Positions 1 to 64,000 of a stretch of 64,000 nt of DNA are shown here, one piece after another; the first letter of the stretch is position 1; every line of letters begins with the position of its first letter. The stretch is from a virus (taxonomy: Duplodnaviria; Caudoviricetes). The notes beneath the pieces are model-generated. The model saw only the letters and a program-made list of their open reading frames with translations. It was not told the DNA's origin and did not search any database. The translations under genes were made by a program, and so were the position numbers. The stretch lies in IMG/VR virus record IMGVR_UViG_3300021375_000006, one strand, 5' to 3'.

Positions 1-1628
1 TTATACACTAAGCCGTACCAATTACCATTAACTGGTGGTGTAGCAAATCCATATTCTAAAATTAAATCATTAATATATGCTTTAATAAAAGTTTGATTTA
101 CTGTTATTTTTATACCTTTACCTCCTTGCCATCCATCAAATATAGTTTGCTCTTGGGTAGCAGAAGTCATATTAGGTTTGAACCATGTGGTTATTGCTAA
201 ATTATTAGTATTCGGTAGTTGTGAAAATTTCTTGTATAATAAACATTCAATACCTCGATCTTTTACAGATTCTAAATCATAATGATTTTTTGCAACAATC
301 GTCCACTTGTTTCTAAGTTCTTTATCTGATATAACTAAACCATTATGAATTCTATCTCTAACTCCATCTCCTACCTCAGAGAATACAGTTTGATATTGTG
401 TGGATTTAGTAGTTTTTTCAAATTCATCTTTTTGCTCAGCACCAAATACTTCTTCAACACCGGTATAAAGATCATCTAATTGCTGTTCCATTGCTTGACC
501 CTCAACAGTATCTGTATCTATAATACTTGACGTACGTTCTTCATATTTAGATAACATTAATCTCCAGTAAGTCATGGTCTGATTAAACTCATCAGCAAAA
601 CTTACAGAAGATACTTCATACATTCTATTCATAATTGGAATGTACATATAGTCTCTAGGCCTTGGATGAATACCTGGTCCAAATGCTGCTTCCATTTGAC
701 CTTTTGTAATATGGATTTCAAAATCCTCGAAGCCCATTCCAAAAATATCATATTGGAATTCTCTAGTAGGCATCTCATTATCAGGAACCATAATCTTTAG
801 GTTCCCTTGTTCTTTTACATTATATAGAGAATATTCTTTTAAGATTACATCTCTAGATCTCTGATCAGGTTCAACTCTAAAATACTGAGTATCATGTCCC
901 CACATATTAGCAGATAATTCACTAATCTCTGAATATATCGAAGTAGGTTTACTTAAATTATATGGATCGTAAATAGGGTCTGAACAATCAATTACTACAT
1001 TTGTACAACCTGCTAGATATGGGTCATCACAATCTGTACAAAGTTGTGGACAAGATTGTATTGTACCGTCTGCTGTTTCTAATTCGAAAGTAACTGAAAG
1101 TAAACTTAAACTATGTAAAGATGAAAGTCTATGAACTTCTGCTTTTACATCAATCCAAAGTGGTTTTGTTGGATCAAAAGTCATACCTAGTAAATCTCTT
1201 GGGCCAATACTATTATTCAAAGGCCTTAACTCCGACATCTGTCCACCATCACTAGAAACGCTATCCTGTGACCATCTGAAATCATAGTTAAAATAATTAT
1301 CTGCGTCTGTATATTCATAAAATTTTACAGCACTTGCAGAAAAACTAGCAGATTCTACAGTAGTAATAACATTTCCTTCAACGCTATTAACCTGAAATAT
1401 TTGAGATCCTGCAATAAACAAATTGCCGGGACTTAAATTAAAATTAGTACCAGTACCAATAATTGTCGTACTACCTTGAGTTATTGCTAAAGTACCTACT
1501 GAATTAGGTGAGTTTACACCCACTAAAATATTCCAAGAAAGAATACGATTAACATTCGTATATGGTTCCTGTAATTTAGCGAAGAAATAATCCCCGATAG
1601 CATTCGCTGTAAAATTTGTTACTGCCAT
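1..1628 (-). CDS. Virion structural protein with gp14-like neck/head-closure domain and probable C-terminal LamG-like domain (3' end outside window)
   Basis: Not in ORF track because it has no stop in the window. ATG at 1628, open to the edge. Contains YFRVEPDQRSRDVILKEYSLY...PRPRDYMYIP...YEV, recalling T4 gp14-type neck proteins, then TWFKPN...IFDG...NGNWY (LamG-like). Late promoter motif directly upstream. Confidence 0.5.
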   Translation of the reverse strand, partial: MAVTNFTANAIGDYFFAKLQEPYTNVNRILSWNILVGVNSPNSVGTLAITQGSTTIIGTGTNFNLSPGNLFIAGSQIFQVNSVEGNVITTVESASFSASAVKFYEYTDADNYFNYDFRWSQDSVSSDGGQMSELRPLNNSIGPRDLLGMTFDPTKPLWIDVKAEVHRLSSLHSLSLLSVTFELETADGTIQSCPQLCTDCDDPYLAGCTNVVIDCSDPIYDPYNLSKPTSIYSEISELSANMWGHDTQYFRVEPDQRSRDVILKEYSLYNVKEQGNLKIMVPDNEMPTREFQYDIFGMGFEDFEIHITKGQMEAAFGPGIHPRPRDYMYIPIMNRMYEVSSVSFADEFNQTMTYWRLMLSKYEERTSSIIDTDTVEGQAMEQQLDDLYTGVEEVFGAEQKDEFEKTTKSTQYQTVFSEVGDGVRDRIHNGLVISDKELRNKWTIVAKNHYDLESVKDRGIECLLYKKFSQLPNTNNLAITTWFKPNMTSATQEQTIFDGWQGGKGIKITVNQTFIKAYINDLILEYGFATPPVNGNWYGLVY

Positions 1629-1658
1629 ATTAAAAGAGTCTTAACTCTACTATTTTTA

Positions 1659-2306
1659 TTATATATCTGACTCCCAATCGGTGATTAAAAGCATTTCAGG
1701 ATTATCTTGTTCATGGTGTTCTAATGCGTGAATAAATGCATTAGTTACACCTAAAGTTTCAACTGTATTATTCTCAGATTGAAATAAATCTAAAGACTCT
1801 AAAAAGTCTTTTACTCTAAATATACTAAACTTATCTCCTTCTTTTAAAAGACCAGCTCTTACTAATATAGAATTAGATAAATGTAATTCGTGCATATTAA
1901 ATAGATCAAACATACGAATACTTCCTCGTAGTGTTTTAATATCATATTTAATAGTCTTAGCTTGATCTACTGTTACAATTCTATTATAGCTAGAATTTTT
2001 ATTTAGATTAACTTTAATATATTTTAGGTTTGGCATAGTATCAAAAATCTGCCAAATAAAATAAATTGATGTAGCCTCTTTATGTATGTTTATACCACTA
2101 ACAGATTTGAATCTATTAACATCTTTCTTAAAACCATATTCTAAATATTGGAGCATACGGTTTTTACTAACTAATACTACGTCATCATTAGTTTTTTTTA
2201 CCTCACTATCTCTATTTAATATACCCCATAATTTAATATCTATTGAGTTATATTTGTAAAGAGTAATGTCTATGATCTCTGTAAAATAGTCTTCAACTTT
2301 TTGCAT
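1659..2306 (-). CDS. Hypothetical protein
   Basis: ORF track starts at TTG 2327 inside the upstream gene; ATG at 2306 is more likely. No recognisable motif. Confidence 0.7.
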   Translation of the reverse strand: MQKVEDYFTEIIDITLYKYNSIDIKLWGILNRDSEVKKTNDDVVLVSKNRMLQYLEYGFKKDVNRFKSVSGINIHKEATSIYFIWQIFDTMPNLKYIKVNLNKNSSYNRIVTVDQAKTIKYDIKTLRGSIRMFDLFNMHELHLSNSILVRAGLLKEGDKFSIFRVKDFLESLDLFQSENNTVETLGVTNAFIHALEHHEQDNPEMLLITDWESDI

Positions 2307-2724
2307 AAACTTGTATCTGTTCTTCAATTTTTTTCAAATCAGCGAAAAGATGGTCTTTAGCAAAAAGTTTTAATTCATTAAATTCTCTGCTTCCAATCTC
2401 GTTCTTGTCCATGTACATGGCAACGACCCTTTCACTTGGAATATATTTATCTGCTTTATTTTTAGCAGCCTTTTTGGTTTTAGTATAGAACCAACCTGGA
2501 ACAGATTTGAATCGAGAAGCAACGGTTGCCCAACATTCTACTACATTACCACCATTAATACCATTAATATTAAATAGTTGAGCATTACTAGGATATTTAA
2601 TAGACATAAAACGATTAATCATAAAATGATGTCGCTTCTTTGTGCTATTCTTTAATGTATTATATTGGGCTCTTTTCGTGAACATTATCTTCACGAAGTC
2701 AAATAGTTTAGTTTCGTCTAACAT
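2293..2724 (-). CDS. Possible clamp-loader small subunit (gp62-like)
   Basis: HFMINRFMSIKYPSNAQLFN resembles the gp62 F(I/M)(I/V)NRxLS...N motif. Size and proximity to gp44 fit; weak similarity only. Confidence 0.35.
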   Translation of the reverse strand: MLDETKLFDFVKIMFTKRAQYNTLKNSTKKRHHFMINRFMSIKYPSNAQLFNINGINGGNVVECWATVASRFKSVPGWFYTKTKKAAKNKADKYIPSERVVAMYMDKNEIGSREFNELKLFAKDHLFADLKKIEEQIQVYAKS

Positions 2725-2753
2725 GTTTATTATATGTTAATAAGTGGTAAAGT

Positions 2754-2912
2754 TTACTTACACCACTCGAGGAATGCCATATTATATGCTTCCTCATAAG
2801 AATATCCTTCTTTTAAAAGTTTATTAGCCCATTTAGTAACTTCGGCTTTTAAGCCATAAGCATTGGCTTCAGCTAGAATTTCTTCAATTAATAAATGTTC
2901 ATCTAAAGTCAT
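2754..2912 (-). CDS. Small hypothetical protein (52 aa)
   Basis: Translated by hand: MTLDEHLLIEEILAEANAYGLKAEVTKWANKLLKEGYSYEEAYNMAFLEWCK. Start overlaps the rnh stop (TAATG). Confidence 0.7.
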   Translation of the reverse strand: MTLDEHLLIEEILAEANAYGLKAEVTKWANKLLKEGYSYEEAYNMAFLEWCK

Positions 2913-4177
2913 TAGAATAACTTTTTAGTTGGATCTTTTTTTAATGTCTTCTTAGTCTTTTTACCTACTAACTTCATAGGAGACTTTGGATCTTCTTTTG
3001 GAATATCCATACCTGCGAAAGGGTCTGGTGCAAAGTTAGCTTTCTTAGCTCCTTCTAACCAATCAGTACCTTCTAGTATTTTATCCATCTCCATAATAGA
3101 CTCTTTCGATTCAATTGCTCCTTCCCAATCTCTTTCAATAGCTTCATAGATAGCTTTTTGAATTGGATCTGGGATAGTTTTATTATGCAATAACATTAGA
3201 GCAATATTGGTAGTAAGATTAGTCTTAATTAAAGTAGTATTAGTATGTCCTATTACTCTATAGATAATATCTGATAGAATATCTTTTGCTTCTGATGAAA
3301 ACAAGAAGTCAATTGTAAAGTTGTCGTACTCTTTAATGTATTGTTTCCAGATAGTCTCTGCAGTTTTGTCTGTGATAGAATAGTTTCTAAGTTTACCATT
3401 CTTCATTTCTTTTTGCCATGTAACAACTGACTGGATATTATCTGATTTATCACCTACAAGTATTTTCTTAAAGATAAACTCATCACAGTCAATCTCTTCT
3501 GTTTTAATCTTGTTAGCTTTTATCCAGTCCATAATATCGTTTTGATAATTATCACGCAACATAGACTGACCGCCCATATTGAATAACATATCATCATTTG
3601 AAATTTCTGCAGTAGCTGAAGTAGTCATATCCCTTTCGAAACCTTTATATGCATAAAGTGTTTTCTTAGTATTGTAATACCACAGTGTATGTGCATCGTT
3701 AGTTTGTGAATAGTTAACTAATTGAATTAGATCGCGATCACCTGACCATACAATACATGATTTACCTCTAGCATTTAGAGCGGCTGACCATCCGAAGATA
3801 ACATCATCTGCTTCTGCACCTTGGATCTGGTGTACAGTAACACCCTTGCTTGCTACAATCTTTTGAAATTCTTCATAGACTGCATATACCGATGGCCAGT
3901 CTACAGTTTGGTTTTGCTTTCTTGTACCTTTATAGTCTGATGCTGGAAATAGATCTTTACGCCAAGACTTTGAGTCTACAGCTAATACTACATCATCTAC
4001 AAACATTTTAAGCTTACGCATCTCTGATGCAAAGTCAATAGATAATTTGCGCATAAACTGCGCTCGTTGTTTATCATCAGCAAGTAATTTGCCTTGCTTT
4101 GGTTTCGGTAATACGAATAGTCTACTGAAGACAAAGTAGTTACCGTCGATTAATAGTGTATGTTTTCCCACTTTCAT
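2912..4177 (-). CDS. rnh: 5'-3' exonuclease / RNase H (T4 Rnh, FEN/PIN fold)
   Basis: LLIDGN, AVDSKSWRK...YKGTR, EADD, SGDRDLIQL and GDKSDNI motifs. Confidence 0.9.
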   Translation of the reverse strand: MKVGKHTLLIDGNYFVFSRLFVLPKPKQGKLLADDKQRAQFMRKLSIDFASEMRKLKMFVDDVVLAVDSKSWRKDLFPASDYKGTRKQNQTVDWPSVYAVYEEFQKIVASKGVTVHQIQGAEADDVIFGWSAALNARGKSCIVWSGDRDLIQLVNYSQTNDAHTLWYYNTKKTLYAYKGFERDMTTSATAEISNDDMLFNMGGQSMLRDNYQNDIMDWIKANKIKTEEIDCDEFIFKKILVGDKSDNIQSVVTWQKEMKNGKLRNYSITDKTAETIWKQYIKEYDNFTIDFLFSSEAKDILSDIIYRVIGHTNTTLIKTNLTTNIALMLLHNKTIPDPIQKAIYEAIERDWEGAIESKESIMEMDKILEGTDWLEGAKKANFAPDPFAGMDIPKEDPKSPMKLVGKKTKKTLKKDPTKKLF

Positions 4178-4201
4178 ATCTTATGTTTGTTATGCTTTTC
4201 T

Positions 4202-4230
4202 AGTACTAATATACGAAAAATATCTGACAT
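4202..4230 (-). promoter_or_regulatory. Class I (early-like) promoter ATGTCA-N11-TATATTAGTACT
   Basis: Same motif and spacing at 38103-38131 (-) and 52530-52558 (+); all three are intergenic and just upstream of an ORF. Confidence 0.75.
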
Positions 4231-4253
4231 AGAAAAATTATTTAACACTTTTT

Positions 4254-5210
4254 TTAGCCTTTAATTATTCCTTGTATCTCATAAACACAACTTAACATTG
4301 TGATTACGGGATCTATTACATGAACTCTCTGCTGTTGGTGTTTAGCTACAGAAATAATGATCTGTGGGATATGCTTAACCGATTGCAATTGTTCTTGTTG
4401 TATATATTCTACAAACTCTTCGCCTAACGATTGTAGAATATCATCGACTCTATTAGAATAATTACTAACTAGTAGTTGATAGTTTTTAGCTGGATCTGTC
4501 TCGTTAAAGATTAATTCAAATACATCTTTATAGACTGAGTTAAATCGCTTTACGTCACCAACTGTGATATTATTTGTACCTTGAGTTTTAAACCCTTGTA
4601 GTTTGTTAAGCGTAGATCTAAGATCTGGGAAGTTACGCCTAACAAATTCTACTAGAGCATCTTTCTCAATTGTCATTTCTTCCTGTTTACAAATATCATA
4701 TACTCTACGAATATACTTCTTTGTTAACTCGGTCTCCTCTTCTTTATCAAAGTCAAAGTTAATAACTTCAAATCTAGATAGGATTGGGTCTGGTAATTTA
4801 TTAATATAATTACATGTTGCAATAAATCTTGAGTTACTTGCAAATGTTTCCATTGTTGCACGAAGTGCTTTAAAGAACTGATCTGATACACCATCAACCT
4901 CATCTAGGATAACCACCTTAAACATCCCAGGCTCATCCATAATTGAGACTGTAGAACAAAAATCTGTAATTCTAGTTCTAATTACATCTACAGAGGTATC
5001 TGTGGACGCGTTAATGTACAGATAAGGCAATCCAAACTGATTGACAATGGCTTTTGCAGTAGAGGTCTTACCTGTTCCTGGTGAGCCTGCAAATAGCATA
5101 TTCTGGACTAGTCCGTCTTTGAACTTATTCATTACTGCATCAGGCAGTATTAGTTCTTCTAAATTTTTTGGCCGATACTTTTCGGTAAAGAGTTGGTTTA
5201 TTGATTGCAT
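4254..5210 (-). CDS. Sliding-clamp loader large subunit (gp44/RFC AAA+)
   Basis: EKYRP, GSPGTGKTS Walker A, ILDEVD Walker B, SRF motif. The track start at 5228 overlaps a promoter -10 element, so ATG 5210 is preferred. Confidence 0.95.
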   Translation of the reverse strand: MQSINQLFTEKYRPKNLEELILPDAVMNKFKDGLVQNMLFAGSPGTGKTSTAKAIVNQFGLPYLYINASTDTSVDVIRTRITDFCSTVSIMDEPGMFKVVILDEVDGVSDQFFKALRATMETFASNSRFIATCNYINKLPDPILSRFEVINFDFDKEEETELTKKYIRRVYDICKQEEMTIEKDALVEFVRRNFPDLRSTLNKLQGFKTQGTNNITVGDVKRFNSVYKDVFELIFNETDPAKNYQLLVSNYSNRVDDILQSLGEEFVEYIQQEQLQSVKHIPQIIISVAKHQQQRVHVIDPVITMLSCVYEIQGIIKG

Positions 5211-5226
5211 ACAACTTTGTTTAGTC

Positions 5227-5255
5227 ATTATAGTACCAGATGGCTAAAATGTTTC
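5227..5255 (-). promoter_or_regulatory. Class II (middle-like) promoter GAAACA-N16/17-TATAAY
   Basis: One of ten minus-strand copies: 2729-2756, 5227-5255, 15197-15224, 25025-25052, 27441-27468, 32442-32469, 36506-36533, 37241-37268, 52190-52218, 52440-52467. Confidence 0.75.
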
Positions 5256-5272
5256 ATAGATAAATATACTAT

Positions 5273-5767
5273 ATGAGTATACGAATTGAGAAGACAGGAG
5301 GCCCATGGCCAGCAAACCGATACGGTATTGTTCTAAAGTACTTACCAAGATTCTTAAGAAAGTTTCTAATAACTCACAGGAATCTTGCTAAATGGTCTGA
5401 TGATGACCAATTCATGGAATGTGTTTTAAAGATACAGCGACCGAATTCTAGAACTAATACTAAGATTTATTGGGATATGATAAATGATAGAGCAATAGAT
5501 GAAAAAGGTCTAGAGCGTTCCTATAATACTATTGATTGGTATTGTGCCATCTCACTAAAACCTATTAGGGCTAAGTTTATGAATTTCGATTTAAAGAATT
5601 TCATACACCCTGAATATTACGATGTCTTAGAAGCGCCAATGGTGGATAGTCGTATACTTAAATCATCAGTTGACTTTCGCAAGAAATGCAAAAAACTCCT
5701 GCTCGCAGAACGAGAGGAGTTTCTTAAACTTGCTAAAAAGAACTCTAAGTCTAATTTATCTACTTAG
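5273..5767 (+). CDS. Hypothetical protein on the opposite strand
   Basis: 164 aa ORF filling the gap between minus-strand genes; GATAAATATA just upstream. Confidence 0.7.
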   Translation: MSIRIEKTGGPWPANRYGIVLKYLPRFLRKFLITHRNLAKWSDDDQFMECVLKIQRPNSRTNTKIYWDMINDRAIDEKGLERSYNTIDWYCAISLKPIRAKFMNFDLKNFIHPEYYDVLEAPMVDSRILKSSVDFRKKCKKLLLAEREEFLKLAKKNSKSNLST

Positions 5768-7684
5768 AATTATTTTCATTTTATCAGCAATTGACATTGA
5801 CTCATGCAATTCAATTTTCTGATTTATACCTAAGTCTTCTTTTAAAGATTCCCAAGTTAATTCTTTAGATTCGTTCTTGGCTTTTTGTTTTTTCTTAATT
5901 TCATCAAATTCTCCATTCTTAACTGCTTTTAAATCTTTTGCAGCCTGGTCTACCTCCTTTTGATCTTGAGGAATCTCTTTGTCTTTTAATTCCTTCTCTC
6001 TATTTTTAAGATCTTCTTTTTTCTTTTTCAGATCTTCAATTTCATCTTTTGCAACTTGTACTGCAGCTTCTTGGTCAGAAGATTTAGCCTCTTCGACTTC
6101 TTGAGAACCCTTCGCTTCTTGATAATTTAATTTTGCATTTTTAACATCTGATTGTGCATCTTTAATTTCAGCTTCGTCTCCACTAAGTTCAGCTTTAGTT
6201 AATTTAGCTTGTGCAATTTCTAATTTTTTTGACATAACGTCAGGATGTGATCTTGAATTTAATTTATTCATTAAAGGAACTAGTTCATCTTCTAATTTCT
6301 TAATTTGATCGTCTACGTTTTTAATATCTTTTGCACTAGGTGGATCGGAAGCCGCGGCAATGTCTTCTGCTTTTGCAATATCACCATCAACCTTGTTAAT
6401 TGCATCAGGTATTTCTTCTAATTCATCCTTGTCATCTTGTAATTCCTTTTGAGCAGAAGCTAATTTATCTTGAGCCTTTTTAAGTTCTGGATTTTTAGGT
6501 TTTTCTTCTTTTCCATCATCTTTCATTAACGGATTCTCCGTTGTATCAGATTTACCATCTTCAGTACTACCAGCTTTAGAATCTTTCTTTTCGTAATCTT
6601 CACCCTTTAATGCAGCTCTTTGAGCTTTTAACTCTTCTAGGTAATCTTCTAAGTAGTAAATACCTTCTTGTGTTTTATCTTCTTGTTGTTTCGCTGCCGC
6701 TAAGTCTGCCTCTAATTTACTTTTTTCTTCCGGAGTTGCGTCTGCTAAATCTTTCTTAATATCAGTAATTTTAGATTGTACAGGTGCAAGATCCTCATCC
6801 TTTTCTCTATCAATTTCAGTTTGAATTTTCTTAATATCCTCTTCTAACTTAGGATCGACATCTTTTGAAAGCTCTTTAATAGCTTCATCTGCCTCTTTAG
6901 ACTTGGCTCCCATTTTCTTAAGCTCATCAGCAGCCTCTTTTGCAGCATCTGATTTACCCTTTTCTTTTGCAATTCTACCCTTTTCTCTTAGGCCTTCTAG
7001 CTTTACTTCGTTAACAATTTTCTTTTTAGTATTAGCATAAAGATCTCCTTCGCTACCACTTGGCATATTCTCCTCATACTTCTTTAGGTCGTCATTAGCC
7101 TCTTCTAAAGCTTGTTTTGCTTTCTCTTTTACCTCTTCGAATTTTTCACTAAGATCTGACTTCTTCTCTTTAAGTGCTTTAATTGTGGCAATTGCTTTTT
7201 GTTTGATTGCATCCTTTTTAGGACCAGCAGCTTCATCCCTAGCACGCTTCATTTTATCAATAGAAGCTTCTATTTTTTTTAATGCATCATATTCTTTAGC
7301 AGCAATAATATCTGCATTAGAAGTAGAAAGTAAATCTTTATATTTACCTTTTAATAGAGCTATACCCTTTACGAAGTTGGCCTGTTTCTTAACCCATCCT
7401 AAGATTGCCTCTAGACTTTCGTTTAGTGGTCTATTTTCTTGAAAAAAAAAATCTTTATTTACAGTCTCTGTTATTTGCTTTGATAGTGTTTCTAAATTAG
7501 TTAGAATTTTATCCACATCTGCAATAATTTCTGCTCGAACCTTATCTCCTGTAGATTTAACAGTTTTATCAACTGATATAGAAGATGTATTGGTATTACC
7601 TAAGGGTGCAACATTTTGGCCTGGGTTTGAAACCTCACCTGCAGCAAACTCTTCAAATAATTTTACTTTATTGGTTTTAATCAT
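5756..7684 (-). CDS. Long K/E/D/A-rich coiled-coil protein with N-terminal FEEF motif; putative internal head protein
   Basis: MIKTNKVKLFEEFAAGE, PLNE site, highly charged helical body, late promoter at 7712-7721. Confidence 0.55.
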   Translation of the reverse strand: MIKTNKVKLFEEFAAGEVSNPGQNVAPLGNTNTSSISVDKTVKSTGDKVRAEIIADVDKILTNLETLSKQITETVNKDFFFQENRPLNESLEAILGWVKKQANFVKGIALLKGKYKDLLSTSNADIIAAKEYDALKKIEASIDKMKRARDEAAGPKKDAIKQKAIATIKALKEKKSDLSEKFEEVKEKAKQALEEANDDLKKYEENMPSGSEGDLYANTKKKIVNEVKLEGLREKGRIAKEKGKSDAAKEAADELKKMGAKSKEADEAIKELSKDVDPKLEEDIKKIQTEIDREKDEDLAPVQSKITDIKKDLADATPEEKSKLEADLAAAKQQEDKTQEGIYYLEDYLEELKAQRAALKGEDYEKKDSKAGSTEDGKSDTTENPLMKDDGKEEKPKNPELKKAQDKLASAQKELQDDKDELEEIPDAINKVDGDIAKAEDIAAASDPPSAKDIKNVDDQIKKLEDELVPLMNKLNSRSHPDVMSKKLEIAQAKLTKAELSGDEAEIKDAQSDVKNAKLNYQEAKGSQEVEEAKSSDQEAAVQVAKDEIEDLKKKKEDLKNREKELKDKEIPQDQKEVDQAAKDLKAVKNGEFDEIKKKQKAKNESKELTWESLKEDLGINQKIELHESMSIADKMKIILSR

Positions 7685-7738
7685 TTTTCAATATATGTGT
7701 TTGTCTATGTTTTATATATCTGGATGATTTTGCATAAA

Positions 7739-7763
7739 AAAAGCCCCTCGATGAGGGGCTTTT
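7739..7763. terminator. Intrinsic terminator downstream of the major capsid gene
   Basis: AAAAGCCCCTC-GAT-GAGGGGCTTTT perfect stem with A/T tracts. Confidence 0.9.
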
Positions 7764-7790
7764 ATATTAAATTACTAATTGCTATTTAGA

Positions 7791-9176
7791 TTATAGTCTA
7801 AAACCTGCAACAGTAAATTTCTCGTATTGAGTTTGTGGGTGGAATCCAGCTTCAACTAATGCGTATCTAGATTTTACAGCTACTTTTGGAGCCATAGTAC
7901 CTTCAACGATAGCCTGTACTGATTCAGCCATTAAGTAAGGCATGAATACAAGACCTGGACCGTTACCGTCACCTTTTCTACCAACTAATACTTCACCAGA
8001 AGCGAAGTCAACTGAAGGGTCAGTATAGATGTTAATACCTGCTACAGAACCTAAAGGATAGATTGAACCTGCAACTTGGTTAACAGTGTTAGCCATTGGG
8101 TAAGCAACGAAACCTGCTACAGATTGTAAAGCAGATGCCATTTTACCACCTACAACAGCGAAGTTACCTGCACCTCTTCTACCACTTTGCGCGATTAAGT
8201 TCGCAGCAGCAAGGATTGAAGTTAAGATAGCTCTGTGTTGGTCAGCGATAGTTTCACCACCAGTTAAAGCACCAGCAGCAGGAATAGTAAATCCTAAACC
8301 GTTAGTAGTACCAGCGATAGATCTCATCTTAGTTAAGATGTGATTGTTGATAGACTGAGTTAATTCGTTAGTTAAAACTGCTTCTACTTGAGCAACAGCG
8401 TCAACACCGAATTGTTTAAGGTCTTGTACTTGCTCTCTAGTTACAGCAGCAGCTACTTGGAAAGTCTCTGCAGAAACTGATTTAGAGAATAAGCTTAAGC
8501 CCATTACTTTGTCTGGAGTTTGTTCCCCAACACCTCTATCGAAAGGAGCACCAGCATCGTTAGCACCAGAGAAACCAGGAATATGGTCTTCTAAAGCTTT
8601 TACTAATTCAGCACCATCATATCTAACTGAAATACTAGTTTCAGCTGGATCTGCAGTCGCATCTAATGCATCAACAATTCTGATGATTGATTTTCCGTCA
8701 ATTCTAGAAGTTCCAACTTTTACGTCGTTACCTGCAGCTACAGAATCTTTATCACCAAACTTGATGTAAGTTGGAGTTGTTGAACCAGCAGTCTTACCAC
8801 CTTCGTATACGAAGTCTAAGTAAGAAAGTAATCCCATTGGTCCAGCCATAGGTACAACAGGTACTAGGTCTAAACCGATTGTTTGAGCAGCAACTTGCAT
8901 TGCTAAAGGTAATAACGTTGGTGATTTGTCACCTGAACCGTCTGCACCTGCACCACCTTGGGCAGTATTGTTACCTCCTGGGTAGCTTGTTGCTCCCATA
9001 CCAAAGATGTTACCAGCAGTGCCTAAGGCCATGATGTTTGCATCTTCATAAAGCTTGTGATTGTGGCAGTATTCTGACATCCAAGCTAGTTTTGAGCTTT
9101 CGTTAATTCCAGTTGCTTCTTCGATAATCGGAGACCAAGTGTTTCTAACTTCAGCTTCATTAATTAAATTTGCCAT
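7791..9176 (-). CDS. Major capsid protein (T4 gp23-like)
   Basis: VVPMAGPMGLLSYLDFVY, AQVEAVLTNELTQSINNHIL, GRRGAGNFAVV, YMAE...TMAPKVAVKSRYALV. Confidence 0.97.
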   Translation of the reverse strand: MANLINEAEVRNTWSPIIEEATGINESSKLAWMSEYCHNHKLYEDANIMALGTAGNIFGMGATSYPGGNNTAQGGAGADGSGDKSPTLLPLAMQVAAQTIGLDLVPVVPMAGPMGLLSYLDFVYEGGKTAGSTTPTYIKFGDKDSVAAGNDVKVGTSRIDGKSIIRIVDALDATADPAETSISVRYDGAELVKALEDHIPGFSGANDAGAPFDRGVGEQTPDKVMGLSLFSKSVSAETFQVAAAVTREQVQDLKQFGVDAVAQVEAVLTNELTQSINNHILTKMRSIAGTTNGLGFTIPAAGALTGGETIADQHRAILTSILAAANLIAQSGRRGAGNFAVVGGKMASALQSVAGFVAYPMANTVNQVAGSIYPLGSVAGINIYTDPSVDFASGEVLVGRKGDGNGPGLVFMPYLMAESVQAIVEGTMAPKVAVKSRYALVEAGFHPQTQYEKFTVAGFRL

Positions 9177-9212
9177 TTTGTTAAATTATTTTTTTAATGG
9201 TTTTGTTTAAGC

Positions 9213-9269
9213 GTTCATTTCTGAACTCGACTTGCTTGGAGTTTCTGCTTCTTACTCCTTTATCGTCGA
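9213..9269 (-). other. Structured 5' leader of the major capsid mRNA
   Basis: Nested TCGAC/GTCGA and GGAGT/ACTCC stems followed by a GTTCA-GAAA-TGAAC GNRA hairpin, between the late promoter (9274-9283) and the ATG. Confidence 0.55.
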
Positions 9270-9273
9270 TTAA

Positions 9274-9283
9274 TTATATATCT
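9274..9283 (-). promoter_or_regulatory. Class III (late-like) promoter (A/T/G)GATATATAA
   Basis: Copies at 1659, 7712, 9274, 11667, 12066, 13712, 16479 (variant), 17541, 18444, 30521, 48004, 52441, 55463 (variant) on - and 53089 on +; mostly upstream of structural genes. Confidence 0.8.
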
Positions 9284-11644
9284 TTACTTTTTAAATCTTT
9301 TCTTTAAGCCCTCAGCGTAGCTAGACACATCGTAAAGTGGCTTCTTCTCTTCAGCTTTAACTGCTGATTCGTTAATAGAAGCTAACTTTTCTAGGTCAAC
9401 TTTTACCTCTCTTAGATCTCTAGTTTCCCAGAAGTTTCTAACTTGATACTCAGTTTTTAGAGTATGGTATTTTGATTGAGCTTTAATTTGATTTTGTTTA
9501 GACTCAGAAAGAGCTTCGAACTTCTCTTTGTACTCTGCAGGAGCTGCAGTGATAAAGAATGGTTCAGCTGTTTTAGCTTCTACAACTGCTTCAGCAGATT
9601 CAACGATTGCGTTGATTTCGCCTTCAGTCATAAAACCTCTTTTAGCAACTCTTTGTCTAACTTCAGTTTTAGCATCTTCGTTTAGAGCATTATATTTCTC
9701 TTGAGTTGTGCTAGATACAACTTTAAAGAATGATGGATTTTCATTTTCTTTAACTTGTGCAGCTTCAACTAGAGCGTCTAACTTAGATGAAATTTCTTTT
9801 TTGTAAGTATCTAAAGCAGATTCTTCAACTTCTTCAGTTTCTTCAACTTCTTCAGTTTCTTCAACTTCATCTTCTTCAGCTACTTCTTCGTTTTCAGTTT
9901 TGATACCTTCTTCTTCAGCGTATTCTTCAGCATTTTCTTTGTCGTCAGCATCAACACCTTCAACATCATACTCTTCATCGCCTACTTTGAATTTAGATTC
10001 ACCTTTAGCAATAGCTTCTGCTCTTGCAGAACCGAATGCGTTACCTTCTTCGACTTCGTCTTCTTCAGCAACTTCTTCAGCACCTTCGCCAGCTTCGTCT
10101 TCTTCAGCAACTTCGTCTTCAACTACTTCTTCAGCGCCCTCACCTGCTTCATCTTCTTCAGCAACTTCTTCGCTTTCTTCTTCAGTAACTTCGTCTTCAA
10201 CTACTTCTTCAGCACCTTCGCCAGCTTCGTCTTCTTCAGCAACTTCTTCAGTTTCTTCAACTTCTTCAGTTTCTTCAACTTCTTCCTCTTCAGCTACTTC
10301 TTTAGCACCTTCTTCACCGTCTACTAATTCGTCTTCTAATTCATCAGACTCATCTTCAACTTTATCTTCAACTTCAGCGTCAGATTTTACAGTTTCGTCT
10401 TCTAACTCTTCAGCAGGCTCACCAGAATCACCAGATTCTACATCACCTTCTTCTGAATTATCACCAACGTTTTCAATATCGTCTTCAGCTTCTTCTTTTT
10501 CTTGACCAGGCTCTTCAGCTTCGTCTTCTTCTTCGGTTACTAAACTTTCATTGATTTGAGTAGCAATATATTCTGCATACTCAGAAACATTTTGTAAATT
10601 TTCTTTCAAATACTCTACATAAGATAATAAGTTCTCAGAAGTTTCCGTACCTTCATTATGTTGTTCAGCCAAATAGTTAGAAAAATCTTTAACTTTACTA
10701 ACAGCTTCAGCTAAATGCTCAGAGTATTGAATACCTTGATCTAATTTTTCTGCTACATTTTCTGTATATGAAATACCTTGATCGGCTTTTTCAGCTACAT
10801 GCTCTGTATATTGGATTGACTCGTCTAATTTGCCAGCTAAATACTCTACGTATTCTGAGAGAGTATTAACGCGCTCGACGATGTGGTCGTTATGAGACTT
10901 TACGTTCTCTAACGTGTTATCTTCGCTATTCGCTCCGATAGACTCTTTAATGCCTTTAATTTCGTTAGCTAAGTACTCAGAATACTTGTGGAAATCTTCA
11001 GCCTTTACAAATTCTGCCATGTTTTTATTATTATTTGTTTCTATATTGGTTTCTGTAATTTCTTGTGCTACTTCAGGAGCTTCTGCGCCCTCGCCGTTCA
11101 TTTCGTAGATCCATAGACCTGAGTTATCATCAAAGCCATAAGATTCATTTACTCTCTTTAACTCAGCATTAGCGAATCCAGGATCTGCTACTAAGTCATA
11201 AGTAAATAATTGCTTGATTTTAACTTTACCGTTAGATTCAACGGCACCAGCTGCTCTAGAAGAGATTTGTAAAGGTACTCCAGCATCAACAAGAGCTTTA
11301 GCTTGTCTACCAGCATCAGTATCTAAAAGTCTGATTTTACCTTTAACGTGTTTGTTATCTTTGTCGTAATAAAGTTCTTCAATAATGTGTGAAACATTCT
11401 TAAGAGAAACATCAAACTGTTGTGGGTGATCTAATTCACCTAATAGTTTAGAAGATTTAATCTTATCTTGTAATTGCTGAATTTGAGGAATATACTCATC
11501 TTCAGTGTAGATACGATTATTTTTATTCTTGGAGTCAATTTCTCCAAAGATACCTTCTAGAATGTACTCTTTGTTTTCACCTTCAGCTACTTTTAACTGA
11601 GATGAAGACATTTCTACGATCAATAAGTCGTTTTTGTTTGCCAT
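9284..11644 (-). CDS. Prohead core protease (gp21-like) fused to scaffolding/core protein (gp22-like) with acidic repeats
   Basis: N-terminal LEGIF...KNKNNRIY...LLGELDHP...ISSRAAG...YDLVADPGFANA = gp21 protease, followed by helical repeats and an E/D-rich low-complexity tract. Confidence 0.92.
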   Translation of the reverse strand: MANKNDLLIVEMSSSQLKVAEGENKEYILEGIFGEIDSKNKNNRIYTEDEYIPQIQQLQDKIKSSKLLGELDHPQQFDVSLKNVSHIIEELYYDKDNKHVKGKIRLLDTDAGRQAKALVDAGVPLQISSRAAGAVESNGKVKIKQLFTYDLVADPGFANAELKRVNESYGFDDNSGLWIYEMNGEGAEAPEVAQEITETNIETNNNKNMAEFVKAEDFHKYSEYLANEIKGIKESIGANSEDNTLENVKSHNDHIVERVNTLSEYVEYLAGKLDESIQYTEHVAEKADQGISYTENVAEKLDQGIQYSEHLAEAVSKVKDFSNYLAEQHNEGTETSENLLSYVEYLKENLQNVSEYAEYIATQINESLVTEEEDEAEEPGQEKEEAEDDIENVGDNSEEGDVESGDSGEPAEELEDETVKSDAEVEDKVEDESDELEDELVDGEEGAKEVAEEEEVEETEEVEETEEVAEEDEAGEGAEEVVEDEVTEEESEEVAEEDEAGEGAEEVVEDEVAEEDEAGEGAEEVAEEDEVEEGNAFGSARAEAIAKGESKFKVGDEEYDVEGVDADDKENAEEYAEEEGIKTENEEVAEEDEVEETEEVEETEEVEESALDTYKKEISSKLDALVEAAQVKENENPSFFKVVSSTTQEKYNALNEDAKTEVRQRVAKRGFMTEGEINAIVESAEAVVEAKTAEPFFITAAPAEYKEKFEALSESKQNQIKAQSKYHTLKTEYQVRNFWETRDLREVKVDLEKLASINESAVKAEEKKPLYDVSSYAEGLKKRFKK
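9820..10300 (-). repeat. Coding tandem repeats (EEVEET; AEEDEAGEGAEEV)
   Basis: Repeated GAAGAAGTTGAAGAAACT and GCTGGCGAAGGTGCTGAAGAAG units. Confidence 0.9.
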
Positions 11645-11705
11645 ATCTATGGTTTATCTATTTTTATTATATATCTTGTTGTATTATACAAATATCTTAA
11701 TATCT

Positions 11706-12062
11706 TTAGACGCCTGCTAACGGATCTTCTTCTTCTCCGCCACCAGCATCTGCTTCGGCTTCTTTCTCTTCTTCCTTCTCTTGCTCAGCGTCCTCTGCCG
11801 ATTTATCTAAATAATATGCTACTAGAACATCCATCTCACCTTCAGCGAATGCATCTACTCCATACTCTCTATAGAAATACTCTTTAAATTCGCCCTCTGT
11901 TTTAGAAGAAGTAATAACTCCTAATATTTCAGCGGATTTGATTGTAGCACCAGAATCTAATTTTAAGTCTTCGACATAAATTTTAGAGTCTTCACCTGCC
12001 TTCATAGCGTCCTCTGCTATAAAATCTTCAAAGGTTTTAATTATTTTAAAATCGTTTTTCAT
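11706..12062 (-). CDS. Small acidic prohead-associated protein carrying the TFEDFIAE motif
   Basis: Between portal and protease, as T4 gp67/gp68 are. MKNDFKIIKTFEDFIAED; own late promoter. Confidence 0.55.
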   Translation of the reverse strand: MKNDFKIIKTFEDFIAEDAMKAGEDSKIYVEDLKLDSGATIKSAEILGVITSSKTEGEFKEYFYREYGVDAFAEGEMDVLVAYYLDKSAEDAEQEKEEEKEAEADAGGGEEEDPLAGV

Positions 12063-12095
12063 AATTTATATATCTCTTTTTCTGGCGAATCTAGG

Positions 12096-13691
12096 TTAAA
12101 GTGCATTCGGGTCCTCTTTCTCAGGCTCATCTGCATTATCTTTAGCCTCCTTTGCCTTATAGGCTTTGTTAGCTCTAATCTCGTCGTCAGTTAATTTTAA
12201 GTATTTAGTTACTAGATATTCTTGATCGAAATAGTATTCTTCTTCCATAGTTTCTGGATTAGTTGTCATTAGAGAGTCTCTCATGCTTGCGATAAAGTCT
12301 AATCTCAATTGCATGATTTCTTGCTCTTTTAATTCTGCAAATACATTCTCTTCATTATATCTTAATGCTACTTGAGTTTTAAACTGTGGATCGTCTACAA
12401 ACTCTGGGTACTTAAGACACATTTGAATATAAAGTGGTTTTACTAATATCTCTTGGAAGACTGATCTTAGACGCTTGATAAATTTACCAAACTTAATCTC
12501 ATCTCTTACCATACCGTCACCGGCTAGTGCGTAGTCACCACCATCATCTTCATATAAGAATCTATTGTAAGGAATTTTTGAAACCTCTTTTAATTTATCT
12601 GAGAAGTATTTAAGTGCTTCAGTGTCTGATAGATCTGGACCATCACCACCAAGGGTTTCAATTTCTGGCGTTTCACCATCTTTAGAAGGTAGCCAGTATT
12701 CTTTAGAGAATTGTAACATTGGCTTACCATCAGTTTCTAATGTTCCTGATTCAAAGTCAAAGTCTACAACTTCTTTATAGTTATTCATCAGCTGTGCTAA
12801 TGATTGTTTTGCTCTTGTTTTAGATTTACCACCAACAGGGATAATAAACTTCATTCTGAATGAAGCGTTCGTTACTGCCCATACCACTCTGGTATGTTCC
12901 ATAATTCTTAGTAAGTTAAAAGATCTTACTAGTCTCTCAACGTAACTTACTCTTGAAGCAGTTGAAAGGGAAGAATATGAAATGTAAATAATTTGAGAAT
13001 CATAAAGTACTCTCTCCTTTACAGGATCGTCTTTATATTGAATCCATACTTTCTTACCATCGTCTTTATTGTAACCTGGCATTAGAGTGATAGGATCGAT
13101 CTCTTTAAAACCTATAATCTCTTTTTGGTCTGGGGAATAAATTATCTCAAATGATAAGTAACCATCTACTAGGAATTTTCTAAAGAAGTACCATGCTGAT
13201 TGCTCACCATTAAATCCAAAGTAGTGATAGATTTGTCTAAAGTATTTGTTCAGGTCTTTGTTAACCTGGTCTGAGACATCAAGTCCCATAATCTCTGGTT
13301 GACAAAAGAAATTCTTTTCATTATATACCACTGCCTCGTCACAAAGAATATCTAGAATATCTTCAACCTCATCGTTCATTGAGAATCTTCTCAATTCATC
13401 TCTCTTACCTGGATAATCAATGTCAAAGAAAGGTACATTCTTCTTCATATTGATGTCACCCATTGATAGTGCTGCAAACGCACCATAGATGTCATCATTA
13501 TCTAAACCGAATGGATTCATTTCCTTATAGCCAAATTGGTCTTCCATTGGACCAATAGCTTGGGATTGACGTAGAACCATATCATCATAGCGCATACCAA
13601 AAGAACTTAGCGTCTTCAGTGCACTGGAGAGGCTAAATGGTCTTGTGTTAGAACTAAATGGTCCGTTTCTTTTATCTGCAAATCCTGCCAT
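12096..13691 (-). CDS. Portal vertex protein (T4 gp20-like)
   Basis: FRKFLVDG, IDP, SYVERLVRSFNLLRIME, YWLPSKDG...EIETLGG, YFSDKLKEVSKIP, RDEIKFGKFIKRLR. Confidence 0.97.
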   Translation of the reverse strand: MAGFADKRNGPFSSNTRPFSLSSALKTLSSFGMRYDDMVLRQSQAIGPMEDQFGYKEMNPFGLDNDDIYGAFAALSMGDINMKKNVPFFDIDYPGKRDELRRFSMNDEVEDILDILCDEAVVYNEKNFFCQPEIMGLDVSDQVNKDLNKYFRQIYHYFGFNGEQSAWYFFRKFLVDGYLSFEIIYSPDQKEIIGFKEIDPITLMPGYNKDDGKKVWIQYKDDPVKERVLYDSQIIYISYSSLSTASRVSYVERLVRSFNLLRIMEHTRVVWAVTNASFRMKFIIPVGGKSKTRAKQSLAQLMNNYKEVVDFDFESGTLETDGKPMLQFSKEYWLPSKDGETPEIETLGGDGPDLSDTEALKYFSDKLKEVSKIPYNRFLYEDDGGDYALAGDGMVRDEIKFGKFIKRLRSVFQEILVKPLYIQMCLKYPEFVDDPQFKTQVALRYNEENVFAELKEQEIMQLRLDFIASMRDSLMTTNPETMEEEYYFDQEYLVTKYLKLTDDEIRANKAYKAKEAKDNADEPEKEDPNAL

Positions 13692-13720
13692 AATATAGTA
13701 TTATTTCTGTTTTATATATC

Positions 13721-14317
13721 TCATTTATTTAGGTGGTTTCTGAAGGCTGCTCTAATCTTACCAACTGATGAGTTGTTTAACTCTAAAAAGTCGCATAATG
13801 CTATTCTTGCCCAATGTTCATAAGATACCACTTGTTGTTGTGATTTACGACTAGCTTTATATTGTCTAATCGCAAAGTCAAATCCATAGCGTTGTAAAAA
13901 CGCCTTTGCACCTCTATAACTTAATGATAGTGGTGCTTGAGCTCTAGCGTTCTCTGCCTTAGCGCCACTAGTCTGCCCATTAATATATTGTTTGTATTGT
14001 TCGTATACAAAATCTAAAAGTTGTTCTTTGATAGGTACTGGTAACATGTTTAAATTAATACCCATATCATTACCTGAATCTGATGTGTCTAAAGCTAATA
14101 CTACTGGATTACTATCCCACCAAAATGCTGAAACTGGATTTTGGTATCTGAAAACATATATTTTTCCAGGTTCAAATCTTCGCATCGATCTAGCAACCGA
14201 TTGTACTCTTATAGATTTAGATGTACTTTGGAACCATTCTTCTGCAGCGGATGCAGCCCTTCTCTTTCCACCAGCTTCTTTACTTAATGCCCTTATGTCT
14301 TTTAATACTTGTCCCAT
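13721..14317 (-). CDS. DNA end protector protein (gp2-like)
   Basis: PGKIYVFRY...WWDSNPVVL...MGINLNMLP resembles gp2 PGxMYxFxY...YD.FPLV...GLNLHYLP. Confidence 0.75.
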   Translation of the reverse strand: MGQVLKDIRALSKEAGGKRRAASAAEEWFQSTSKSIRVQSVARSMRRFEPGKIYVFRYQNPVSAFWWDSNPVVLALDTSDSGNDMGINLNMLPVPIKEQLLDFVYEQYKQYINGQTSGAKAENARAQAPLSLSYRGAKAFLQRYGFDFAIRQYKASRKSQQQVVSYEHWARIALCDFLELNNSSVGKIRAAFRNHLNK

Positions 14318-14796
14318 TACTTAAGAGTTTTTTCTGTTAGGACAATAAACCTCCAACCCCTATTTTCACACCATGCATTTGCATAGGCGTATTTGTCTCT
14401 ATTCTTAATATATTGTTCAGCTAAAAATTTATATGAATTAAGTGCCTTTTTAGATTTAGTTTTTGGGGGAAGTGGTTTCTTAATCTGGGCTTCTGGTTTT
14501 ATTTCAACCAACCACTCTACAGGGCCTTCATCGCCCTGGCCCTTTGTCTTCATATAGAAGTCTGGGTAGTACTTATGTTCTTTCTTGTCCATTGTAGACC
14601 TGTACTTAATCGTAACCGGCTCGCTGGACCACTTTAATACGTTATCTTTCGTATCGCACATAATCATAAACTTTCTTTCCCAAGAGGAACGATAAATGAT
14701 CGGAGTTGGTCCGATATATCTGTCAGGGTTTTCTGGGTTAAAATAGCCTTGTACAAATCCTGAGTTACTGCTTGGTTTTAAGTTCTTTATTGACAT
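14317..14796 (-). CDS. Head completion nuclease (gp4-like, TnsA-type)
   Basis: QGYF.P.NP..Y.G...IIYRSSWERKF...WSSE...YYPDF...VEIKP...GWRFIVLTE. Confidence 0.92.
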   Translation of the reverse strand: MSIKNLKPSSNSGFVQGYFNPENPDRYIGPTPIIYRSSWERKFMIMCDTKDNVLKWSSEPVTIKYRSTMDKKEHKYYPDFYMKTKGQGDEGPVEWLVEIKPEAQIKKPLPPKTKSKKALNSYKFLAEQYIKNRDKYAYANAWCENRGWRFIVLTEKTLK

Positions 14797-15174
14797 TTAT
14801 ATGTTAAACATTCCGCCTTCCGAGCTACCGTTATTGGTATTAATCTTATCCATAGAAAGTGTATTTTTATATTTCTGTGGATGTAGTTTATTCCAACCCT
14901 TAGCGTAACCACGCTTTGCTATTTCTGTAAAATATGCAAATGCATTAGTATATTTAGGATTGAAGTTTCTCCAATACTTTAATAGGTCTAAAATAGCAAA
15001 TTGTAGACAATCATTTTTATCATCTGAATTTAGATATACTAATCTATTTATTGCTCTTTCAGCCAGAAGTATTAACATTTTCTCTGCGTCGGGCGTTAAC
15101 TTATCCGCCTCTTTTGAGAGAACAATTTGATCGTATAGATCCCTATTGTTTAAGTAATTCTTTTTTCTTGGCAC
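14797..15174 (-). CDS. Late-transcription sigma factor (gp55-like), short (125 aa)
   Basis: NYLNNRDLY...LLKYWRNFNP...NAFAYFTEIAKRG. Confidence 0.85.
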   Translation of the reverse strand: MPRKKNYLNNRDLYDQIVLSKEADKLTPDAEKMLILLAERAINRLVYLNSDDKNDCLQFAILDLLKYWRNFNPKYTNAFAYFTEIAKRGYAKGWNKLHPQKYKNTLSMDKINTNNGSSEGGMFNI

Positions 15175-15207
15175 GTTTCGTTCTAATTATTTACTAATTA
15201 TATGAAA

Positions 15208-15237
15208 AAAAGCCCATTTGTTTCGAAATGGGCTTTT
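15208..15237. terminator. Terminator hairpin overlapping the gp55 promoter
   Basis: AAAAGCCCATTT-GTTTCG-AAATGGGCTTTT. Confidence 0.85.
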
Positions 15238-15265
15238 CTAAATTTAAAATTAAAATTTAAAACAA

Positions 15266-16453
15266 TTATACGTTGTCTTCTTGTGAAATATTAATCTTGT
15301 ACTTTTCTACTCTGAATGGTTTGTTCTCTATGAATACAGTTAAAATATCATTCTTACCTGCTTGATTAAATTCAACAGCATCAACTTTAACTTGCGCGTC
15401 TTCTGGTAAACCGTCAACCTCACCTTTTAAAGATGCAGTTACATAACCATCCTCAATACCTAATTGTTCTTCTTCTAAAACCTTTAAATCTGATTGGATT
15501 TTTTTAATTTCAGTTTCGATTAAATTATCTGCAGCTTTAATATCTGGTAATGTTCTATCAGCTTCTGCTAATCTACCTCTTTGGTCGAATAGGAAGGATA
15601 ACATTTCTTTGTATAGGTTAATATTATCATCTTTTACTTTACTAATACTAGCAGCAGCCTCTAATAAATCAGAAAACTGTTCAGTTATATCTGCACCGGT
15701 TTCGGTTGCAACATACTCAACAGCAGCATCTGCTAATAGTTGTTGGAATTTATCTAATTTAGTATCTTCGTTTACTCTATAAGTATACACTCTATTTTCT
15801 GCTCTCATTGCTAAAACTGTAACTTGACCAGACTTAGATTCTGTTAAGAAATCTAAAACCTTAAAAGTATCAAAGTTTTCTGAAGCTAATTGAAACATCT
15901 CTAAGACTGCTTTATCCTGGTATTTAATATAACCAACATTAAAAAATCTTTCTGATAATCTCTCTTCATTACCCATTGTCACTTCAATATTACCTGCAAA
16001 GAATTTACCTGATTCTTTGTTATATCTAAAGTTAATTGCAATTGAAGAAGATTTAGTCTCTTCTATTTTAGCTTGAGTAGCATCTAGTTCTTTGGTAACT
16101 TCTGTTAGAGCTTCACCCTTTTTACCAGCTAGTTTTAATTCTTTTGCTTTACCTTCTAAAAAGGAAGCAGTTTCATTTAATTCAGATAAAGTATCAAATG
16201 CTTCTACAGCACCCTCTTCTACTTTATTTAAAATTTGTTTTCTATTATAGTCATATAAAAAAGAGATGCCTTCGTTAGTAATTTCGAAAGACTTATTAGC
16301 AGCAACTAGGCTATTAAATAAATCATTAGTCTCATCAATCTTCTCAATATGATTGCCTGTAATTTTAAAGTTAGCACCTGCCGCATGAAATAGGAAACCT
16401 TGTCCTTGTTCTAAAATAGGCGATGTTAATTCTTTGTTTATTGAATTTGTCAT
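15266..16453 (-). CDS. Hypothetical protein, probably structural
   Basis: 395 aa ORF after a late-promoter variant; partly coiled-coil. Confidence 0.6.
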   Translation of the reverse strand: MTNSINKELTSPILEQGQGFLFHAAGANFKITGNHIEKIDETNDLFNSLVAANKSFEITNEGISFLYDYNRKQILNKVEEGAVEAFDTLSELNETASFLEGKAKELKLAGKKGEALTEVTKELDATQAKIEETKSSSIAINFRYNKESGKFFAGNIEVTMGNEERLSERFFNVGYIKYQDKAVLEMFQLASENFDTFKVLDFLTESKSGQVTVLAMRAENRVYTYRVNEDTKLDKFQQLLADAAVEYVATETGADITEQFSDLLEAAASISKVKDDNINLYKEMLSFLFDQRGRLAEADRTLPDIKAADNLIETEIKKIQSDLKVLEEEQLGIEDGYVTASLKGEVDGLPEDAQVKVDAVEFNQAGKNDILTVFIENKPFRVEKYKINISQEDNV

Positions 16454-16478
16454 TTCAAATTATTTATGTTTTCTTATA

Positions 16479-17537
16479 CTATATATCATCCAAATTTCCT
16501 TTCACAGTGAAGTTATCACCGAAGAGCGCTGAGTTAGGCTCATCCTTAGGTGGGACGACTGTATTACTATTTCCAATTGTAAACATTCTATTCGATTGTT
16601 TCTTACGTCTAGATACTCTCTTAATCTGAGTTTCTGTATTTTGTAGATTACCTAAAGTGGCTGCTACTGCTGGATCTGAGCAACTTAAACCATCTTCAAC
16701 TTTTATCCATTCAATACCGTTTGATTCCCATTTAGCAGGATAATAACTATCATAATAAACGTTAGGTGTAAAACCTGGATCGATAAATCCATTTGGATTT
16801 TCATAATCACCACATACAGCATTTGCATAATTAGTTCTTGTATACTTTCTATAAGTATCTTCTTCAAAATCAAATGAAGGTATAAACGAATTAATTTCTA
16901 AGCTAAATGTTATTTTATGGTTTGCTTTATCATCAAATGAATATTCAATTGGACGTTCTTGTGTATAATCTTCTGGCATCATATACTCAGATGAGATTCT
17001 ATAAGTACCCTCTTCTAAATGTCCAGCATCTACATGATAAAAATTAGCCTTATACATTTTTTTAACAATAGCCTCTGTAACTTTAAATAGATCTAACTGA
17101 CTTGATACTAAAATCTCAATATCGACTCCTAATACTACTGGAATCATTTCAAACTCAGCGACGAAGCCTTCCATTAAACCCTGCTCATTCATCATTGAGT
17201 ATTGACCCATATTTCTTTTATTAACTAGCTTAGAAGGGTCTACATTAAATGATGTTAGATTTACAATACCTCTTGGGATTTTATCATAATTACCATCTGC
17301 GAATTCACCATCTGGATCACAGCCTAATCCATTGACATTAGAGAATAAGAAATTATCTTTCATAAAATTCTCATCACCAGAAACTGCGTAAAAGAATGGT
17401 ACATCTACCTCGACTCTCTCATCATTACTAATCTGTCTCCAAAAGCTTAATTTGCTATTGAGGTCTGCTAATAGTCCGACAACAACATGTCTAATAACTG
17501 AGTCGTCTTTATTAAATTTTAAATTATATGTAGCCAT
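16479..17537 (-). CDS. Tail completion / sheath stabiliser (gp15-like)
   Basis: VVVGLLADLN...VDVPFFYA...PRGIV...PVVLGVDIEI pattern typical of gp15 homologues. Confidence 0.6.
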   Translation of the reverse strand: MATYNLKFNKDDSVIRHVVVGLLADLNSKLSFWRQISNDERVEVDVPFFYAVSGDENFMKDNFLFSNVNGLGCDPDGEFADGNYDKIPRGIVNLTSFNVDPSKLVNKRNMGQYSMMNEQGLMEGFVAEFEMIPVVLGVDIEILVSSQLDLFKVTEAIVKKMYKANFYHVDAGHLEEGTYRISSEYMMPEDYTQERPIEYSFDDKANHKITFSLEINSFIPSFDFEEDTYRKYTRTNYANAVCGDYENPNGFIDPGFTPNVYYDSYYPAKWESNGIEWIKVEDGLSCSDPAVAATLGNLQNTETQIKRVSRRKKQSNRMFTIGNSNTVVPPKDEPNSALFGDNFTVKGNLDDI

Positions 17538-17618
17538 AGATTATATATCAACCTTTACTGGTAACAAAAATGGCCAATATTTCTATTGGCCATTTTTACT
17601 TATTTTGGTTAAGTTCTA

Positions 17619-18416
17619 TTAATATTCAGTGTCGCCACCATTACATACCGCACCGGTTTCTTCTGCATTCCAGGCAGGAACTACATCACCGATTGGAGAA
17701 GGTGTTACGTCAACCATTCCAGCTTCAGATTGAGCTAAAGAACATATCTGCCTTGATTGTCCAGCACCAAGTGGTGAAGAAGCTGACGCTGTTGTTGGAT
17801 TTGCAATATCAGCTTGTTGTAGTGGATAATAGTTATACAGTACAGGATCTCCACTTTCGTTAACTAGTTGCCAAATTCTACCAGCGTAACTTGCAATTGT
17901 AGTTGTTGGTTCTGCTACTGTAAAGTTAGTGTAATAGTCTAGGTTACTATCTGCCCAAGTTTTCCACGTAGCAGCATCCTTGCCGGAAGGCATTGACCCG
18001 TTATTAAGTACATTTCCTGCGCTTTCATTTTTGTCCTTAATATGTTGAATTGCTGCAACAAAAGCATCATCACCAGTTCCAGCTTTAAATCTAATATACG
18101 CGTCGTTTACTTCTAACTGAGGTTGATCCGCATTATCAGGCGGAGGTGTAGGTTGTGTACCTGTTGTTGTAGATAATTGAGGTTGTCCTTCATTATTACA
18201 AATTAAATATGCTATGTGCCATGCAAATCCTTCTCTAGCTTCATTTATCCCGTTAATCCAATAAGAATCAGTTAATCCTGAATAAACATTAGATTCTGCT
18301 TGTTGGTTAGCACGAATTAATCTATTATTAGGCCCGTAGGCTGTATAATTTGAAGGTGCTGAATGAACGGTACCTGTGAAAACAGACCATATTCTTGAAT
18401 TGGTGTTGGTAGCCAT
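17619..18416 (-). CDS. Hypothetical T/P/A-rich protein, probably virion-associated
   Basis: 265 aa ORF with its own late promoter (18444). Confidence 0.6.
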   Translation of the reverse strand: MATNTNSRIWSVFTGTVHSAPSNYTAYGPNNRLIRANQQAESNVYSGLTDSYWINGINEAREGFAWHIAYLICNNEGQPQLSTTTGTQPTPPPDNADQPQLEVNDAYIRFKAGTGDDAFVAAIQHIKDKNESAGNVLNNGSMPSGKDAATWKTWADSNLDYYTNFTVAEPTTTIASYAGRIWQLVNESGDPVLYNYYPLQQADIANPTTASASSPLGAGQSRQICSLAQSEAGMVDVTPSPIGDVVPAWNAEETGAVCNGGDTEY

Positions 18417-18456
18417 AATTAGTTTTTAATCTTTTTTGTTTTATTATATATCCCTG

Positions 18457-20127
18457 TTAATCTATACTTTCGATAACAAACTTAGAGAAGCCATTCTCTC
18501 TATATATTTGAATCTTCTTATCAAATATCTCATGGGGTAATACAGAGTGGTTAATTACAAAAGTATTTATCTTATGTTCTTTAATAACTTGATTAAGTAT
18601 CTTTAGGATATTATAGACTCCATCGTGGTCTACAGAAGATAATAACTCATCTAAGAAAAGAAGATTTAATTGTGGAAACCTTAGTTTTAATATTTTAATA
18701 ATAGCAACAATAACAATAAAGTCTGCTTTCTTACGTTCTCCAGTTGAAAGTGTCATTGGATTAATATCTTCACCAAGGTGATTAATAATACAATTAAACT
18801 TTTCATCAAATCTAATATGGAATTGCAGGTGCATGGTTTGAGCCATGGCTGCAATATTAGTATTAAGTCCTGGTAGAATAGTTTTAACTGCTAAATTCTT
18901 AACACCATCTTCACCTAATACTTGTTCTACGATTTCCATAAAGTTGTAGTCACCATTTAACTGGTCTTTACTTGCAGATTTCTCAGCCTCCTTCTCTTCA
19001 AACTCTGTAATAAGTCCTCTTAAGTGATCGAAGTCAGATCCTTCTGGAGTATCTTTTAACTTCATTAATTCAGCCTTAAGACTGCGCATCGTTACTTTAT
19101 TATCTGAGATCTGACCTTCTAAATCTAGTTTAGCAGTTCTAGCCTTTAAAACTTTATCTTGTAGAACATCCATCTCTATTTTAATAGACTTAATATCATT
19201 TGTGCTGGCATCGATCTTTTCAGTAAAAGAATCTTTTTGTTTTACGTGCCAATCAGAAGTTAACTTAGTTTCACAAGTTGGACAATGTCCACTTTCATAT
19301 AACTTTAACTTCTTATTTAGATAATCAATTTCTCTTTTAATATCTCCAGCCTCAGTTCTCTTTTCATTGTATTCTTTATTGAACTTATTCATCGCATCTT
19401 CTTCCTTCGTACGATTAGCTTCAATATCTAATACAGTTTCATGTAGAGTAACTAATTGGTCTTTTAATTCTTGGATCTTAGATTTATTTGCAGTTTTAGA
19501 TTCTGCAAGTAGAGTATTTAATTTACCTTTAACTGATCCAATTGAATTCATTATCTCATTTAACTCAGCATCATAAGCATCAATATCAAATTTAATATCT
19601 CTACGTTCTTCTTTGATTTGCCTTTGCATATCATTAAGAATAGAGAAACCAAACATTCTATCGATAATCTGCTTCTTGTCTTGATTTGACATAGTTAAAA
19701 ATGATTTAAAATCATTTACTGATAGAATAATTATATTTTTAAATACATGATATGGAATACCGAATACTTCGTCTTCTAAATACTCTTGTACAGATTTTTT
19801 ACCTGCTTTATCAAACTCAACTCCATTAATTAAGACGTTAAATCTATTTGGTGCAATACCTCGCTCTATTTCTATAGCCATAGTACCGCATTGTAAACCA
19901 ATCTTTACATGAAGTTCTTTATTAATACGATTAGGTAGGTCTGCTAATTTAACACCTTCTACTTTTCCATATAGAGCATAGATAATAGCATTAGCGATAG
20001 TAGTTTTACCATCACCATTTTTACCTAGAGTTAAAAATAACTCAGATCCGTCTTGCTTAAAATCTATTCGTTGTCTTTGGTTTCCGTATGAAGCAAAGTT
20101 CTTAAACTCAATATAGTCTATTCTCAT
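18457..20127 (-). CDS. Recombination ATPase gp46 (SbcC/Rad50-like)
   Basis: FKNFASYGN, GKNGDGKTT, CPTC zinc hook, LSTGE signature, LFLDE. Confidence 0.95.
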   Translation of the reverse strand: MRIDYIEFKNFASYGNQRQRIDFKQDGSELFLTLGKNGDGKTTIANAIIYALYGKVEGVKLADLPNRINKELHVKIGLQCGTMAIEIERGIAPNRFNVLINGVEFDKAGKKSVQEYLEDEVFGIPYHVFKNIIILSVNDFKSFLTMSNQDKKQIIDRMFGFSILNDMQRQIKEERRDIKFDIDAYDAELNEIMNSIGSVKGKLNTLLAESKTANKSKIQELKDQLVTLHETVLDIEANRTKEEDAMNKFNKEYNEKRTEAGDIKREIDYLNKKLKLYESGHCPTCETKLTSDWHVKQKDSFTEKIDASTNDIKSIKIEMDVLQDKVLKARTAKLDLEGQISDNKVTMRSLKAELMKLKDTPEGSDFDHLRGLITEFEEKEAEKSASKDQLNGDYNFMEIVEQVLGEDGVKNLAVKTILPGLNTNIAAMAQTMHLQFHIRFDEKFNCIINHLGEDINPMTLSTGERKKADFIVIVAIIKILKLRFPQLNLLFLDELLSSVDHDGVYNILKILNQVIKEHKINTFVINHSVLPHEIFDKKIQIYRENGFSKFVIESID

Positions 20128-21242
20128 TATTTGTCGGTGTCATAATTGTAAGCACATTGTGTATACAATTGTTTTAACTTGCTCTTTAGTTTTAGAGCTA
20201 AATCCTCATCTTGTTTCATACCATCAATATACATATTACAAAGATTAAGAATATTGTAATTCTTGTACATCTCTTCAATTTCATTAATGTCATAAAAGTC
20301 TTTATCGATATATGAATCTTCTTCATAAATATTCGGTTCTAACTTTCTAGAAATATGTTGAATCTCATTAACCAGTTTGCTCAATGCATTGGTTGTAGCG
20401 ATTTGCGATGGTACGAATAGATCTACAAAGTTATTTTCTATTTGCTCCTTAAACTTGCCAAGAGGCATATCATATAGCGCTTTAATATTGTATCTTAAAA
20501 ACTTGGGGGAAATATGATTCTCAAAGAAAGTCTCTTCCATTGTTTCTAGATTAACTAGATCAAATCCTTTCGGATTATCTCTATCGGATCTTGTTAATTG
20601 ATATGGTACACCGACCATTAGTAGTTTACCTCTTTCCTGTCTGAAGTGGATATGACCTGAGTAAACTCTTGTATATTTGTCATAGATGTTAGAATCTGTA
20701 CCATGCTCGTTTTTAACTTTAGCATTAAGGTAAATACCTCTAACTTCTGAGTGACAATATACAATATCTGCTTGTGGATAATCTGCTAGAGTTTCTGTTT
20801 CATGTTCTGCATCTCTTCTCCAAGGCATTAATAATACATTCTTACCAGACCAATTTAAAAGTTCTGGCTCTTTGTAAACTTGTACGTTAGGAATCCATTT
20901 TAAACTATCAATTGATGAAATATCATTTGACTTCTTAGCCCAAATATCATGGTTACCGCAGATTACATAACATGGTAGAATCTGACCTAGTCTTTCAAAT
21001 AGATCCACGGCATAGCTTAATACCTTAATATTAATAGATTGTCTATTATCAAAGGTGTCTCCTACTTGTACTAGGACATCACCTGGTTGTACATGCTTCT
21101 TCAAGGTTGGGATAAACATGTTCTCGAAGAAGTCTTTTTGGATATTTAGCCACTCAACCGAGTTTGCTCTTACACCAAAGTGTAAGTCTCCAAGGACCCA
21201 TACTCTTTTGGCTCCTTGTTTAATTACCTTGGGTTCAATCAT
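20127..21242 (-). CDS. Recombination nuclease gp47 (SbcD/Mre11-like)
   Basis: GDLHFG, GDTFDNR, GNHD, SGHIH. Confidence 0.95.
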   Translation of the reverse strand: MIEPKVIKQGAKRVWVLGDLHFGVRANSVEWLNIQKDFFENMFIPTLKKHVQPGDVLVQVGDTFDNRQSINIKVLSYAVDLFERLGQILPCYVICGNHDIWAKKSNDISSIDSLKWIPNVQVYKEPELLNWSGKNVLLMPWRRDAEHETETLADYPQADIVYCHSEVRGIYLNAKVKNEHGTDSNIYDKYTRVYSGHIHFRQERGKLLMVGVPYQLTRSDRDNPKGFDLVNLETMEETFFENHISPKFLRYNIKALYDMPLGKFKEQIENNFVDLFVPSQIATTNALSKLVNEIQHISRKLEPNIYEEDSYIDKDFYDINEIEEMYKNYNILNLCNMYIDGMKQDEDLALKLKSKLKQLYTQCAYNYDTDK

Positions 21243-21677
21243 TTAAAATAACTTTTTAATGTTCTTCTTTTCTAAAATACCTGTTTTTCTATCTAGCTCT
21301 TGAATAAGATCTTCCTTATATACATTTGAAAGTGAACTATAGAATTTTACAGGTCTAATATCAAAGTAAATACACATTTCACTAAAAATATCGATGCGAC
21401 TCCATTTAGCCTGCATCTCACCTATAATATAGCCGTAAACTTCATTAATATCAGTCTTTCTTAGTTTATTACATTTACCTAGTTCGTCTACCTCATTAAA
21501 AATTTTAAATCTAGAAACTGTAATTAGCTCATGGATCGTACGAGCTATCATCTCGTAATGAATCTTTTCCTCTTCGTCTAGATCTTCTCTTAATGACGGA
21601 TCCAAATCAAAACTAATATTACTTAGTTCAAATTCTGGTGTGTCAAAACTGTTATTAAAAATTTTATCATTTGCCAT
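21243..21677 (-). CDS. Hypothetical protein
   Basis: 144 aa ORF tightly packed in the operon. Confidence 0.75.
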   Translation of the reverse strand: MANDKIFNNSFDTPEFELSNISFDLDPSLREDLDEEEKIHYEMIARTIHELITVSRFKIFNEVDELGKCNKLRKTDINEVYGYIIGEMQAKWSRIDIFSEMCIYFDIRPVKFYSSLSNVYKEDLIQELDRKTGILEKKNIKKLF

Positions 21678-21694
21678 ATTTAATTTTGTTTATT

Positions 21695-23011
21695 TTAAAT
21701 GCTATGAATGCTAGAAGTACTAATATCTTCTGTTTCTATTAATCGCATAAAGTTATAGTCAACATTCAACTTACATTTATTTCCTTTACCCTCACCATCT
21801 CTAATCTTAAGTACCTTTAACCAATACTCTTGGTTAGCACGCATTAAGTCGTCTTGAATAATACCAAGCATTACGTCAGCTGTATGTGAAAGACCTGCAG
21901 ATTCTGCAACGTCTGACATGGAAATATCTGAAGAATTATAGCCGTTTCTGTTTATTTGAGTTGCTGTGACGATCAACCAATTGTTACGAATACCCATAGC
22001 ACGAAGGTCTTCTGCAATTTGCTTGATCTTCATATATGTATTCTCCGTATTTTGGTTACGATAATTGGCTAAGATGTTGATATAGTCAATTACAACTGCG
22101 CCGACTTTAATCTGTAACTCCTCTTCTATTTGTGCAACGTAAGCTTCAATATCTAAGACTGTCGCCTGAGATGTTGGGAATTGTTTTACATAAAGATTTC
22201 CAGGTGGAGTAAATCCATCTCCAACCGTTTCTAATCTTCTTTTAATGTGGTCTCTATTTTTTGCCTTCTCAGCATAATCATTAATATTAATATTAAGAAG
22301 GTTCGAGCCAATTCTTTTTACAAATTTATGGGCTGCCATTTCCGCAGTAATTACTACGGTATTAGTTCCCATCTTGACAAAGTTAGCTGCGTCATTTGCT
22401 AAGTAAATAGATTTACCAATATTCTGTTCACCAGCATAAACTACAAGGTTACCGCCTTTGTCATAACCACCGCCTAACATTCTGTCTAAGAAATTGTAAC
22501 CTGTACTAACTTTCTCAGACTCTTTCTGGTCGTGTGCATCAAAATCAAAGAAGTTAAGACCAAGATCAGAATTAAATGTTAAGTTATTTCTATCGTTAAT
22601 TAAACCTTTTACTTTGGTTACGATAGCTTCTACGTTTTCTGGATTAACATCAGTGGTTTTAATATACTCAATTGTATCTGTCAATGAGTTATTAAATGTT
22701 CTCCACTTAATCCAAGCTTCTGCAGTATTAGTTAGCCACTCCTCATCGTATTTGTCTAGATCAACATCAAAGATCATATCTAAGATACCATCTGAAACTC
22801 TCTCCTTAGACTTAGGATGATTTTGAACTAATAACTTTAAATTCTCTCTAGTTGGCGTCTCATTAAATTTAGCATAGAACTTATTAGCTAAAAAACTTAA
22901 GGCATCAATCTCTTCTGAAGTGTAGAAGTTAAATTTAATTGCCTGTAAGTATTTTGGCTTCTCTAATGAGATTCTAAAGAATATTTTTTCAAAGTCTTGT
23001 CCGAACTGCAT
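21695..23011 (-). CDS. Replicative DnaB-like helicase (gp41-like)
   Basis: AGEQNIGKS, ITAEM, VIDYINI, TATQINR, AESAGLSHTAD. Confidence 0.95.
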   Translation of the reverse strand: MQFGQDFEKIFFRISLEKPKYLQAIKFNFYTSEEIDALSFLANKFYAKFNETPTRENLKLLVQNHPKSKERVSDGILDMIFDVDLDKYDEEWLTNTAEAWIKWRTFNNSLTDTIEYIKTTDVNPENVEAIVTKVKGLINDRNNLTFNSDLGLNFFDFDAHDQKESEKVSTGYNFLDRMLGGGYDKGGNLVVYAGEQNIGKSIYLANDAANFVKMGTNTVVITAEMAAHKFVKRIGSNLLNININDYAEKAKNRDHIKRRLETVGDGFTPPGNLYVKQFPTSQATVLDIEAYVAQIEEELQIKVGAVVIDYINILANYRNQNTENTYMKIKQIAEDLRAMGIRNNWLIVTATQINRNGYNSSDISMSDVAESAGLSHTADVMLGIIQDDLMRANQEYWLKVLKIRDGEGKGNKCKLNVDYNFMRLIETEDISTSSIHSI

Positions 23012-23025
23012 ATTATTGTTTTTAC

Positions 23026-23604
23026 TTATTCTATGATTAATTCACCTATTTGTTTAGAATATGGTTCCTTTTCCCATAGATTAATTGCTATTGCCTTTCT
23101 AGTACCGCGTGTAACTTGCTGGACTGTGTGTGGATCTTGTCCAGCTTGAAATATGATAAATCTATTAGGTCTTGCTTTGATGATCTCTGGGGTTGATTCT
23201 TGGCCATCTGCATATATAGCTAATTCACCGCCATCAAAATCTTGTCCTGCTGGATAATATACACTACCTATTAATGGACTAACCACCTCTCCTTTTTTTT
23301 GCCACCACGCTTCATCTTTATCAAAATGGATTGGTAGATTATTAATATAACCGTCGTTTAGATTATCTGCAGACTGGTGTCCAGTCCAATATTCAAAACC
23401 GTCTATATTAAATTGCTGGTTAATAGGACAATGGTCTCCCCATACATATTGAATTATACGTTGAGTTGTATTTTTAGCCGGAGTATTCCACCAGCCGCCA
23501 TACCATTTGTATGCGCCAGGATCTTTAAAGATCTGACTATAATTCTGTTCTATTTCTTTTAAAAGAGCTGCGTCTTTAATAAAATTGTCAAATACTGCTA
23601 TCAT
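23026..23604 (-). CDS. 2OG-Fe(II) oxygenase (prolyl-hydroxylase-like)
   Basis: HFD...GGEL...NRFIIF...H...R: HxD...H facial triad plus Arg. Confidence 0.85.
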   Translation of the reverse strand: MIAVFDNFIKDAALLKEIEQNYSQIFKDPGAYKWYGGWWNTPAKNTTQRIIQYVWGDHCPINQQFNIDGFEYWTGHQSADNLNDGYINNLPIHFDKDEAWWQKKGEVVSPLIGSVYYPAGQDFDGGELAIYADGQESTPEIIKARPNRFIIFQAGQDPHTVQQVTRGTRKAIAINLWEKEPYSKQIGELIIE

Positions 23605-23903
23605 AATTCAAATGGGTTTATTATTATTTTAAAGGCCTCTTTACCGGGGTCTTCGTTCGTTTGTTCGCATAAACCCAAAGTTACTAATTCTTTTGCAGAT
23701 TCTAAAATTTTATCTGGATCTGATTCTGGGAATCTATAAGTTTTTAATGCGTGGTAGGTAAAGCTACCTTTATATCTGTCAGGATTTCTATTGCAGAGTT
23801 TTACTTCAGCTTGTAAAATATCTAGCGCCGTAGGATAATCTGGTAAATCTTTTTCTATCCCTAGGATATACTTGATCGGCAGTTTATCTTTATTCAACTT
23901 CAT
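23601..23903 (-). CDS. Hypothetical protein
   Basis: 100 aa ORF overlapping both neighbours. Confidence 0.7.
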   Translation of the reverse strand: MKLNKDKLPIKYILGIEKDLPDYPTALDILQAEVKLCNRNPDRYKGSFTYHALKTYRFPESDPDKILESAKELVTLGLCEQTNEDPGKEAFKIIINPFEL

Positions 23904-25005
23904 TCTCTGCTTCTAGTAACTCGTCTACGTTTAGCTCTCTGTGTTCAGTGCTATAATTGAATATTGGCTGAATCTTCTTTTCAATCTTTTGTAGAATCTC
24001 TTCTGTAAATACTTTGCTAGTAAAGAATTCTGTATTAGGAACTGCTTCGTCTAGGTGTTTACAAATCCAACCCCTTGCCGTAGCCTTAGGTGTTTTAACT
24101 CCCTTTTCAATACTACCTTTTGCAATACCTATTTCTTCCCAATCAATATATTGTTCTAAGCCAACATATCTGTTCATACCTTCGGTAAAATGTAAGTGGA
24201 ACTTAATTGGATGTGGTTTTGCAAATCTATTTTTATTTGGTTTTGCAGTTACAATAATACCAGTCTTTTCACCACCCTCTTTAAGTTGTGCTTTACCTAA
24301 GAATAAAACTATTGAAGCTGCATATTCTGGTCCAGTACCACCACCTGCTACCGTTTGTGAAATAAACGATTGCGTTTGGTATGTGTGATTAGTAAAGATG
24401 AATGGTATTTTAAGATCTGCTAAAGGTGTCATGATAATTCTAAAGATAGACTTTAAGATTTTAGATCTAGTCATATCTGATTTTTCAGAGCCTGATTTAG
24501 CATCTTCAATTTCTTTTGCAGTTGCTAAGTTACCAGCTGAATCTAAGATAATCATTACTTTAGGAGTTTCACCACCAGCTCTTTTTACCTCTTGCATTTT
24601 AGAAGTAATCGTAGTTACTGATTGGCGAAAATCTTGTACTGTATTACATGGTTGGTAATTAACTTTATTAGTATCAATACCAAACTTCTTCATTAGCTCT
24701 CTATCAACTGCTGCTTCTGAATCATAGAAAATAACACTATAACCCATATCAATTGCTCTTGCAATAGAGTTTAAGATTAAATATGTTTTACCAGTTCCTG
24801 AAGGACCTGCAATCGAACATGATCTATTGTTAGGCCATCCACCAAATAATGAACCACTAACACATGCGTTTAAATGATAATTACCAGTATCGATCCATTC
24901 TGTAACTTCACTAAAGCTAGAATGTTCCATAACTGAACCTAGCGGATTAATATCTGCTAATTCTTTATTAATGTCATCAAAACTAAATGATTTCTTTTTT
25001 GCCAT
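23890..25005 (-). CDS. uvsX: RecA-like recombinase UvsX
   Basis: DTGNYHLN, AGPSGTGKT, FYDSEAA, ILDSAGNL, FTNHTY, GGGTGPEYAAS. Confidence 0.93.
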   Translation of the reverse strand: MAKKKSFSFDDINKELADINPLGSVMEHSSFSEVTEWIDTGNYHLNACVSGSLFGGWPNNRSCSIAGPSGTGKTYLILNSIARAIDMGYSVIFYDSEAAVDRELMKKFGIDTNKVNYQPCNTVQDFRQSVTTITSKMQEVKRAGGETPKVMIILDSAGNLATAKEIEDAKSGSEKSDMTRSKILKSIFRIIMTPLADLKIPFIFTNHTYQTQSFISQTVAGGGTGPEYAASIVLFLGKAQLKEGGEKTGIIVTAKPNKNRFAKPHPIKFHLHFTEGMNRYVGLEQYIDWEEIGIAKGSIEKGVKTPKATARGWICKHLDEAVPNTEFFTSKVFTEEILQKIEKKIQPIFNYSTEHRELNVDELLEAENEVE

Positions 25006-25049
25006 TATATTCTTTTTGTTTATTGTTATATGTGGAAAGACTAAATTGT

Positions 25050-25250
25050 TTAGAGTACGTTATCTTCTCCAAACTCAGCTTTTTCTTTTGCTCTAAGTTT
25101 TTCCAATTCTTCTAAGTAGTATTTAGCCTTTCCGCTTAATACTCTAATTTGATCTTGGACATCAGCAAGTCCATGTAAGATTCTTTGATATTCTCTTACA
25201 TATTCTTGTTGATCTTCTGGTAAGTCTTCTATGTTAATCTTGCTGTCCAT
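25050..25250 (-). CDS. Small coiled-coil hypothetical protein
   Basis: 66 aa ORF, translationally coupled to its neighbour. Confidence 0.65.
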   Translation of the reverse strand: MDSKINIEDLPEDQQEYVREYQRILHGLADVQDQIRVLSGKAKYYLEELEKLRAKEKAEFGEDNVL

Positions 25251-25459
25251 TAGTCCTCTGCTCTCCTCGCCACCTTATCAATATCTGTATCTTCTATTAT
25301 TTCCTCATCTGGAAATTCTATCTTTAATTGATTAGGATTGGCTTGAGTTTTTTTCTGTGCCCAGTAGAACTCTCTTACTTTTTCACCTAATTCCATATCA
25401 TTAGGGTGTTGTTCTGCTAAAGCCATGATTTGTCTAAATTTGTGATATGTTCCGTCCAT
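25250..25459 (-). CDS. Small hypothetical protein
   Basis: 69 aa ORF. Confidence 0.65.
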   Translation of the reverse strand: MDGTYHKFRQIMALAEQHPNDMELGEKVREFYWAQKKTQANPNQLKIEFPDEEIIEDTDIDKVARRAED

Positions 25460-25463
25460 AATT

Positions 25464-26672
25464 TTAAAATAATGCTGATGCGTAGATCAGGTTAGTGTCT
25501 AATGTTTGTAGTCCAATTGCTTTTAATACTCTATTAAGTGGATCTATCATACATTTTTCAAATTGTGTATCAAAATCAACTTGTGGTGCAATCTCATAAG
25601 GATGTTCACCGGGTAGATATGCATAAACTTCTGAGATTGGTGTTTTACAGTTGTAAATTTTTAACTTCTCACCATTACCAATTACTTTATACTTATTCTT
25701 ATATTTTTGATTTTGATTTAAAATATAATTATAGTAGCCAGCTGCTTTTACGTTAGCTGGACATTTTAGTCCTACTTGAAATTCAATTTGATCGTCGACA
25801 ATATACTTTTCAATATTATTAGTTCTACGATTAAATGAAATGTCATCGACATCTGCTAGTTGAAATTCTTTTTTAGATGCTTTCATAAATGCAACTAATT
25901 CTTGTAATTCTTCAGCACCGGGGGTTTTTTGTGATTTAAACAAAATCCTAAGTGCTTCTACTAATTTCTCTCTAGCAAATTTTGGAGTTGAGGATTGAAT
26001 AGTATCAAATCCAATAGTCTTTACTTTCTTTAGGGACTTATGTCTATCAGTAACTTCTAGCTTATCATCCCATGCAATGTTTTGAATATACTTTTTCTTA
26101 GACATCCAAATACCATTATATGCTAAAGATTCTAGTTCAAAGAATAAGAAGTTATCTGTGTTTCTAGTATCAGCATACTTCTTCATACATGCTGTAATAT
26201 AATCCTTAAGTCTAAATGCGTAGAATGCTAAGATAAACTCATCAATTGGTAGAGCTTTAGCGTCATCATTCCAAACAATAGTTTCATATAGATCTTGAAA
26301 CTGTACGTAACAAGAATCTGTATCAATATAGATTACTGCAGGCTTTTCAACTTTACCTTTTACTGTTAAGCCGAATTGCTCATGTACTTTAGTATCTTTA
26401 TGCCAAAACTCTTGACAATACTTATTTAAGATAGACTCAGAGTAGAGGATAGCATTTTTACCCTGTTTTGTAATAGACTCTGCAATATCTATATTAAAAA
26501 AGTGAAACCATTTGTTACCGAATGCACCGTAGATAGAGTTAAGAGTTAATTTTACTGCTTGTTCATAGGCAGTATATTTAGCAGACATCTGCTTGTAGTG
26601 GTCTACAAGCAGCCCTGCATCTTCTCTACTAAGTTGATCGATAGGTTTCTCAGTGAGTTTTGTTATATCCAT
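25464..26672 (-). CDS. Family B DNA polymerase, C-terminal part (gp43B: motif B, motif C, thumb)
   Basis: QAVKLTLNSIYGAFGN (motif B), YIDTDS (motif C), KKKY. Confidence 0.93.
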   Translation of the reverse strand: MDITKLTEKPIDQLSREDAGLLVDHYKQMSAKYTAYEQAVKLTLNSIYGAFGNKWFHFFNIDIAESITKQGKNAILYSESILNKYCQEFWHKDTKVHEQFGLTVKGKVEKPAVIYIDTDSCYVQFQDLYETIVWNDDAKALPIDEFILAFYAFRLKDYITACMKKYADTRNTDNFLFFELESLAYNGIWMSKKKYIQNIAWDDKLEVTDRHKSLKKVKTIGFDTIQSSTPKFAREKLVEALRILFKSQKTPGAEELQELVAFMKASKKEFQLADVDDISFNRRTNNIEKYIVDDQIEFQVGLKCPANVKAAGYYNYILNQNQKYKNKYKVIGNGEKLKIYNCKTPISEVYAYLPGEHPYEIAPQVDFDTQFEKCMIDPLNRVLKAIGLQTLDTNLIYASALF

Positions 26673-26673
26673 A

Positions 26674-27417
26674 TTAAGCCGTTTGGCAAGTAGATACTGT
26701 TAATAGTGTGTTTGATTCTGTAGATTGGAATACTAGCTTAGAGTCAGTAACGTGTACTTTTTGTTCTTCTCTATCTAATAGGTTTAAGTACTTTTTGTAA
26801 ACTGTTACTGTACCTTCTCCATTAGATTCTGGATTAATTACTGCATTAAATGATTTACCATTTACAGCAACACCTTTACCATTTGCCTTTACGCTAAATG
26901 TTTCTTCACTATCAAGTCCAAATAAGTTCTTTACTTTATTAATAGTATGTGTATCGATATTAAAGCTAAATTTAGTATTATCTACTGCGAAGATAGCGTC
27001 TTGTTGTGCTGGAGTTAAGTCTTTAAAACCTAATGAAGGTTCTGAACAAGCAAGAGTAATTTCTAATTCATCATTGTACATTCTTAAAGATGATGCGATT
27101 AACTCGCCCTCTTGTTCAATAAATTCTAACTCACCTTTAATAGCATCGCTTTCAAAGTGTTTAATAGCATCAATTACTTTTGAACCTTCAAAGAAGGCAA
27201 CTTTCATTTCTGCATCTGTGTCTGGCCATTCGCTTACTTGGAAAATCTTATCACAGGCTACAGAATGTGATTTTACTGCATCTCGTTGTGGAAGATAAAC
27301 CGCTGAGTGGATTTGGCCGTTTTGGATTTTCATATAGACAAAAGAGTCTATAAGCTTTACTCGGTTGATAAACCCAGTTAAAGCGTGTTGGTCAATTCGA
27401 TCAATTTGTAGTTTCAT
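26674..27417 (-). CDS. Probable DNA sliding clamp (gp45/PCNA-like)
   Basis: 247 aa with a two-domain alternating strand/helix pattern, adjacent to the polymerase; inferred from size and context. Confidence 0.55.
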   Translation of the reverse strand: MKLQIDRIDQHALTGFINRVKLIDSFVYMKIQNGQIHSAVYLPQRDAVKSHSVACDKIFQVSEWPDTDAEMKVAFFEGSKVIDAIKHFESDAIKGELEFIEQEGELIASSLRMYNDELEITLACSEPSLGFKDLTPAQQDAIFAVDNTKFSFNIDTHTINKVKNLFGLDSEETFSVKANGKGVAVNGKSFNAVINPESNGEGTVTVYKKYLNLLDREEQKVHVTDSKLVFQSTESNTLLTVSTCQTA

Positions 27418-27477
27418 CTAAATATATTTTTTGTTTGATTATTATACTGGTAAGTAACTAGTTGTTTCATAAAAGTT

Positions 27478-27553
27478 GAGGCCGGAGAGTAGCGAACTTC
27501 CGGCCTCTTAATCCGAGAACTATCCCGGTCCTAAGACGTGGTCTTCAAACCAC
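27478..27553 (-). ncRNA. Putative structured RNA / terminator array after nrdA
   Basis: Four consecutive hairpins in a GC-rich 76 nt island. The last is a 9-bp GAGGCCGGA/TCCGGCCTC stem followed by AACTTTT. Confidence 0.45.
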
Positions 27554-27557
27554 ACCT

Positions 27558-29378
27558 TTATCCGTCACATGCCAGACAATCTGGATCTGTAGCGGCTGCG
27601 GCAATATCGCCTCTTAAAACCGATTCAGTTCGCATGTAATAAAGAGTCTTCACTCCCTCTTTGTAAGCCTCTAAGTGTACTTTATTAATAAACTTAGTAT
27701 CGGCCTCTTTTGGGAATGCTAGATTTAAACTTACAGCCTGGTCAACATATTGTTGTCTAACACCGGCTTGTTTTACTAGATCTAGTTGATTAATTTCTTT
27801 AAATGTCTTAAAGATATTCTTTACTGGAATAAAAAGATCTTTATCTTTCTCTTCTAAATTATCAAATTTAGTCTGAGTAATAATATTATCTTTATCTAAA
27901 ATAGAAGTGGCTAGTTTTACATAGTAGTCTTCAATAAAGTCTAGTCCTTGTACAGAACCTCCGTCTTCTAAAATTTTATCCCAAGTTTTCTTAGAGTTTC
28001 TATTGATTAATTTTAAGAATTGCTCTAATACTGGATTCTTTCTAATAAAAGTACCCTTTGCTGTTTGTTCTGTAAACACGTTAGCAGCCCAAGGCTCAAT
28101 ACCTGCAGATACATTACCTGCTAGTTTTGAGTTGCTTACAGTTGGTGCCACGGCTCTCAGGTGAGTGTTTCTCATTCCTGTATTAACACACCATAGAGGT
28201 TCGCCATATTCATGTGCCATATCTCTAGATGCCTTTTCACTTTCCGTCTTTAACTGAGAAAAAATCTTGCGAGTCTCAAATTGAGCTGATAAGCCTTCAA
28301 ATGGAATACCTCTTTCTTGTAAATAAGTATGCCATCCTAAAACTCCAAGTCCTAGAGCTCTACCCTTTTCTGCAGATCTTACCGAGTTCTCAAACCCTCT
28401 CATGAATTTTGCTTTCTGAATAAATTCATCTAACACTCCATCCAGGAACCAAGTTGCTGTATAAACTAAATCAGTATCTTTCCACTCATCATATTTTGCT
28501 AAGTTAACTGAGGATAAACAACAAACAAAAGAGTGAGACTCATCTGTATGTAGAGTAATTTCAGAACAGATATTAGTCATATAAACTTTTAATCCGTTTT
28601 GCTTATACGCTTCTGGGTTTGCTCTATTAATATTACCTTTGAACATTACATAAGGCTCACCAGTTGCTTTTCTCTTTCTAAGTACTGCAACCCATCTTCT
28701 TCTAGCCTCTTTATCTCCAGCGTCAATCTTTTCCATAAAACCGTCAGGTACTACAACACATTGATGTAGGTTTAAAGATTGTCTATTGACATCTCCTTTT
28801 GGTTCTCTAATTTCTAACCATTCCCAGAAATCACCATGTTCAATATCGATATTGACAGATGCAGCTCCTCTTCTTACTGAACCCTGGTTCGTAGCCAAGA
28901 TTGTTGAGTCATAGATTTTAGTAAATGGAACTACACCATCCGATGTACCATTACCGGTAATCTTACTACCTGCTGGTCTGATTTGATTGATACCAATACC
29001 TACTCCACCACCATGTTTTGCTAATAACATCATCTCTAAGTTTTTAGATCCAATGTCGTGAATAGAGTCTGCTACGTCGATACCAAAACAAGAAATTGGA
29101 AGTCCTCTTTCTAGTCCTGTATTAGATAAAACTGGAGAGGCTAGGTTCAACCAGCCTTTCCAGATATAATCAAAAAATTTGCTTGCTAATTCAGGTTTAC
29201 CTAAACGTCTTGCTACTGTAGTTGAAACTCTCCAGTATGCGTCCTTTGGTTTCTCGTCACCAAATAGGTAACCTGCTGATATTGTTTTAACATAAACTTC
29301 GGTGTTTGCCCAAAGTGGAAAGTCCACTCCCAGTTCCCAACCGAGATGTTCTCCTTGGTTTTTTATTTTGTCTGCCAT
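27558..29378 (-). CDS. nrdA: Class Ia ribonucleotide reductase alpha subunit (no ATP cone evident)
   Basis: PISCF, VRRGAA, NICSEI, CCLSSVNL, APTVSNS, GIEP, KTLYY, C-terminal CLAC. Confidence 0.97.
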   Translation of the reverse strand: MADKIKNQGEHLGWELGVDFPLWANTEVYVKTISAGYLFGDEKPKDAYWRVSTTVARRLGKPELASKFFDYIWKGWLNLASPVLSNTGLERGLPISCFGIDVADSIHDIGSKNLEMMLLAKHGGGVGIGINQIRPAGSKITGNGTSDGVVPFTKIYDSTILATNQGSVRRGAASVNIDIEHGDFWEWLEIREPKGDVNRQSLNLHQCVVVPDGFMEKIDAGDKEARRRWVAVLRKRKATGEPYVMFKGNINRANPEAYKQNGLKVYMTNICSEITLHTDESHSFVCCLSSVNLAKYDEWKDTDLVYTATWFLDGVLDEFIQKAKFMRGFENSVRSAEKGRALGLGVLGWHTYLQERGIPFEGLSAQFETRKIFSQLKTESEKASRDMAHEYGEPLWCVNTGMRNTHLRAVAPTVSNSKLAGNVSAGIEPWAANVFTEQTAKGTFIRKNPVLEQFLKLINRNSKKTWDKILEDGGSVQGLDFIEDYYVKLATSILDKDNIITQTKFDNLEEKDKDLFIPVKNIFKTFKEINQLDLVKQAGVRQQYVDQAVSLNLAFPKEADTKFINKVHLEAYKEGVKTLYYMRTESVLRGDIAAAATDPDCLACDG

Positions 29379-29387
29379 AATTTAATT

Positions 29388-30389
29388 TTAGTCGAATAAG
29401 TCGTCTTCGTCCCAGTTTTCACCTTCGCCAGCTTTAGAATAATCTGTAGATCTGATAGCGAAGAAATCTGTGTGGGTATGACCACCAGTTAAGTGGTAGA
29501 ACCAATCCAGTTCTCCAGCAGAATCTTCATCGTAATCGAATGCTGGTTCGTAACCAAGCTCTTGTAACTTTTCGTTAACTCTCTTAGTGATAAAGTTCTT
29601 AAGGTCTTTAGCTTTTAAGTTATCTAGATCTCCTTGTTCGAACATCTTATCGATAAACTTATGCTCTAATTCCTTAATAAGCTCTCCTGCTTTTAATACG
29701 TCGGATTGTACTGATTGTTTCAAGTCTGGGTACTCTTCACACATGTGTCTAAATAATCTACAACCCATTCTAGAGTGTAGAGATTCATCACGTACTGACC
29801 ACTTCATTTGTTGGCCAACACCTTTTAATAAGTTTCTCATTTGGAATGAGTATAAAACTGCAAAAGAACTATAGAGTGAGCAACCCTCTGCAAACGCCGA
29901 AAAAATAGCAAGAGATCTAGCAACCTCTTTTCTAGCGGTCGCATTAAACTTCAAATCTTCGTGAGTATAAGGAGCTGTTGTTTGAGTTAATAGTTCAAAT
30001 TTATCTGCAGTTGCAGGTTCATGTAAAAATGCTTCAAAGTCTTCAAGACCTAATGTCTCGTTTAAGTACGAGTATGCTGTTGCGTGGATAGTTTCCTGCG
30101 AGCCAAACATCATTGCCATCTGTTTGATTTCATGTTTTGGAAACCAAGTTGTAACATATTGAGTCCAGTAATCTGATACAGCACATTCGGTTTGAGCAAA
30201 ACCTAATAGGATATTACCTACTAAGTGTTTTTCGTGAGGTAAAAGATTTTCATTCCAATCTTTAACATCACCCTGCATTGAGATTTCTGTGTGTAACCAA
30301 AAGGCTTGGGCTTGTTTTAGCCAACCTTCTGTATAATATTCTGGATATTCAAATGGTTTAAAGGCAATTCTTTCTGTGAATAATGACAT
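29388..30389 (-). CDS. nrdB: Class Ia ribonucleotide reductase beta subunit
   Basis: FKPFEYP, W..TEI, ETIHATAY (radical Tyr), EGCSLYSSF, RDESLH, DFFA. Confidence 0.97.
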   Translation of the reverse strand: MSLFTERIAFKPFEYPEYYTEGWLKQAQAFWLHTEISMQGDVKDWNENLLPHEKHLVGNILLGFAQTECAVSDYWTQYVTTWFPKHEIKQMAMMFGSQETIHATAYSYLNETLGLEDFEAFLHEPATADKFELLTQTTAPYTHEDLKFNATARKEVARSLAIFSAFAEGCSLYSSFAVLYSFQMRNLLKGVGQQMKWSVRDESLHSRMGCRLFRHMCEEYPDLKQSVQSDVLKAGELIKELEHKFIDKMFEQGDLDNLKAKDLKNFITKRVNEKLQELGYEPAFDYDEDSAGELDWFYHLTGGHTHTDFFAIRSTDYSKAGEGENWDEDDLFD

Positions 30390-30554
30390 TTGCTAATTCT
30401 TTATTTTTTATGGTTTTCTAATTAATTTAATAAAAGGGTCATTTAGACTAAAAAAGGTCTATCCGACCTCATTTAACCTCTACTTAAACCTAATAAATTA
30501 TTAGCAGCGCTGCTATTAGATTATATATCTTTGCGCTGCAGGAATTTATTGACT

Positions 30555-31961
30555 TTAGAGGTTAAATTTTTTTTCGATTTCATGCGCTTTTTCATAATAT
30601 GTGTAAGAAGTTTTCTTATAGTCTTTTCTTTGGTCATATAGATCTGCTAAAATCTTTTTAAGAATACTATCTTTCTTCTGATATACTACGCCATTCTCAC
30701 AAACAATTACTGATTCATCTTTACGACGCTCAGCTATTTGCGATTCCTCTACCATTTCAACGAATGAATCAGGTGAGATATTAAACTGCCTCATGATGGA
30801 TGGATATAGCGATGCGAAGTCAAATGCACTCACACCACCATAATATCCAACAATTGGTTGTTTAACAAAAGCACCCTCGTACTTACTATCCTTCTTACCA
30901 TCCTCTTTGTCGTATTCTACACCGATACGTTTACCCTGTTCGGTTAGTTTACGAGCCATTAGAGATTCGGTAACAGCCACTGGTGAAGCGGCTTTATATA
31001 GAGGCATTCTAGTTATTGTTGCTAAAGTAAGCAGTACTTCCATCGATCTAAGCTTTTGATCGATATAGTAAACTAGACAGGAGTCAACCACATTATAGAA
31101 AACATACTTTTGAAAGTCGTTTTCATAGAGGTCTTGTAAGCTACCACTATATTGTATTTTACTTATACCCTCAAGGACTGCACCAGAAACAAATGCTAAT
31201 GCATTAGATTCTTTTACTGCAACCGATCTATCATATTTATCGTACAATTGCATGTAGTCCAAAATACCCATGTGAAGTGGGCGAGAGTCTTTTTTATCAA
31301 GAGCACCAGTACAAGCAACTTCTGTTAAATCAATTTGTAAGATTTTACATCTGTTGACAATATACTGCCAGTCATAATTGATAAAATTCCAACCTGTCAT
31401 CATAGGAAATTTAGGTAAAAACTTATGCAAGAAAGCGTAGACCATGTCATATTCATTCTTGAATTTGTAATAACTAAATTCCCAATCAGTATCATACCCA
31501 TTAAAATGAGCATTTGTATCGGATTCAATCTTATTAATTTGATCGGCCGAAAGATCTTTAAGACCCAATACAATTGCTTTTCTTTCTGGAGTAATAATAG
31601 AAAAGGTTAAGATTCTAGACTTAGCCTCTTCAGGTTTCGGGAAGCCATCAACAATCTCTGTCTCAATATCGACAAAGTATGTTCGTGGCATATTGAACTC
31701 AAAGATTTCATCTTGGTCTTTTTGTGGTAGACCATCCATGAAATAAAGAAGTGAAAACTTATTAAAAGATCTAGAGATAGACTTCTTAACATGGCGACCA
31801 TCCCAGTTTCTAGCTGTTGCGTCTTTCCATCTATCGTTATCTTTAGCTACAACCCAGTTTTGAAACTTGTCAATGTTGTATCTTTTAAAGGCAACTTCAC
31901 CCTGTTTATCGTAATATGATACGATTACTTCTTTCTCTTTTTGTTCAATATCTAATAGCAT
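30555..31961 (-). CDS. Family B DNA polymerase, N-terminal part (gp43A: 3'-5' exonuclease, motif A)
   Basis: FVDIET (ExoI), TGWNFINYDWQY (ExoII), YNVVD (ExoIII), YEGAFV, FDFASLYPSIMRQFNISPD (motif A). Confidence 0.93.
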   Translation of the reverse strand: MLLDIEQKEKEVIVSYYDKQGEVAFKRYNIDKFQNWVVAKDNDRWKDATARNWDGRHVKKSISRSFNKFSLLYFMDGLPQKDQDEIFEFNMPRTYFVDIETEIVDGFPKPEEAKSRILTFSIITPERKAIVLGLKDLSADQINKIESDTNAHFNGYDTDWEFSYYKFKNEYDMVYAFLHKFLPKFPMMTGWNFINYDWQYIVNRCKILQIDLTEVACTGALDKKDSRPLHMGILDYMQLYDKYDRSVAVKESNALAFVSGAVLEGISKIQYSGSLQDLYENDFQKYVFYNVVDSCLVYYIDQKLRSMEVLLTLATITRMPLYKAASPVAVTESLMARKLTEQGKRIGVEYDKEDGKKDSKYEGAFVKQPIVGYYGGVSAFDFASLYPSIMRQFNISPDSFVEMVEESQIAERRKDESVIVCENGVVYQKKDSILKKILADLYDQRKDYKKTSYTYYEKAHEIEKKFNL

Positions 31962-32425
31962 TAATATCCTCGGTTTTGACGGTCATGGTTTTCTGCATTC
32001 TTTGCCATGTACAGGTTAACAATATCTTTACTTGTCATACCGATAGAAATTGCAAAGTTCATATAGAAATGCAAACCATCAATCCATTCATAGAATAATT
32101 CTAATTTATCAGCTTCAGAAAGATCTTCGATCTTCATTTCGGCTGCTTGAGCATTAGTACTCTTCCAGTATTTCCATGCACCTGAGGCAATACCGTCGTT
32201 GATACCTCCAAGGGCATCAAACATTTCATTTAATTCGTCTGACATTGCGTGTTTATTTACACACCAAAAGTCTGCGATTTGTTTTAAGTTCCAACCTGTA
32301 AAGTCGAAACCTAAACGCTTTTGTAGTTCCACTTGCTTATTATAGATTAAGCCAAGTGTGTCTTCCGCTTCTGAATGAAAGTCTTGGACTTCCAAATCTG
32401 CACATTTGTTATCTGCGTTCGCCAT
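31961..32425 (-). CDS. Dimeric (all-alpha) dUTPase / dCTPase (gp56-like)
   Basis: ELNEM...WKYWK...EWIDGLHF...Y..KNAENHDRQ. Confidence 0.85.
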   Translation of the reverse strand: MANADNKCADLEVQDFHSEAEDTLGLIYNKQVELQKRLGFDFTGWNLKQIADFWCVNKHAMSDELNEMFDALGGINDGIASGAWKYWKSTNAQAAEMKIEDLSEADKLELFYEWIDGLHFYMNFAISIGMTSKDIVNLYMAKNAENHDRQNRGY

Positions 32426-32454
32426 ATATTTTTATTTAATTGTTATAGTTAGAT

Positions 32455-33351
32455 TTACTTATCTGTTTCAAGTATTTCGCCCCAAGCTCTTTCGGACTTT
32501 GTTAACGATTTTGTGTTAATATCTTTTGGTTTTGGATCTCCACCTACATTCCAGAACCAGGCACCAGGAGATCCATGTTTAGTCATGAACTCCCAAGCTT
32601 TAGCATCGTAGTTCATAGCCGATGGGAATGGTGGATTATACTGTGGGTCTACATCTTGTGTAAATGCTTTTGGATGAGACCATATAGTTGCATTACCTCT
32701 TTCACCCTTCTTGATATTTCTTGCTACTGCAACTGCGTTAAACTTAGCGTCAGGCCAAGCTATTTGTAAAGAGCGTTGTAGAACTCCCGTAGAGATCGCT
32801 GACCATACTTCTTCTGGATAACCATATTTCTCTGCAAGATCGTGCGCGACCTTCACAGCGGCTGCTGTAACCAATTCATGGCGAAGTCCTAAAGGAATAA
32901 AAAATGCTCCGTTATCTTCTGCCCATTTCTTAGCATGAGCATTTAAGACTGGCATTGCTGCGATTCTCTTGAATTTCATTTCAGCTCCCATCTCAACACA
33001 AATTGCCTGATGGTCTGAAATCTCTTTTTGACTTGGACTAAATAGTACAAGTTTCTTATTATACTTATTTGCTAGGTATGCAAGTGAGATACCTGCAAAT
33101 CCATATCTAGGTTGAACATAGACTAGAGTATCTTGTTTACAAGTACTAACTAGAATATCTCCAAATCTACACTTAGAACCAAAACCCATTAGGTCTTCTC
33201 TGACTACTTTAAATCCATCATGGTCTACTAATTGTGGAGCCTCAAATGGATCTTGCCAATCACCTGCTAAATCCAACCATGCCTGTTTATTCGGCATCAT
33301 CAGATTTAGATCCTGGTTCATAAGTATATCTGTGTGTTTATTATGCGCCAT
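32455..33351 (-). CDS. PLP-dependent enzyme, fold type II (Trp synthase beta / cysteine synthase-like)
   Basis: VVREDLMGFGSKCR (PLP lysine), GFAGISLAY, FFIPLG, SAISTGVL, WFWNVG. Confidence 0.75.
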   Translation of the reverse strand: MAHNKHTDILMNQDLNLMMPNKQAWLDLAGDWQDPFEAPQLVDHDGFKVVREDLMGFGSKCRFGDILVSTCKQDTLVYVQPRYGFAGISLAYLANKYNKKLVLFSPSQKEISDHQAICVEMGAEMKFKRIAAMPVLNAHAKKWAEDNGAFFIPLGLRHELVTAAAVKVAHDLAEKYGYPEEVWSAISTGVLQRSLQIAWPDAKFNAVAVARNIKKGERGNATIWSHPKAFTQDVDPQYNPPFPSAMNYDAKAWEFMTKHGSPGAWFWNVGGDPKPKDINTKSLTKSERAWGEILETDK

Positions 33352-34570
33352 AAAATTCTGCTACTTTTTTCTTATATGCTTCTACTGTTAAACCAGCTTC
33401 TGCAATTATTTTATCATCACTAGGATGGTGTTTCATTCCGTTAAATGTTTCTACTAGACCTAAGTCTAACATTGCCTTTTGTCTACCGAATGGATGGTCT
33501 TTAATTACTGAAGAATTCCATACGCCGTCCATATCAATATGTGCATAGTCAGCTCCTGGTCTCATGTAATTCTCAATCCATCTAATAAAGTCACATGCTA
33601 CGTCCTCTGCATTATACGGCAGAGAACCTGTCTGTTCATATATTTTTGTCATCACTGCATCTAGGAAAGGTTCTGATTTTTTACCTTTACCTTCTACGGG
33701 ATCTGCAAGGTAACCAATACATTCTATTGCATTCGTACCATAGTAGAACATTGATTCCCTGTTAACATACTGTGGAAACCAATCTGCTATATCTGCTAAA
33801 ACTGCTGCATATTGGAATTTATATTGTCTTAATCCGTTTGCAACATTCCAATCAAACATCCATTGACCCAATTCTCTTAGGTCTTTCTTACCACCCTCTT
33901 CTAAGAACTTAGCCATGTCTCTAGCTAAGCGTGGTGCGAATTCACATAGGAAATAGTCGCCGCCTCTCTTGTAAGTAAACTGAGGGCCTTCGAACCCCGT
34001 CATCCCAACAAAGACTTCCTCGTTTTGCTGTGGAATCGGGGGTTTTGGGAAAGCTGGGAATTGATACCCAACAGAAGTGTAGAATGACTTGGTTGCTGCT
34101 TTCACTTGCTCACACATTTGTTCTATAGAATCAGATTGCCACAAGTCGAATAGTAGCGTGTTGTGATAGCCACTTGGTTTAGTAGCATAGTTAATTGCAG
34201 ATCCACATACTCTGTGCAGGATGAATATGTAGAGCCATTCTGGTAGGCCGAAGACTTCTTGTTTACCGGTCCAATTGGTAGCGACATCTTTGCGCTGTTC
34301 CGTAACTAAACCAGCCTGCATTCTTGACCAATACGGATGTGCTTCAGTCCAACCGTAAAAAACATCATTCACGATTTGACTAAACCCAGCATACTTCCTT
34401 TCAACCACATCATACAGCTCGATATGTTCCATCAGCGGATCGTCCATCCCGGACTCGGCATGTGGAATGTGGCCTAGGTTACTCTTTTTCTGCTGGTCTA
34501 AGGCTAACTCATAATACCTGATAAACTCATCATAGTATTTAGTAGTCTTAATTTTACACGTCGTACTCAT
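33341..34570 (-). CDS. Putative amino acid/amine:DNA transferase (aGPT-Pplase-like)
   Basis: DPLMEHIELYDVVERKYAG aligns by eye with aGPT-Pplase1 DPIL..Y.F.NV.RE.D; ILHRVCGS; C-terminal NAEDVACDFIRW resembles .IE..LCE..KY; coupled to the PLP enzyme gene. Confidence 0.6.
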   Translation of the reverse strand: MSTTCKIKTTKYYDEFIRYYELALDQQKKSNLGHIPHAESGMDDPLMEHIELYDVVERKYAGFSQIVNDVFYGWTEAHPYWSRMQAGLVTEQRKDVATNWTGKQEVFGLPEWLYIFILHRVCGSAINYATKPSGYHNTLLFDLWQSDSIEQMCEQVKAATKSFYTSVGYQFPAFPKPPIPQQNEEVFVGMTGFEGPQFTYKRGGDYFLCEFAPRLARDMAKFLEEGGKKDLRELGQWMFDWNVANGLRQYKFQYAAVLADIADWFPQYVNRESMFYYGTNAIECIGYLADPVEGKGKKSEPFLDAVMTKIYEQTGSLPYNAEDVACDFIRWIENYMRPGADYAHIDMDGVWNSSVIKDHPFGRQKAMLDLGLVETFNGMKHHPSDDKIIAEAGLTVEAYKKKVAEFYGA

Positions 34571-34736
34571 TCACTTCTAGTATTTCCCAATTTAAGGCTC
34601 TCCGGTTTCTTTGATATTGTTCCATCGACCATTCAATATTGTCTGTTGTCAACTCAATAGTATATGGAGCATCTCCGCGACCGTAAGTTTTTTCTATTGC
34701 AAGATTAGGTGTTATTTTAATTTTATATGTTTTCAT
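34554..34736 (-). CDS. Small hypothetical protein
   Basis: 60 aa ORF, coupled. Confidence 0.65.
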   Translation of the reverse strand: MKTYKIKITPNLAIEKTYGRGDAPYTIELTTDNIEWSMEQYQRNRRALNWEILEVNEYDV

Positions 34737-34909
34737 ATTTGGTTGCCAAGTATCTGTCTCGTATTTAATTCAGAAGCTATTGCAGCTGCTGCCGATAACA
34801 GATGATTAAGGTTATGCTTTAATAAACTATCAGAGATATTCTCATCTCCATAAGTCTGTAAACTATTATGTGCAATTTCTACACTTTGTTTAATACCGTT
34901 TATATCCAT
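34733..34909 (-). CDS. Small hypothetical protein (58 aa)
   Basis: Translated by hand: MDINGIKQSVEIAHN...RQILGNQI; ATGA overlap with the next gene. Confidence 0.65.
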   Translation of the reverse strand: MDINGIKQSVEIAHNSLQTYGDENISDSLLKHNLNHLLSAAAAIASELNTRQILGNQI

Positions 34910-34919
34910 ATTATTATTT

Positions 34920-35084
34920 TTAATTATTCCATCTTCTTAAGATATTCCAAACAATTAATATATTACAAATTACAGCCTGTAATACAATAAGAGTCCTAAA
35001 TATCGCAACAGCATCTGCTTGTTTATCGTCCTCTCCGGCTTTTTCACCAAGCGCTCTTGCCCAGTACTTCCAAAGCTTTTTCAT
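34920..35084 (-). CDS. Small single-pass membrane protein (54 aa)
   Basis: MKKLWKYWARALGEKAGEDDKQADAVAIFRTLIVLQAVICNILIVWNILRRWNN. Confidence 0.7.
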   Translation of the reverse strand: MKKLWKYWARALGEKAGEDDKQADAVAIFRTLIVLQAVICNILIVWNILRRWNN

Positions 35085-35085
35085 T

Positions 35086-36162
35086 TTAGAAAAGTGCTTG
35101 AGTTACTGGCTTTAATTTCTGATTGGGTTCATCTTTTACTAAATCCCAACGATAATACTCACGAGCGATATGAACTGACTTAGGCTTTTCCATTACGTCA
35201 AATGTTAACTCTCCAAAAGAGTTTAAAAAGACTGCTGGGTGTTGCCATGTTAACCATCCATTTCTCTCGCACATTGCTTCTACTAACTTGTTAAATTCTT
35301 TTACAAGTTCAGTTCTCTCTGCCCAAGTACCAGCAAAAGGAGTACCTTTATAGTAGCCGGTTTTTGGTAGAGGTCTAGACTCATTCTCAATTGGAAGAGC
35401 CTGAATAACTTCAATATTTTCGATTTCTAAATCGATTAATTGTTTTTCATAATTAGATACCATATCCTTTAAAGATTTCGATGGATTATCTTGTCTCATT
35501 AGGTGGTGTCTTATATCTATATTCCCTAGATATATGCGTAGTGTTGTAATATTTTCTGGTACATAAGATCTAATACCTCTTCTTAAAGTTCCAAAAAGAG
35601 TTAGGCCATCATGTCTATCAGTCATGTAGCCGGGTGTATATTGGCTAAAACTATGTGAGTCTCCAAAACAGAGTTTATCTGTATTTTGTATTCTATCTAC
35701 TTTAGGAATACTAGCACATATTGCCTTAGCTTCTTCTATTTGTGTCTCAAGTGTTTTAAAAAGATCTGAACCTGTCTTTAAACGTTTCTCAATTAGAGTA
35801 CCTACACAAGGCATATCATGGTGGAGCGAATACATTCGTATACCGGGAGCGAACATTCTAATGATTTGATGGTATAAGTCATCGTTCGCCCCACCGAAGA
35901 TATTAAAATTGCCTTTAAATTCCATTCCGTGTTCAATAAGAATCACGTCGAAATCGTCTGCCTTCCAAGCTGAGTTATCTGTAATTATAGAAACATTGGA
36001 GTAACCAGCATGTTTTAATTGATTTGCTAGATGGAATGCCCATCCAGATTTATGTGAAGTTAGTTTGCTACTAAGTTTTCCAACTAGTGCAGAAATACCG
36101 ACACGTATATTAGTGTCTTTCTCTAGATCTGTAAAATAGACTAGGTTATTATTTGTCTCCAT
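35086..36162 (-). CDS. Protein with C-terminal SGNH/GDSL-like hydrolase domain
   Basis: CFGDSHS (block I Ser), GLTL (block II), YLGNID (block III), C-terminal EKPKSVH (catalytic His candidate). Confidence 0.6.
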   Translation of the reverse strand: METNNNLVYFTDLEKDTNIRVGISALVGKLSSKLTSHKSGWAFHLANQLKHAGYSNVSIITDNSAWKADDFDVILIEHGMEFKGNFNIFGGANDDLYHQIIRMFAPGIRMYSLHHDMPCVGTLIEKRLKTGSDLFKTLETQIEEAKAICASIPKVDRIQNTDKLCFGDSHSFSQYTPGYMTDRHDGLTLFGTLRRGIRSYVPENITTLRIYLGNIDIRHHLMRQDNPSKSLKDMVSNYEKQLIDLEIENIEVIQALPIENESRPLPKTGYYKGTPFAGTWAERTELVKEFNKLVEAMCERNGWLTWQHPAVFLNSFGELTFDVMEKPKSVHIAREYYRWDLVKDEPNQKLKPVTQALF

Positions 36163-36481
36163 ATCCAGCGTCTGCGTCAGTTAAATTAATTGGCTTTTCA
36201 GTTTCACCATAGCCATACTTCTTAATATAATTGTCAAGACCGCCGATGTATGCGACGGCATCTAGAAGATTATCTTCTTTATAGTTGTAAGAATGTCTGC
36301 TTAATTTAAGTGCGACAAGTGCTGCATACATATCGGAACCTGACCATTCTTTACCGGTCATTCCTGAACAGATCATCGCGGCACGTCTCATGCCTTCTTC
36401 GAAAGGACCGTACATACGTTCTTTCTCTTCGGATCTGTTGTTAATAATTTCGTCTGCTGTTTTTAGAATGTTCTTGCTCAT
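36149..36481 (-). CDS. DUF6378-like small phage protein (possible nucleotide-metabolism role)
   Basis: ILKTADEIIN.R...YGPF...ALKLSR...DNLLDAVAY pattern. Confidence 0.6.
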   Translation of the reverse strand: MSKNILKTADEIINNRSEEKERMYGPFEEGMRRAAMICSGMTGKEWSGSDMYAALVALKLSRHSYNYKEDNLLDAVAYIGGLDNYIKKYGYGETEKPINLTDADAGYGDK

Positions 36482-36534
36482 AAAATAACTAATTAAATCT
36501 TAATTATTATAGAGAAGAATGCTAGTTTGTTTCA

Positions 36535-37218
36535 CTAATTAATATTAATATGGATAATAACTTCGTTGTAGTATTCTAGGAAACGTTCGTTCCATAGGTT
36601 CCATTTAATATCAGTACCATCTATTGCATAAATTTCATGGTTAGGGAAAAGTTTAAGATATAAATCTCTAAAATGTCTGAATTTTTCTTTAGACTCTGGT
36701 GTGTTTAGATGCCACTCTCCGACTACAAAATCTACATTATCTTTTATCCAAAATAAATTATCGACGTTAAAAATATCATATTCTCCTCCTTCGCAATCTG
36801 TTTTTAAGAAGTTAATTCTATCAATATTATTTTCTTTTATTAGGGTATCGAACCTAATAGATGGTATTTCTATATTTTGTCCATTAGCACCAAATACTTC
36901 ACTAATAGTAATAGTACCATCTACTGGTCCGATACCCTTTTCAATAATGGTTACATTATCTTGGTATACATTTTCCTTTAGAGTCTCATGTTCTAAATGA
37001 GATGGCTCTACGCAAATAACTTGTTTTGGATCTTTATTAAGAATACTATATGTAAATGGACCGATGCTTGCTCCTATATCTAAAACAACATCATCGGCTT
37101 TTACCTCTCTAACCTGTTCATAACATTTATCAATAAAGATCTCTTGAACTAAAGAGTTTTTATGCATTTTAGCTAGATTGGTAAATTCGTCCATCCAGCC
37201 CCACTTAAAAATAGCCAT
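36535..37218 (-). CDS. FkbM-family SAM-dependent methyltransferase
   Basis: VVLDIGASIGPF, CVEP, FLKTDCEGGEY. Confidence 0.9.
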   Translation of the reverse strand: MAIFKWGWMDEFTNLAKMHKNSLVQEIFIDKCYEQVREVKADDVVLDIGASIGPFTYSILNKDPKQVICVEPSHLEHETLKENVYQDNVTIIEKGIGPVDGTITISEVFGANGQNIEIPSIRFDTLIKENNIDRINFLKTDCEGGEYDIFNVDNLFWIKDNVDFVVGEWHLNTPESKEKFRHFRDLYLKLFPNHEIYAIDGTDIKWNLWNERFLEYYNEVIIHININ

Positions 37219-37267
37219 ATAATTTTATTGGTATTATCTAGTTATACTCAAGAATGCTAGTTTGTTT

Positions 37268-37945
37268 CTAGAGTTCGTAGATAACCGGGACTCCATTTTC
37301 AATACAAAGATACTCATAAGGAAGTGTATCAATAAAATAGTGGTTATCATCATAGTCAATTTGATGCATGTGTGTATGTCCAGCGATTTGAATAATAGTA
37401 TCATCAAGAGGATTACGTCTTAGTGCTTCAGGTCTAATCCACATTGGACCTTCACCATCATAATTACCATACATTTCCATACCGCTATGATTAAATGATC
37501 TTTTATCATAAGACCAAAGATCATTAATCTGTTCTGAAATATTACCATCTTCTGGGAAATTGGCTTTATACCATTCTTTCGAAACACCAGCATGTGTAAA
37601 TAAAAACTTATCTACTTGATATGCAACTTGTAAGTGGTGCTTATTTTCTCTTAATAGTTCACTAATTTCAGCTGCGTGCCAAGCACTCCAACCACCATAC
37701 CTTCCTCCACAATCTGCCATGTAATGGAAATCATGGTTACCAATCAACATAGTTACTTTAATCTTTGACGCTTCTTTCCACTCAATGATTTCTTTAAAAT
37801 TAAAAATACACTCCGCATGGTTTCTAGTAAAAGAATCAAAGTAATCTCCGATGAATACAAATTCAGTCGCATCGCCATGTGCCTGCATAACTTGCTTCCA
37901 CTTGTTACAGCCATGAATATCTCCGATAACTACAATCTTACTCAT
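37268..37945 (-). CDS. Calcineurin-like metallophosphoesterase
   Basis: GDIHG, GDYFD, GNHD, THAG, GHTH. Confidence 0.92.
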   Translation of the reverse strand: MSKIVVIGDIHGCNKWKQVMQAHGDATEFVFIGDYFDSFTRNHAECIFNFKEIIEWKEASKIKVTMLIGNHDFHYMADCGGRYGGWSAWHAAEISELLRENKHHLQVAYQVDKFLFTHAGVSKEWYKANFPEDGNISEQINDLWSYDKRSFNHSGMEMYGNYDGEGPMWIRPEALRRNPLDDTIIQIAGHTHMHQIDYDDNHYFIDTLPYEYLCIENGVPVIYEL

Positions 37946-38099
37946 TGTCTTTGTTTTTGTGTTTCTTCTTTCTTGAGTACTTGGTTTTATCAGGCACTGT
38001 TTGTTGTGTCATCTTCTTAGAAATATGATGTGCAGCCTCACCTGGAGACCATCCTCCGTTAAAGTCTAATTTGTCATCATGTTTCTTTTTCTTGTTCAT
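37938..38099 (-). CDS. Small basic protein (53 aa), first gene after an early-type promoter
   Basis: Translated by hand: MNKKKKHDDKLDFNGGWSPGEAAHHISKKMTQQTVPDKTKYSRKKKHKNKDNE. Confidence 0.7.
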   Translation of the reverse strand: MNKKKKHDDKLDFNGGWSPGEAAHHISKKMTQQTVPDKTKYSRKKKHKNKDNE

Positions 38100-38121
38100 C
38101 ACAGTACTAATATAATAAAAA

Positions 38122-38147
38122 AGCCTGACATAAAAAAATATCAGGCT
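38122..38147 (-). terminator. Terminator of the 38-48 kb late operon, overlapping an early promoter
   Basis: AGCCTGA-N12-TCAGGCT followed by a T run on the minus strand. Confidence 0.75.
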
Positions 38148-38172
38148 AATTATTTTGTAAAAAGTTTGTCCT

Positions 38173-39930
38173 TTATAGTGGCCAAATCATGGATGTGCCT
38201 GCATCATGCCATTCACTATACCACCCTTTTTTATTAAGTTCCTTTTCCCATTTGTTATCTACACCAAACGTTCTGTTCTTGTAGTCTTCAGAATAGTAGT
38301 CATAAATTTCTCTACCTTTATACTCATCGCCATTCTCACCTGAAACCCAGATACCACCTTGAGAACCGTTGAACTCTTCAGTAGTTCTTACAAAGTCCAT
38401 ATACTTTTCGATCCACTTAATCATAGCGTCTCTATCAAGTTTCTTTTCAGTAATAGGTTCTACAGATTCAAATGCAACTTCTTTATCAACTATTTCAAAA
38501 CTAACTGAATTATGAATACTTGTTTTTCTCTTCTTTTCTTTACCTTTACTTATTTCAACAAATGCTTCTTGTCCTCCAACTTCACCAGCAACTCTTTTAT
38601 AGAAATAACCATGCTCTGTTTTGATATATTCACCTACATTTACACTCATTGCCTCAGTAACTACAGATTCTGCAAATGCCTCAATATCCCACTGGATTCT
38701 TTGCATTGGGTCATCGTATGGGAATTCTTTCTCTACCCAGTCAATTAGACCTGGTTCAAACTCAGCGTTTTGAGCCATATCAAAAGCATTCTTCCAGCCA
38801 TCATTAGACGCTACATCCTCTAACCACTGGTCATACTTCTTTTGATTCCATCTCTTCATGGCTTTCTTTCTGTTCTTCTCAGCCTCTTTCTTCATGGCAT
38901 CTAATTTAGCCATGTCTGCTCTTCTAAGCTTATCTTGTCTTAGTCTGATTAGAACAGGATCGTTATAGTCCGTCGCCTCTGTCATCATTTCCTCTTGAGC
39001 GAACTTGTTATACTCTTTTGACCACTTCTTCCATTCAGCTGGAGTAGCATAATCTTCTAATACATCAACTACATCTCTGTTACCTTTTTGTTCAATAACT
39101 TGGTCTGCAATCCATCTACCTGCTTTTGCATTTAAGTAATAAAGTGCGCCTGCATCAGAGAATTTGTAAGATTCAGTTAACCATGCCATTGCAGAATGCC
39201 AGTTATCTTCAATCTCTCTACGTTTAAAACCTGCAAGTTCTAATGTACCCCAGAAACCATAGGCTTCATTTACATCGTCGATTGAGTATTGATTTTTCTT
39301 ACCGAACTTAAATGCTTCATTAACTAAAGATTCGCTAACAAAATTATTAAATTGTGTAAATAGTTTAAATCCTTCCATCTCTAGTTTCTTTTTTGTTTTG
39401 TCTTTTTTAGCCTCCTCTTCGTCATCATCAATATCTGCTACTGAAGGTACATCGCCAGAACCTATACCGCCATCAGAAGGTAGAACCACAGGGCCCATAC
39501 CGCCTATATTAGCACTAGGTGTAATATTTTGTGCTGCATGTGCAAAATCTTCATCCACAGCAACACCTCTCTTTTTTAAGATCTTTTCAATTTCTTGGTA
39601 AGCTCTCTTGTAATCAGATTTAGAGTAGTGCATTCCTTTAGCATAGTTAGCATAACCATCTAATGCTCCGTTATACATTCCTAGTAATTCTTCATCTGAC
39701 ATTTTATCATTGAATACAAATGGTCCAATAAATGCTTCATCTACCGTCTCTGGTAGTTTATCATGTTTTGTAGAAGCGTATTTCTTTAAGTCTTTCTTTG
39801 TCATTCCGTCTGATAATGATTTTACTTTGTCTCTATAAGCTGGGTCGATGTCTGAGATTTCCATATCACCGGATTTAACAGCGTATGCCATTCCCATTAA
39901 TCTTTGTTGTGACTTACTTACAGATGGCAT
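38173..39930 (-). CDS. Multi-module putative internal head polyprotein
   Basis: N-terminal SKSQQRLMGMA...KYASTKH module; modules bounded by TVDE, AVDE, ESLVNE, MMTE, ESVVTE and PITE; internal FTQFNNF motif. Confidence 0.6.
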   Translation of the reverse strand: MPSVSKSQQRLMGMAYAVKSGDMEISDIDPAYRDKVKSLSDGMTKKDLKKYASTKHDKLPETVDEAFIGPFVFNDKMSDEELLGMYNGALDGYANYAKGMHYSKSDYKRAYQEIEKILKKRGVAVDEDFAHAAQNITPSANIGGMGPVVLPSDGGIGSGDVPSVADIDDDEEEAKKDKTKKKLEMEGFKLFTQFNNFVSESLVNEAFKFGKKNQYSIDDVNEAYGFWGTLELAGFKRREIEDNWHSAMAWLTESYKFSDAGALYYLNAKAGRWIADQVIEQKGNRDVVDVLEDYATPAEWKKWSKEYNKFAQEEMMTEATDYNDPVLIRLRQDKLRRADMAKLDAMKKEAEKNRKKAMKRWNQKKYDQWLEDVASNDGWKNAFDMAQNAEFEPGLIDWVEKEFPYDDPMQRIQWDIEAFAESVVTEAMSVNVGEYIKTEHGYFYKRVAGEVGGQEAFVEISKGKEKKRKTSIHNSVSFEIVDKEVAFESVEPITEKKLDRDAMIKWIEKYMDFVRTTEEFNGSQGGIWVSGENGDEYKGREIYDYYSEDYKNRTFGVDNKWEKELNKKGWYSEWHDAGTSMIWPL

Positions 39931-39931
39931 A

Positions 39932-40474
39932 TTATTTTCCGTCTATTTGAATAACTTCGTTATCTCTAATTTCAAGATTGTTGTTACCAACTGATTCATC
40001 ATATTCACCGTAAATAACTTCACTTTTAGATGCTAATGGAGAATTCATCATTCCAGTCTTATCTATTTTTCTAGCGAATTTTTTACCGTTAACATCATCC
40101 ATAAAGCCTACGTTAATTACTACTTCGTATGAAAGATATAATGTGTTGTCCGGGTCTATATCATTTAAACCATTAACCTCATCTATAGCGAATCCATTAA
40201 AAAGATTGGCAGTAACAAATAAGATACCATCCATGCCACCTGCTCCTTTTTCTACTTGATCTAAAATGATCTTCTTAGCTTTATCTTCAAACTTAGCCCA
40301 CTCTTTATTAACTTCTTCTTGAGTTACTACATTAATACCTTCGTATTTTACTGTTTTAATTTCTTGTTTAAACGCTTGCATTACTTTACCTACAAGACCT
40401 TTAGCCGCGTAGATACCAGTCATTCTATATGACTTCTCGTTTAGGAATTGTTCGAATGTTGGAATTGTTTTCAT
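39932..40474 (-). CDS. Putative internal head protein with TFEQFLNE leader
   Basis: MKTIPTFEQFLNEK. Confidence 0.6.
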   Translation of the reverse strand: MKTIPTFEQFLNEKSYRMTGIYAAKGLVGKVMQAFKQEIKTVKYEGINVVTQEEVNKEWAKFEDKAKKIILDQVEKGAGGMDGILFVTANLFNGFAIDEVNGLNDIDPDNTLYLSYEVVINVGFMDDVNGKKFARKIDKTGMMNSPLASKSEVIYGEYDESVGNNNLEIRDNEVIQIDGK

Positions 40475-40491
40475 ATCTTATATTAGTTTTA

Positions 40492-42864
40492 TTACCAAGC
40501 GTAATCGAACTTCTCGATCTTGTTTATTCTTTCTTTAATTTGTTTCGCGTAGTTCTTAGATTCTCTTTCGTAGTAAGATTCTTTTTCGCCATATCTAGCT
40601 TCAGATTCTTCTGCTTGTCTAATGTAATCTACATATCTAGAATAGTCATCTAAAATATTTGACATGTGTTGAGATGCATCTTTTGCTTTTACTTCTTTAC
40701 CTTTTGCGTTTTCACCAATTTTGATTTCTTGGTATCTAGTCTTCTCACCTTTTGCTAAACCATCTGAGATTTGCTTAGCCAGTTTATCGATTGCATCTGC
40801 TACCATTTTATCTAGTGGTAAGCTTGCAGCTTTATTAGCTAAGATCTTGTGGTATCTATTTTGGTTAGCCTCTTTAAAGTCTTTATCAGATTTGAATGCT
40901 GTTGCACCGGCTTTAGCTTCTGCTCTTGCACTTCTTAATTGGTCAGTAGAATACTTTTGTCTAATTAATTCTAGGTTAATAACAATAACTCTATCGGACA
41001 TCTCTGCAATTCTCTTACCGTTGTTAAGACCTGATGCACCCCAACCCCTGTATTTGTGGTTGATACCGATTTGACCCTCAGAACCTTTTTTCTCTTTAGA
41101 CCAAGATCTACCACCTGACCATCTTGACCATTCATTAGCATAGAATTGTCTGTCACCAGACATAGCTGCTAATACAATACCTCCACCAGGAACCATTTTA
41201 TAGTCATTCCATGATCCGTTGTTATGGTCATAGTATGGATTTTCTTTCTCGTTATCTGAGATAAAGAAAAGTACGTGGCTTGAACCGCCGTAGTTTTTAA
41301 ATATCTTTGATACATCGTTGCTAATAATAAAATCTTCATCTTCGATTTTATCAAGAGCTACTTTAGATAGGTTGTAAAAACCTTTAGCTAAATTAGAAAG
41401 ATTTTTCTTACTTTCTTTACCCTCTCTACCGTTCGATAGAACTGTTCTTAATATAGAGGATTTGATTGCTTCGTTAAGAAAGTTAGCTCCAACGAAGTCG
41501 CTAAATGACTCAAACAAGTTTATTTCGTTTTTCATATTTGTATTTTCTTCTAGTTTTTTAGCAGCTAAATCTTTATCTCTTTTGGATACGTTATCTAGGT
41601 AAGAGCCGTCTCCCCAGAATTTAACAACTAATTCAGTTTGAGTAGTTGAATGCATACCTGGTTTGTAAACTGCAATATCTCTTAATTTCTTGTTAGAAGC
41701 AATGGTTTGCTTCATGAAGTCAAGAGCTTGTTTCTCGTTTCTAAACTTTTTCATAGCACTTACACCGTCACTATAGATAACTTCATAGTTTTCAGTAACT
41801 GCAGATTCTTCTAAATATAAGTTTACATATTTACTACCTTTTTCTGAGTAAATTGAAGTAATTTTAAAATCACCTTTAATTGATTTACCAGTATCTTTTT
41901 TATACCAATCTGCATAATAAGCTTTAAAGAATAAGTTTGGTTCTAGTTCTCCAAAGAAGTGTGAAAGTTTACCTAAATAAAATTCAGCTTTAGGATATAC
42001 TTTTAAAATATCTTTTTCTGTTTCAGCATCTAGAACTGCTTTATCAAATTCTTTTACAAATTTAGCTTCAGTAACTTTTGACTCATCCACTCTCTTGATA
42101 GTATCGTGGAACCAATCTTCTGGCTCATCTCTATAATCAGTGTAAACATCAATTTCCCATTCATCACCGAATTGGTCAACGCCAACATAATACCAATCTT
42201 TGCCCTCGTTACCGTGGTCGTCAATAATATCACCTTGGTCAAACTCTACTTCATACTTCTTACCACCATCTTTAAATTCAATATATGGGAATTTATCTTT
42301 AGTAACTTTGATCTTCTCGTTTACTACTGACTCTTCGATATACTCGGCTAAATCTGGATCGTCCCATCCAAGTTCTGGATCTGCTAGTACTTTTTCAAGA
42401 TCCTTTCTCTTACCCTGCATTGTGATAACTGGAGTACCACCGCCTGGACCGTCCATTACTTTATTGATAATCTTAACTTTATTCTTCTTTAAGAATTTTA
42501 AGAAGTCTTTATCATCAGGGTTAATTGCATCCATCTCTACTGTAGCCTCAAATACCTCAGCAGCTTTAGGAGTTTCATCTAGCTCAGCTAGAATTCTACG
42601 TCCCCATTTTGAAAGCTTTACACCATCTTCAGAAACATTAAAGTACTTTCTATTTCTAGAAGCCCATTGATTTGAACTAGTAGATAATTCAGAAAGAATC
42701 TTATTGAATTCTTCTCTTGTTACCACGCCATCTGCAATTGCCTGTAAGACTGCGTTTCTTACGCTAGCAGTTTTACCTACAGTTTGAGCAGGGTGGTTCT
42801 CTGTATATTTTCTTTTGATTTGCAATTTCTTGCCTTCCGATAAAAAGTCTTCGAAGTTTATCAT
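40492..42864 (-). CDS. Multi-module putative internal head polyprotein
   Basis: MINFEDFLSE leader; linkers EVFE, ESVVNE, ESKVTE, ESAVTE; internal MKNEINLFESFSDF...FLNE. Confidence 0.6.
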   Translation of the reverse strand: MINFEDFLSEGKKLQIKRKYTENHPAQTVGKTASVRNAVLQAIADGVVTREEFNKILSELSTSSNQWASRNRKYFNVSEDGVKLSKWGRRILAELDETPKAAEVFEATVEMDAINPDDKDFLKFLKKNKVKIINKVMDGPGGGTPVITMQGKRKDLEKVLADPELGWDDPDLAEYIEESVVNEKIKVTKDKFPYIEFKDGGKKYEVEFDQGDIIDDHGNEGKDWYYVGVDQFGDEWEIDVYTDYRDEPEDWFHDTIKRVDESKVTEAKFVKEFDKAVLDAETEKDILKVYPKAEFYLGKLSHFFGELEPNLFFKAYYADWYKKDTGKSIKGDFKITSIYSEKGSKYVNLYLEESAVTENYEVIYSDGVSAMKKFRNEKQALDFMKQTIASNKKLRDIAVYKPGMHSTTQTELVVKFWGDGSYLDNVSKRDKDLAAKKLEENTNMKNEINLFESFSDFVGANFLNEAIKSSILRTVLSNGREGKESKKNLSNLAKGFYNLSKVALDKIEDEDFIISNDVSKIFKNYGGSSHVLFFISDNEKENPYYDHNNGSWNDYKMVPGGGIVLAAMSGDRQFYANEWSRWSGGRSWSKEKKGSEGQIGINHKYRGWGASGLNNGKRIAEMSDRVIVINLELIRQKYSTDQLRSARAEAKAGATAFKSDKDFKEANQNRYHKILANKAASLPLDKMVADAIDKLAKQISDGLAKGEKTRYQEIKIGENAKGKEVKAKDASQHMSNILDDYSRYVDYIRQAEESEARYGEKESYYERESKNYAKQIKERINKIEKFDYAW

Positions 42865-42866
42865 AA

Positions 42867-43250
42867 TTATGCTTTAATTTTTGCTAGTTTACCCTGTTTC
42901 TCTTCATACTGGAATGAGAACTTAGACTTTGCGAAAAGTGTTCCCATTGAGAATGAGACATAAACTCCGTCTGGTTTTTTCATAGCAGTCTTATATGCTT
43001 CTGCTGCAGCAGCCTCATCGTCAAAAATACCAATGTATTGTTTCTTGCTACCACCATTCTCTAGTCTAATTCTTTGACCATAGAAGTCTACTTCATTGTG
43101 AGCAAATACTAAATACTTTGTATTACCTTTTTCTGGTAGGTTGTCGCTATGCTCTCCAAATGAAGTTCTATCATTGTAGTAGTAAGAACCAAATTGAATA
43201 GACTCATTTACTGAATCTCTGAAGCCTTCGAATGTTTTTATGTTTTTCAT
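42867..43250 (-). CDS. Putative internal head protein with TFEGF leader
   Basis: MKNIKTFEGFRDSVNES. Confidence 0.6.
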   Translation of the reverse strand: MKNIKTFEGFRDSVNESIQFGSYYYNDRTSFGEHSDNLPEKGNTKYLVFAHNEVDFYGQRIRLENGGSKKQYIGIFDDEAAAAEAYKTAMKKPDGVYVSFSMGTLFAKSKFSFQYEEKQGKLAKIKA

Positions 43251-43269
43251 ATTAATATGCTATATTTGT

Positions 43270-45129
43270 TTATATATTCTTTAAAAAATCATCGAAGGTT
43301 AGGAATTCTGGTTGTGCAGATTCTGCAGCAACACCCATCGAGTCTTCTAATTTCATTTTAAGTTCTCCATACATACCATGTATATCCTTAGGAGTTAATT
43401 TCTTAAATAGTCTTTCGTCACCATCAAGCATTGCGTTTCTAACCTGAGTTGCTGAAATATTCTTGCCTGATCTTGGAATTTCAAATAAACCAAAATCGTC
43501 TCTTACACCTAGATCGTCTCTGTATTCTTGTTTATCTGCTTGATAACTATAGACTTTCATTCTATCAGTTCCAGTTCCCCATAATACTGGCTCGTATTGT
43601 GGTCTTAATTCATTAAACATTTTATCAATTGCTGCAGTAGGTAAAATCTTTACATCTTCAATTGGATAAGAAGATTTTAATTTTTGTAACATTGATAGTT
43701 GAGTCTCTTCGTCGTAAGGTCTCTTGAATGCATCTTCTGCTTTCTTAGTTTTAGACTTAATTAAAAAGATAACTACTGGATAACCGTTTTGTTTATAGAT
43801 AGTTTCAATAACTTTAGCGTGTCCTAATGTAAATGGTTGAAATCTACCAACAAACATATTTACAGGCTTCTTACCTTGATCTTTATACTTAACAGTTAAG
43901 CCTTCCATGATTGGACTAACTTGAGCTGAAATTTTTTGGTTTAATAAATATTGTTTAAAATCCATTACGTCTGATTCATTTGCTTTTGCCATTATTAAAC
44001 CCTCAATGGTTTCAACGATCTCGTTGATCTGCTCCATTAAATCTTTATTAATAAGGTCGGTTTCTTTAGTTCTCTTTTTTCTAAAAGAGCCTAATACAAT
44101 CTTAAATAACTCAGATAATATCTTATCTTGTACTAAAGTAAGTGTCTTTTCGTTTTGAATAAACTTATTATTTAATTCAAACATAGGAGATTCAGAAAAG
44201 TCTGCAGAGTCAAATTTAGCACCAATATATTTTGTAGCATTTTTTTCTACATAATTATTAAAAATAGATGACATTAATTCTAAATATCTTCTATCTACCT
44301 TTCCTTCTTTTAATTCTATTGATGAGAAATCAAATTGTACTAAATGTTCTACAACATCTAAAATTGTAATTTGATACATGTCTGATGGTTTTCTTGGATC
44401 CATCGGTTTTTTATTAAACTTCTCTAATTTAAAAGATTGTAATTCTGTTCCGTCATGAAAATTAATAATAAACCCTGCAACATCTTTTGAAAGATCGTTC
44501 ATTAAAGCAGATTGCTTCATATTCTCATTAAAAATACCGAATACTGTTCTTGTAAAGCTAGGCTTCTCAAAGTCTTCAAATGTCTGTTCAAATTCATTAA
44601 CCGACATTGCAAGAATTTGTTTTAATCTATCCTTTTGACCTGAGTCAAGTTGACCTTCAAATAATATAGGTGGTTTTGAAACATTTAGTTTATCCGCCCA
44701 CTTATTAAGTATTTTGGTATCTCTAATTACCTTTCTAACTTTATTAGGATTAGATGGTTGTAAAACTTGTATATGCGTTAAAATTAAATTTGATTCTGGT
44801 AAAACATCATACTCCACATCAATTGTTTTATTATCGCCAAGATATTCAAATCCAAACTTCCAGTCAAATGGCATATCTTCTATAACTTCTTTAGAAACAG
44901 ACTTAAAGTGGCGAATTGCGTTCTCATAGTATCTGACAATTGTACGATCTACTATATCCATTGGTTGCTTAGAACCAGATTTATAGTATGCAAAATCAGT
45001 ACCTTGTCTTCTTGCATGAAAAGATGAACCGTTGATTTTCTCAGTCACAATACATTTGTGGTTAAGTAGTTTATCAACGTCTGCTGTGTTAGCTCCTTCG
45101 AAATATGTTTTTAAATTGTCTAATGCCAT
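43270..45129 (-). CDS. Ligase-fold nucleotidyltransferase-like domain fused to an HxGH-type (cytidylyltransferase-like) domain
   Basis: N-terminal VTEKINGSSF; C-terminal FVGRFQPFTLGH...GTDR...ISATQVRNA. Confidence 0.75.
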   Translation of the reverse strand: MALDNLKTYFEGANTADVDKLLNHKCIVTEKINGSSFHARRQGTDFAYYKSGSKQPMDIVDRTIVRYYENAIRHFKSVSKEVIEDMPFDWKFGFEYLGDNKTIDVEYDVLPESNLILTHIQVLQPSNPNKVRKVIRDTKILNKWADKLNVSKPPILFEGQLDSGQKDRLKQILAMSVNEFEQTFEDFEKPSFTRTVFGIFNENMKQSALMNDLSKDVAGFIINFHDGTELQSFKLEKFNKKPMDPRKPSDMYQITILDVVEHLVQFDFSSIELKEGKVDRRYLELMSSIFNNYVEKNATKYIGAKFDSADFSESPMFELNNKFIQNEKTLTLVQDKILSELFKIVLGSFRKKRTKETDLINKDLMEQINEIVETIEGLIMAKANESDVMDFKQYLLNQKISAQVSPIMEGLTVKYKDQGKKPVNMFVGRFQPFTLGHAKVIETIYKQNGYPVVIFLIKSKTKKAEDAFKRPYDEETQLSMLQKLKSSYPIEDVKILPTAAIDKMFNELRPQYEPVLWGTGTDRMKVYSYQADKQEYRDDLGVRDDFGLFEIPRSGKNISATQVRNAMLDGDERLFKKLTPKDIHGMYGELKMKLEDSMGVAAESAQPEFLTFDDFLKNI

Positions 45130-45137
45130 AATAGTTT

Positions 45138-46409
45138 TTATCTACCGTATTTAATAATACCCATTAACTGGTTAATAGCGGCAAAAGTTCCAGTTAACTT
45201 GAATGTTTTACCATTGTATTTAAAGACTAGGCCTTCTGTTGGAATGATTGACTCAATACCGCCGATACCTTCTAGTCTCTTTAATTCTTTTTCTACTTTC
45301 TCAATTTGTTTTAGATCTCCGTTCTTTTTAACTTTGTCAGCTTCAGTTCTGATTTGCTTATGTAATCTTGCTTTCTCAGCCTCTGGGTTAGCAGCAACAA
45401 AATTAGAAACGTTCTTTAAAACATCTGCACCTAATTCTAAAAATAGGTTCTCGAAAGGTAGAATGTTTTCTTTATACTTCTTATTTCTTTGACCATCAAA
45501 ATCTTTGACAGCTTTTGCTTGTTCTGGAGTAACTGCTTTCTTTAAGTCTCTCATATTTAGAGTCTTCTTGTCTAAGTATGCCCATCTTAATAGAAGTCCT
45601 TCTTTTAATACTGGGTCTAAATCCCCAAAGTTCTCTTCGATTTGGTTTCTCCACCAAGCCTCGTGATACATTTTAACCTCATCTTGATCTGATAGACTAT
45701 AAGTATCTCTTAGTTTATTTATCGCCTTTTCGTAATAGCCGACTCTCTCATCAAAGTTAATATCTTTTCCTAACTTTAAAATTTGAGGGGGAATTATTGT
45801 AAAGGTCTTTTGCACATCAGCTTTTAACTCTCTAAGTGCTTTTACAATCTCACCTGCAATATTCTCTTCACCTATGATATTACCAGCACCATCAGTAACT
45901 TTCATACCGTGGAATTGAATAACATCTCTGTCATAATAGATTACATTAGGATTCTTAGAGTAAATTAGCTCCATGTTGATAAATGAGTTACCATCTTGGA
46001 ATACAGATTGGTCCTTAAGCTTTGGGAGCGCATCTGCTAGATCTTTAGCAGCAAAGATAAATGTTTCTTCAACCAGCTTTGAAGCATGGCCAGTAAACAT
46101 CTTAATGATACCATTTAGGTCGAGTGGATTAGCTAGTTGCCCTTTATTTCTAGCGAACATAGCTTTACCATCTTTTACAGTTGCAAATACATTCTGACCA
46201 TCTGTCTTTTCAGTTGGTGCCTCTTCAAAATCAAGACCTCCTTGTAGTGCAGACTTTACAATTCTCTTGAAATCTGCAAACGTTAATGAGTGGTCATCGA
46301 ATGGGTGCATCATGTGACCAGCGGCACCACCTTCAAATACGAAATTGTCCAAGTTATTGACCTGGACTTTCTCGTTTAAGAATTCTTTAAATGTATATAG
46401 TTTCTTCAT
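45138..46409 (-). CDS. ATP-dependent ligase-fold (RNA ligase-like) nucleotidyltransferase with TFKEFLNE leader
   Basis: EGGAAGHMMHPFD; motif I EKTDG, III NMEL, IIIa IQFH, IV EGLVF, V KTFKL. Confidence 0.7.
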   Translation of the reverse strand: MKKLYTFKEFLNEKVQVNNLDNFVFEGGAAGHMMHPFDDHSLTFADFKRIVKSALQGGLDFEEAPTEKTDGQNVFATVKDGKAMFARNKGQLANPLDLNGIIKMFTGHASKLVEETFIFAAKDLADALPKLKDQSVFQDGNSFINMELIYSKNPNVIYYDRDVIQFHGMKVTDGAGNIIGEENIAGEIVKALRELKADVQKTFTIIPPQILKLGKDINFDERVGYYEKAINKLRDTYSLSDQDEVKMYHEAWWRNQIEENFGDLDPVLKEGLLLRWAYLDKKTLNMRDLKKAVTPEQAKAVKDFDGQRNKKYKENILPFENLFLELGADVLKNVSNFVAANPEAEKARLHKQIRTEADKVKKNGDLKQIEKVEKELKRLEGIGGIESIIPTEGLVFKYNGKTFKLTGTFAAINQLMGIIKYGR

Positions 46410-46428
46410 AAGAAGTTTTAGATTGTTT

Positions 46429-47967
46429 TTATCCTAATGATGATTGTAATGCACCAACTGCTGCACCATAGTCACCGTCGTGTTTAGTTAATAAACCGTC
46501 TACTACTTCTTGAGCTTTTTCTTCATCGAATTCGTCACCGAACGCTTGTTGTAAAACTGAGAATGCATACTCTTTAAAATCTTCGTCTGATTTTACTTCA
46601 GCTTCGTTAGTAGCTTCTTCAGCAACTTCTTCAGTTTCTTCTACTTCTTCAGTTTCTTCTACTTCTTCAGTCTCTTCAACCTCTTCAGTTTCTTCTACTT
46701 CTTCAGTCTCTTCAACCTCTTTAGTTTCTTCTACTTCTTCACCTTCTTCAGTAGCTTCACCTTCTTCGTGGTGTGCTTCTTCAGTAGATTCTGTTTCTTC
46801 TTCAACTTCTTCTCCCTCTTTAATTACAGGATAAGTCTTACCGTTAAACTCAAACTTTTCAGCATCTTCTTCGATTGCTTTAGCTCTTGCGGCTAAAAAA
46901 GCGTTACCTTCATTCATCACAGACTCGTTAGCCCAGATTAATTCAAATGCATCTACAATTTTTTGAGCAGTATCACCATGTCCGAATCCATCTAAGAATA
47001 ATGCCATACCTTCAACGATACCAATACCTGACCATCCAGCTGCATTAGCTAGACCAGAGTAATGTTCGTCTAATAGGTTAATGATTGATTTTTTACCAAC
47101 TGGAACTGACATTCCACCTAAATTATCGATGTCTACCATAATAGTAACAATCTTACCACCTAGTGCTTTACTTACTGGATCTCTATATCTGTGGAAGTTA
47201 GCGTCTGTTAGGGCTTCAGCTAATAAGTATCTACAAACACCTAATAAAAGTGGTCCGTCCATTAATGCAGTATGGTTCGTAAAGAATGATTCTAACCATT
47301 TAGCAACTTTCTTAGCGTCTCTTGCATTACCTTTACTTGGTTTAAATGCTTCATTAATAATTAGTGACTCAAATGCTGGAATTAATTCTTTATCTCCATA
47401 TACATCTGCCATATACCATTTGCCATCTCTTTCATCAAATAGGTAAACGAATTCTGCTCCTGCTCTATCGCTAGCATCAGAAATATAATCGTCGACTTTC
47501 TTAACATCACCTTTTAGTGTTGTTTTATCTCCGTAGAAATTAATCTTACTTGGATCTGCTTCCAAACCTGAGCCACCCCCTTTCTTAAGTAAAAACTTAA
47601 CTGTTCCGGAGTTCATGTAACCCTTCTTAATTGTAGGTAACATGTGGTCTGGATAACCATCGTAGTGCATATACACTGACTCTATTTTTCCTCTTTTAGA
47701 AATAATACCAACTTGTGATCTGGTACCTTCTTCAATGATAGCTAAAGACTCAGATACTTCAGAAGCACCTAGCTTAGCAAAAAATTTGTTTCTATCTTCT
47801 TCGTTTAAATCTTTTACAGATGTAACGCCGAACTCAGATAATAATGTTTCGAATTGGTAAGCTGACTCTGTACGAGCTACTTTTTGTTCTTCTTCTAATT
47901 TCATTTTTGCTGCTTTAGCGGAAGCATTAGCGAAATCTTCAAAAGACTGTAGTTTTAATGAACCCAT
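46429..47967 (-). CDS. Multi-module putative internal head polyprotein with acidic repeats
   Basis: SFEDF leader; modules after AIIEE, ESLIINE, ESVMNE and ATNE; contains a GTRS...VYMHYDGYP module and a GNAF module; late promoter at 48004. Confidence 0.6.
   Translation of the reverse strand: MGSLKLQSFEDFANASAKAAKMKLEEEQKVARTESAYQFETLLSEFGVTSVKDLNEEDRNKFFAKLGASEVSESLAIIEEGTRSQVGIISKRGKIESVYMHYDGYPDHMLPTIKKGYMNSGTVKFLLKKGGGSGLEADPSKINFYGDKTTLKGDVKKVDDYISDASDRAGAEFVYLFDERDGKWYMADVYGDKELIPAFESLIINEAFKPSKGNARDAKKVAKWLESFFTNHTALMDGPLLLGVCRYLLAEALTDANFHRYRDPVSKALGGKIVTIMVDIDNLGGMSVPVGKKSIINLLDEHYSGLANAAGWSGIGIVEGMALFLDGFGHGDTAQKIVDAFELIWANESVMNEGNAFLAARAKAIEEDAEKFEFNGKTYPVIKEGEEVEEETESTEEAHHEEGEATEEGEEVEETKEVEETEEVEETEEVEETEEVEETEEVEETEEVAEEATNEAEVKSDEDFKEYAFSVLQQAFGDEFDEEKAQEVVDGLLTKHDGDYGAAVGALQSSLG
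46610..46810 (-). repeat. Coding tandem repeat (EEVEET)n
   Basis: About six 18-bp units, the same unit type as in the scaffold gene. Confidence 0.9.
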
Positions 47968-48003
47968 TTTTATTAAATTTATTTTTAATACTTTACTATT
48001 GTA

Positions 48004-49512
48004 TTATATATCACCGTCAAAAGTCACATTTTTTACCTCAAACGGGAACTTCTGTTCCTTATAGATCTTTTGACGCGCTTTGGCATGTCGAATGAGATAG
48101 TTATCCCAGTCTGGTGATGATAAGTCATCTACGAAATCAATGATATTTACCTCTGATTTTGTGTGGTGTTTTCTTAACCCTCTACCGATTGATTGTCTAA
48201 TTATGACTTCCGATTTAAACGATTCGGTAAAGAAGATATTATGTATTTTCTTAATCGAGATCCCTGTTGAGAACGTACCATAAGAGGCAACAATGACAAC
48301 CTGCGCGCCTGCTTCCATCTTCTTCTTGTATTCTTCACGGATGTCCTTGTCGGTATTACCATCCACATAATAGATGGGTTTGTCACTATCTTGGCGCAGT
48401 TTCTCATAAATTCTTTTGCCGTGTTCGATTCGGTGGAAAAGAACAAGGCTATTCCCACGTACTCTGGAAATAATGTTGCAAATGAAAGCCAAGCGCCCTG
48501 TTGAATTGATGACATAATTACTTTCAAATCTGAAAACGTCTTTACTTTCATATCTGTTTTGGGACATCTCATAAAAAGCATTCTTTGTGCTTTGAGGTGC
48601 ATAATCCATTTTTATTACTTTCACATTACAACCTGCAATGTGACCTTCATCTTGAAGGAATGCCGCATTGACCTCTGTAATTACAGGGCCTGTATGTGCC
48701 ATTAGGGTTAATCTATCTAACGTCTTTGCTTTTGGAATTGTCCCCGAGAGTCCAAATCGATAGTTTGCAGCAGTACATTTTTGTAGAATTGTTTTAATAG
48801 AGGTAGACTTAGCCTTGTGAGTCTCATCGATAATTACAGCGTCAAACTGTTCAAAATATTCTTTGTCTTTCTTAACAAGAGATTGATACGTACCAATTAC
48901 CATGTTTCTACCCGGTCTAATCTTTTGACCAGAATAGATCTGTTGTACCTTAATATTCGTTGCATTACGCCAGTTATAGTCCATAAAGTCCTCAGAGGCC
49001 TGTACAACTAACGAAACGTTTGGGACGATAAGTAATATCCTTCCAGCCTTGCCCTTCTCTAACATATACGCAATAGCCATATACGTTATCAAGGTTTTAC
49101 CAGCTGATGTGGCTAACTCACTTAGACATCTTCTAAATTTTAGAATATTATATGCCGCTTCAATTTGATAATCTCTTGGGTTTAATTCATGGCCATCAAA
49201 GTAGTCTTCTGCCCATTTTGTAAACTCTTCTTGTTTTACCGAAGGGTCGAATAGTGTGGTTACACCATTCATCTTTAACTCGAACTTATATTGTTTACAC
49301 AGATCCATCACCTCTTTCCAAAGTCCAGATGGAATCCACTTATCATCCTTAATATAGGAGATATAGCCATCCCATAGACCTTTCTTCACAAGAGGATGAA
49401 AGCGCCAGTTTTCAATTCTACGATTAAATGTGATATTGAGTTGTTCTATTTCTAGTTCACTCGCCTCATCAATACGCAGAAACTGCTTATTATCTGTTAA
49501 ACTCAGTTCCAT
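48004..49512 (-). CDS. uvsW: SF2 DNA helicase UvsW
   Basis: PRDYQ, ATSAGKT, IIDETH, GLSGT, TFSTGISI, QSIGRGLR. Confidence 0.95.
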   Translation of the reverse strand: MELSLTDNKQFLRIDEASELEIEQLNITFNRRIENWRFHPLVKKGLWDGYISYIKDDKWIPSGLWKEVMDLCKQYKFELKMNGVTTLFDPSVKQEEFTKWAEDYFDGHELNPRDYQIEAAYNILKFRRCLSELATSAGKTLITYMAIAYMLEKGKAGRILLIVPNVSLVVQASEDFMDYNWRNATNIKVQQIYSGQKIRPGRNMVIGTYQSLVKKDKEYFEQFDAVIIDETHKAKSTSIKTILQKCTAANYRFGLSGTIPKAKTLDRLTLMAHTGPVITEVNAAFLQDEGHIAGCNVKVIKMDYAPQSTKNAFYEMSQNRYESKDVFRFESNYVINSTGRLAFICNIISRVRGNSLVLFHRIEHGKRIYEKLRQDSDKPIYYVDGNTDKDIREEYKKKMEAGAQVVIVASYGTFSTGISIKKIHNIFFTESFKSEVIIRQSIGRGLRKHHTKSEVNIIDFVDDLSSPDWDNYLIRHAKARQKIYKEQKFPFEVKNVTFDGDI

Positions 49513-49513
49513 T

Positions 49514-49936
49514 TTATAGTCCGTTTAGAGACAATCTATTTCTTATTGCAAAGCCCATATTATCTAGGGTCTTCACTGAATCTCTAAAAAATTCTAATTG
49601 GTTTTCAAGATGAGATAATACCATGTTCTCATCTGCCATATCATTTTCTAGAAATTTCTCTTTAACTTTTTCACCTAATTTATAGTCGTAATTATAGTAA
49701 CGAATATACGCTTCTCTATATCTAGTAGAGACCGAAATCTTTTGTTCTTTTATCTTTACGTTTAGGTATGCAATCTGATCTACACAGGTCTGTCTTGATG
49801 ATAGTACATTGGCTATCACCTCTTCCATTCCATCTACTTTCTTAAGTCCTTTCGCTAAGGCTCTAATAGTATCAGACCATTGTTGTCTTTGAGCACTCAA
49901 CTTTTGGTCTAGTGCCTGAATCTTTTCTTTACTCAT
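49514..49936 (-). CDS. Recombination mediator UvsY-like
   Basis: Helical 140 aa protein next to uvsW; C-terminal LEFFRDSVKTLDNMGFAIRNRL resembles UvsY. Confidence 0.65.
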   Translation of the reverse strand: MSKEKIQALDQKLSAQRQQWSDTIRALAKGLKKVDGMEEVIANVLSSRQTCVDQIAYLNVKIKEQKISVSTRYREAYIRYYNYDYKLGEKVKEKFLENDMADENMVLSHLENQLEFFRDSVKTLDNMGFAIRNRLSLNGL

Positions 49937-49946
49937 ATTAGTTATA

Positions 49947-50156
49947 TTAGAACAACGACTTTTTGTTTGGATTTGACCTTACAAACTTAGCGGCCTTTTG
50001 GCCCTTCTTAAGTTTAGGTTCTTCCACAACAAAGTCTTTGCTCTCTACGTTAAACTCTTCAACATCAAAACCCACGATGAGTTTGTTGCCCTTAAATCTA
50101 TCAGAGTCCTTAAAAAAGTCTTCTAAATTATCTTCCATTTCTTCTATACGTACCAT
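49947..50156 (-). CDS. Small hypothetical protein
   Basis: 69 aa ORF. Confidence 0.6.
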   Translation of the reverse strand: MVRIEEMEDNLEDFFKDSDRFKGNKLIVGFDVEEFNVESKDFVVEEPKLKKGQKAAKFVRSNPNKKSLF

Positions 50157-51220
50157 AGATCTAATTCGCTTGATGTGAAATACTTTTCAATTTGTTTCCA
50201 TGCATCTGATTTTTGCTGGTAACATACTTTCACCAAGTCGTTTAAGTCCTTGATATTATATGTATCTAGCTTAAAATCAGTAAGAAATTTAGACCACATA
50301 AACACTGGCCTACCCTTCTTTAGCTTCTCTGCCATTTTCTTTTTACCTGTAGTATCGTTATCAAACATATAACGTACCGTTGCCATCTCATCAAATTCTT
50401 CTGTCGATCGACCGGCAGTGGCCAATGCTAATGAGTTGTGCATAAACTTTGCGTCAAGTGGTCCTTCAAATAGAGTTACTGGCTGTTGGAAATTAACCTG
50501 CATAATTCCAAATAATGTTGAAGCCTTTGCAAGTTTATTTAATTCCTCTTGTGGTAACTCAAGTGGTTTCTTCCACTCTTCATAGAGTTTAGGTAGGTCA
50601 TAAGTCAAATATCTTGACCCATAGCCTTTCATTCGTCTGGATTGTGCGCCGATAATTTTACCTTCTATTCCCTTGTTTAAAATCCAAAGGCGATTACCTT
50701 TAGGGGAAAATAAGAACTCATCAGCTTTATTGTGTAATAGCCTATCTTTAAGCTGGAACCATATCCAGTCTCCTGGTTCAATTTCTTTAGCGCCAAATAT
50801 CTGTTTAAACTCTGCTACAGTTAATGCCTTTTCTTGGACGCTTGCAAGTGAGGCGTTTTGTAATACTTGTTCTTGGCTAACCTGAGTCTTATTGGCTTTA
50901 ATATAGTCAATAATAGTAAATGAGTCACCTGAGTTAGGCATTCTCACTTGATGGTCTTTCAAGAACGAATGTAAATTTGTGTGGTGTGAACAGTTGTAGC
51001 AGTGATACTGTAAAGTGTCCCAATACATGTTACCTCTTTTCTTGGTATCATCTTCATGGGAGTCACCACAATAAGGACATGCCAGGGTTATACGCCCCGG
51101 CATGTCTTTAAGTAGTTGCTTGTTAGGAGTAGAATGTTGTTCTACGCAAACTTGTTTAAGTGCTTTCTTTATTCTACTCTTAAGCTCCTCTGTTATTTGT
51201 ATATTAGAGGTTGAGGTCAT
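50144..51220 (-). CDS. DNA primase (gp61-like)
   Basis: CPYCGDS...HCYNC zinc finger; TOPRIM FEGPLDA and FDND. Confidence 0.9.
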   Translation of the reverse strand: MTSTSNIQITEELKSRIKKALKQVCVEQHSTPNKQLLKDMPGRITLACPYCGDSHEDDTKKRGNMYWDTLQYHCYNCSHHTNLHSFLKDHQVRMPNSGDSFTIIDYIKANKTQVSQEQVLQNASLASVQEKALTVAEFKQIFGAKEIEPGDWIWFQLKDRLLHNKADEFLFSPKGNRLWILNKGIEGKIIGAQSRRMKGYGSRYLTYDLPKLYEEWKKPLELPQEELNKLAKASTLFGIMQVNFQQPVTLFEGPLDAKFMHNSLALATAGRSTEEFDEMATVRYMFDNDTTGKKKMAEKLKKGRPVFMWSKFLTDFKLDTYNIKDLNDLVKVCYQQKSDAWKQIEKYFTSSELDLWYV

Positions 51221-52130
51221 TCAAGAAAGAATCTAAATCATCATCCGTATTGGCCTTCGCTGGTTCTTCAGTCTTAGTTGCTGTTGCTGTTGCAGCGGCT
51301 ACTGGAGTTGCTTCTCTCTGTGGCTCTGCCTTTGGAGCAGCTTTTGTAGCCGGAGTTGAAGTTACCTCTGCGATAGAATCACCTGGATTTAGATACATTC
51401 TTAGAACGTTATTTACGAATGCTCTTGTGTCTTCGTCCCACGCCTTATAGTCATAAGTTGCAAGTGAAGGAGCGTCTTCTAGTTCTGCTTTAATCGCCGT
51501 CATAGTTTCTTGAGATCTTTCCGCTGGAGCGTCTCCCATTACGATAGCTGATGTGTTAGCTGAGAATTTCGACTTATCATAGTTATTATATTCACCTTGT
51601 CTTGTGATAACTAACTCAAAGTTCTTACCTTCGAAAAGGTCGAATACTTGTGTTGGCTCACCGAAATCAGGCTTCAATTCTGAGTCAATTTTCTCTTTGA
51701 TCTTGTAACCAAACTTGAATACTTTGTAAGTACCCTCTAGTTCTGGGTTTTGTGGATCTTTAATAATTTTGATAAGAGAATAATACTGTTGGCGTCTCTT
51801 TAGTTTCTCAGAAGACTTTCTGTCTACTGCTGAATCTGACTTTCTCAATTTCCAGAATACATCTGCAATTGGACAGTGCTCGCCGACTGTTTGTGGAGAG
51901 TCCACTAGTTTTCCATCTCCATTAGAGTTAGTTAACCAGTGTACGTACTTTTGAATCAGAGATTTTCTTGGGTTCTCTGGGTTTGGAACAAAACGCACTA
52001 GTGCTTTGTAAGTTCCGTCTTTGCCGTCATCGGCGGTTGGTTTGTAAACTTCGTTTACGCTTGTTCTTTCAGGCTGGTGTGTTTCCACATCTTCCACGCC
52101 TAAATTAAAAATGTCAAATGAATCACTCAT
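51204..52130 (-). CDS. Single-stranded DNA-binding protein (gp32-like)
   Basis: ALVRFVP, CPIAD, GTYKVFKFGYKIKEKI, FDLFEGKNF, NYDKSKF, acidic tail DDDLDSFLNDL. Confidence 0.92.
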   Translation of the reverse strand: MSDSFDIFNLGVEDVETHQPERTSVNEVYKPTADDGKDGTYKALVRFVPNPENPRKSLIQKYVHWLTNSNGDGKLVDSPQTVGEHCPIADVFWKLRKSDSAVDRKSSEKLKRRQQYYSLIKIIKDPQNPELEGTYKVFKFGYKIKEKIDSELKPDFGEPTQVFDLFEGKNFELVITRQGEYNNYDKSKFSANTSAIVMGDAPAERSQETMTAIKAELEDAPSLATYDYKAWDEDTRAFVNNVLRMYLNPGDSIAEVTSTPATKAAPKAEPQREATPVAAATATATKTEEPAKANTDDDLDSFLNDLNL

Positions 52131-52216
52131 AACTTTTAAAATTGTTTAATTGTTTAATACTTGAAATTACTTTAATGTCCTTTCGTTACCTTATAGTTGT
52201 ACAATATACAATAGTT

Positions 52217-52411
52217 TCAATCTAGTGTCAAAATAGCTGGACGGCGCCCAGACCTTGGGTCTGCAGGCAATTCCTTCCAGGTCCCGTCCTCTTGCTTAAT
52301 CAGCCCTGATTTGTGTAGCAACTCCTCACGTTCTTGCGAAGTGATTGCGTTGGCTTCCACCATTTGTTTGAGAATCTCATTGAGACGGAAGTAGTCCGCT
52401 GTTATCAACAT
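52217..52411 (-). CDS. Small hypothetical protein
   Basis: 64 aa ORF with class II and III promoters upstream. Confidence 0.6.
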   Translation of the reverse strand: MLITADYFRLNEILKQMVEANAITSQEREELLHKSGLIKQEDGTWKELPADPRSGRRPAILTLD

Positions 52412-52579
52412 GTCAATTGTACTTTTGTTTATTATACATATTATATATCTGAATTTAGATTTGTTTCTTCATAATATGTTAATAACTTTTTTGCAAAAAA
52501 ATGCAAAATAATTGCAAAAAAGGTTTCACATGTCATATTTTTTTCGTATATTAGTACTGTAATTAAAAACATATAAAAC

Positions 52580-52912
52580 ATGAGTAATCCACACTACGAA
52601 CACCAATTAAAATTAGACGCTATGAAGAAACATACTAAATTATCGTCGAGAAACAAAACCCTTCTTTTAATGGGGGCTAAGACCACTGGAAGCTTTCTAG
52701 AGGGTTATTATTATATAGAGGAAAGTTTATACATCGATGAGGCTAACTCGCTTCATTCGTTCTGTACGTGGATTGATGACCACATCGGTGGCGCAGGTCC
52801 AGTTAATATTGATATGTTATGGCTAGGGTTTAAATACCCTGAAGTAGACAGATACTCTAGAGCCTGTGTAGATATTAAGAAACAAATGGACGAAATTAAA
52901 GCATACTGTTAA
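52580..52912 (+). CDS. Hypothetical early protein
   Basis: 110 aa ORF just after the class I promoter at 52530-52558. Confidence 0.7.
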   Translation: MSNPHYEHQLKLDAMKKHTKLSSRNKTLLLMGAKTTGSFLEGYYYIEESLYIDEANSLHSFCTWIDDHIGGAGPVNIDMLWLGFKYPEVDRYSRACVDIKKQMDEIKAYC

Positions 52913-52914
52913 TT

Positions 52915-53061
52915 ATGAAAGATTTTAAATGTGTCATCTGTAAAGAGACTATCAAAGACCAATACGGTAACAATCCAGACCCGGTAAAAACTAGGGGTAA
53001 ATGTTGTGACTCGTGTAACTGGAAGGTTGTAATTCCTGCTAGAATGGTTTACAGCTCTTAA
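52915..53061 (+). CDS. Small zinc-finger protein (48 aa)
   Basis: Translated by hand: CVIC...YGNNPDP...GKCCDSCN...VIPAR. Confidence 0.75.
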   Translation: MKDFKCVICKETIKDQYGNNPDPVKTRGKCCDSCNWKVVIPARMVYSS

Positions 53062-53124
53062 GTGCCTTAACATGCTAAAAAAATAGCTAGATATATAATA
53101 CATAGATAAACAAATTATATAGAA

Positions 53125-54105
53125 ATGACAGCTAATCAAATATTAGGAAACTCAGATTACCCAATGATCGCGTATAGCGGATTTAGAGGCAAGTCTAGAG
53201 ACGTGGAACCAACCATGGAACAGATCAAAGAAGATCTACAATTACTTGCTGGGAACGGATATAAAGTCATAAAGACTTACGATCTTCAACATGAGTTTGC
53301 TTCAAATGTGCTTAAAGCTATTAAAGAGTTAAAGACTGAGAATGAAAACTTTGAGATGTATGTAATGCTAGGTACATGGATAGAATGTCGTAATGCATGG
53401 ACTCCTGAAAAAGATCACTCTAGAGGAAATTCTCAACAAAATAATGATGAAATAAACAAAGCGATTACCTTAGCTCATGAGTACTCGGATATAGTTAAAA
53501 TCATATCAGTAGGAAACGAGGCTAGAGTACATTGGGCTCATTGGAATTTTGTTCAACCAAAAGAAATTTTAAGGTGGATTAAAGTTTTAAGGGTCTATAT
53601 AGATAATGGTTATTTAGATTCTAATCTATGGATTACAAGCTCTGATAATTATGCTGCATGGGGTGGGGAAGAACTCTATCAATCAGAAGATCTTATAGAG
53701 TTAATTAATGCCGTGGATTATGTTTCAGTACATGTATATCCTTATATTACTATTGGAGATCTACCAGAAGGTATAGATTTAATAGAGAATACATTTAATA
53801 CTGCTATAAATGACTTTATGAAAGTAAAAGAATATCTAAATGAAATTGGTGTTGATAAAGCTGTACATATAGGTGAAACCGGCTGGGCAACCAAAGCATC
53901 AAACTTCTTATCTGATATTTCTAACGAAGAAAACCAGGCTGCATATCACGATACTCTTAAAAACTTTGCAAAACATTCTGAAACTTCTATTTGTTTATTT
54001 TCAGCATTCGACGAACAATGGAAATGTGAATGGGATGCAGACGATCATGAAAACAACTTCGGAATCTTTAACCTAGATAGAACTCTTAAAGGAGCAGGAA
54101 GATAA
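53125..54105 (+). CDS. Glycoside hydrolase family 17 (beta-1,3-glucanase/transglucosylase)
   Basis: AYSGFR, EDLQLL, IKTYD, SVGNEA (acid/base), VHVYPY, IGETGWAT (nucleophile), FSAFDEQWK, ENNFGIF. Confidence 0.88.
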   Translation: MTANQILGNSDYPMIAYSGFRGKSRDVEPTMEQIKEDLQLLAGNGYKVIKTYDLQHEFASNVLKAIKELKTENENFEMYVMLGTWIECRNAWTPEKDHSRGNSQQNNDEINKAITLAHEYSDIVKIISVGNEARVHWAHWNFVQPKEILRWIKVLRVYIDNGYLDSNLWITSSDNYAAWGGEELYQSEDLIELINAVDYVSVHVYPYITIGDLPEGIDLIENTFNTAINDFMKVKEYLNEIGVDKAVHIGETGWATKASNFLSDISNEENQAAYHDTLKNFAKHSETSICLFSAFDEQWKCEWDADDHENNFGIFNLDRTLKGAGR

Positions 54106-54143
54106 TCTTACCAAACATCAACTAAAATTACAGGAGGTGTCCT

Positions 54144-54329
54144 ATGTCATGGGACCACAGACCTTGGGAAATGCAATCACGCCAACGCTATGAAATGGAG
54201 TGGGAAAGACGTGAGTTTAAACGGCTTGAAATAGCTGAAGAACTAAGACTTGAAAAAAAGTTGAATAAAATTGAAACCTTTTCTGGGAAGTCGCATATAA
54301 GGCATGTCTTTAAGGCCAAAGAAAGATAA
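54144..54329 (+). CDS. Small charged hypothetical protein
   Basis: 61 aa ORF with a canonical AGGAGGT Shine-Dalgarno at 54132-54138. Confidence 0.55.
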   Translation: MSWDHRPWEMQSRQRYEMEWERREFKRLEIAEELRLEKKLNKIETFSGKSHIRHVFKAKER

Positions 54330-54415
54330 GTACCATTCCAGGGCTGAGGGCAGAGACTAGGCTGAAGGCAGAGATTAGGACAGTTTTGGAGTCCCGCGGT
54401 TTGAAGCAGATTTGG

Positions 54416-55087
54416 TTAGTCTGGCAAATTTTCCCCAAGTTGCTGAAGCAAATAATGATTAAGGAACCAGGCATCGACAATGTCATCAAAAGGCTTCGGC
54501 ACTTTTTTCACCTCACCAATTTCTTTCTGACAGTAAGCAAACAACGGCGAGCTAGCTAACTCATCACTCTCACATACATTATCTAAAAAGGATTGCCAAA
54601 GAGCTAACTTATTCATATTCCCTTTACCAGCATGTTTCTTAATTGTAGTAGGTGCAACGGTCAGTAGATTTTTGACGTCGAGCTGAGCAATCATTTGCTC
54701 TTTTAGAATAGCAGCTCCTGCAGCCATATCAATCATATTATTAGTTCCCATTTTAGAACCGTATGACGTACCTTCAAATGCAATATGATAATCTTGTTTA
54801 GTCTGCGTTATATTAACGATCAGGTTAATAATATCATCAGCAGTCTTAATGTATCTCTTGATTTTTGCGAACTCGTTCTTAGAGTAATCTCCAACAACTA
54901 ATTTCCAGTCAGGTTGATGAACTAGAGTCACGTCTGAGAATGTGCTTATTTCTTCTTGTCGCTTTTGTTCAGCTTTCGTACCTGAACCAGCTTTAATATA
55001 GGAGATAAAGTGATACCTATTCGTGTCAGATGACCAGATACAGATACCAGGGGAATTAAGCGAGAAGTCAACAGTAACTAAATTCAA
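54416..55087 (-). CDS. RuvC-like Holliday junction resolvase
   Basis: VDFSLNSPG, IAFEG, PTTIKK, DDIVDA. TTG 55087 is a plausible start; the track start at 55114 overlaps the upstream gene. Confidence 0.8.
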   Translation of the reverse strand: MNLVTVDFSLNSPGICIWSSDTNRYHFISYIKAGSGTKAEQKRQEEISTFSDVTLVHQPDWKLVVGDYSKNEFAKIKRYIKTADDIINLIVNITQTKQDYHIAFEGTSYGSKMGTNNMIDMAAGAAILKEQMIAQLDVKNLLTVAPTTIKKHAGKGNMNKLALWQSFLDNVCESDELASSPLFAYCQKEIGEVKKVPKPFDDIVDAWFLNHYLLQQLGENLPD

Positions 55088-55088
55088 A

Positions 55089-55460
55089 TTAGAATCTTTT
55101 ACCCATCGCAGCACCTAGAGCGGCACCGACTAATCTGGAAGTTAATAGATCGTAGAATATACCTTTTTGAATACCTAGTACTTTGGCTAACATCTTACCG
55201 ATAGATTTTCCTAGTGCAAAACCAGTTAAACCACCGATGATAGAACCTAAAAGACCCTCTTCAACTAGATCTTCTTCTAATCTATCTAAATCAAATTCAC
55301 CAGTCTCTTCATTTAAGTATTGTTTCACAAACTCTTCTAGAGCTTGGTCAACTTTTTCCTCTAATTCAGGAGTCCACTCAGACTGTAGGCCTTCTGTTAA
55401 TAGAGCCATATCAGTTTCTGTGAGTTGTTGTTCAACTAAGTAATCATTAAATGTTTTCAT
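55089..55460 (-). CDS. Putative internal virion protein: acidic TFNDY leader region plus C-terminal glycine-zipper helix
   Basis: MKTFNDYLVE...LVEE-GLLGSIIGGLTGFALGKSIGKMLAKVLG...LVGAALGAAMG. Confidence 0.6.
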   Translation of the reverse strand: MKTFNDYLVEQQLTETDMALLTEGLQSEWTPELEEKVDQALEEFVKQYLNEETGEFDLDRLEEDLVEEGLLGSIIGGLTGFALGKSIGKMLAKVLGIQKGIFYDLLTSRLVGAALGAAMGKRF

Positions 55461-55474
55461 AATGTATATATCGT

Positions 55475-56026
55475 TTAATCTATTTCTAAATCTAGGCTCA
55501 TCTTATTGTAAACAAAAGTACATTCAAATGTAGAAAAGTCAGCTACATTTTCTGACATATTTAGATTTAACTCGTTAATAGAGTTTAGTATTATTTTTTC
55601 AAATTTCATAAAAGCAACAGAACTGCCTTCTGCATCTAGAATCCTTAAAGTAAATGGTTCAATATAAGGCTCTTTAGTAGTTCTTGCATAATAGTATAAT
55701 AGAGTGTCCATCATAATCCAATAGTTAATAAAACCATCTAGTAACTGGAAAGTAACTGTAAATTCTCTTGTTATTGTATTTTGGATTGGGACTGCGCCTC
55801 TATGGTATCTAGTTGTACCGTCATTATCTGCTTGAGTAATTGGGTCAAATGTAATACCAGGAATATTAATCCCTTGGATAGAATAGTTAACAAAATCCAC
55901 TGGCTCTGCTAACAGTCCACCTGGAATTCTGTTTAAATACTTTTTGTACTTATCTACAACTTCCTCTGGAATAAACTTTCTAGGAAATCTAAAATCGTAT
56001 GCGTTATTTCTACTATTTAAAATCAT
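55475..56026 (-). CDS. Tail tube-like / tail completion protein (gp3/gp19 fold)
   Basis: SIQGINIPGITF...EFTVTFQL...NYWI...FECTFVY. Confidence 0.6.
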   Translation of the reverse strand: MILNSRNNAYDFRFPRKFIPEEVVDKYKKYLNRIPGGLLAEPVDFVNYSIQGINIPGITFDPITQADNDGTTRYHRGAVPIQNTITREFTVTFQLLDGFINYWIMMDTLLYYYARTTKEPYIEPFTLRILDAEGSSVAFMKFEKIILNSINELNLNMSENVADFSTFECTFVYNKMSLDLEID

Positions 56027-58095
56027 TATCCAAGAGTAAATTTACCTTTAGTAACCATAGATTCATCAACACCGTTATCTAAACTAATATAGAAATCTCG
56101 GTTTTGCATACCTCTAATCGAATTTGCATTTTGTTCGTTAATCTTAAATAAGACTTCACCTTTACCCATATCAATATCTTTATTATAGACATGGTTAAAC
56201 TTTAATTTAGATTTACCGTCATTAAAAGTTAAAATAACTAACTCAGCGTTTTCAAAAGATACTAATTCGAAATCATCACCTCTTTTCTTTGCAATCACAA
56301 ATTTAATATATGTAGAAAAAGGAGGGATTGTGATTGATAGATCTCCCTCGTTAACGAAATCAGAAGTATCAAACTCTTCAACCTCTTTTAACATCTCATT
56401 ATTACCTGTACCTGTAAGTTCTACTTTAGCAGAAGAAGCAATTACATTATGTCTTTCAATAAATGTAGGCACGTACTTTGTTGATCTTGGTAAATTATCT
56501 GTAATAAAACCAGAGATCGTTTTGTTAGAAGTTAAACTAGGTAAAACGTTGTAAACTTCCGTCAATATATTTGGGTTGTCAATTTTAAGAGTAGATAATT
56601 TCTTGCCATATTTAGCTGGGTAGTTTACTGTTAAAGCTGCTTTCTTTACAATTTGAGTATTATCTGTTTGATTGTAAATTCTCATCGTCACATCGATCGA
56701 GAAGTTAACCGCAACATTAGCATTTTTAATCACAGGTCTAAAGACAATAGGTGTACTAAAGTCTTCATATTGTGTAAATGTAGTATCTGATGTTTTAATA
56801 AAAGACGTACCCACTTGTTCAAATACTTCAATGTCATATATTACAACAATGTCATCTGAGCTGGTTTGAATTCTATTTAATATATTACTTTCAAAGCCGG
56901 AAATTGAATTATCTTTTTCTCCGTAAATATTAAAGTAATCTCCATCTTCAGCATCTTCAACTACTACGGTAAAATCAGAATACTCATCTTCTCTAGAAAC
57001 TGTAAATTTATTCTCTTCTCCGGTATAGACATAATCAAAACCTGCTATAGTTTCTAATCTATCTAGTAGTTTAAAATTAATACCATAATTAGCAAGTGGA
57101 TTTATATCACTAGTATTAAGAGTACCATCACCATAAAATCTATCTAAGAACTCTTGGTTCTGTCCGATTAATGATGGGATTTTAATATTAATATATTTAG
57201 ACCAAAGTACTTCACCTAAAATAAATGGTTTAGGATTTGAAAATTCATAGTTACTTTGATTTAAGTAGACTAGTTGAGTTAAAAAGTTTTTAATACCAGT
57301 GTTTCTTTCAGTAGTTACCTCGAATAGAAAACCTTCATAACCTCTTGCTGCAAAACTAAATCCAGATCTTAAGTGTAGTCTAACTGTATCATATTGGATA
57401 TAGTTAATATTTTGAGTTGCTTCAGTCTGATAATTTAATAAATCGTTTTCTCTAGAACCTGTCCATTCAACTGCATTATTAATAAAATTATGCATTTCAT
57501 AATCTCCGGTAGAGTCGTAACCCAATAATGCATATTTAGTTTTATCGCCACCAGGTGCGTTAATAGCATGGTATCTACCAATAGTCTGATTAAGATCATT
57601 ACCTGTTGCTTCGTCCGGTGAAGCAAATAGAGGGTTAGCTCTAGTATCAACAATAGCTTTACCACCAATTAAACCAGGGTATGAATATTCTACTGTACCA
57701 TTTTGGTTCGGGGTATATTCTGCGATATTAGTTATTGCTGAGAATGAATAAATACCCAATTCACCGCTAATTGCAAAATCAGCTGGATTAGGTAAAGCGC
57801 TTAAATCAAACTTATATGTCTTTCCATTTTGTAGAAGTAAAGTTCTAGCTGCAAAATTCTCAACAGCTAAATAACCAGATATAGATGTCACATCAAAATT
57901 CACTACCGCAGAACCTAACTCATTAATTAAGTGCCTAGTACTGAAAGGATCTCCCTGGACTGTGTCTAAGAACATCACTTCACTACCATTATCGTCTACT
58001 TCTATACGATATGGCTCAGGATTACCCTGGTCGTGGTAGATAAACTCAAGTAAGATGTCTTGGTCTATCTTAAAATATCTGGATGATTGCGCCAT
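56026..58095 (-). CDS. Probable virion structural protein (baseplate/tail region)
   Basis: 689 aa, beta-rich, located in the tail operon; no specific motif recognised. Confidence 0.5.
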   Translation of the reverse strand: MAQSSRYFKIDQDILLEFIYHDQGNPEPYRIEVDDNGSEVMFLDTVQGDPFSTRHLINELGSAVVNFDVTSISGYLAVENFAARTLLLQNGKTYKFDLSALPNPADFAISGELGIYSFSAITNIAEYTPNQNGTVEYSYPGLIGGKAIVDTRANPLFASPDEATGNDLNQTIGRYHAINAPGGDKTKYALLGYDSTGDYEMHNFINNAVEWTGSRENDLLNYQTEATQNINYIQYDTVRLHLRSGFSFAARGYEGFLFEVTTERNTGIKNFLTQLVYLNQSNYEFSNPKPFILGEVLWSKYINIKIPSLIGQNQEFLDRFYGDGTLNTSDINPLANYGINFKLLDRLETIAGFDYVYTGEENKFTVSREDEYSDFTVVVEDAEDGDYFNIYGEKDNSISGFESNILNRIQTSSDDIVVIYDIEVFEQVGTSFIKTSDTTFTQYEDFSTPIVFRPVIKNANVAVNFSIDVTMRIYNQTDNTQIVKKAALTVNYPAKYGKKLSTLKIDNPNILTEVYNVLPSLTSNKTISGFITDNLPRSTKYVPTFIERHNVIASSAKVELTGTGNNEMLKEVEEFDTSDFVNEGDLSITIPPFSTYIKFVIAKKRGDDFELVSFENAELVILTFNDGKSKLKFNHVYNKDIDMGKGEVLFKINEQNANSIRGMQNRDFYISLDNGVDESMVTKGKFTLG

Positions 58096-58098
58096 GTT

Positions 58099-58905
58099 TT
58101 AAAATTGTAAAAATTTAGGTGACCAGTAAAGTCCCACGCCTATTGAAGGCCCTGTGCTAATTACTTGATCGTTATTTAAGTTAATACCATATCCAACTCC
58201 AAAACCAACTAACCATCTAGATTTCTTTTGGTCTTGTCTATTTAATCTGCTATTTACTAAATTAATATTTTCAATATCTTTAATTTCTAATCCAGGGTAG
58301 CTTGTAGATAATTTTAATCTATCAGCACCATCTACGTTCTCAATTGCTGCCATTAAGCTTAGAGTTTGTATTAACTCAAATTTAGTTTCTAATACTTTAA
58401 ATTGTTCAAATTCATATTTAAAGGTAGAAAACCCTGTTAATTCTCTAGAGTTACCATTGCCAAAATCTTCAGCAGATGAAAATGTAACCCTAGTAGTTGT
58501 CGTGTCTATAGTCTCAGTTGTAGTAGTTACATCTAGACTATCTTTAATTTTTAAGTTAGCTGAGATTAACGAGTTAACCTCTTTTAAATCTTTATTTAAC
58601 GCTAACGCTTTCTGATACTTCTTCGTTAACTTAGTTTGACTAGATTGCATATTTGATAAATCAAATTCATACGATCTAATCTGAGCAAGCTGGTCGCCAT
58701 TATCATTTCTTAATATAGTAACAGAGTCTTGAGCTGCTTTAAAATTATTAAGTTGTCTATCAGCATCTTCTTGTGCTAACTTGACGTCTTGTTTTAAATT
58801 CTCAATACTGTTACACTGTCTAAGAAATAACATAACGACAAGAGCTCCAGCGATAAATGTCACTAGAGTCTTGTTCGAGAGTATATTTTTTATTTTGTCT
58901 TTCAT
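58099..58905 (-). CDS. Membrane-anchored coiled-coil protein, possible spanin-like lysis protein
   Basis: N-terminal TM helix (TLVTFIAGALVVMLFL), coiled coil, C-terminal WLVGFGVGYG...GVGLYW beta hairpin. Confidence 0.45.
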   Translation of the reverse strand: MKDKIKNILSNKTLVTFIAGALVVMLFLRQCNSIENLKQDVKLAQEDADRQLNNFKAAQDSVTILRNDNGDQLAQIRSYEFDLSNMQSSQTKLTKKYQKALALNKDLKEVNSLISANLKIKDSLDVTTTTETIDTTTTRVTFSSAEDFGNGNSRELTGFSTFKYEFEQFKVLETKFELIQTLSLMAAIENVDGADRLKLSTSYPGLEIKDIENINLVNSRLNRQDQKKSRWLVGFGVGYGINLNNDQVISTGPSIGVGLYWSPKFLQF

Positions 58906-58923
58906 AATTTAATTTTTATAGGC

Positions 58924-61008
58924 TTACGAACAAGTCCCTTCAAAGGTTATAGTACCGTTACCTGATGACCATGTTGGACCGCCCGGGAATAAATCGTAAT
59001 CAACCTCATGACATATTGTCATTGAAGGAGTTCCGTAGCCAGGACAACCGGGGTGGACTTGACCAATTGGAGATGACATTTGTACAGTTCCGTCACAATC
59101 ACGCCATTGGAGTATATTACACTCGTTCGTGTATGAACTAGTTACAGTATACTCGTTACAAAGCGGTGGTGCTTGTGTTGTCGCCGGAGTTTGTGTTGTT
59201 GTCGCAACAATATTCCATCTTGCCCAAAGATTTAATTTATCATAAATTCCATCAACCCCTGTATATGCTGATATTGGTGGTTGGTCTCCAGTACTATAAA
59301 CTGTACCAGTACCCATATAACTAGTATTCCAAGAATCAAATGTGTAACCGTCGCGTACGTATGCTGTATTAGCGTATACTGATAATGGGTGTGTACCAGT
59401 TTGATCTGGGATTCCCGTTGACCCACTACCAAGAGTACCACCATTAGGATCGTAACTAATCTTGTATACAGGTGTACCAACTGCAGTATCTTGTGCAACC
59501 ACTTGGGCTCCTGCGTTACTATATCCACTAGGTACTGTAAGAACTAAAGAATAAGTCTCTGAACCTTCTACCATAATTGATGGGTTAAACGTTACTACGC
59601 TAGGACCATTCTGTGCCCAAGTCCATTGGGTTGTGCTACCTTCTACGCCGTCACTAACAGATAGGCCAGCCATCGATGCTGTATATTCTGGTAAAGGAGC
59701 TTGTGTTGTCGCCGGAGCTTGTGTTGTTGTCGCCGGAGCTTGTGTTGTTGTCGCCGGAACAGCGTTCTGTGAAACAGAGATAGTTCCTATCGTATTCGGA
59801 TCTTGTGGGTGTTTAATAGATAAGCTACCACTTCTAGCAGAATATGATGTGTTCGCTTCTACTGTAATATCAATAGAACCTGCAACAGATGCATCAAAAG
59901 TAATCCAGCTAGGTTTACTAGTAATATCACTTGCACTAAATATTAAGTTATCAACAGGACCTGTTTGAATAAACAGTTCTATACCTCCTCCTGCATTACT
60001 CAATCCTGTAAGTACATTTGGATTTTCAAAGCTAATTGTATAATTAGTTGGTGCTTGTGTAGTTGTCACCGGAGCTTGCGTTGTCGTAGTCACTTGAACA
60101 CCAGCCCAATCATTACCAGTATTATCATACTCGTAACTTTCAGTAGGTGGCGTTAATCCAATACTTGGATCGATTGATGTATAAGGAGTACCATATTGAT
60201 TAACTAAAAGATCTCCGTCTGGTTCGATGTTAATAGTATAACCTCCACCGCCTTGACCACAAGGAGCCATACAGAAGTCTACCCAAGTAATATTAGTACC
60301 GTCAGAAATACCACCTTGGAATACATTAGTACTAGAGTTATATCTAATAAGACCTGTATCTGGAGATAATGTATTATTTGCAGGTACTTTAAATGATGAG
60401 TTATCTGCAATAGAAAATCTATTAAAAGCAGCATTAAACTCTACATTAACTGCAGCATCTAAATCAAATGATTTTCCAAAAGTATATTTAACAGAGTTAT
60501 CTGCCTCATCGCTAGAAGATATATCAATAGATACATTTTTACCATTATTATCAGCACCGTGCCATAGTCTTAAATATTCATCAGAGTCTAAACCGCCTTG
60601 TACGCCCTGTGCATGTTTACCAATAGTTAATGTAGCTCTTAAAGTAGTCCAACCATCTGCTGGTGTATTTTCATTAAAAGTCTGATCCCCTAAAAATATA
60701 GTAGGGTGTAAATTATCAGTTGTAATTTTAGGCTTTAATATAGAATAAGTCTCATTAGCTGAGTCAGGATTGACATTAATAACATGCCATGGTGAAGTTG
60801 TAGCGCCTGTTAAACCTTGTGGCCCAACATCACCTTTTTGCCCCTTGCTACCAGTGTTACCCTTGGTACCTTGTATACCTTGGGAACCCTTCTGACCAGA
60901 AGGACCTCCTCCATTCGCTACAATTTGATCAAAGTTATAGTTTATCTTCTCAAACTTAATAGCGTCCGAATCACTAGGGTGTAGTATTTCTTGTATATTA
61001 ATGGCCAT
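58924..61008 (-). CDS. Fibre/adhesin with collagen repeat, BACON-like domain, InlB B-repeat-like domain and Thr/Pro-rich linkers
   Basis: (GxY)n at the N-terminus; SWIT...TVEANT...RSGSLSI...SVSQ; ISYDPNGG...RDGYTFDSWNT...LWARW; TTTQAP repeats. Confidence 0.7.
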   Translation of the reverse strand: MAINIQEILHPSDSDAIKFEKINYNFDQIVANGGGPSGQKGSQGIQGTKGNTGSKGQKGDVGPQGLTGATTSPWHVINVNPDSANETYSILKPKITTDNLHPTIFLGDQTFNENTPADGWTTLRATLTIGKHAQGVQGGLDSDEYLRLWHGADNNGKNVSIDISSSDEADNSVKYTFGKSFDLDAAVNVEFNAAFNRFSIADNSSFKVPANNTLSPDTGLIRYNSSTNVFQGGISDGTNITWVDFCMAPCGQGGGGYTINIEPDGDLLVNQYGTPYTSIDPSIGLTPPTESYEYDNTGNDWAGVQVTTTTQAPVTTTQAPTNYTISFENPNVLTGLSNAGGGIELFIQTGPVDNLIFSASDITSKPSWITFDASVAGSIDITVEANTSYSARSGSLSIKHPQDPNTIGTISVSQNAVPATTTQAPATTTQAPATTQAPLPEYTASMAGLSVSDGVEGSTTQWTWAQNGPSVVTFNPSIMVEGSETYSLVLTVPSGYSNAGAQVVAQDTAVGTPVYKISYDPNGGTLGSGSTGIPDQTGTHPLSVYANTAYVRDGYTFDSWNTSYMGTGTVYSTGDQPPISAYTGVDGIYDKLNLWARWNIVATTTQTPATTQAPPLCNEYTVTSSYTNECNILQWRDCDGTVQMSSPIGQVHPGCPGYGTPSMTICHEVDYDLFPGGPTWSSGNGTITFEGTCS
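59696..59758 (-). repeat. Coding tandem repeat (ATTTQAP)n
   Basis: 18/21-bp units GGAGCTTGTGTTGT(TGT)CGCC; further copies near 59170 and 60050. Confidence 0.9.
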
Positions 61009-61012
61009 CTTC

Positions 61013-64000
61013 TTATGACGTTATTTTTATCATAGGTCTTATTCTATAAGAGTAACCTAATCTTTTATTATATATCAATCTAAAATTAAGGGGCTTTTGT
61101 TCGTGCGCCTTAAAAGTAAAGTTTTGGTCTTGTGTATATCCACCATCGTCTAATGCGTCGATAGTAGCTGCATTTTCAAAAGCTGAAAACTGTCCTTTGA
61201 TTCTACGCGTAAATAGCTTAATTTGATTTAAGCTAAATAGGTTGACCAAATTTTCTTCAATATAAAGTTGGGCATCATCAACCAAAGTGGTTTTATCTTC
61301 AGCAGAATCAGCCACGGCAACATATTGTTGAATTGCATTGAATACTCCATCCGACGATAATTTATTTTTAATAGTATCTGTAATATAAAAATCTACAATA
61401 ATGTTATCTTTATTTTCAAATATAACTAAATCAGTAGTATTAGTATTATCTAATAAAATTACGTCTTGTTCTTCTTCTGACCCAACATACTCTGAAGTAA
61501 AATTAAGTAAATTATAGCTATCTTTTACTTTCATAATAGTTGAAGCCAAATATGATTTCTCTTCTTTAGTTTCAAATGTACCAGGTACCTGTTCAATATT
61601 TCCACCGGATAAAGATCTAGTATAATAGTTTTTATCCCATGAAGATTTAAACACATGTACGTCTTTTTTATCAATAGCAACTTCACCAATTAATGGGTAA
61701 AGAGGTAGTTTATCTGTAGACGTAGATAGTTTAGTTACCGATGCGGCGTTAAATTCATTTACCTTTCTATAGAAATGGTTTTTAATATAACCCCATTGAT
61801 TATCATGAGTACCACCGTCGTATATAAATCCTAAGTTAAATGCAACACCACATCTATTATATCTCTTATAGTAATCTTTTGCAAGATTAATTTCATTTAT
61901 ATCTGTTAGAGAGTGTTTATACATTTGTTCTTCTAAAATTATCTCTGTAGAATCCGATGTACTCTGTAAAGTATTAGTTTTCATGTGGCCATATACATCT
62001 GTAAAAGTAACCACAGGTTTAGTATCAACTGTATATCCACCATTTTGTCTAACTAGGAATGGATAGTATGTAAAACCATCTGTTAAATCATAACCAATAT
62101 TACCTGAAAACAGTTTAAAAGATTCTGGCTTATCCGTATCAGGAATAGTTTGTACTTTAGAGTCTTTTACAATTTCAGTACCATCTTCTAAATTAATAAC
62201 AAACTGGTTATTTAAAACTTGACCATCATTATTTACGGTTGTAAATACTATATTGTTAGGTTCTCTTAATAACATTGTCGCTACATCTCTAGCGGATAAT
62301 GCGTCTAAAATAGATTTATATGCATTTATACCTCCTTTTTCATAAGTATATTCTGCAGTTGATTGTAAATACGCAGGTATATTTTGTAAATTTGCATTTG
62401 GTGTTAGTGGAACACCATTTGAATCTAACTCGTCACCATTATCACCATCTGAAATATCTTTAGGTGGTTGTGTTAATACTAAAGTATCTTGTCCATCTAA
62501 CCTTGCGATATTTAATCTTAAGAACATCTCACCGAATGGAGATTCTATCTTAACTATTAAGTTACCAAACTTAGAATCATCATCCTTATTAATTTGCTCT
62601 AAAAATTGAGGAATTGAACCATCAGTATGCTGGAATCCATTTACCTCTAAATAATTAGAAGCACTTGGGTCTGTAAAATTAGCATCTCGTAAGTTAAGAG
62701 CTCCATCAATTTTAATATCTGAATATTCAAATGTTAGGTTTTCTGCTTTCCAAACTAATGAATGGTTTAATTCATATAATAATTTTCTGTTTAAAGTACC
62801 ATCTGACCATAAATCATCTAGACTTAATGAAATCATAAAGACAACAAATTTAAACTTTTTATTTTGTATCACTTCATAGTCGATACCATTTGATTCTTGT
62901 GCTGTTTTTACATTTAGTAAAATACTAAATCTATATCCATTAAATTCAGAAGACTTAATAAAATCTACTGGATTAGAGGCAGTAAACTCTTTTCTACCTT
63001 TAAATATAAATTTCAAACCTTTAAATATAGTACTTGCAAATGCAGTATTATTACCACCTTCGACTCTAGCATACTTTTTCTGTCTAGCTGTTTTTACAAA
63101 AGTCTTATAGTTATTATTACCCTTTGTCTCAAATCCTTCTGTTACAAAGAATCTATCAAAATAATCATAATTAGTATCTTTAAATATAGCAGGAGTAATC
63201 TCAAAGTTATCCATAAAGTTAATATAACTAAAAGAATCATTTAGCCTATATACAGGATTAGCATCACTACCCACGTTATTCTTAAAATAAGCTGGTAAAT
63301 TATTAATGTAAAACCACTCATGAGTCATACCTAATCTATTTCTACCATCGGCAGATAAATCAGGTGCAAAATTAGATCTACCGAAAGCCTCATTAGCGTT
63401 TAGGTAGTATGGTTGTTCTCTAACAGTTAAGCTATCTTTTAAAACCCATTTATTAATAGAAGGTACTACTCTTGAATTGATAGCATATTCTTTTAAATAG
63501 TTTTCTTGTAATCTATCAAACTCACTAGTAATTTGATTTTCATTAAACTCATCTGCTTGTTCTTCTAATAAAATATCACTTAATCCGCTAAAATAATCAA
63601 CTGGATTTAACGTATATTCTGTGTTCTCTTTACTACCAAATGGGTATATGTCATTTGAATCATCTTGTTCAGGCTCGTATGCTATATTAGCAGGAGTCTC
63701 GTAAACTAACTCTTTTAAGTCTGAGTTTGAAGTATCATAAAAATCAAAATTCATATCATGAATATCAAACGCAGAAAATAAACCTACTTTAACTAGATTA
63801 TCTGCATAGGTTTTAATTTCACCAGCCTCAATCGTATTAGGTTTTTCCAATACAATTTTCTTATATTGTAAAGGTAATCTTTCAATATCATCTACAATAT
63901 CAATAACTTTATTATAGATCCCTCTAGATTTTGTATTAATATAATCATTTACATTAATATCACTAGCAGAATCTAATGTTACTAATATTGATTTGCCAGT
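61013..64000 (-). CDS. Large virion structural protein, probably baseplate/tail (5' end outside window)
   Basis: The frame stays open from the track start at 63850 to the window edge; more than 990 aa, N/D/F-rich. Confidence 0.6.
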   Translation of the reverse strand, partial: TGKSILVTLDSASDINVNDYINTKSRGIYNKVIDIVDDIERLPLQYKKIVLEKPNTIEAGEIKTYADNLVKVGLFSAFDIHDMNFDFYDTSNSDLKELVYETPANIAYEPEQDDSNDIYPFGSKENTEYTLNPVDYFSGLSDILLEEQADEFNENQITSEFDRLQENYLKEYAINSRVVPSINKWVLKDSLTVREQPYYLNANEAFGRSNFAPDLSADGRNRLGMTHEWFYINNLPAYFKNNVGSDANPVYRLNDSFSYINFMDNFEITPAIFKDTNYDYFDRFFVTEGFETKGNNNYKTFVKTARQKKYARVEGGNNTAFASTIFKGLKFIFKGRKEFTASNPVDFIKSSEFNGYRFSILLNVKTAQESNGIDYEVIQNKKFKFVVFMISLSLDDLWSDGTLNRKLLYELNHSLVWKAENLTFEYSDIKIDGALNLRDANFTDPSASNYLEVNGFQHTDGSIPQFLEQINKDDDSKFGNLIVKIESPFGEMFLRLNIARLDGQDTLVLTQPPKDISDGDNGDELDSNGVPLTPNANLQNIPAYLQSTAEYTYEKGGINAYKSILDALSARDVATMLLREPNNIVFTTVNNDGQVLNNQFVINLEDGTEIVKDSKVQTIPDTDKPESFKLFSGNIGYDLTDGFTYYPFLVRQNGGYTVDTKPVVTFTDVYGHMKTNTLQSTSDSTEIILEEQMYKHSLTDINEINLAKDYYKRYNRCGVAFNLGFIYDGGTHDNQWGYIKNHFYRKVNEFNAASVTKLSTSTDKLPLYPLIGEVAIDKKDVHVFKSSWDKNYYTRSLSGGNIEQVPGTFETKEEKSYLASTIMKVKDSYNLLNFTSEYVGSEEEQDVILLDNTNTTDLVIFENKDNIIVDFYITDTIKNKLSSDGVFNAIQQYVAVADSAEDKTTLVDDAQLYIEENLVNLFSLNQIKLFTRRIKGQFSAFENAATIDALDDGGYTQDQNFTFKAHEQKPLNFRLIYNKRLGYSYRIRPMIKITS

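Follow-up and report, generated by a model that had tools for sequence, protein, structure and literature searches.

The closest described counterpart of the leader analyzed here is the capsid-targeting sequence (CTS) of bacteriophage T4, MKTYQEFIAE, which was reportedly described by Mullaney and Black in 1996 for IPI, IPII, and IPIII. The T4 tag is already in use for loading foreign proteins, and a reporter is still carried into heads when position 10 of the CTS is Asp. Published work on the CTS points to an affinity for the scaffold core. In T4 IPIII, targeting depends on residues 4 and 7 and processing on residues 8 and 10, and Alt of the same phage is a large packaged enzyme with gp21 processing at both of its ends (PMC9026906). 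In SPN3US and 201phi2-1, the ejection proteins are internal to the head and are cut after Glu by the prohead protease, and targeting by their propeptides has been inferred (PMC5694885).

The window, i.e., the whole 64-kb stretch of jumbo-phage DNA analyzed, encodes a set of proteins with a leader that very probably is a T4-type CTS. The first-pass annotation had described this leader, and all nine strings quoted in it were located at the ORF ends to which it had assigned them. The proteins concerned are as follows:

5756..7684, minus strand: carrier of 642 aa, charged coiled-coil; N-terminus MIKTNKVKLFEEFAAGE, leader KLFEEFAAGE; 19.5 bits.
11706..12062, minus strand: carrier of 118 aa, acidic, prohead-core-like; leader MKNDFKIIKTFEDFIAE followed by D, the most T4-like; 25.1 bits, top match of the window.
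39932..40474, minus strand: carrier of 180 aa; N-terminus MKTIPTFEQFLNE, leader PTFEQFLNE followed by K; 22.2 bits.
40492..42864, minus strand: carrier of 790 aa, modular, polyprotein-like; leader MINFEDFLSE followed by G; 11.6 bits.
42867..43250, minus strand: carrier of 127 aa; N-terminus MKNIKTFEGFRDSVNE, extended leader KTFEGFRDSVNE followed by S; 6.0 bits.
43270..45129, minus strand: protein of 619 aa with a ligase-like N-domain and a cytidylyltransferase/NMNAT-like domain; C-terminal copy EFLTFDDFLKNI at the end of the chain; 11.5 bits at residue 610.
45138..46409, minus strand: carrier of 423 aa, RNA-ligase-like nucleotidyltransferase with EKTDGQN motif; N-terminus MKKLYTFKEFLNE, leader YTFKEFLNE followed by K; 15.9 bits.
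46429..47967, minus strand: carrier of 512 aa, modular; N-terminus MGSLKLQSFEDFANA, leader LQSFEDFANA; 12.7 bits.
55089..55460, minus strand: carrier of 123 aa; leader MKTFNDYLVE followed by Q; 15.2 bits.

The scores were obtained with a nine-column leader matrix made solely from the N-termini of relatives; as no window sequences entered it, the significance test was independent of the window. The search covered 20,449 residues of gene products as well as the 64 kb translated in six frames. The seven best matches among the 20,449 residues belonged to seven ORFs, starting at residues 2–9, and the eighth-ranked match was the C-terminal copy in the 619-aa protein. In six frames, only the seven N-terminal sites (11.6–25.1 bits) and this C-terminal copy reached at least 9 bits. 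Of the eight matches of at least 10 bits, seven lay no further in than residue 12 (binomial p about 1e-9), shuffled proteomes gave 0.3 matches at this threshold, and the N-termini of all non-carrier window genes scored at most 2.1 bits. The ninth carrier (42867–43250) was weaker, with its leader starting at residue 5; some of its orthologs scored 8–13 bits and several others (127–138 aa) less than 8. Beyond the leader, all-against-all BLAST of the carriers gave only low-complexity matches (acidic or coiled-coil). The description of the leader as common to otherwise unrelated proteins thus held, less strongly for the 127-aa carrier. Another ORF, 33341–34570 (KYYDEFIRY), matched a loose regular expression; it scored −0.8 bits with the matrix and hence is not a carrier.

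The sequence of the leader closely follows that of T4. The lineage consensus, MK-x-[IV]-K-[LT]-F-E-[EQD]-F-[IVL]-[NSA]-E, is close to MKTYQEFIAE, and the four top matches of the lineage matrix in the whole T4 proteome were gp61.1, IPIII, IPII, and IPI, all at residue 2. The best-conserved matrix columns (F/Y, F, I/V/L, and E) correspond to positions 4, 7, 8, and 10 of the T4 CTS, with F/Y found at both aromatic columns in 71/71 leader instances of the relatives. KTFEDFIAE of the 118-aa carrier, whose leader is conserved in more than 50 orthologs, is identical to KTYQEFIAE of T4 at six of nine residues, the remaining three being conservative. All eight window leaders contain F..F or F..Y, and five of them end canonically in (I/L)-x-E (FIAE, FLNE twice, FLSE, and YLVE). 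In the 127-aa carrier, the end (VNE) is displaced by three residues, and two ends are atypical: AGE in the 642-aa carrier and, in the 512-aa carrier, a sequence lacking [ILV]-x-E directly after FxxF.

Two carriers were found within the head gene module, adjoining the genes for the following proteins:

7791..9176, minus strand: major capsid protein, gp23-like; tblastn found T4-like capsid genes in 1108 phage records.
9284..11644, minus strand: prohead protease of 786 aa, Peptidase_S77 (gp21 family); PF03420, E 1.5e-12; PHROG 207, head maturation protease.
12096..13691, minus strand: portal protein, T4-type (gp20 family); PF07230, E 3.3e-72.

The 118-aa carrier is encoded between the portal and protease genes, the position of T4 genes 67/68, and the 642-aa carrier immediately downstream of the capsid gene. 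In orthologs of the latter, the leader is kept, and the remainder is 183 to 698 aa long (some of these lie at contig ends). The protease, which shows 28% identity to T4 gp21 over 116 aa, is fused to a coiled-coil, acidic, scaffold-like tail and is the presumed leader-removing enzyme. A complex prediction with leader residues 1–35 of the 118-aa carrier and the 786-aa protease-scaffold protein gave a score of 0.00, which is no answer either way. The motif GATATATAA occurs 13 times in comparison with 1.7 expected and precedes the portal, protease, and capsid genes as well as carriers or the heads of their operons; it is read here as a putative late-type promoter motif common to head genes and carriers. 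Its distance upstream is 12 nt for the 118-aa, 36 nt for the 642-aa, and 45 nt for the 512-aa carrier, the last opening the cargo operon. For 42867–43250, AATATATAA is found 28 nt upstream, and for 55089–55460, GATATATAC is found 12 nt upstream. Together with the consensus, the conserved columns, and the result of the matrix on T4, these head genes support the earlier proposal of a T4-like CTS ending at the Glu of a prohead protease site.

It is proposed that the leader would form a short N-terminal amphipathic helix, with the two aromatics three residues apart and the following I/L/V constituting its hydrophobic face. By analogy with T4, the helix would dock the protein onto the assembling prohead scaffold core. 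At the [ILV]-x-E site in which the leader terminates, the prohead protease of the gp21 family would cut it off after shell closure, leaving a mature protein that would stay inside the head and be ejected with the DNA. The tagged proteins are thus probably packed into the head and injected. In the AF2 model of the 423-aa carrier, the leader is a low-confidence helix (residues 7–15) followed by a disordered linker.

The leader could instead be merely a propeptide removable by the protease, e.g., one keeping enzymes inactive until head maturation, with no targeting role, the proteins reaching the prohead otherwise or never. The [ILV]-x-E cleavage consensus at the end of most leaders and the comparable Glu-ending linkers inside modular proteins would fit this. 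However, the two aromatics are the best-conserved columns, and in T4 the aromatic positions are needed for targeting and not for processing (PMC9026906). The internal ES-x-V-x-E linkers (nine seen vs. 1.9 expected) do without the FxxF pair, and, as far as sequence tells, the leader is therefore more than a cleavage site. The conserved C-terminal copy also argues against a mere propeptide. The 619-aa protein, in which PF01467 was detected at residues 425–565, lacks an N-terminal leader, and the C-terminal copy LTFDDFLKNI was present in it as previously described. The corresponding [LM]TFxx[FY][LIVM] is kept at some 27 loci, in orthologs as little as 49% identical, and is often not followed by Glu (the chains ending in KNI, KS, or KK); cleavage hence cannot be its sole role. 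A propeptide without targeting function is accordingly considered quite unlikely, and a CTS remains the preferred reading.

Internal copies had been claimed for two polyproteins. Such copies were located in the 790-aa carrier and in the following protein:

38173..39930, minus strand: modular protein of 585 aa with a DUF3008 N-terminus, without N-terminal leader; weak internal copies.

The copies in the 585-aa protein, at residues 189, 305, and 515, scored 6.7, 5.9, and 8.3 bits. The 790-aa carrier has ES-x-V-x-E linkers at three places and, around residue 452, a degenerate leader copy; in relative G2, the part corresponding to its residues 463–790 is an ORF by itself and has a leader. The interior matches in the window (8.7, 8.3, and 6.7 bits) were weak, about one of at least 8 bits being expected by chance. 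Two of them nevertheless aligned with a strong internal leader or a leader-bearing gene start in relatives, the counterpart of the copy at residue 189 in relative G3 being an internal leader of 27.9 bits. The presence of degenerate leader copies at the module junctions of polyproteins may hence be regarded as partly confirmed. In the 585-aa protein, a candidate mimic of the capsid N-arm (NIGGMGP...GSGD) was dropped, its local alignment being not significant against shuffles.

Tagged ORFs were counted genome-wide in the relatives G2, G3, and G007. The 145 tagged ORFs of the lineage fall into 33 families. The complete 256-kb genome of G007 has 25 tagged ORFs compared with four in T4. Among genomes encoding an S77 protease, N-terminal matches of at least 10 bits numbered 25 in G007, 16 in LR756500 (462 kb), four in T4, and one each in KVP40 and P-SSM2. 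The controls, Staphylococcus phage K and phiKZ, both lacking PF03420, gave no N-terminal match of at least 10 bits. When IMG/VR was searched with the leader DNA pattern alone, PF03420 was encoded by 10/10 of the largest contigs found. Judged by these matches, a large clade of uncultured jumbo phages keeps the tag on protein families that are unrelated to one another, and the tag appears conserved from T4 to phages with capsid proteins only about 22% identical. A full-text literature search of incomplete coverage revealed no paper tying a CTS to cyanophages, KVP40, megaphages, or marine jumbo phages.

The co-occurrence of the leader with a T4-type head protease also bears on its destination. 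A short N-terminal amphipathic segment resembles some membrane-targeting helices, and the 123-aa carrier has a glycine-zipper-like, possibly membrane-active part, as might be found if the leader directed proteins to the cell membrane, a secretion route, or another phage-made compartment. However, the net charge of the leaders is acidic, their hydrophobic residues number only three and are interspersed among Glu, Asp, and Gln, and features of Sec/Tat signal peptides (a hydrophobic core of 7–15 residues after a basic N-region and a signal-peptidase site) are absent from them. The co-occurrence with the head protease, the placement of two carriers within the head gene module, and the match to a sequence experimentally proven to target the T4 capsid likewise argue against a destination other than the capsid, which is the least probable of the alternatives.

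The tagged genes of relatives form hypervariable arrays, with 16 consecutive ones in G007 and clusters in G3, and modules shift between ORFs at leader-like junctions. Such an arrangement would also be compatible with the N-terminus being mainly the boundary of a recombination cassette, i.e., conserved DNA for swapping variable genes with no function at the protein level. However, the codons for the conserved Phe, Glu, Leu, and Thr vary synonymously among leaders, so that identical DNA stretches are short, and conservation is by amino-acid class (F/Y, I/L/V, and E) in genomes of 24% to 43% G+C. As the codons vary in this manner, selection on the leader is taken to act at the protein level. Cassette exchange is compatible with targeting and is insufficient alone for the pattern; as the sole explanation it is very improbable.

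The carriers differ widely in what they appear to be. In the 423-aa carrier, modest VIA-align matches (Z 5–6.3) were to RNA/tRNA ligase adenylyltransferase domains; a PDB sequence search was empty, and Foldseek gave no match at E ≤0.001. Most of its 25 orthologs retain [FY]-x-x-F-L-x-E, several scoring below 10 bits and those of 456–457 aa having no Glu at the N-terminus, and the leader is also retained by the LR756500 homolog (33% identity). The 512-aa carrier contains a PHROG 1987 domain at residues 81–194 and one ES-x-V-x-E-type linker. Besides its leader, the 123-aa carrier has an acidic segment, and its C-terminal half resembles a glycine zipper (PF13488 below its cut-off); its homologs in G2, G3, and LR756500 are 47–70% identical. 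No match in Pfam, PHROGs, or PADLOC was found for 5756–7684, 11706–12062, 39932–40474, 40492–42864, and 42867–43250, and an Atlas search with 40492–42864 gave no usable match. None of the annotated replication genes in the window carries the leader, in line with the first-pass annotation. Enzymes are nevertheless among the tagged proteins, so that some carriers do not resemble virion components. The tagged enzymes comprise the RNA-ligase-like protein here and an Acb1-like phosphoesterase, a kinase, and an ATP-grasp enzyme in relatives, while the nucleotidyltransferase cargo of the window is tagged at its C-terminus. Cytidylyltransferases of T4-like cyanophages start with M[KR]xFxxF[LI]xE, and this enzyme has been detected by mass spectrometry in purified virions of S-SZBM1 and S-CREM2 (PMC9146016, PMC10665884), an indirect indication of packaging. 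Against it, only one of the three motif-bearing ORFs of S-SZBM1 is represented among the published virion proteins; the other two ORFs are small, and three are too few for an enrichment test.

In a widespread uncultured T4-like clade (roughly 250–300 kb), the ancestral T4 tag may tentatively be pictured as having become a general loading system for a prepacked, injected arsenal, with at least 25 genes in each genome. With enzymes of the RNA-ligase-like, nucleotidyltransferase, P-loop kinase, Acb1-like 2H phosphoesterase, and ATP-grasp types as its presumed members, such an arsenal could mend cleaved tRNA or eliminate cyclic-nucleotide alarm signals as the DNA enters. The tag would also work C-terminally and at the module junctions of polyproteins, which the prohead protease would cut into separate products. 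Head-packed proteins act before any phage gene expression and are therefore prime counter-defence candidates; T4 IPI*, a restriction enzyme blocker, is the classic case. The tagged Acb1-like phosphoesterase and the set of ligase, kinase, and 2H enzyme would be specific candidates. If this holds, a nine-residue motif would predict the proteins injected by uncultured T4-like phages, cyanophages, and megaphages, and a tag readable from sequence would let the injected sets of uncultured jumbo phages be listed as well. Natural C-terminal or internal tags and cargo of up to 790 aa would broaden the design rules for loading.

Among other systems, encapsulin cargo-loading peptides are short terminal tags through which enzymes unrelated to one another enter an HK97-fold shell; they are usually C-terminal, comparable to the copy on the 619-aa protein. 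They are of another sequence type and bind the shell directly, with no removal by protease and no DNA packaging or ejection. The phiKZ-like giant phages SPN3US and 201phi2-1 share head-internal ejection proteins cut after Glu, as proposed here, but their propeptides are mostly longer than 100 residues and have no common short motif, and phiKZ gave neither an N-terminal matrix match nor a PF03420 match. T4 offers the nearest comparison: as in T4, an N-terminal tag of ∼10 residues with aromatics at positions 4 and 7, I/L/V at 8, and Glu at 10 is shared by otherwise unrelated proteins, and the genome encodes a protease of the gp21 family. T4 Alt provides a precedent both for enzymes as cargo and for an element at the C-terminus, as in the 619-aa protein, and the 118-aa carrier resembles gp67/gp68 in gene position and in a gp67-like acidic tail, with no sequence homology to Alt, gp67, or gp68 detected. 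Unlike in T4, the protease is fused to a scaffold-like protein, large enzymes and polyprotein-like chains (400–800 aa) are among the cargo, and a conserved C-terminal copy and internal copies occur. The phage is also very distant from T4, its capsid protein being 22% identical to gp23, and eight ORFs are tagged in 64 kb alone. Hence, the tag itself would be a known device, and the set of proteins that it marks here and in related uncultured phages, which are probably packed and injected, is much larger than in T4.

The leader shared by ORFs of the window is real and highly non-random. It was found in the following ORFs.

5756-7684, minus strand, N-terminal leader
11706-12062, minus strand, N-terminal leader
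39932-40474, minus strand, N-terminal leader
40492-42864, minus strand, N-terminal leader
42867-43250, minus strand, N-terminal leader
45138-46409, minus strand, N-terminal leader
46429-47967, minus strand, N-terminal leader
55089-55460, minus strand, N-terminal leader
43270-45129, minus strand, C-terminal copy
38173-39930, minus strand, weak internal copies

The nine strings quoted in the first-pass annotation were all located at ORF ends as described. A position matrix derived solely from relatives (71 distinct N-termini), which avoided circularity, gave the consensus M-K-[IK]-[IV]-K-[LT]-F-E-[EQD]-F-[IVL]-[NSA]-E and was used to scan the 67 window genes. Among the 20,449 residues in total, the top seven scores (11.6-25.1 bits) each began at ORF residue 9 or earlier (binomial p ~1e-9 for N-terminal placement), and the eighth-ranked score (11.5 bits) was the C-terminal copy ending 43270-45129. 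Shuffled proteomes yielded 0.3 matches of at least 10 bits, those eight were the only matches of at least 9 bits in the six reading frames of the window, and the N-termini of all other window genes scored at most 2.1 bits. The leader of 42867-43250, KTFEGFRDSVNE, scored just 6.0 bits; some of its orthologs scored 8-13 bits and several others below 8. The carriers had been described as otherwise unrelated, and no significant similarity was found among them beyond the leader, save for low-complexity acidic or coiled-coil stretches. The codons of the conserved Phe, Glu, Leu, and Thr residues differ synonymously between leaders, and selection is therefore on the peptide, not on the DNA or mRNA.

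The proposal of a capsid-targeting signal was supported by comparison with T4. MKTYQEFIAE, the sequence cited as the T4 capsid-targeting sequence (CTS), opens both T4 IPII and IPIII, and the leader of 11706-12062 (KTFEDFIAE) is identical to KTYQEFIAE at six of nine positions, the remaining three being conservative. As a positive control, the lineage matrix was run on the whole T4 proteome (52,684 residues); the four best matches, at residue 2 of gp61.1, IPIII, IPII, and IPI, were the only ones of at least 10 bits. The CTS of T4 IPIII acts in targeting mainly via residues 4 and 7 and in processing via residues 8 and 10 (review, PMC9026906), and the four most conserved matrix columns (F/Y, F, I/V/L, and E) correspond to T4 CTS positions 4, 7, 8, and 10. 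Helix geometry places the three hydrophobic residues among these (i, i+3, and i+4) on one face with Glu, Asn, and Glu opposite, and in the AlphaFold model of 45138-46409 the leader folds, at low confidence, as a short helix spanning residues 7-15, with a disordered linker after it. The recovery of IPI-III and gp61.1 by the matrix and the conservation at T4 positions support reading the leader as the capsid-targeting sequence of T4, retained in a T4-like lineage very far removed from T4 itself.

T4 gp61.1, a hypothetical protein of 54 aa (MKTFKEFIKED..., AF158101 18966-19130; stretch L081), outranked IPI-III in the lineage matrix. T4 57B/Acb1 (AF158101 73952-74410), encoded next to ipI, begins with MMEFKDFSTG, which resembles MKTFKEFTST of IPI. 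Either gp61.1 or 57B/Acb1 might be a packaged protein so far unrecognized.

Judged from protein identities, the relationship of the phage to T4 is distant. The minus strand of the window holds nearly all genes, the G+C content is 31-38%, and a T4-type head module was identified with Pfam and PHROGs.

12096-13691, minus strand, portal (PF07230)
9284-11644, minus strand, prohead protease of 786 aa; N-terminal Peptidase_S77 (T4 gp21), then a scaffold-like tail, coiled-coil and very acidic
7791-9176, minus strand, gp23-like major capsid protein

T4-like replication genes (5'-3' exonuclease, gp44-like clamp loader, UvsW, and gp32) are also present. The capsid protein showed 22% identity to gp23, and the protease 28% to gp21 over 116 residues. 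The closest database match of the capsid protein was a 462-kb uncultured phage (48% identity), followed by Lak megaphages, and IMG/VR contains many relatives whose capsid proteins are 67-93% identical. As the 100-180 kb contigs of these relatives are rated 33-61% complete in IMG/VR and one relative of 256,444 bp with terminal repeats is rated complete, the source of the window is a T4-like jumbo phage with a genome of roughly 250-300 kb.

In the tail of the protease (~580 aa), coiled-coil units recur, about 250 aa form a Glu-rich tract, and the C-terminus is a conserved domain. A stand-alone scaffold gene resembling gp22 was not observed alongside 9284-11644. Within residues 1-50 of the capsid protein, L-I-N-E|A (residues 4-7) and K-L-Y-E|D-A-N (residues 41-47) are invariant in 60 orthologs and are candidate maturation cleavage sites fitting the L-x-E rule. 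T4 gp23 is cleaved at FLTE|AEI. Among the portal-adjoining genes, 14317-14796 (minus strand) encodes a protein with a TnsA-like endonuclease domain (PF08722, E 6e-20), perhaps a nuclease of mobile or homing type.

The motif GATATATAA was found in 13 copies in the window vs. 1.7 expected, 12 of the 13 being on the coding (minus) strand. Example sites are as follows.

7712-7720, motif copy
9274-9282, motif copy
11667-11675, motif copy
12066-12074, motif copy
13712-13720, motif copy
48004-48012, motif copy

The genes for portal, protease, and capsid protein, as well as two genes of unknown function adjoining the head module (starts 17537 and 18416), each have a copy 12-106 nt upstream. Copies also lie ahead of 5756-7684, 11706-12062, and 46429-47967, the last being the first gene of the cargo operon, and near-variants lie upstream of 55089-55460 and 42867-43250. 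Owing to this association with structural genes, GATATATAA is probably the late promoter of the lineage, the T4 counterpart being TATAAATA.

Orthologs of 43270-45129 (about 27 loci, identity down to 49%) retain [LM]-T-F-x-x-[FY]-[LIVM] in roughly their final ten residues, behind a tail that is variable, and two further C-terminal matches were found in the complete relative G007. Such a copy has a precedent in T4 Alt, both ends of which are processed (PMC9026906). Internal copies in two polyproteins, also claimed in the first-pass annotation, were only partly confirmed because the interior matches in the window are weak; two junctions do align with leaders in relatives. In the partial relative G2, residues 463-790 of 40492-42864 (window junction LFESFSDFVGANFLNE|A) correspond to an independent ORF that itself begins with a leader, and in another partial relative, G3, an internal leader of 27.9 bits occupies the position aligned with the weak copy of 38173-39930 (residue 189). 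Linkers of the form ES-x-[VLIM]-x-E (nine seen vs. 1.9 expected), mostly in scaffold and cargo proteins, contain the Glu-ending site without the FxxF pair, an argument for a role of the two aromatic residues other than directing cleavage. In 38173-39930, 40492-42864, and 46429-47967, linkers separate modules whose order and host ORF differ in relatives; for example, the post-leader module of 40492-42864 is found close to the C-terminal end of a G2 ORF of 1072 aa.

Most carriers lack a recognizable family in Pfam, PHROGs, and PADLOC. The model of 45138-46409 aligns at its EKTDGQN motif with RNA and tRNA ligase adenylyltransferase domains (a modest VIA Z of 5-6.3 over ~100 residues; the top 20 VIA matches were all ligases), and 43270-45129 contains a cytidylyltransferase/NMNAT-like domain. 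Acb1-like (anti-CBASS) 2H phosphoesterases with the leader are encoded in G3 (L096:3684-4226:+) and G007 (L355:18662-19201:-), scoring 30 and 28 bits, respectively, against Pfam Acb1, above the cut-off, and both HxT motifs are present in the G3 protein. Such a protein would reach the host cell as a finished counter-defence enzyme. An AAA_33/Zeta-toxin-like P-loop kinase (L355:16667-17386:-) and an R2K-clade ATP-grasp enzyme (L353:4950-5900:-) of G007 also carry the leader. The kinase, the ATP-grasp enzyme, the ligase-like 45138-46409, and the 2H enzyme resemble parts of the Trl1-type RNA repair pathway; we can only infer that ligase, kinase, and 2H enzyme might form an injected RNA-repair or anti-signalling set.

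The cytidylyltransferases of T4-like cyanophages begin with the same skeleton, namely, MKSFSQFLTE in P-SSM2, MKKFSAFLSE in Syn9, and MRFRQFIIE in S-SZBM1.

L226, P-SSM2 158143-159417, cytidylyltransferase
L229, Syn9 gp184, cytidylyltransferase
L228, S-SZBM1_140, cytidylyltransferase

A "cytitidyltransferase" is annotated in hundreds of T4-like cyanophage records, and the CTS-like N-terminus was present in three of three phages examined. In virions of S-SZBM1 no enzyme other than this transferase was detected, and in those of S-CREM2 it was one of six non-structural proteins identified (PMC9146016, PMC10665884), an independent experimental hint. A CTS-like N-terminus would explain this presence in virion proteomes. 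The absence of the other two motif-bearing S-SZBM1 ORFs, both small, from the published virion list counts against the hint.

N-terminal matches of at least 10 bits in Peptidase_S77-encoding genomes were as follows.

LR756500 (462 kb), 16
G007, 25
T4, 4
KVP40, 1 and weaker ones
Cyanophage P-SSM2, 1 and two at 9.2 bits

Staphylococcus phage K and phiKZ, two controls without a PF03420 match, had no N-terminal matches of at least 10 bits. A DNA pattern for MKxxKLFE[EQ]FINE retrieved 106 stretches in IMG/VR; PF03420 was encoded by all of the 10 largest contigs so found, in nine of them as ORFs of 606-747 aa resembling the protease-scaffold fusion of the window. Tagged ORFs number about 10-18 each in G2 and G3 and 25 of 346 in G007, and the 145 distinct ones sampled in the lineage fall into 33 sequence families. 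In G007, 16 consecutive small genes (95-254 aa; 193,196-200,277, L355-L356) each begin with the leader, a run reminiscent, on a much larger scale, of the T-even hypervariable internal-protein loci.

The mechanism of the tag is already known from T4. Interest is added by the scale of tagging, by copies at the C-terminus and in the interior of proteins, by cargo that includes enzymes and polyproteins, and by a reach that apparently extends across the T4 superfamily; no description of these features was found in the searchable literature. In scale, eight tagged ORFs in the window and 25 in G007 compare with four in T4.

What the first reader, a model, noticed from the sequence alone, without database searches (positions are those of the whole stretch)
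31961..38099. Candidate DNA hypermodification cluster with an unusual set of tailoring enzymes
Seen: contiguous dimeric dUTPase/dCTPase, fold-II PLP enzyme, aGPT-Pplase-like transferase, SGNH-like protein, DUF6378-like protein, FkbM methyltransferase and metallophosphoesterase, directly upstream of the polymerase N-half. Established: in phages ViI, M6, phiW-14 and SP10, aGPT-Pplase enzymes transfer amino acids or amines onto phosphorylated 5-hmdU in DNA, and in ViI and M6 a PLP enzyme decarboxylates the adduct. Inference: a related pathway, possibly extended by acylation (SGNH) and methylation (FkbM) to give an undescribed base. Caveat: the expected dUMP hydroxymethylase and 5-hmdU DNA kinase are not in this window.
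Basis: partly seen in the sequence, partly recalled or inferred. Interest (0 to 1): 0.75.

Follow-up and report, generated by a model that had tools for sequence, protein, structure and literature searches.

The report
Marine phage cytosine hypermodification gene cassette
An uncultured marine T4-like phage carries a conserved gene set, distantly related to the enzymes that attach amino acids to thymine in other phages' DNA, that is tied to the hydroxymethylcytosine pathway and lacks the usual DNA kinase, so its DNA probably carries an undescribed cytosine modification.

Summary

**Gene identities**
- 33341-34570 (409 aa) matches no Pfam or PHROG family. It folds confidently, and its best solved match is the PaMx11 amino-acid:DNA transferase (8z2n, Z 10.1). 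It keeps an invariant ExxxC motif with the spacing of that enzyme's catalytic Glu243/Cys247.
- 35086-36162 (358 aa) has a true SGNH domain. In other phages it is fused to the 409-aa family.
- The PLP enzyme is fold type II.
- The "dUTPase" is a T4 gp56-type dCTPase.

- **The target base is probably 5-hydroxymethylcytosine, not 5-hmdU.** Relatives with the same cassette encode T4-type dCMP hydroxymethylases. In one contig this gene lies two genes upstream of the cassette. Two of these relatives also keep ThyA or ThyX.
- **No 5-hmdU DNA kinase domain was found** in five related records.
- **The FkbM methyltransferase is a strain-specific insertion.** It is 735 nt long, flanked by an exact 19-nt repeat, and absent from 50 of 50 related loci.
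- **The phosphoesterase is variable** (14 of 50 loci).

The conserved core is DUF6378, the SGNH protein, the transferase-like protein, the PLP enzyme and the dCTPase.

I found no description of such a cassette in the papers searched. This scan has noted it before on other genomes. The chemistry is inferred, not shown.

The parts
31961..32425 (-). T4 gp56-type dCTPase/dUTPase (all-alpha NTP pyrophosphatase, 154 aa)
   Evidence: Pfam dUTPase_2, 34 bits. phrog_173, E 5e-19. tblastn gives 35-40% identity to gp56/dCTP pyrophosphatase of T-even-type phages. Syntenic in 31 of 50 related loci.
32455..33351 (-). Fold-type-II (ACC-deaminase-like) PLP enzyme, 298 aa
   Evidence: PALP, E 5.5e-6, below the cut-off. 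phrog_7093, E 1e-41. Invariant R51, D53, G58 and K60 ('REDL..GSK') across 33 orthologues. Next to the 409-aa gene in 43 of 50 loci. A 36%-identical domain lies inside an 810-aa 'DNA modification methylase' of Erythrobacter phage R6L.
33341..34570 (-). Divergent amino-acid:DNA-transferase (AADT/aGPT-Pplase)-like enzyme with an HhH-glycosylase fold, 409 aa ('P409')
   Evidence: No Pfam or PHROG hit. AF2 model pLDDT 93. Best PDB match is 8z2n PaMx11 gp46, Z 10.1, followed by AGOG/OGG/MutY. BFVD and ESM Atlas neighbours are named AADT or carry HMUDK_hel/ADDT. E322 and C326 are invariant in 61 homologues.
34554..34736 (-). Small conserved ORF (60 aa), function unknown
   Evidence: Found between the 358-aa and 409-aa genes in 31 of 50 related loci. 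No family hit.
35086..36162 (-). Two-domain protein ('P358'): N-terminal alpha/beta domain of unassigned fold plus a C-terminal SGNH hydrolase/acyltransferase domain
   Evidence: phrog_13881, E 2e-56. AF2 model pLDDT 88. SGNH matches at Z 12.5 over residues 160-347. S169 (GDSH), D216 and H331 are invariant and N214 nearly so. Fused N-terminally to P409-like domains in seven metagenomic proteins. Adjacent to the dCMP hydroxymethylase in G006.
36149..36481 (-). DUF6378 small protein (110 aa), first gene of the conserved core
   Evidence: Pfam DUF6378, 38.6 bits. Syntenic in 42 of 50 loci. Preceded by a conserved promoter-like site at 36535-36506.
36535..37218 (-). FkbM-family methyltransferase. 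A strain-specific inserted cassette, not part of the conserved core.
   Evidence: Pfam Methyltransf_21, 47.8 bits. No tblastn hit in any of 50 related loci. The alignment with L005 and L013 shows a clean insertion, flanked by an exact 19-nt direct repeat at 36515-36533 and 37250-37268.
37268..37945 (-). Calcineurin-like metallophosphoesterase. A variable neighbour with no evidence of a pathway role.
   Evidence: Pfam Metallophos, 53 bits. Present in 14 of 50 related loci.
38122..38147 (-). Terminator-like hairpin upstream of the gene block
   Evidence: 10-bp stem followed by a T run. A second such site, at 30470-30454, follows the polymerase N-half.
30555..31961 (-). N-terminal half of the split family-B DNA polymerase (context). 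Its start overlaps the dCTPase stop.
   Evidence: Pfam DNA_pol_B_exo1 and DNA_pol_B; phrog_2062, E 3e-77. The C-terminal half is at 25464-26672, with ribonucleotide reductase genes between the two halves.

Best explanation
Window 31961-36481 (minus strand) is the conserved core of a post-replicative DNA hypermodification cassette. It belongs to an abundant, uncultured lineage of marine T4-like phages, and the target base is most likely 5-hydroxymethylcytosine.

**Proposed course**
1. The gp56-type dCTPase, together with a T4-type dCMP hydroxymethylase encoded elsewhere in the genome, replaces dC by 5-hmdC during replication. This is inferred from the T4 homologues.
2. On DNA, the 409-aa HhH-fold enzyme flips out the base. 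Cys326 attacks C6 of the pyrimidine, assisted by Glu322. The oxygen substituent on the 5-methylene leaves. An amino acid or amine then adds to the exocyclic methylene. This is inferred by analogy with the AADT enzymes.
3. No 5-hmdU DNA kinase is present. The two-domain SGNH protein is fused to the transferase-like domain in other phages, much as the P-loop kinase is fused to its helical domain in 5-HMUDK. It is the best candidate for preparing the hydroxymethyl group, for example by transient O-acylation, or for tailoring it. This step is speculative.
4. The ACC-deaminase-like PLP enzyme then decarboxylates or otherwise edits the attached amino acid, as ViI gp226 and M6 gp52 do. This is inferred.

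DUF6378 has an unknown role. The FkbM methyltransferase and the phosphoesterase are not conserved parts of the pathway.
For: **The 409-aa protein (P409)**
- The AF2 model has pLDDT 93. The best solved match is 8z2n, PaMx11 gp46, at Z 10.1 and rmsd 3.9 over 211 residues, ahead of AGOG, OGG and MutY.
- The BFVD top hit is 57% identical and named 'Amino acid:DNA transferase domain-containing'.
- ESM Atlas neighbours carry HMUDK_hel or ADDT.
- E322 and C326 are invariant in 61 homologues of 23-82% identity. The spacing equals Glu243/Cys247 of PUGT (PMC11472151).

**Conserved gene order**
- The order DUF6378, P358, P409, PLP, dCTPase, polymerase holds across 50 IMG/VR loci.
- P409, PLP and usually P358 stay linked even in phages where P409 is only 58-66% identical.
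- Seven metagenomic proteins are P358-P409 fusions.
- A paralogue carrying the same E-D-x-x-C motif sits beside P409 in many relatives.

**The link to cytosine**
- TS-like genes occur in G002, G006, G010 and L045. Of the two sought directly there, G002 and G006, G002's was compared with solved structures, and its best match is T4 dCMP hydroxymethylase 1b49, E 3e-20.
- All four have Asp at the L143, D169 and N177 positions. PMC13326640 gives this as the 5hm-dCMP signature and D169N as the 5-hydroxy-dCMP signature.
- In L045 the gene order is hydroxymethylase, dCMP deaminase, P409, paralogue, P358-like, PLP.
- In G006 the hydroxymethylase is adjacent to a P358 homologue.
- G002 has a canonical ThyA and G006 a ThyX.
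- The dCTPase is a gp56 orthologue.

**The PLP enzyme**
- Lys60 is invariant.
- A homologous domain lies inside a phage protein annotated 'DNA modification methylase'.
- ViI gp226 was modelled on the same ACC-deaminase-like template, 1j0a (PMC8989533).
Against: - P409 fails the Pfam ADDT model. Only 1 of 61 family members reaches E 1e-3.
- Profile-profile comparison with the gp46 clade is not significant.
- I could not verify by superposition that C326 and E322 coincide with PUGT Cys247 and Glu243.
- No hydroxymethylase lies in this window, and the window's own genome is not held. The link to hmC therefore rests on relatives (87%, 78%, 66% and 63% P409 identity).
- No enzyme that makes a leaving group has been demonstrated.
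- The N-terminal domain of P358 is unassigned.
- gp56-type enzymes also hydrolyse dUTP.
- There are no chemical data on the DNA.
Confidence: 0.6

Rival explanations
1. This is a thymidine hypermodification pathway: 5-hmdU in DNA is phosphorylated, an aGPT-Pplase adds an amino acid, and PLP, SGNH and FkbM tailor it.
For: P409's nearest solved relative acts on 5-PmdU. A fold-II PLP enzyme is adjacent, as in ViI and M6 (PMC8989533). gp56-type enzymes also cleave dUTP (established for T4).
Against: The TS homologues of four related records have the dCMP signature (Asp at the N177 position) and best match T4 dCMP hydroxymethylase. No HMUDK_hel was found in five related records, one of them 88% complete. 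PaMx11 kinase and AADT queries find nothing in the window or the loci. Two relatives keep ThyA or ThyX. FkbM is an insertion absent from relatives.
Confidence: 0.08
2. The base is 5-hmC, but the group added is not an amino acid. P358 is the real transferase, adding for instance a sugar or acyl group to the hydroxymethyl. P409 serves only as its DNA-binding, base-flipping module, as HMUDK_hel does for the kinase. The PLP enzyme makes or edits the donor.
For: The P358-P409 fusions mirror the kinase plus helical domain architecture. Atlas neighbours of P409 carry HMUDK_hel more often than ADDT. The P358-like fold also occurs in giant-virus proteins that carry glycosyltransferase domains. Phosphodiester-glycosidase and LOG-like genes sit in some variant cassettes.
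Against: E322 and C326 are invariant across the family and its paralogue. That is hard to explain for a purely binding module. No nucleotide-sugar enzyme is conserved in the core.
Confidence: 0.17
3. This is not a modification pathway. P409 is an HhH DNA glycosylase for repair or host-DNA attack, and the PLP, SGNH and DUF6378 genes are unrelated auxiliary metabolic genes that merely share an early/middle operon.
For: The HhH-glycosylase fold, with AGOG, OGG and MutY at Z 4-8. No family-level sequence match. No chemical evidence.
Against: The linkage of P409, PLP and P358 persists across phages that differ in everything around it, and includes gene fusions. The best structural match is a transferase, not a glycosylase. 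The cassette is adjacent to the hydroxymethylase in L045 and G006.
Confidence: 0.1

Closest known systems
Thymidine hypermodification clusters of phages M6, ViI, PaMx11, PhiW-14 and SP10 (5-HMUDK kinase, aGPT-Pplase2/AADT of Pfam PF18724, and a PLP decarboxylase in M6 and ViI) (PMC8989533, PMC11472151)
   Same: An HhH-glycosylase-fold enzyme whose best solved match is PaMx11 gp46 (Z 10.1). An invariant Glu-x3-Cys motif. An adjacent fold-II PLP enzyme. A paralogous pair of transferase-like genes in many relatives. The location is among replication and nucleotide-metabolism genes.
   Different: No Pfam ADDT match. No 5-hmdU DNA kinase or HMUDK_hel. The linked TS homologue is of dCMP type, not dUMP type. 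Two relatives retain ThyA or ThyX. An SGNH two-domain protein is an obligatory partner, fused in some phages. The PLP enzyme has no BLAST-level similarity to any cultured-phage protein other than three records.
T4 hydroxymethylcytosine pathway (gp56 dCTPase, gp42 dCMP hydroxymethylase, alpha/beta-glucosyltransferases)
   Same: A gp56 orthologue lies in the cassette (35-40% identity). gp42-like enzymes with the Asp/Asp/Asp signature occur in relatives. The gene content around is T4-like (UvsX, gp32-like SSB, clamp loader, gp2, gp4).
   Different: No glucosyltransferase gene came up in the parts scanned. The transferase-like, SGNH and PLP trio stands instead as the candidate decoration machinery.
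5-hydroxycytosine arabinosylation pathway of RB69 and DLP3 (PMC13326640)
   Same: A TS homologue acting on dCMP in Straboviridae-like phages, followed by group transfer on DNA.
   Different: The diagnostic D169N substitution of 5-hydroxy-dCMP synthases is absent. All four TS homologues examined keep Asp.
SGNH O-acetylesterases and O-acetyltransferases (sialate O-acetylesterase, PatB/OatA, PAF-AH)
   Same: The fold of P358 residues 160-347 (Z 10-12.5), and conserved Ser, Gly, Asn and His positions.
   Different: There is an extra N-terminal alpha/beta domain. The two-domain form occurs almost only in viral proteins. It is fused or linked to a DNA-base-modifying family.

Membership tests
Amino acid:DNA transferase (Pfam PF18724 ADDT, formerly aGPT-Pplase2) | Match to the family HMM above threshold | tested here: not met
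   P409 has no Pfam hit, even at E 10. Only 1 of 61 homologues reaches ADDT, at E 1e-3. hhalign against a gp46-clade profile gives 1.5% probability.
Amino acid:DNA transferase (Pfam PF18724 ADDT, formerly aGPT-Pplase2) | Two-lobed helical HhH-glycosylase-derived fold like PUGT/gp46 (PDB 8z2n) | tested here: met
   8z2n_B is the top solved match: Z 10.1, rmsd 3.9, 211 residues. Foldseek BFVD hits include ADDT-named proteins, at E 8e-43 (57% identity) and E 6e-4. Atlas neighbours carry ADDT or HMUDK_hel.
Amino acid:DNA transferase (Pfam PF18724 ADDT, formerly aGPT-Pplase2) | Essential Cys with a nearby Glu (PUGT Glu243 and Cys247; the equivalent residues in M6 gp51 and ViI gp247) | tested here: inconclusive
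   E322 and C326 are invariant with the same i, i+4 spacing, and the motif is kept in the paralogue. Residue-level superposition on 8z2n could not be done.
Amino acid:DNA transferase (Pfam PF18724 ADDT, formerly aGPT-Pplase2) | Co-occurrence with a 5-hmdU DNA kinase (P-loop plus HMUDK_hel) and a dUMP hydroxymethylase | tested here: not met
   No PF18723 in five related records. The PaMx11 gp49 kinase finds nothing in the window or loci. The TS homologues are of dCMP type.
T4-type 5-hydroxymethylcytosine DNA pathway | gp56-type dCTPase | tested here: met
   35-40% identity over 86-97% of the protein to gp56/dCTP pyrophosphatase of T-even-type phages.
T4-type 5-hydroxymethylcytosine DNA pathway | dCMP hydroxymethylase with Asp at the ThyA L143 and N177 positions and Asp retained at 169 | tested here: inconclusive
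   Met in relatives G002, G006, G010 and L045. No such gene lies in this 64-kb window, and the window's own genome is not held.
SGNH hydrolase/acyltransferase superfamily (P358 C-terminal domain) | SGNH fold with conserved Ser (GDS block), Gly, Asn and His | tested here: met
   Z 12.5 to 4rsh, with many GDSL esterases and PatB/OatA also matched. S169 in GDSH, D216 of the GNID block and H331 are invariant; N214 is nearly invariant. The Pfam Lipase_GDSL hit is only E 0.23.
Fold-type-II PLP enzymes (Pfam PALP) | HMM match and a PLP-binding lysine | tested here: inconclusive
   PALP at 26.4 bits, below the 35-bit cut-off, E 5.5e-6. phrog_7093, E 1e-41. Invariant K60 in a REDL..GSK motif like that of the ACC-deaminase family. 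No PDB sequence hit at E 0.01.

The most novel reading that the evidence does not exclude
This would be a kinase-less, AADT-type hypermodification of cytosine. An SGNH-domain protein, working with (and in some phages fused to) a Cys-dependent HhH-fold transferase, takes the place of the 5-hmdU DNA kinase. It activates 5-hmC in DNA. An amino acid is then attached and edited by a PLP enzyme. The result would be an amino-acid-derived cytosine base that has not been described, in phages that are common in seawater.
Probability: 0.25. Interest if true: 0.85.

Novelty: new variant of a known kind. Interest (0 to 1): 0.72.

Why it matters
In the papers read here, the amino-acid:DNA transferases are described only for 5-hmdU-derived thymidine hypermodifications. 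The cytosine decorations described there are glycosylations.

A transferase-like, SGNH and PLP cassette tied to 5-hmC would extend amino-acid-type hypermodification to cytosine. It would point to a way of activating the hydroxymethyl group without a kinase. It would also bear on how DNA from abundant marine phages behaves towards restriction enzymes, CRISPR and sequencing chemistries.

The 409-aa family has more than 900 homologues at 90% clustering. This stretch occurs in seawater metagenomes of more than ten studies.

Tried and rejected
- **Sequence searches for P409.** megablast and tblastn against 50,697 GenBank phage records found no match. A PDB sequence search with the family profile found none at E 10.
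- **Direct comparison with known AADT enzymes.** hhalign of the family against PaMx11 gp46, alone and as a 31-sequence profile, was not significant. An HMM of the P409 family against M6 ORFs, and an HMM of the gp46 clade against the P409 family, found nothing.
- **Complex prediction of P409 with P358.** No verdict: score 0.04 against a mark of 0.32. This is not evidence either way.
- **N-terminal domain of P358.** A profile of residues 1-158 against PDB sequences gave only chance-level hits. An Atlas feature search gave none. All fold-search lists were filled by the SGNH domain.
- **DUF6378 and the PLP protein.** Neither gave a PDB sequence hit.
- **Nearest held record.** G001 is a 23-kb fragment without the cassette.
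- **Iyer et al. 2013,** the original aGPT-Pplase paper, is not in the held library.
- **Read laying.**
  - Contigs of two independent seawater DNA runs cover the stretch, including FkbM, without differences.
  - One low-depth X5 contig skips 36483-37374, with only 24 letters on the shorter side.
  - Contigs from two RNA libraries, one of them DNase-treated, cover most of the core.
  - Contigs cannot prove transcription.

Full report
**The observation.** Window 30.5-38.1 kb is one block of tightly packed minus-strand genes. It is bounded by terminator-like hairpins at 38147-38122 and 30470-30454. In order of transcription the genes are:
- a 54-aa ORF;
- a calcineurin-like phosphoesterase (37268-37945; Pfam Metallophos, 53 bits);
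- an FkbM methyltransferase (36535-37218; 47.8 bits);
- DUF6378 (36149-36481; 38.6 bits);
- a 358-aa protein, P358 (35086-36162; phrog_13881);
- three small ORFs;
- a 409-aa protein, P409 (33341-34570; no Pfam or PHROG hit, even at E 10);
- a PALP-like PLP enzyme (32455-33351; phrog_7093, E 1e-41);
- a dUTPase_2-family protein (31961-32425);
- the N-terminal half of a split family-B polymerase (30555-31961).

The rest of the window is T4-like. It holds ribonucleotide reductase genes between the two polymerase halves, UvsX, a DnaB-like helicase, SbcCD, a gp32-like SSB, a primase, a clamp loader, gp2-like and gp4-like proteins. The nearest cultured phage polymerases are under 47% identical. The window's own genome is not held. 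CheckV rates related IMG/VR records of 149 kb and 261 kb as 43% and 88% complete, so the genomes are probably about 300 kb.

**The 409-aa protein.** It has 933 homologues at 90% clustering, nearly all unnamed and marine, and 143 representatives at 50% clustering.
- An alignment of 61 homologues of 23-82% identity leaves nine invariant residues, among them E322 and C326, with D323 and D327 nearly invariant.
- The AF2 model is confident: pLDDT 93, pTM 0.91, mostly helical.
- Among solved structures the best match is 8z2n, the 5-PmdU glycinyltransferase gp46/PUGT of phage PaMx11. It scores Z 10.1 at rmsd 3.9 over 211 residues. HhH glycosylases follow: AGOG at 8.4, OGG at about 5 and MutY at about 4.
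- In BFVD the top hit (57% identity, TM 0.90) is named 'Amino acid:DNA transferase domain-containing protein'. Weaker hits are aGPT-Pplase1 and '5-hmdU DNA kinase helical domain' proteins.
- AFDB and ESM Atlas give the same picture.
- PUGT clamps the flipped thymine with Cys247 and binds the metal with Glu243 and Thr244 (PMC11472151). The Cys and the neighbouring Glu are essential in M6 gp51 and ViI gp247 (PMC8989533). P409 has the same Glu-x3-Cys spacing.

By sequence, however, membership fails. There is no Pfam ADDT hit, only 1 of 61 relatives reaches E 1e-3, and profile-profile comparison with the gp46 clade is insignificant. I therefore call P409 a new, divergent clade of the AADT/HMUDK_hel superfamily. 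I do not call it a member of PF18724.

**The conserved unit.** tblastn of all block proteins against 50 related IMG/VR loci gave these counts:

| Gene | Loci with a hit (of 50) |
|---|---|
| P409 | 50 |
| P358 | 46 |
| PLP enzyme | 43 |
| DUF6378 | 42 |
| 60-aa ORF | 31 |
| dCTPase | 31 |
| Polymerase N-half | 31 |
| Phosphoesterase | 14 |
| FkbM | 0 |

- Alignment with two relatives shows FkbM as a clean 735-nt insertion between the phosphoesterase stop and the promoter-like region of DUF6378. It is flanked by an exact 19-nt direct repeat at 36515-36533 and 37250-37268. No such repeat is expected by chance. The FkbM-bearing form is real: contigs of two independent seawater runs match it exactly.
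- Many relatives carry an extra 324-379-aa gene between P409 and the PLP gene. The P409 family HMM detects it, and the alignment runs through the same E-D-x-x-C motif. It is thus a paralogue, recalling the paralogous aGPT-Pplase pairs of the thymidine systems. The window lacks it.
- Seven metagenomic proteins of 639-790 aa are fusions of a P358-like N-terminal part and a P409-like C-terminal part. This gene-fusion evidence indicates that the two act together.

**P358 and the PLP enzyme.**
- The P358 model (pLDDT 88) has a C-terminal SGNH domain spanning residues 160-347. It scores Z 12.5 to GDSL esterases, and also matches sialate O-acetylesterase, PAF-AH and the peptidoglycan O-acetyltransferases PatB and OatA. 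S169 in GDSH, D216 of the GNID block and H331 are invariant, and N214 is nearly so.
- Its N-terminal alpha/beta domain stays unassigned.
- The two-domain shape occurs almost only in viral proteins. These include the N-terminal part of a 795-aa protein in the T4-like Aeromonas phages 31, 44RR2.8t and 25.
- The PLP protein keeps an invariant Lys60 in a REDL..GSK motif like that of the ACC-deaminase branch of fold type II. ViI gp226 was modelled on that same branch (1j0a; PMC8989533).
- Its only homologues in cultured phages are three records. In the two Erythrobacter phages, and partly in the third (Microcystis phage Mae-JY30), the match falls within a gene annotated 'DNA modification methylase' or 'DNA methyltransferase'. 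In Erythrobacter phage R6L it spans residues 373-630 of an 810-aa protein. That argues for a role on DNA.

**Which base.** The window has no TS-like gene, but relatives with the cassette do.
- G002 (P409 87% identical) has a canonical ThyA at 311 bits and a divergent TS homologue.
- G006 (88% complete) has ThyX and a divergent TS homologue, adjacent to a P358 homologue.
- G010 has one too.
- In contig L045 the gene order is TS homologue, dCMP deaminase, P409, paralogue, P358-like, PLP.
- The G002 protein's best PDB sequence match is T4 deoxycytidylate hydroxymethylase (1b49, E 3e-20), ahead of MilA and all thymidylate synthases.
- All four TS homologues have Asp at the ThyA L143 and N177 positions and keep Asp169. 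According to PMC13326640 that is the signature of 5hm-dCMP synthases, while 5-hydroxy-dCMP synthases have D169N.
- The cassette's 'dUTPase' is 35-40% identical to gp56 dCTPases.
- No HMUDK_hel domain exists in five related records. PaMx11's kinase, AADT, FAD enzyme and acetyltransferase find nothing in the window or the loci.

Together these results point to 5-hmC rather than 5-hmdU.

**Mechanism.**
- Shown: gene identities, folds, conserved residues, synteny and fusions.
- Inferred from homologues: dC is replaced by 5-hmdC. A Cys-dependent attack at C6 is followed by substitution at the 5-methylene. The attached amino acid is then edited by the PLP enzyme.
- Speculative: how the hydroxyl becomes a leaving group without a kinase. 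The SGNH protein is the best candidate. It stands to P409 as the P-loop kinase stands to its helical domain in 5-HMUDK (an Atlas row with AAA_28 plus HMUDK_hel). Direct acid-catalysed loss of water is an alternative. From my own knowledge, C5-methyltransferases can condense 5-hmC with thiols, which would make such a route plausible.
- The main rival keeps 5-hmC but makes P358 the true transferase and P409 its base-flipping module.

**Comparison and novelty.** Functionally the closest systems are the thymidine hypermodification clusters of M6, ViI, PaMx11, PhiW-14 and SP10. The precursor supply looks like that of T4. The combination differs in three ways: the base is cytosine, no kinase is present, and an SGNH partner is obligatory and sometimes fused. 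Three literature searches found no description of it. Earlier notes of this scan describe the same cassette in other genomes and reached the same reading. I consulted them only after forming mine.

**Occurrence.** The stretch occurs in seawater metagenomes of more than ten studies. Parts of it occur in metatranscriptome assemblies, one from a DNase-treated library. This is a hint of expression, not proof.

Noticed in passing
window 36515-36533 and 37250-37268 (FkbM gene 36535-37218): The FkbM methyltransferase is a 735-nt cassette flanked by an exact 19-nt direct repeat that duplicates the promoter-like region of the next gene. This resembles the mobile gene cassettes of T4-like phages. The FkbM-bearing form occurs unchanged in two independent seawater runs.
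   Followed up: yes
window 25464-26672 and 30555-31961: The family-B DNA polymerase is split into two genes about 3.9 kb apart. Both ribonucleotide reductase subunits (27558-30389) and an unknown 247-aa gene (26674-27417) lie between the halves. The same arrangement is seen in related loci.
   Followed up: partly
L015:11209-12297, L026:2633-3772, L042:11038-12144, L043:11148-12179, L045:4289-5272, L046:2074-3048: A second transferase-like family of 324-379 aa, 64-86% identical among very different phages and carrying an E-D-K-T-C motif, sits between P409 and the PLP gene in many relatives. It is absent from this window.
   Followed up: partly
L042:12095-12817; L043:9193-9795; L044:3054-3710; L043:13069-14034: Variant cassettes carry extra genes. 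These are a LOG/'lysine decarboxylase'-like SLOG protein between the paralogue and the PLP gene, NAGPA-type phosphodiester glycosidases upstream of P409, and an NAD-dependent sugar epimerase/dehydratase downstream. This suggests chemically different end products in different lineages.
   Followed up: no
L057:6061-8448 (Aeromonas phage 31 ORF233c) and 42 other phage records: Cultured T4-like Aeromonas phages (31, 44RR2.8t, 25, Aes508 and others) have a 795-aa protein whose first 335 or so residues are 36% identical to P358. The C-terminal 450 or so residues match nothing tested. These phages could serve as a culturable handle on the P358 module.
   Followed up: partly
L058 (Erythrobacter phage vB_EliS_R6L gp1, residues 373-630 of 810): A domain 36% identical to the window's PLP enzyme is embedded in a large protein annotated as a DNA modification methylase.
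   Followed up: partly
window 43270-45129: A 619-aa protein with a C-terminal cytidylyl/adenylyltransferase-like domain (phrog_3041/395) is conserved upstream of the block in 21 of 50 related loci. Its role is unknown.
   Followed up: no
L053:319-996 and L053:2180-3478 (record G002): The related 149-kb phage record encodes a ClpP protease and a ClpB/ClpA-type AAA+ unfoldase flanking its dCMP hydroxymethylase gene, with one small 105-aa ORF between ClpP and the hydroxymethylase.
   Followed up: no

Follow-up and report, generated by a model that had tools for sequence, protein, structure and literature searches.

The internal proteins of phage T4 are the textbook case of proteins that are injected with the DNA to disarm host defenses, and the 10-residue address peptide of T4 has been used to load foreign proteins into capsids. 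IPI, IPII, IPIII, and Alt carry a capsid targeting sequence (CTS) and are processed by gp21 (Mullaney and Black 1996, as reviewed in PMC9026906 and PMC3012670); residues 4 and 7 of the internal protein (IP) leader serve in targeting and residues 8 and 10 in processing (review, PMC9026906). The ejection or inner-body proteins of phiKZ, 201phi2-1, and SPN3US are cut by gp175 or gp245 (PMC10052503, PMC9026906), and the polyvalent proteins of phages and conjugative elements contain 2 to 15 disparate, shuffled domains (Iyer, Burroughs, Anand, de Souza, and Aravind 2017; PMC5512222). We found no description of natural polyproteins made from T4-type cargo units in the searchable literature.

Three long proteins encoded by a huge uncultured T4-type phage appear, from their sequences, to consist of small, freely swapped modules, and the linker that connects them to derive from the capsid address peptide of T4. 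Given this derivation, the polyproteins probably enter the head, are cut there by its protease, and travel with the DNA. We estimate at roughly two in three the probability that positions 38173 to 47967 of the window (i.e., the whole 64,000-nucleotide stretch analyzed) are the counterpart of the T4 IP cargo locus, with CTS-addressed and gp21-type-processed cargo that is fused through leader-derived linkers. The sequence-only reading of this DNA, which had proposed capsid-cargo polyproteins, is partly supported. The relatives used for comparison were 108 IMG/VR loci, and all relatives are metagenomic contigs. The cluster comprises seven genes and its flanking signals, as follows.

48004..48012, minus strand: promoter-like motif GATATATAA, directly upstream of the first cluster gene
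46429..47967, minus strand: polyprotein P0003, 512 aa, modules C1 1-80, C2 81-206, C3 207-353, C4 354-455, C5 456-512
45138..46409, minus strand: 423-aa protein with T4-type leader MKKLYTFKEFLNE; KTDG motif read by eye
43270..45129, minus strand: 619-aa protein, C-terminal half NMNAT/cytidylyltransferase-like, C-terminus leader-like (LTFDDFLKNI)
42867..43250, minus strand: 127-aa protein (orf127), leader MKNIKTFEGFRDSVNE
40492..42864, minus strand: polyprotein P0002, 790 aa, leader 1-10, modules B1a 11-106, B1b 107-183, B2 184-266, B3 267-358, B4 359-465, B5 466-790
39932..40474, minus strand: 180-aa protein (orf180), leader MKTIPTFEQFLNE
38173..39930, minus strand: polyprotein P0001, 585 aa, modules A1 1-65 (DUF3008), A2 66-205, A3 206-318, A4 319-426, A5 427-495, A6 496-585
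38122..38147, minus strand: terminator-like hairpin and T-run after the last gene; single, closes the cluster

The three long ORFs lie exactly where the sequence-only reading had placed them, and the terminator that it had put at 38122 is a motif match (a hairpin and then a T-run at 38147-38122). Its late promoter at 48004 stands as a match to GATATATAA and not to T4's TATAAATA, of which the window has no copy. There are 13 copies of the GATATATAA motif in the window (1.7 expected; 12 of the 13 on the coding strand), some of them upstream of the portal, orf118, protease-scaffold, major capsid protein, and orf642 genes.

The cluster adjoins uvsW, holds enzyme-like genes, and lies outside the head-gene block, which counts against reading it as IP cargo. 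Such a position, beside replication and repair genes and with enzyme-like proteins present, would suit chains that are cut in the cytoplasm by another host or phage protease and are never packaged. However, no other protease was recognized in the 38173-47967 cluster, its promoter motif is common to the head genes, the predicted sites are of the kind expected for a gp21-type protease, and the leaders match the capsid address of T4, so that we regard cytoplasmic cutting as very improbable. In favor of the cargo reading, two cluster products have relatives among the proteins detected by mass spectrometry in virions of cyanophage S-SCSM1, i.e., ORF93 and ORF91 (PMC9602691). Module A1 of P0001 is a homologue of ORF93 (49% identity), and the 619-aa protein is 27% identical to ORF91, which starts MKSFLQFLKE and is the homologue of its NMNAT-like domain.

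The head genes considered together with the cluster are as follows.

11706..12062, minus strand: 118-aa acidic protein (orf118), leader IIKTFEDFIAE, in the gp67/gp68 position between portal and protease
9284..11644, minus strand: P0004, fusion of a prohead protease (S77, gp21-like, residues ~22-138) and an acidic scaffold (PF03420, E 1.5e-12)
7791..9176, minus strand: gp23-type major capsid protein, N-terminus MANLINE-A

Sequence comparison shows the head protease to be a homologue of gp21 that retains the catalytic His and Ser. It matches PDB 5JBL (E 4.7e-5), and BLASTP aligns its LGELDHP and ISSRAAG with LGELNHP and VSSRGLG of T4 gp21; the S77 family and its conserved His and Ser are a likeness to the T4 IP/Alt system. 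The N-terminus of the capsid protein is as the sequence-only reading had described it, and the scaffold part of the fusion contains QINESLVTE and SINESAVKAEE, i.e., the same linker type as the polyproteins, together with an element common to P0003. The density of [LIVM]xE in the protease-scaffold is 5.7 per 100 aa (~2 elsewhere).

Every linker named by the sequence-only reading was located at exact residues of P0001, P0002, and P0003. The predicted sites of P0001 are TVDE 62-65, ESLVNE 200-205, MMTE 315-318, ESVVTE, and ESVEPITE; those of P0002 are ESVVNE, ESKVTE, and ESAVTE; and those of P0003 are ESLAIIEE, ESLIINE, ESVMNE, and ATNE 452-455.

47728..47751, minus strand: linker ESLAIIEE, P0003 73-80 (motif position, low pLDDT)
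47350..47370, minus strand: linker ESLIINE, P0003 200-206 (motif position, low pLDDT)
46909..46926, minus strand: linker ESVMNE, P0003 348-353, followed by a GNAF..ARA.AI element common to the scaffold
42835..42864, minus strand: P0002 N-terminal leader of the capsid-targeting type, MINFEDFLSE (compare T4 IPII/IPIII)
42316..42333, minus strand: linker ESVVNE, P0002 178-183 (motif position)
42067..42084, minus strand: linker ESKVTE, P0002 261-266 (motif position)
41791..41808, minus strand: linker ESAVTE, P0002 353-358 (motif position)
41470..41535, minus strand: fossil N-terminus and leader before B5, P0002 444-465 (MKNEINLFESF...FLNE), where free-standing B5 starts
39316..39378, minus strand: internal leader-like stretch and linker, P0001 185-205, MEGFKLFTQFNNFVSESLVNE
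38653..38670, minus strand: linker ESVVTE, P0001 421-426 (motif position)
38446..38469, minus strand: linker ESVEPITE, P0001 488-495; free-standing A6 homologues have MKKVKLFEQFLNE at the same place

More exactly than in the sequence-only reading, the linker is a tandem site, i.e., hydrophobic-x-E and then S-x-V-[N/T]-E, with A, G, or K as the next residue, and its hydrophobic-x-Glu form is that of T4-type prohead protease sites, as had been proposed. Its occurrence is not due to chance. The strict motif is found 6 times in the three ORFs (mean expectation, 0.12) and the loose motif 9 times (0.85), and none of 20,000 shuffles reached either count. ES-x(2-4)-[NTE]-E is absent from 51 of the 56 window ORFs; the other five encode the three polyproteins, the protease-scaffold, and the 423-aa protein, the last with one loose, Pro-containing match. 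In the 108 related loci, ESxx[NT]E occurs 1.95 times per 1000 aa of the homologues and 0.075 times per 1000 aa of other ORFs (a 26-fold difference), while scrambled control patterns showed no enrichment in the homologues. Hydrophobic-x-E triplets are also numerous inside the modules, which counts against the IP-cargo reading.

Over 109 distinct linker contexts, the hydrophobic P3, both Glu residues, and a small P1' are conserved while the codons drift. Conservation of either Glu in the tandem site is complete or reaches at least 90%: an alignment of P0003 shows no variation at E73, E80, or E206 and conservation of 90% or more at E200, E348, and E353. The codons differ synonymously, with Ser encoded by both TCN and AGY, and this drift places the selection on the peptide rather than on the DNA.

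The motif of the phiKZ-type substrates is S/A-x-E, whereas P3 of the linker is V, I, L, or M, and not S or A. The two systems resemble each other in their many head-internal proteins, in a gp21-related protease that acts after Glu (here, by prediction), and in several sites per substrate, which provide redundancy. However, long N-terminal propeptides are degraded by the phiKZ-type cuts and a single mature protein remains, a T4-type leader and module exchange are undescribed there, and each piece between sites in the present chains resembles a separate folded protein. Assignment to the phiKZ-type class was rejected on the basis of P3 and of pieces that look like folded modules with free-standing homologues.

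The N-termini of four cluster proteins (P0002, orf180, orf127, and the 423-aa protein) carry a T4-type leader. T4 IPII and IPIII start MKTYQEFIAE, and the corresponding forms in the window are KTFEDFIAE, FEQFLNE, and FEDFLSE, with FKEFLNE and FEGFRDSVNE as further forms within the cluster. All four, and orf118, have a leader of ~10 residues in which positions 4 and 7 are aromatic, position 8 is hydrophobic, and position 10 is Glu; the IIKTFEDFIAE of orf118 is an internal positive control. Within the N-terminal 25 residues of ORFs in the related loci, a strict leader pattern shows 14-fold enrichment, and E10 of P0002 is nearly invariant. Against the IP-cargo reading, P0001 has no N-terminal leader, and that of P0003 is degenerate (SFEDFANA, with the closing Glu missing).

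In free-standing homologues of B5, C2, and A6, a full CTS ends exactly where the polyprotein module begins, i.e., at the linker position. The B5 homologues start MKxxFxFESFxEFTESLNE, and the match of C2 to free-standing proteins in AlphaFold DB begins at residue 2 of the latter. Fossil Met-plus-leader stretches remain inside P0001 and P0002; in the latter, E465 never varies in the alignment and F454 and F457 hardly do. These comparisons identify the linker as the putative processing half of a T4-type CTS. The capsid link is firmer than in the sequence-only reading, with T4-type leaders on four cluster proteins and with the linker standing where free-standing homologues have their leader.

The segments between linkers are independent, exchangeable modules, as had been suggested, although their proposed size of 60 to 140 aa does not hold (the C-terminal module of P0002 has 325 aa). 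Several match free-standing genes (DUF3008, phrog_8020, phrog_5922, phrog_1987, and AlphaFold DB proteins). Modules move among all three polyproteins in the related loci, where BLAST alignment ends fall at the linker, 24 distinct abutting pairs occur with 5 to 7 modules per chain, and the linker is present at non-native junctions. AlphaFold pLDDT falls steeply at 8 of the 10 predicted sites, and next to a ninth it is lowered (pTM, 0.33 to 0.35); values are <50 at 10-29, 97-102, 180-185, 260-287, and 456-461 of P0002 (pTM, 0.33) and at 68-80, 201-207, and 385-453 of P0003. P0003 348-353 departs from the expectation that folds do not span linkers, and thereby counts against the IP-cargo reading, since it lies in a predicted continuous helix (331-366; pLDDT, 60 to 69).

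This site would be at home in multidomain proteins that stay uncleaved, in or out of the virion, with ES-x-V-[NT]-E as a flexible connector left by gene fusions; phage N4, for its part, packages its virion RNA polymerase with an MPTase peptidase domain unprocessed (PMC5512222). However, a connector alone needs no conserved Glu pair, P3 hydrophobics, or small P1' across 109 contexts, the linker peptide is the same as the end of the T4 leader at which cleavage has been shown by experiment, and the scaffold, the canonical protease substrate of this phage, carries the same peptide. We therefore consider intact chains unlikely.

P0003 shares a ~45-aa element and acidic repeats with the scaffold (38% identity to P0004 residues 526-576 over 53 aa; E 3e-8), and its module C4 consists of this scaffold-like element and the acidic repeats. 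Most predicted products are acidic (pI 4 to 6), which counts against the IP-cargo reading, given that T4's units are basic. Both features, and the density of the motif in the scaffold, would suit accessory proteins of the prohead core that are cut and discarded at maturation like the fragments of T4 gp22, gp67, and gp68, with no payload. Such a fate is improbable: T4 discards short peptides, whereas the products predicted here are folded domains of 6 to 37 kDa; in their hypervariability and exchange the modules resemble T-even internal proteins and differ from core proteins, which are conserved; and A1 homologues are present in mature cyanophage virions.

For the pieces of the favored cargo polyproteins, we infer packaging, cleavage, retention, ejection, and any anti-host role. 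Cargo would be addressed to the assembling prohead core by the CTS (aromatic-x-x-aromatic-hydrophobic-x-Glu) and trimmed after Glu by the gp21-type head protease. In three genes, many cargo units would have been fused head to tail, with the leader's processing half left at each junction. The precursor would enter the head via one leader, or via the scaffold-like element, and would there be cut into 5 to 7 folded proteins of 6 to 37 kDa, which, being too large to leave the shell, would remain with the DNA and accompany it into the host. We propose tentatively, at somewhat less than even odds, that the processing half of the leader is a universal joint through which small injected proteins are fused, swapped, and co-packaged as one late-expressed precursor for release by the head protease. 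One address or scaffold-like element could then load cargo sets of fixed stoichiometry, and any number of small proteins, presumably anti-defense or takeover factors, could be joined.

The T4 IP/Alt system is alike in leader type, in the form of the site (hydrophobic P3, with the cut after Glu, here predicted), and in cargo genes that are small, diverse, and fast-changing; one related locus (L066) has seven small tandem genes starting MKHIKLFEQF.NE in the same cluster. In contrast, T4 cargo is encoded by separate genes and loses one short propeptide (Alt, one at each end), while the present chains have up to seven units, leader halves as linkers, and exchange among three paralogous chains. If the cargo reading is true, large marine T4-type phages would carry far more injected proteins, and more interchangeable ones, than gene counts indicate. 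The leader and linker would provide a simple sequence rule for predicting virion cargo in metagenomes, which singles out a large pool of small, functionally uncharacterized domains as candidate effectors that act early, and the arrangement would be a naturally occurring scheme for putting several proteins into a single capsid.

Polyvalent proteins share with these chains many unrelated domains in one delivered (here, by prediction) polypeptide, extensive shuffling, and a proposed release that follows the logic of viral polyproteins. However, their proposed release is by an embedded MPTase and their domains are catalogued LPD and enzyme domains, whereas release here would fall to the protease of capsid maturation, at sites derived from the leader. 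Pfam scans, run on whole proteins and on single modules, revealed no peptidase or catalogued polyvalent-protein domains (LPD, ART, ParB, or methylase); the best match, LPD34, was rejected (E 0.09; 12.8 bits against a cut-off of 27). The 423-aa protein matched no Pfam, PHROG, or NCBIfam family. Among the modules, B1a of P0002, a winged helix with a pI of 9.7, is the only one with a recognizable fold.

Nearly all coding in the window is on the minus strand (G+C content, ~34%). The genes considered here belong to a T4-type head module and to a cluster of putative late genes (38173-47967, minus strand) as follows.

7791-9176, gp23-type major capsid protein (head module)
9284-11644, minus strand, Peptidase_S77 prohead protease and long acidic scaffold in one fusion (head module)
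11706-12062, acidic protein of 118 aa at the gp67/gp68 position (head module)
12096-13691, portal protein, phrog_213 (head module)
38173-39930, minus strand, polyprotein P0001, 585 aa, modules A1 to A6
40492-42864, minus strand, polyprotein P0002, 790 aa, modules B1a/B1b to B5
43270-45129, minus strand, protein of 619 aa
45138-46409, minus strand, protein of 423 aa
46429-47967, minus strand, polyprotein P0003, 512 aa, modules C1 to C5

The major capsid protein was nearest to that of an uncultured 462-kb phage (48% identity), followed by those of Lak megaphages (36%). T4 gp21 aligned with the protease domain of the fusion, the His and Ser motifs being kept, and the density of [LIVM]xE was 5.7 per 100 residues in the scaffold part versus ~2 elsewhere. 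The 118-aa protein carries the leader (i.e., N-terminal sequence of the T4 capsid-targeting type) IIKTFEDFIAE, nearly identical to that of T4 IPIII, and an acidic tail like that of T4 gp67. Adjoining the capsid gene, a 642-aa protein (5756-7684) that matched no family has leader-like KLFEEFAAGE at residues 9 to 17.

The three long ORFs and all of the linkers that the sequence-only reading had listed between their segments were found where it placed them. That reading had proposed comparing linker frequency with that of other ORFs, and ES-x(2-4)-[NTE]-E is indeed confined to 5 of the 56 ORFs in the window (i.e., those of the three polyproteins, the protease-scaffold fusion, and the 423-aa neighbor, the last with one loose, Pro-containing match). 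The three polyprotein ORFs contain 6 strict matches (mean in shuffles, 0.12) and 9 loose matches (mean, 0.85), numbers that 0 of 20,000 shuffles reached in either case. By scanning IMG/VR with the three proteins, we obtained 108 related loci (contigs up to 256 kb), in which the frequency of ESxx[NT]E is 1.95 per 1,000 residues in the homologues versus 0.075 in all other ORFs; scrambled control patterns exhibited no enrichment. A logo of 109 distinct contexts from these relatives presents the linker as a tandem site: two residues ahead of the first Glu is a hydrophobic V, I, A, or L (79/109), and this Glu is followed by Ser, a variable residue, V (73/109), N or T, Glu, and then A, G, or K. The codons of the nine window linkers vary at synonymous positions, Ser being encoded by AGY in the scaffold copies and by TCN in the polyprotein copies. 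It is therefore the peptide, not the DNA, that is conserved, and a DNA-level recombination signal was rejected as the cause of linker conservation.

We cut the polyproteins in silico at the linkers and searched each of the resulting 17 modules against the 108 loci. About 60 different architectures were found, which bears out the shuffled module order expected by the sequence-only reading. Modules are exchanged among the three protein families: in the relatives, P0003-type proteins contain B3, B4, or B1b, and P0002-type proteins contain A3, C2, and C3. BLAST alignments of the modules run from module residue 1, just after a linker, up to the next linker. Directly abutting modules form 24 distinct pairs in the relatives; a linker lies exactly at the joint in most non-native pairs, including 11 of 11 instances of B3-C5, B4-C5, B4-A3, B2-B1b, B1b-B4, B4-B1b, and B1b-C5. 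Since the architecture was found again on dozens of independent contigs, an assembly or frameshift artefact was rejected. In the phage collection, neither megablast of the region nor tblastn of P0002 and P0003 gave a match, and P0001 matched via its DUF3008 module only. Single-linkage clustering of the between-site segments placed everything in one cluster, and the 97 environmental proteins retrieved as B5 homologues had no informative names or domains. A fragment-stacked MAFFT alignment was dropped because fragments were misplaced, and full-length homologues were aligned in its place.

T4 IPII and IPIII start with MKTYQEFIAE, and IPI starts with MKTFKEF. An Asp at position 10 of the T4 leader prevents processing, whereas targeting is retained. 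For IPIII, residues 1 to 10 are reported to be enough for capsid targeting, positions 4 and 7 acting in targeting and positions 8 and 10 in processing (review, PMC9026906). Leaders within the cluster read MKTIPTFEQFLNE, MINFEDFLSE (P0002), MKNIKTFEGFRDSVNE, and MKKLYTFKEFLNE, and further ones are present on the ORFs at 5756-7684 and 55089-55460. The strict leader pattern [FY]xx[FY][LIVMA]xE is concentrated at N termini in the related loci, with a 14-fold higher density in the first 25 residues than in the remainder. Matches of modules to standalone genes, another suggested check, were obtained for B5, C2, and A6, whose free-standing homologues carry a full leader at the linker position. Those of B5 begin with MKxxFxFESFxEFTESLNE and continue with the module; those of C2 have MNNIKNFNDFINESQEINE followed by GTRSQ, the P0003 counterpart being ESLAIIEE followed by GTRSQ; and those of A6 have the N-terminus MKKVKLFEQFLNE. 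A Met and leader are still present ahead of the next module at residues 444 to 465 of P0002 and 185 to 205 of P0001. In the corresponding cluster of a 166-kb contig (locus L066, 13503-16605), seven tandem genes (79 to 294 aa) all start with MKHIKLFEQF.NE or a close variant and appear to be an unfused array of cargo genes. On the basis of the free-standing leaders, the fossil leaders, and this array, the sequences argue that the polyproteins arose by head-to-tail fusion of leader-bearing cargo genes, with the processing half of the leader kept as the linker. The Met and full leader ahead of B5 in P0002 (41470-41535) could double as an internal translation start. Such a start is known from T4 gene 21.

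We consider it about two-thirds probable that this is a cargo locus of the T4 internal-protein type, in which precursors made of fused cargo units would enter the prohead, where the head protease would cleave them at the leader-derived linkers. Predicted cut points include the bonds after E10, E183, E266, E358, and E465 of P0002, E80 and E206 of P0003, and E205, E426, and E495 of P0001. The 17 predicted products (6 to 37 kDa) would remain with the DNA; we infer packaging, cutting, retention, and ejection by analogy with T4. Counting against this reading, P0001 is without a leader and that of P0003 is degenerate, and the cluster adjoins uvsW and contains enzyme-like genes. Cleavage in the cytoplasm by another protease is a very improbable alternative. 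P0003 is linked to the capsid by sequence that it shares with the scaffold (38% identity; E, 3e-8). This consists of an element of ~45 residues (GNAF..ARA.AI..KF) after the third linker of P0003, together with acidic repeats (EEVEET), and some relatives have an almost exact copy of the scaffold version. The majority of the predicted products are acidic, a further point against the cargo reading; we nevertheless regard it as unlikely that the products are core proteins that are discarded.

AlphaFold models built on 39 to 42 full-length homologues had pTM values of 0.33 to 0.35. Confidence is <50 at residues 68-80 and 201-207 of P0003 and at residues 10-29, 97-102, 180-185, from 260 onward, and 456-461 of P0002, segments that lie at predicted sites or ≤4 residues off. 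The exception is the P0003 site at 348-353, which is in a predicted helix (pLDDT, 60 to 69) and counts against cleavage into cargo; that the polyproteins are uncleaved multidomain proteins nonetheless seems improbable. About 20 stand-alone proteins in AlphaFold DB aligned with C2 (residues 81-198), beginning at residue 2 of the stand-alone protein (TM by hit, up to 0.65; rmsd, ~3 Å), so that the predicted cut would restore the native N-terminus. No convincing structural match to the other modules was found in the PDB or AlphaFold DB. Foldseek searches of the PDB with both models returned nothing at E ≤ 0.001, and all rows obtained for P0002 from AlphaFold DB clusters had a high rmsd. For C2, ESM Atlas feature searches yielded only viral clusters without names, and for B5 they yielded no match.

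T4 IPs and Alt share with the window system the leader type, the protease family, and the cut after Glu (predicted here), but here many units are chained together and exchanged. In phiKZ and SPN3US, multiple cuts at the motif S/A-x-E strip propeptides from a single mature protein (PMC10052503, PMC9026906); such processing differs in both its motif and its single product. The logic of polyvalent proteins (Iyer et al., PMC5512222) is similar, although these are defined by an embedded peptidase and catalogued domains, neither of which was found in the window polyproteins by Pfam scans. No description of leader-linked polyproteins was found in the literature searched.

The transcription signals claimed for the cluster were recovered as sequence motifs: the promoter-like motif GATATATAA occurs once before it (48004-48012), and a terminator-like hairpin, claimed at 38122, follows its last gene. 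The motif, which is likely a late promoter, has 13 copies in the window versus 1.7 expected (1659, 7712, 9274, 11667, 12066, 13712, 17541, 18444, 30521, 48004, 52441, 53090 on the plus strand, and 61068) and stands upstream of the genes for the portal, the 118-aa protein, the protease-scaffold fusion, the major capsid protein, and the 642-aa protein. The T4 late promoter TATAAATA has 0 copies in the window versus 11 expected.

In the cultured cyanophage S-SCSM1, ORF93 and ORF91 were detected by virion mass spectrometry (PMC9602691). ORF93 is a DUF3008 protein with 49% identity to module A1, and ORF91 (L111:8820-10049) is NMNAT-like, with 27% identity to the C-half of the 619-aa cluster protein. 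ORF91 starts with MKSFLQFLKE followed by A, a T4-type leader that would explain an enzyme in virion proteomes.

Between the polyproteins, the enzyme-like 423-aa protein has a T4-type leader and a KTDG motif, and the 619-aa protein has a KINGSSF motif, an NMNAT/cytidylyltransferase-like C-half, and leader-like LTFDDFLKNI at its C terminus; both may be packaged enzymes. An assignment of the 423-aa protein and of the N-half of the 619-aa protein as RNA ligases was not upheld: only KxDG/KxNG motifs seen by eye pointed to it, and T4 RnlB was not similar to the 423-aa protein. Two genes immediately downstream of the cluster (36535-37945) resemble those for a metallophosphoesterase (phrog_246/8238) and a methyltransferase (phrog_8156) and could form an RNA-repair set with the ligase-like genes. 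With its leader MKTFNDYLVE and a hydrophobic, Gly-rich stretch of membrane-active appearance at the C terminus, the 123-aa protein at 55089-55460 is possibly a packaged membrane-acting protein.
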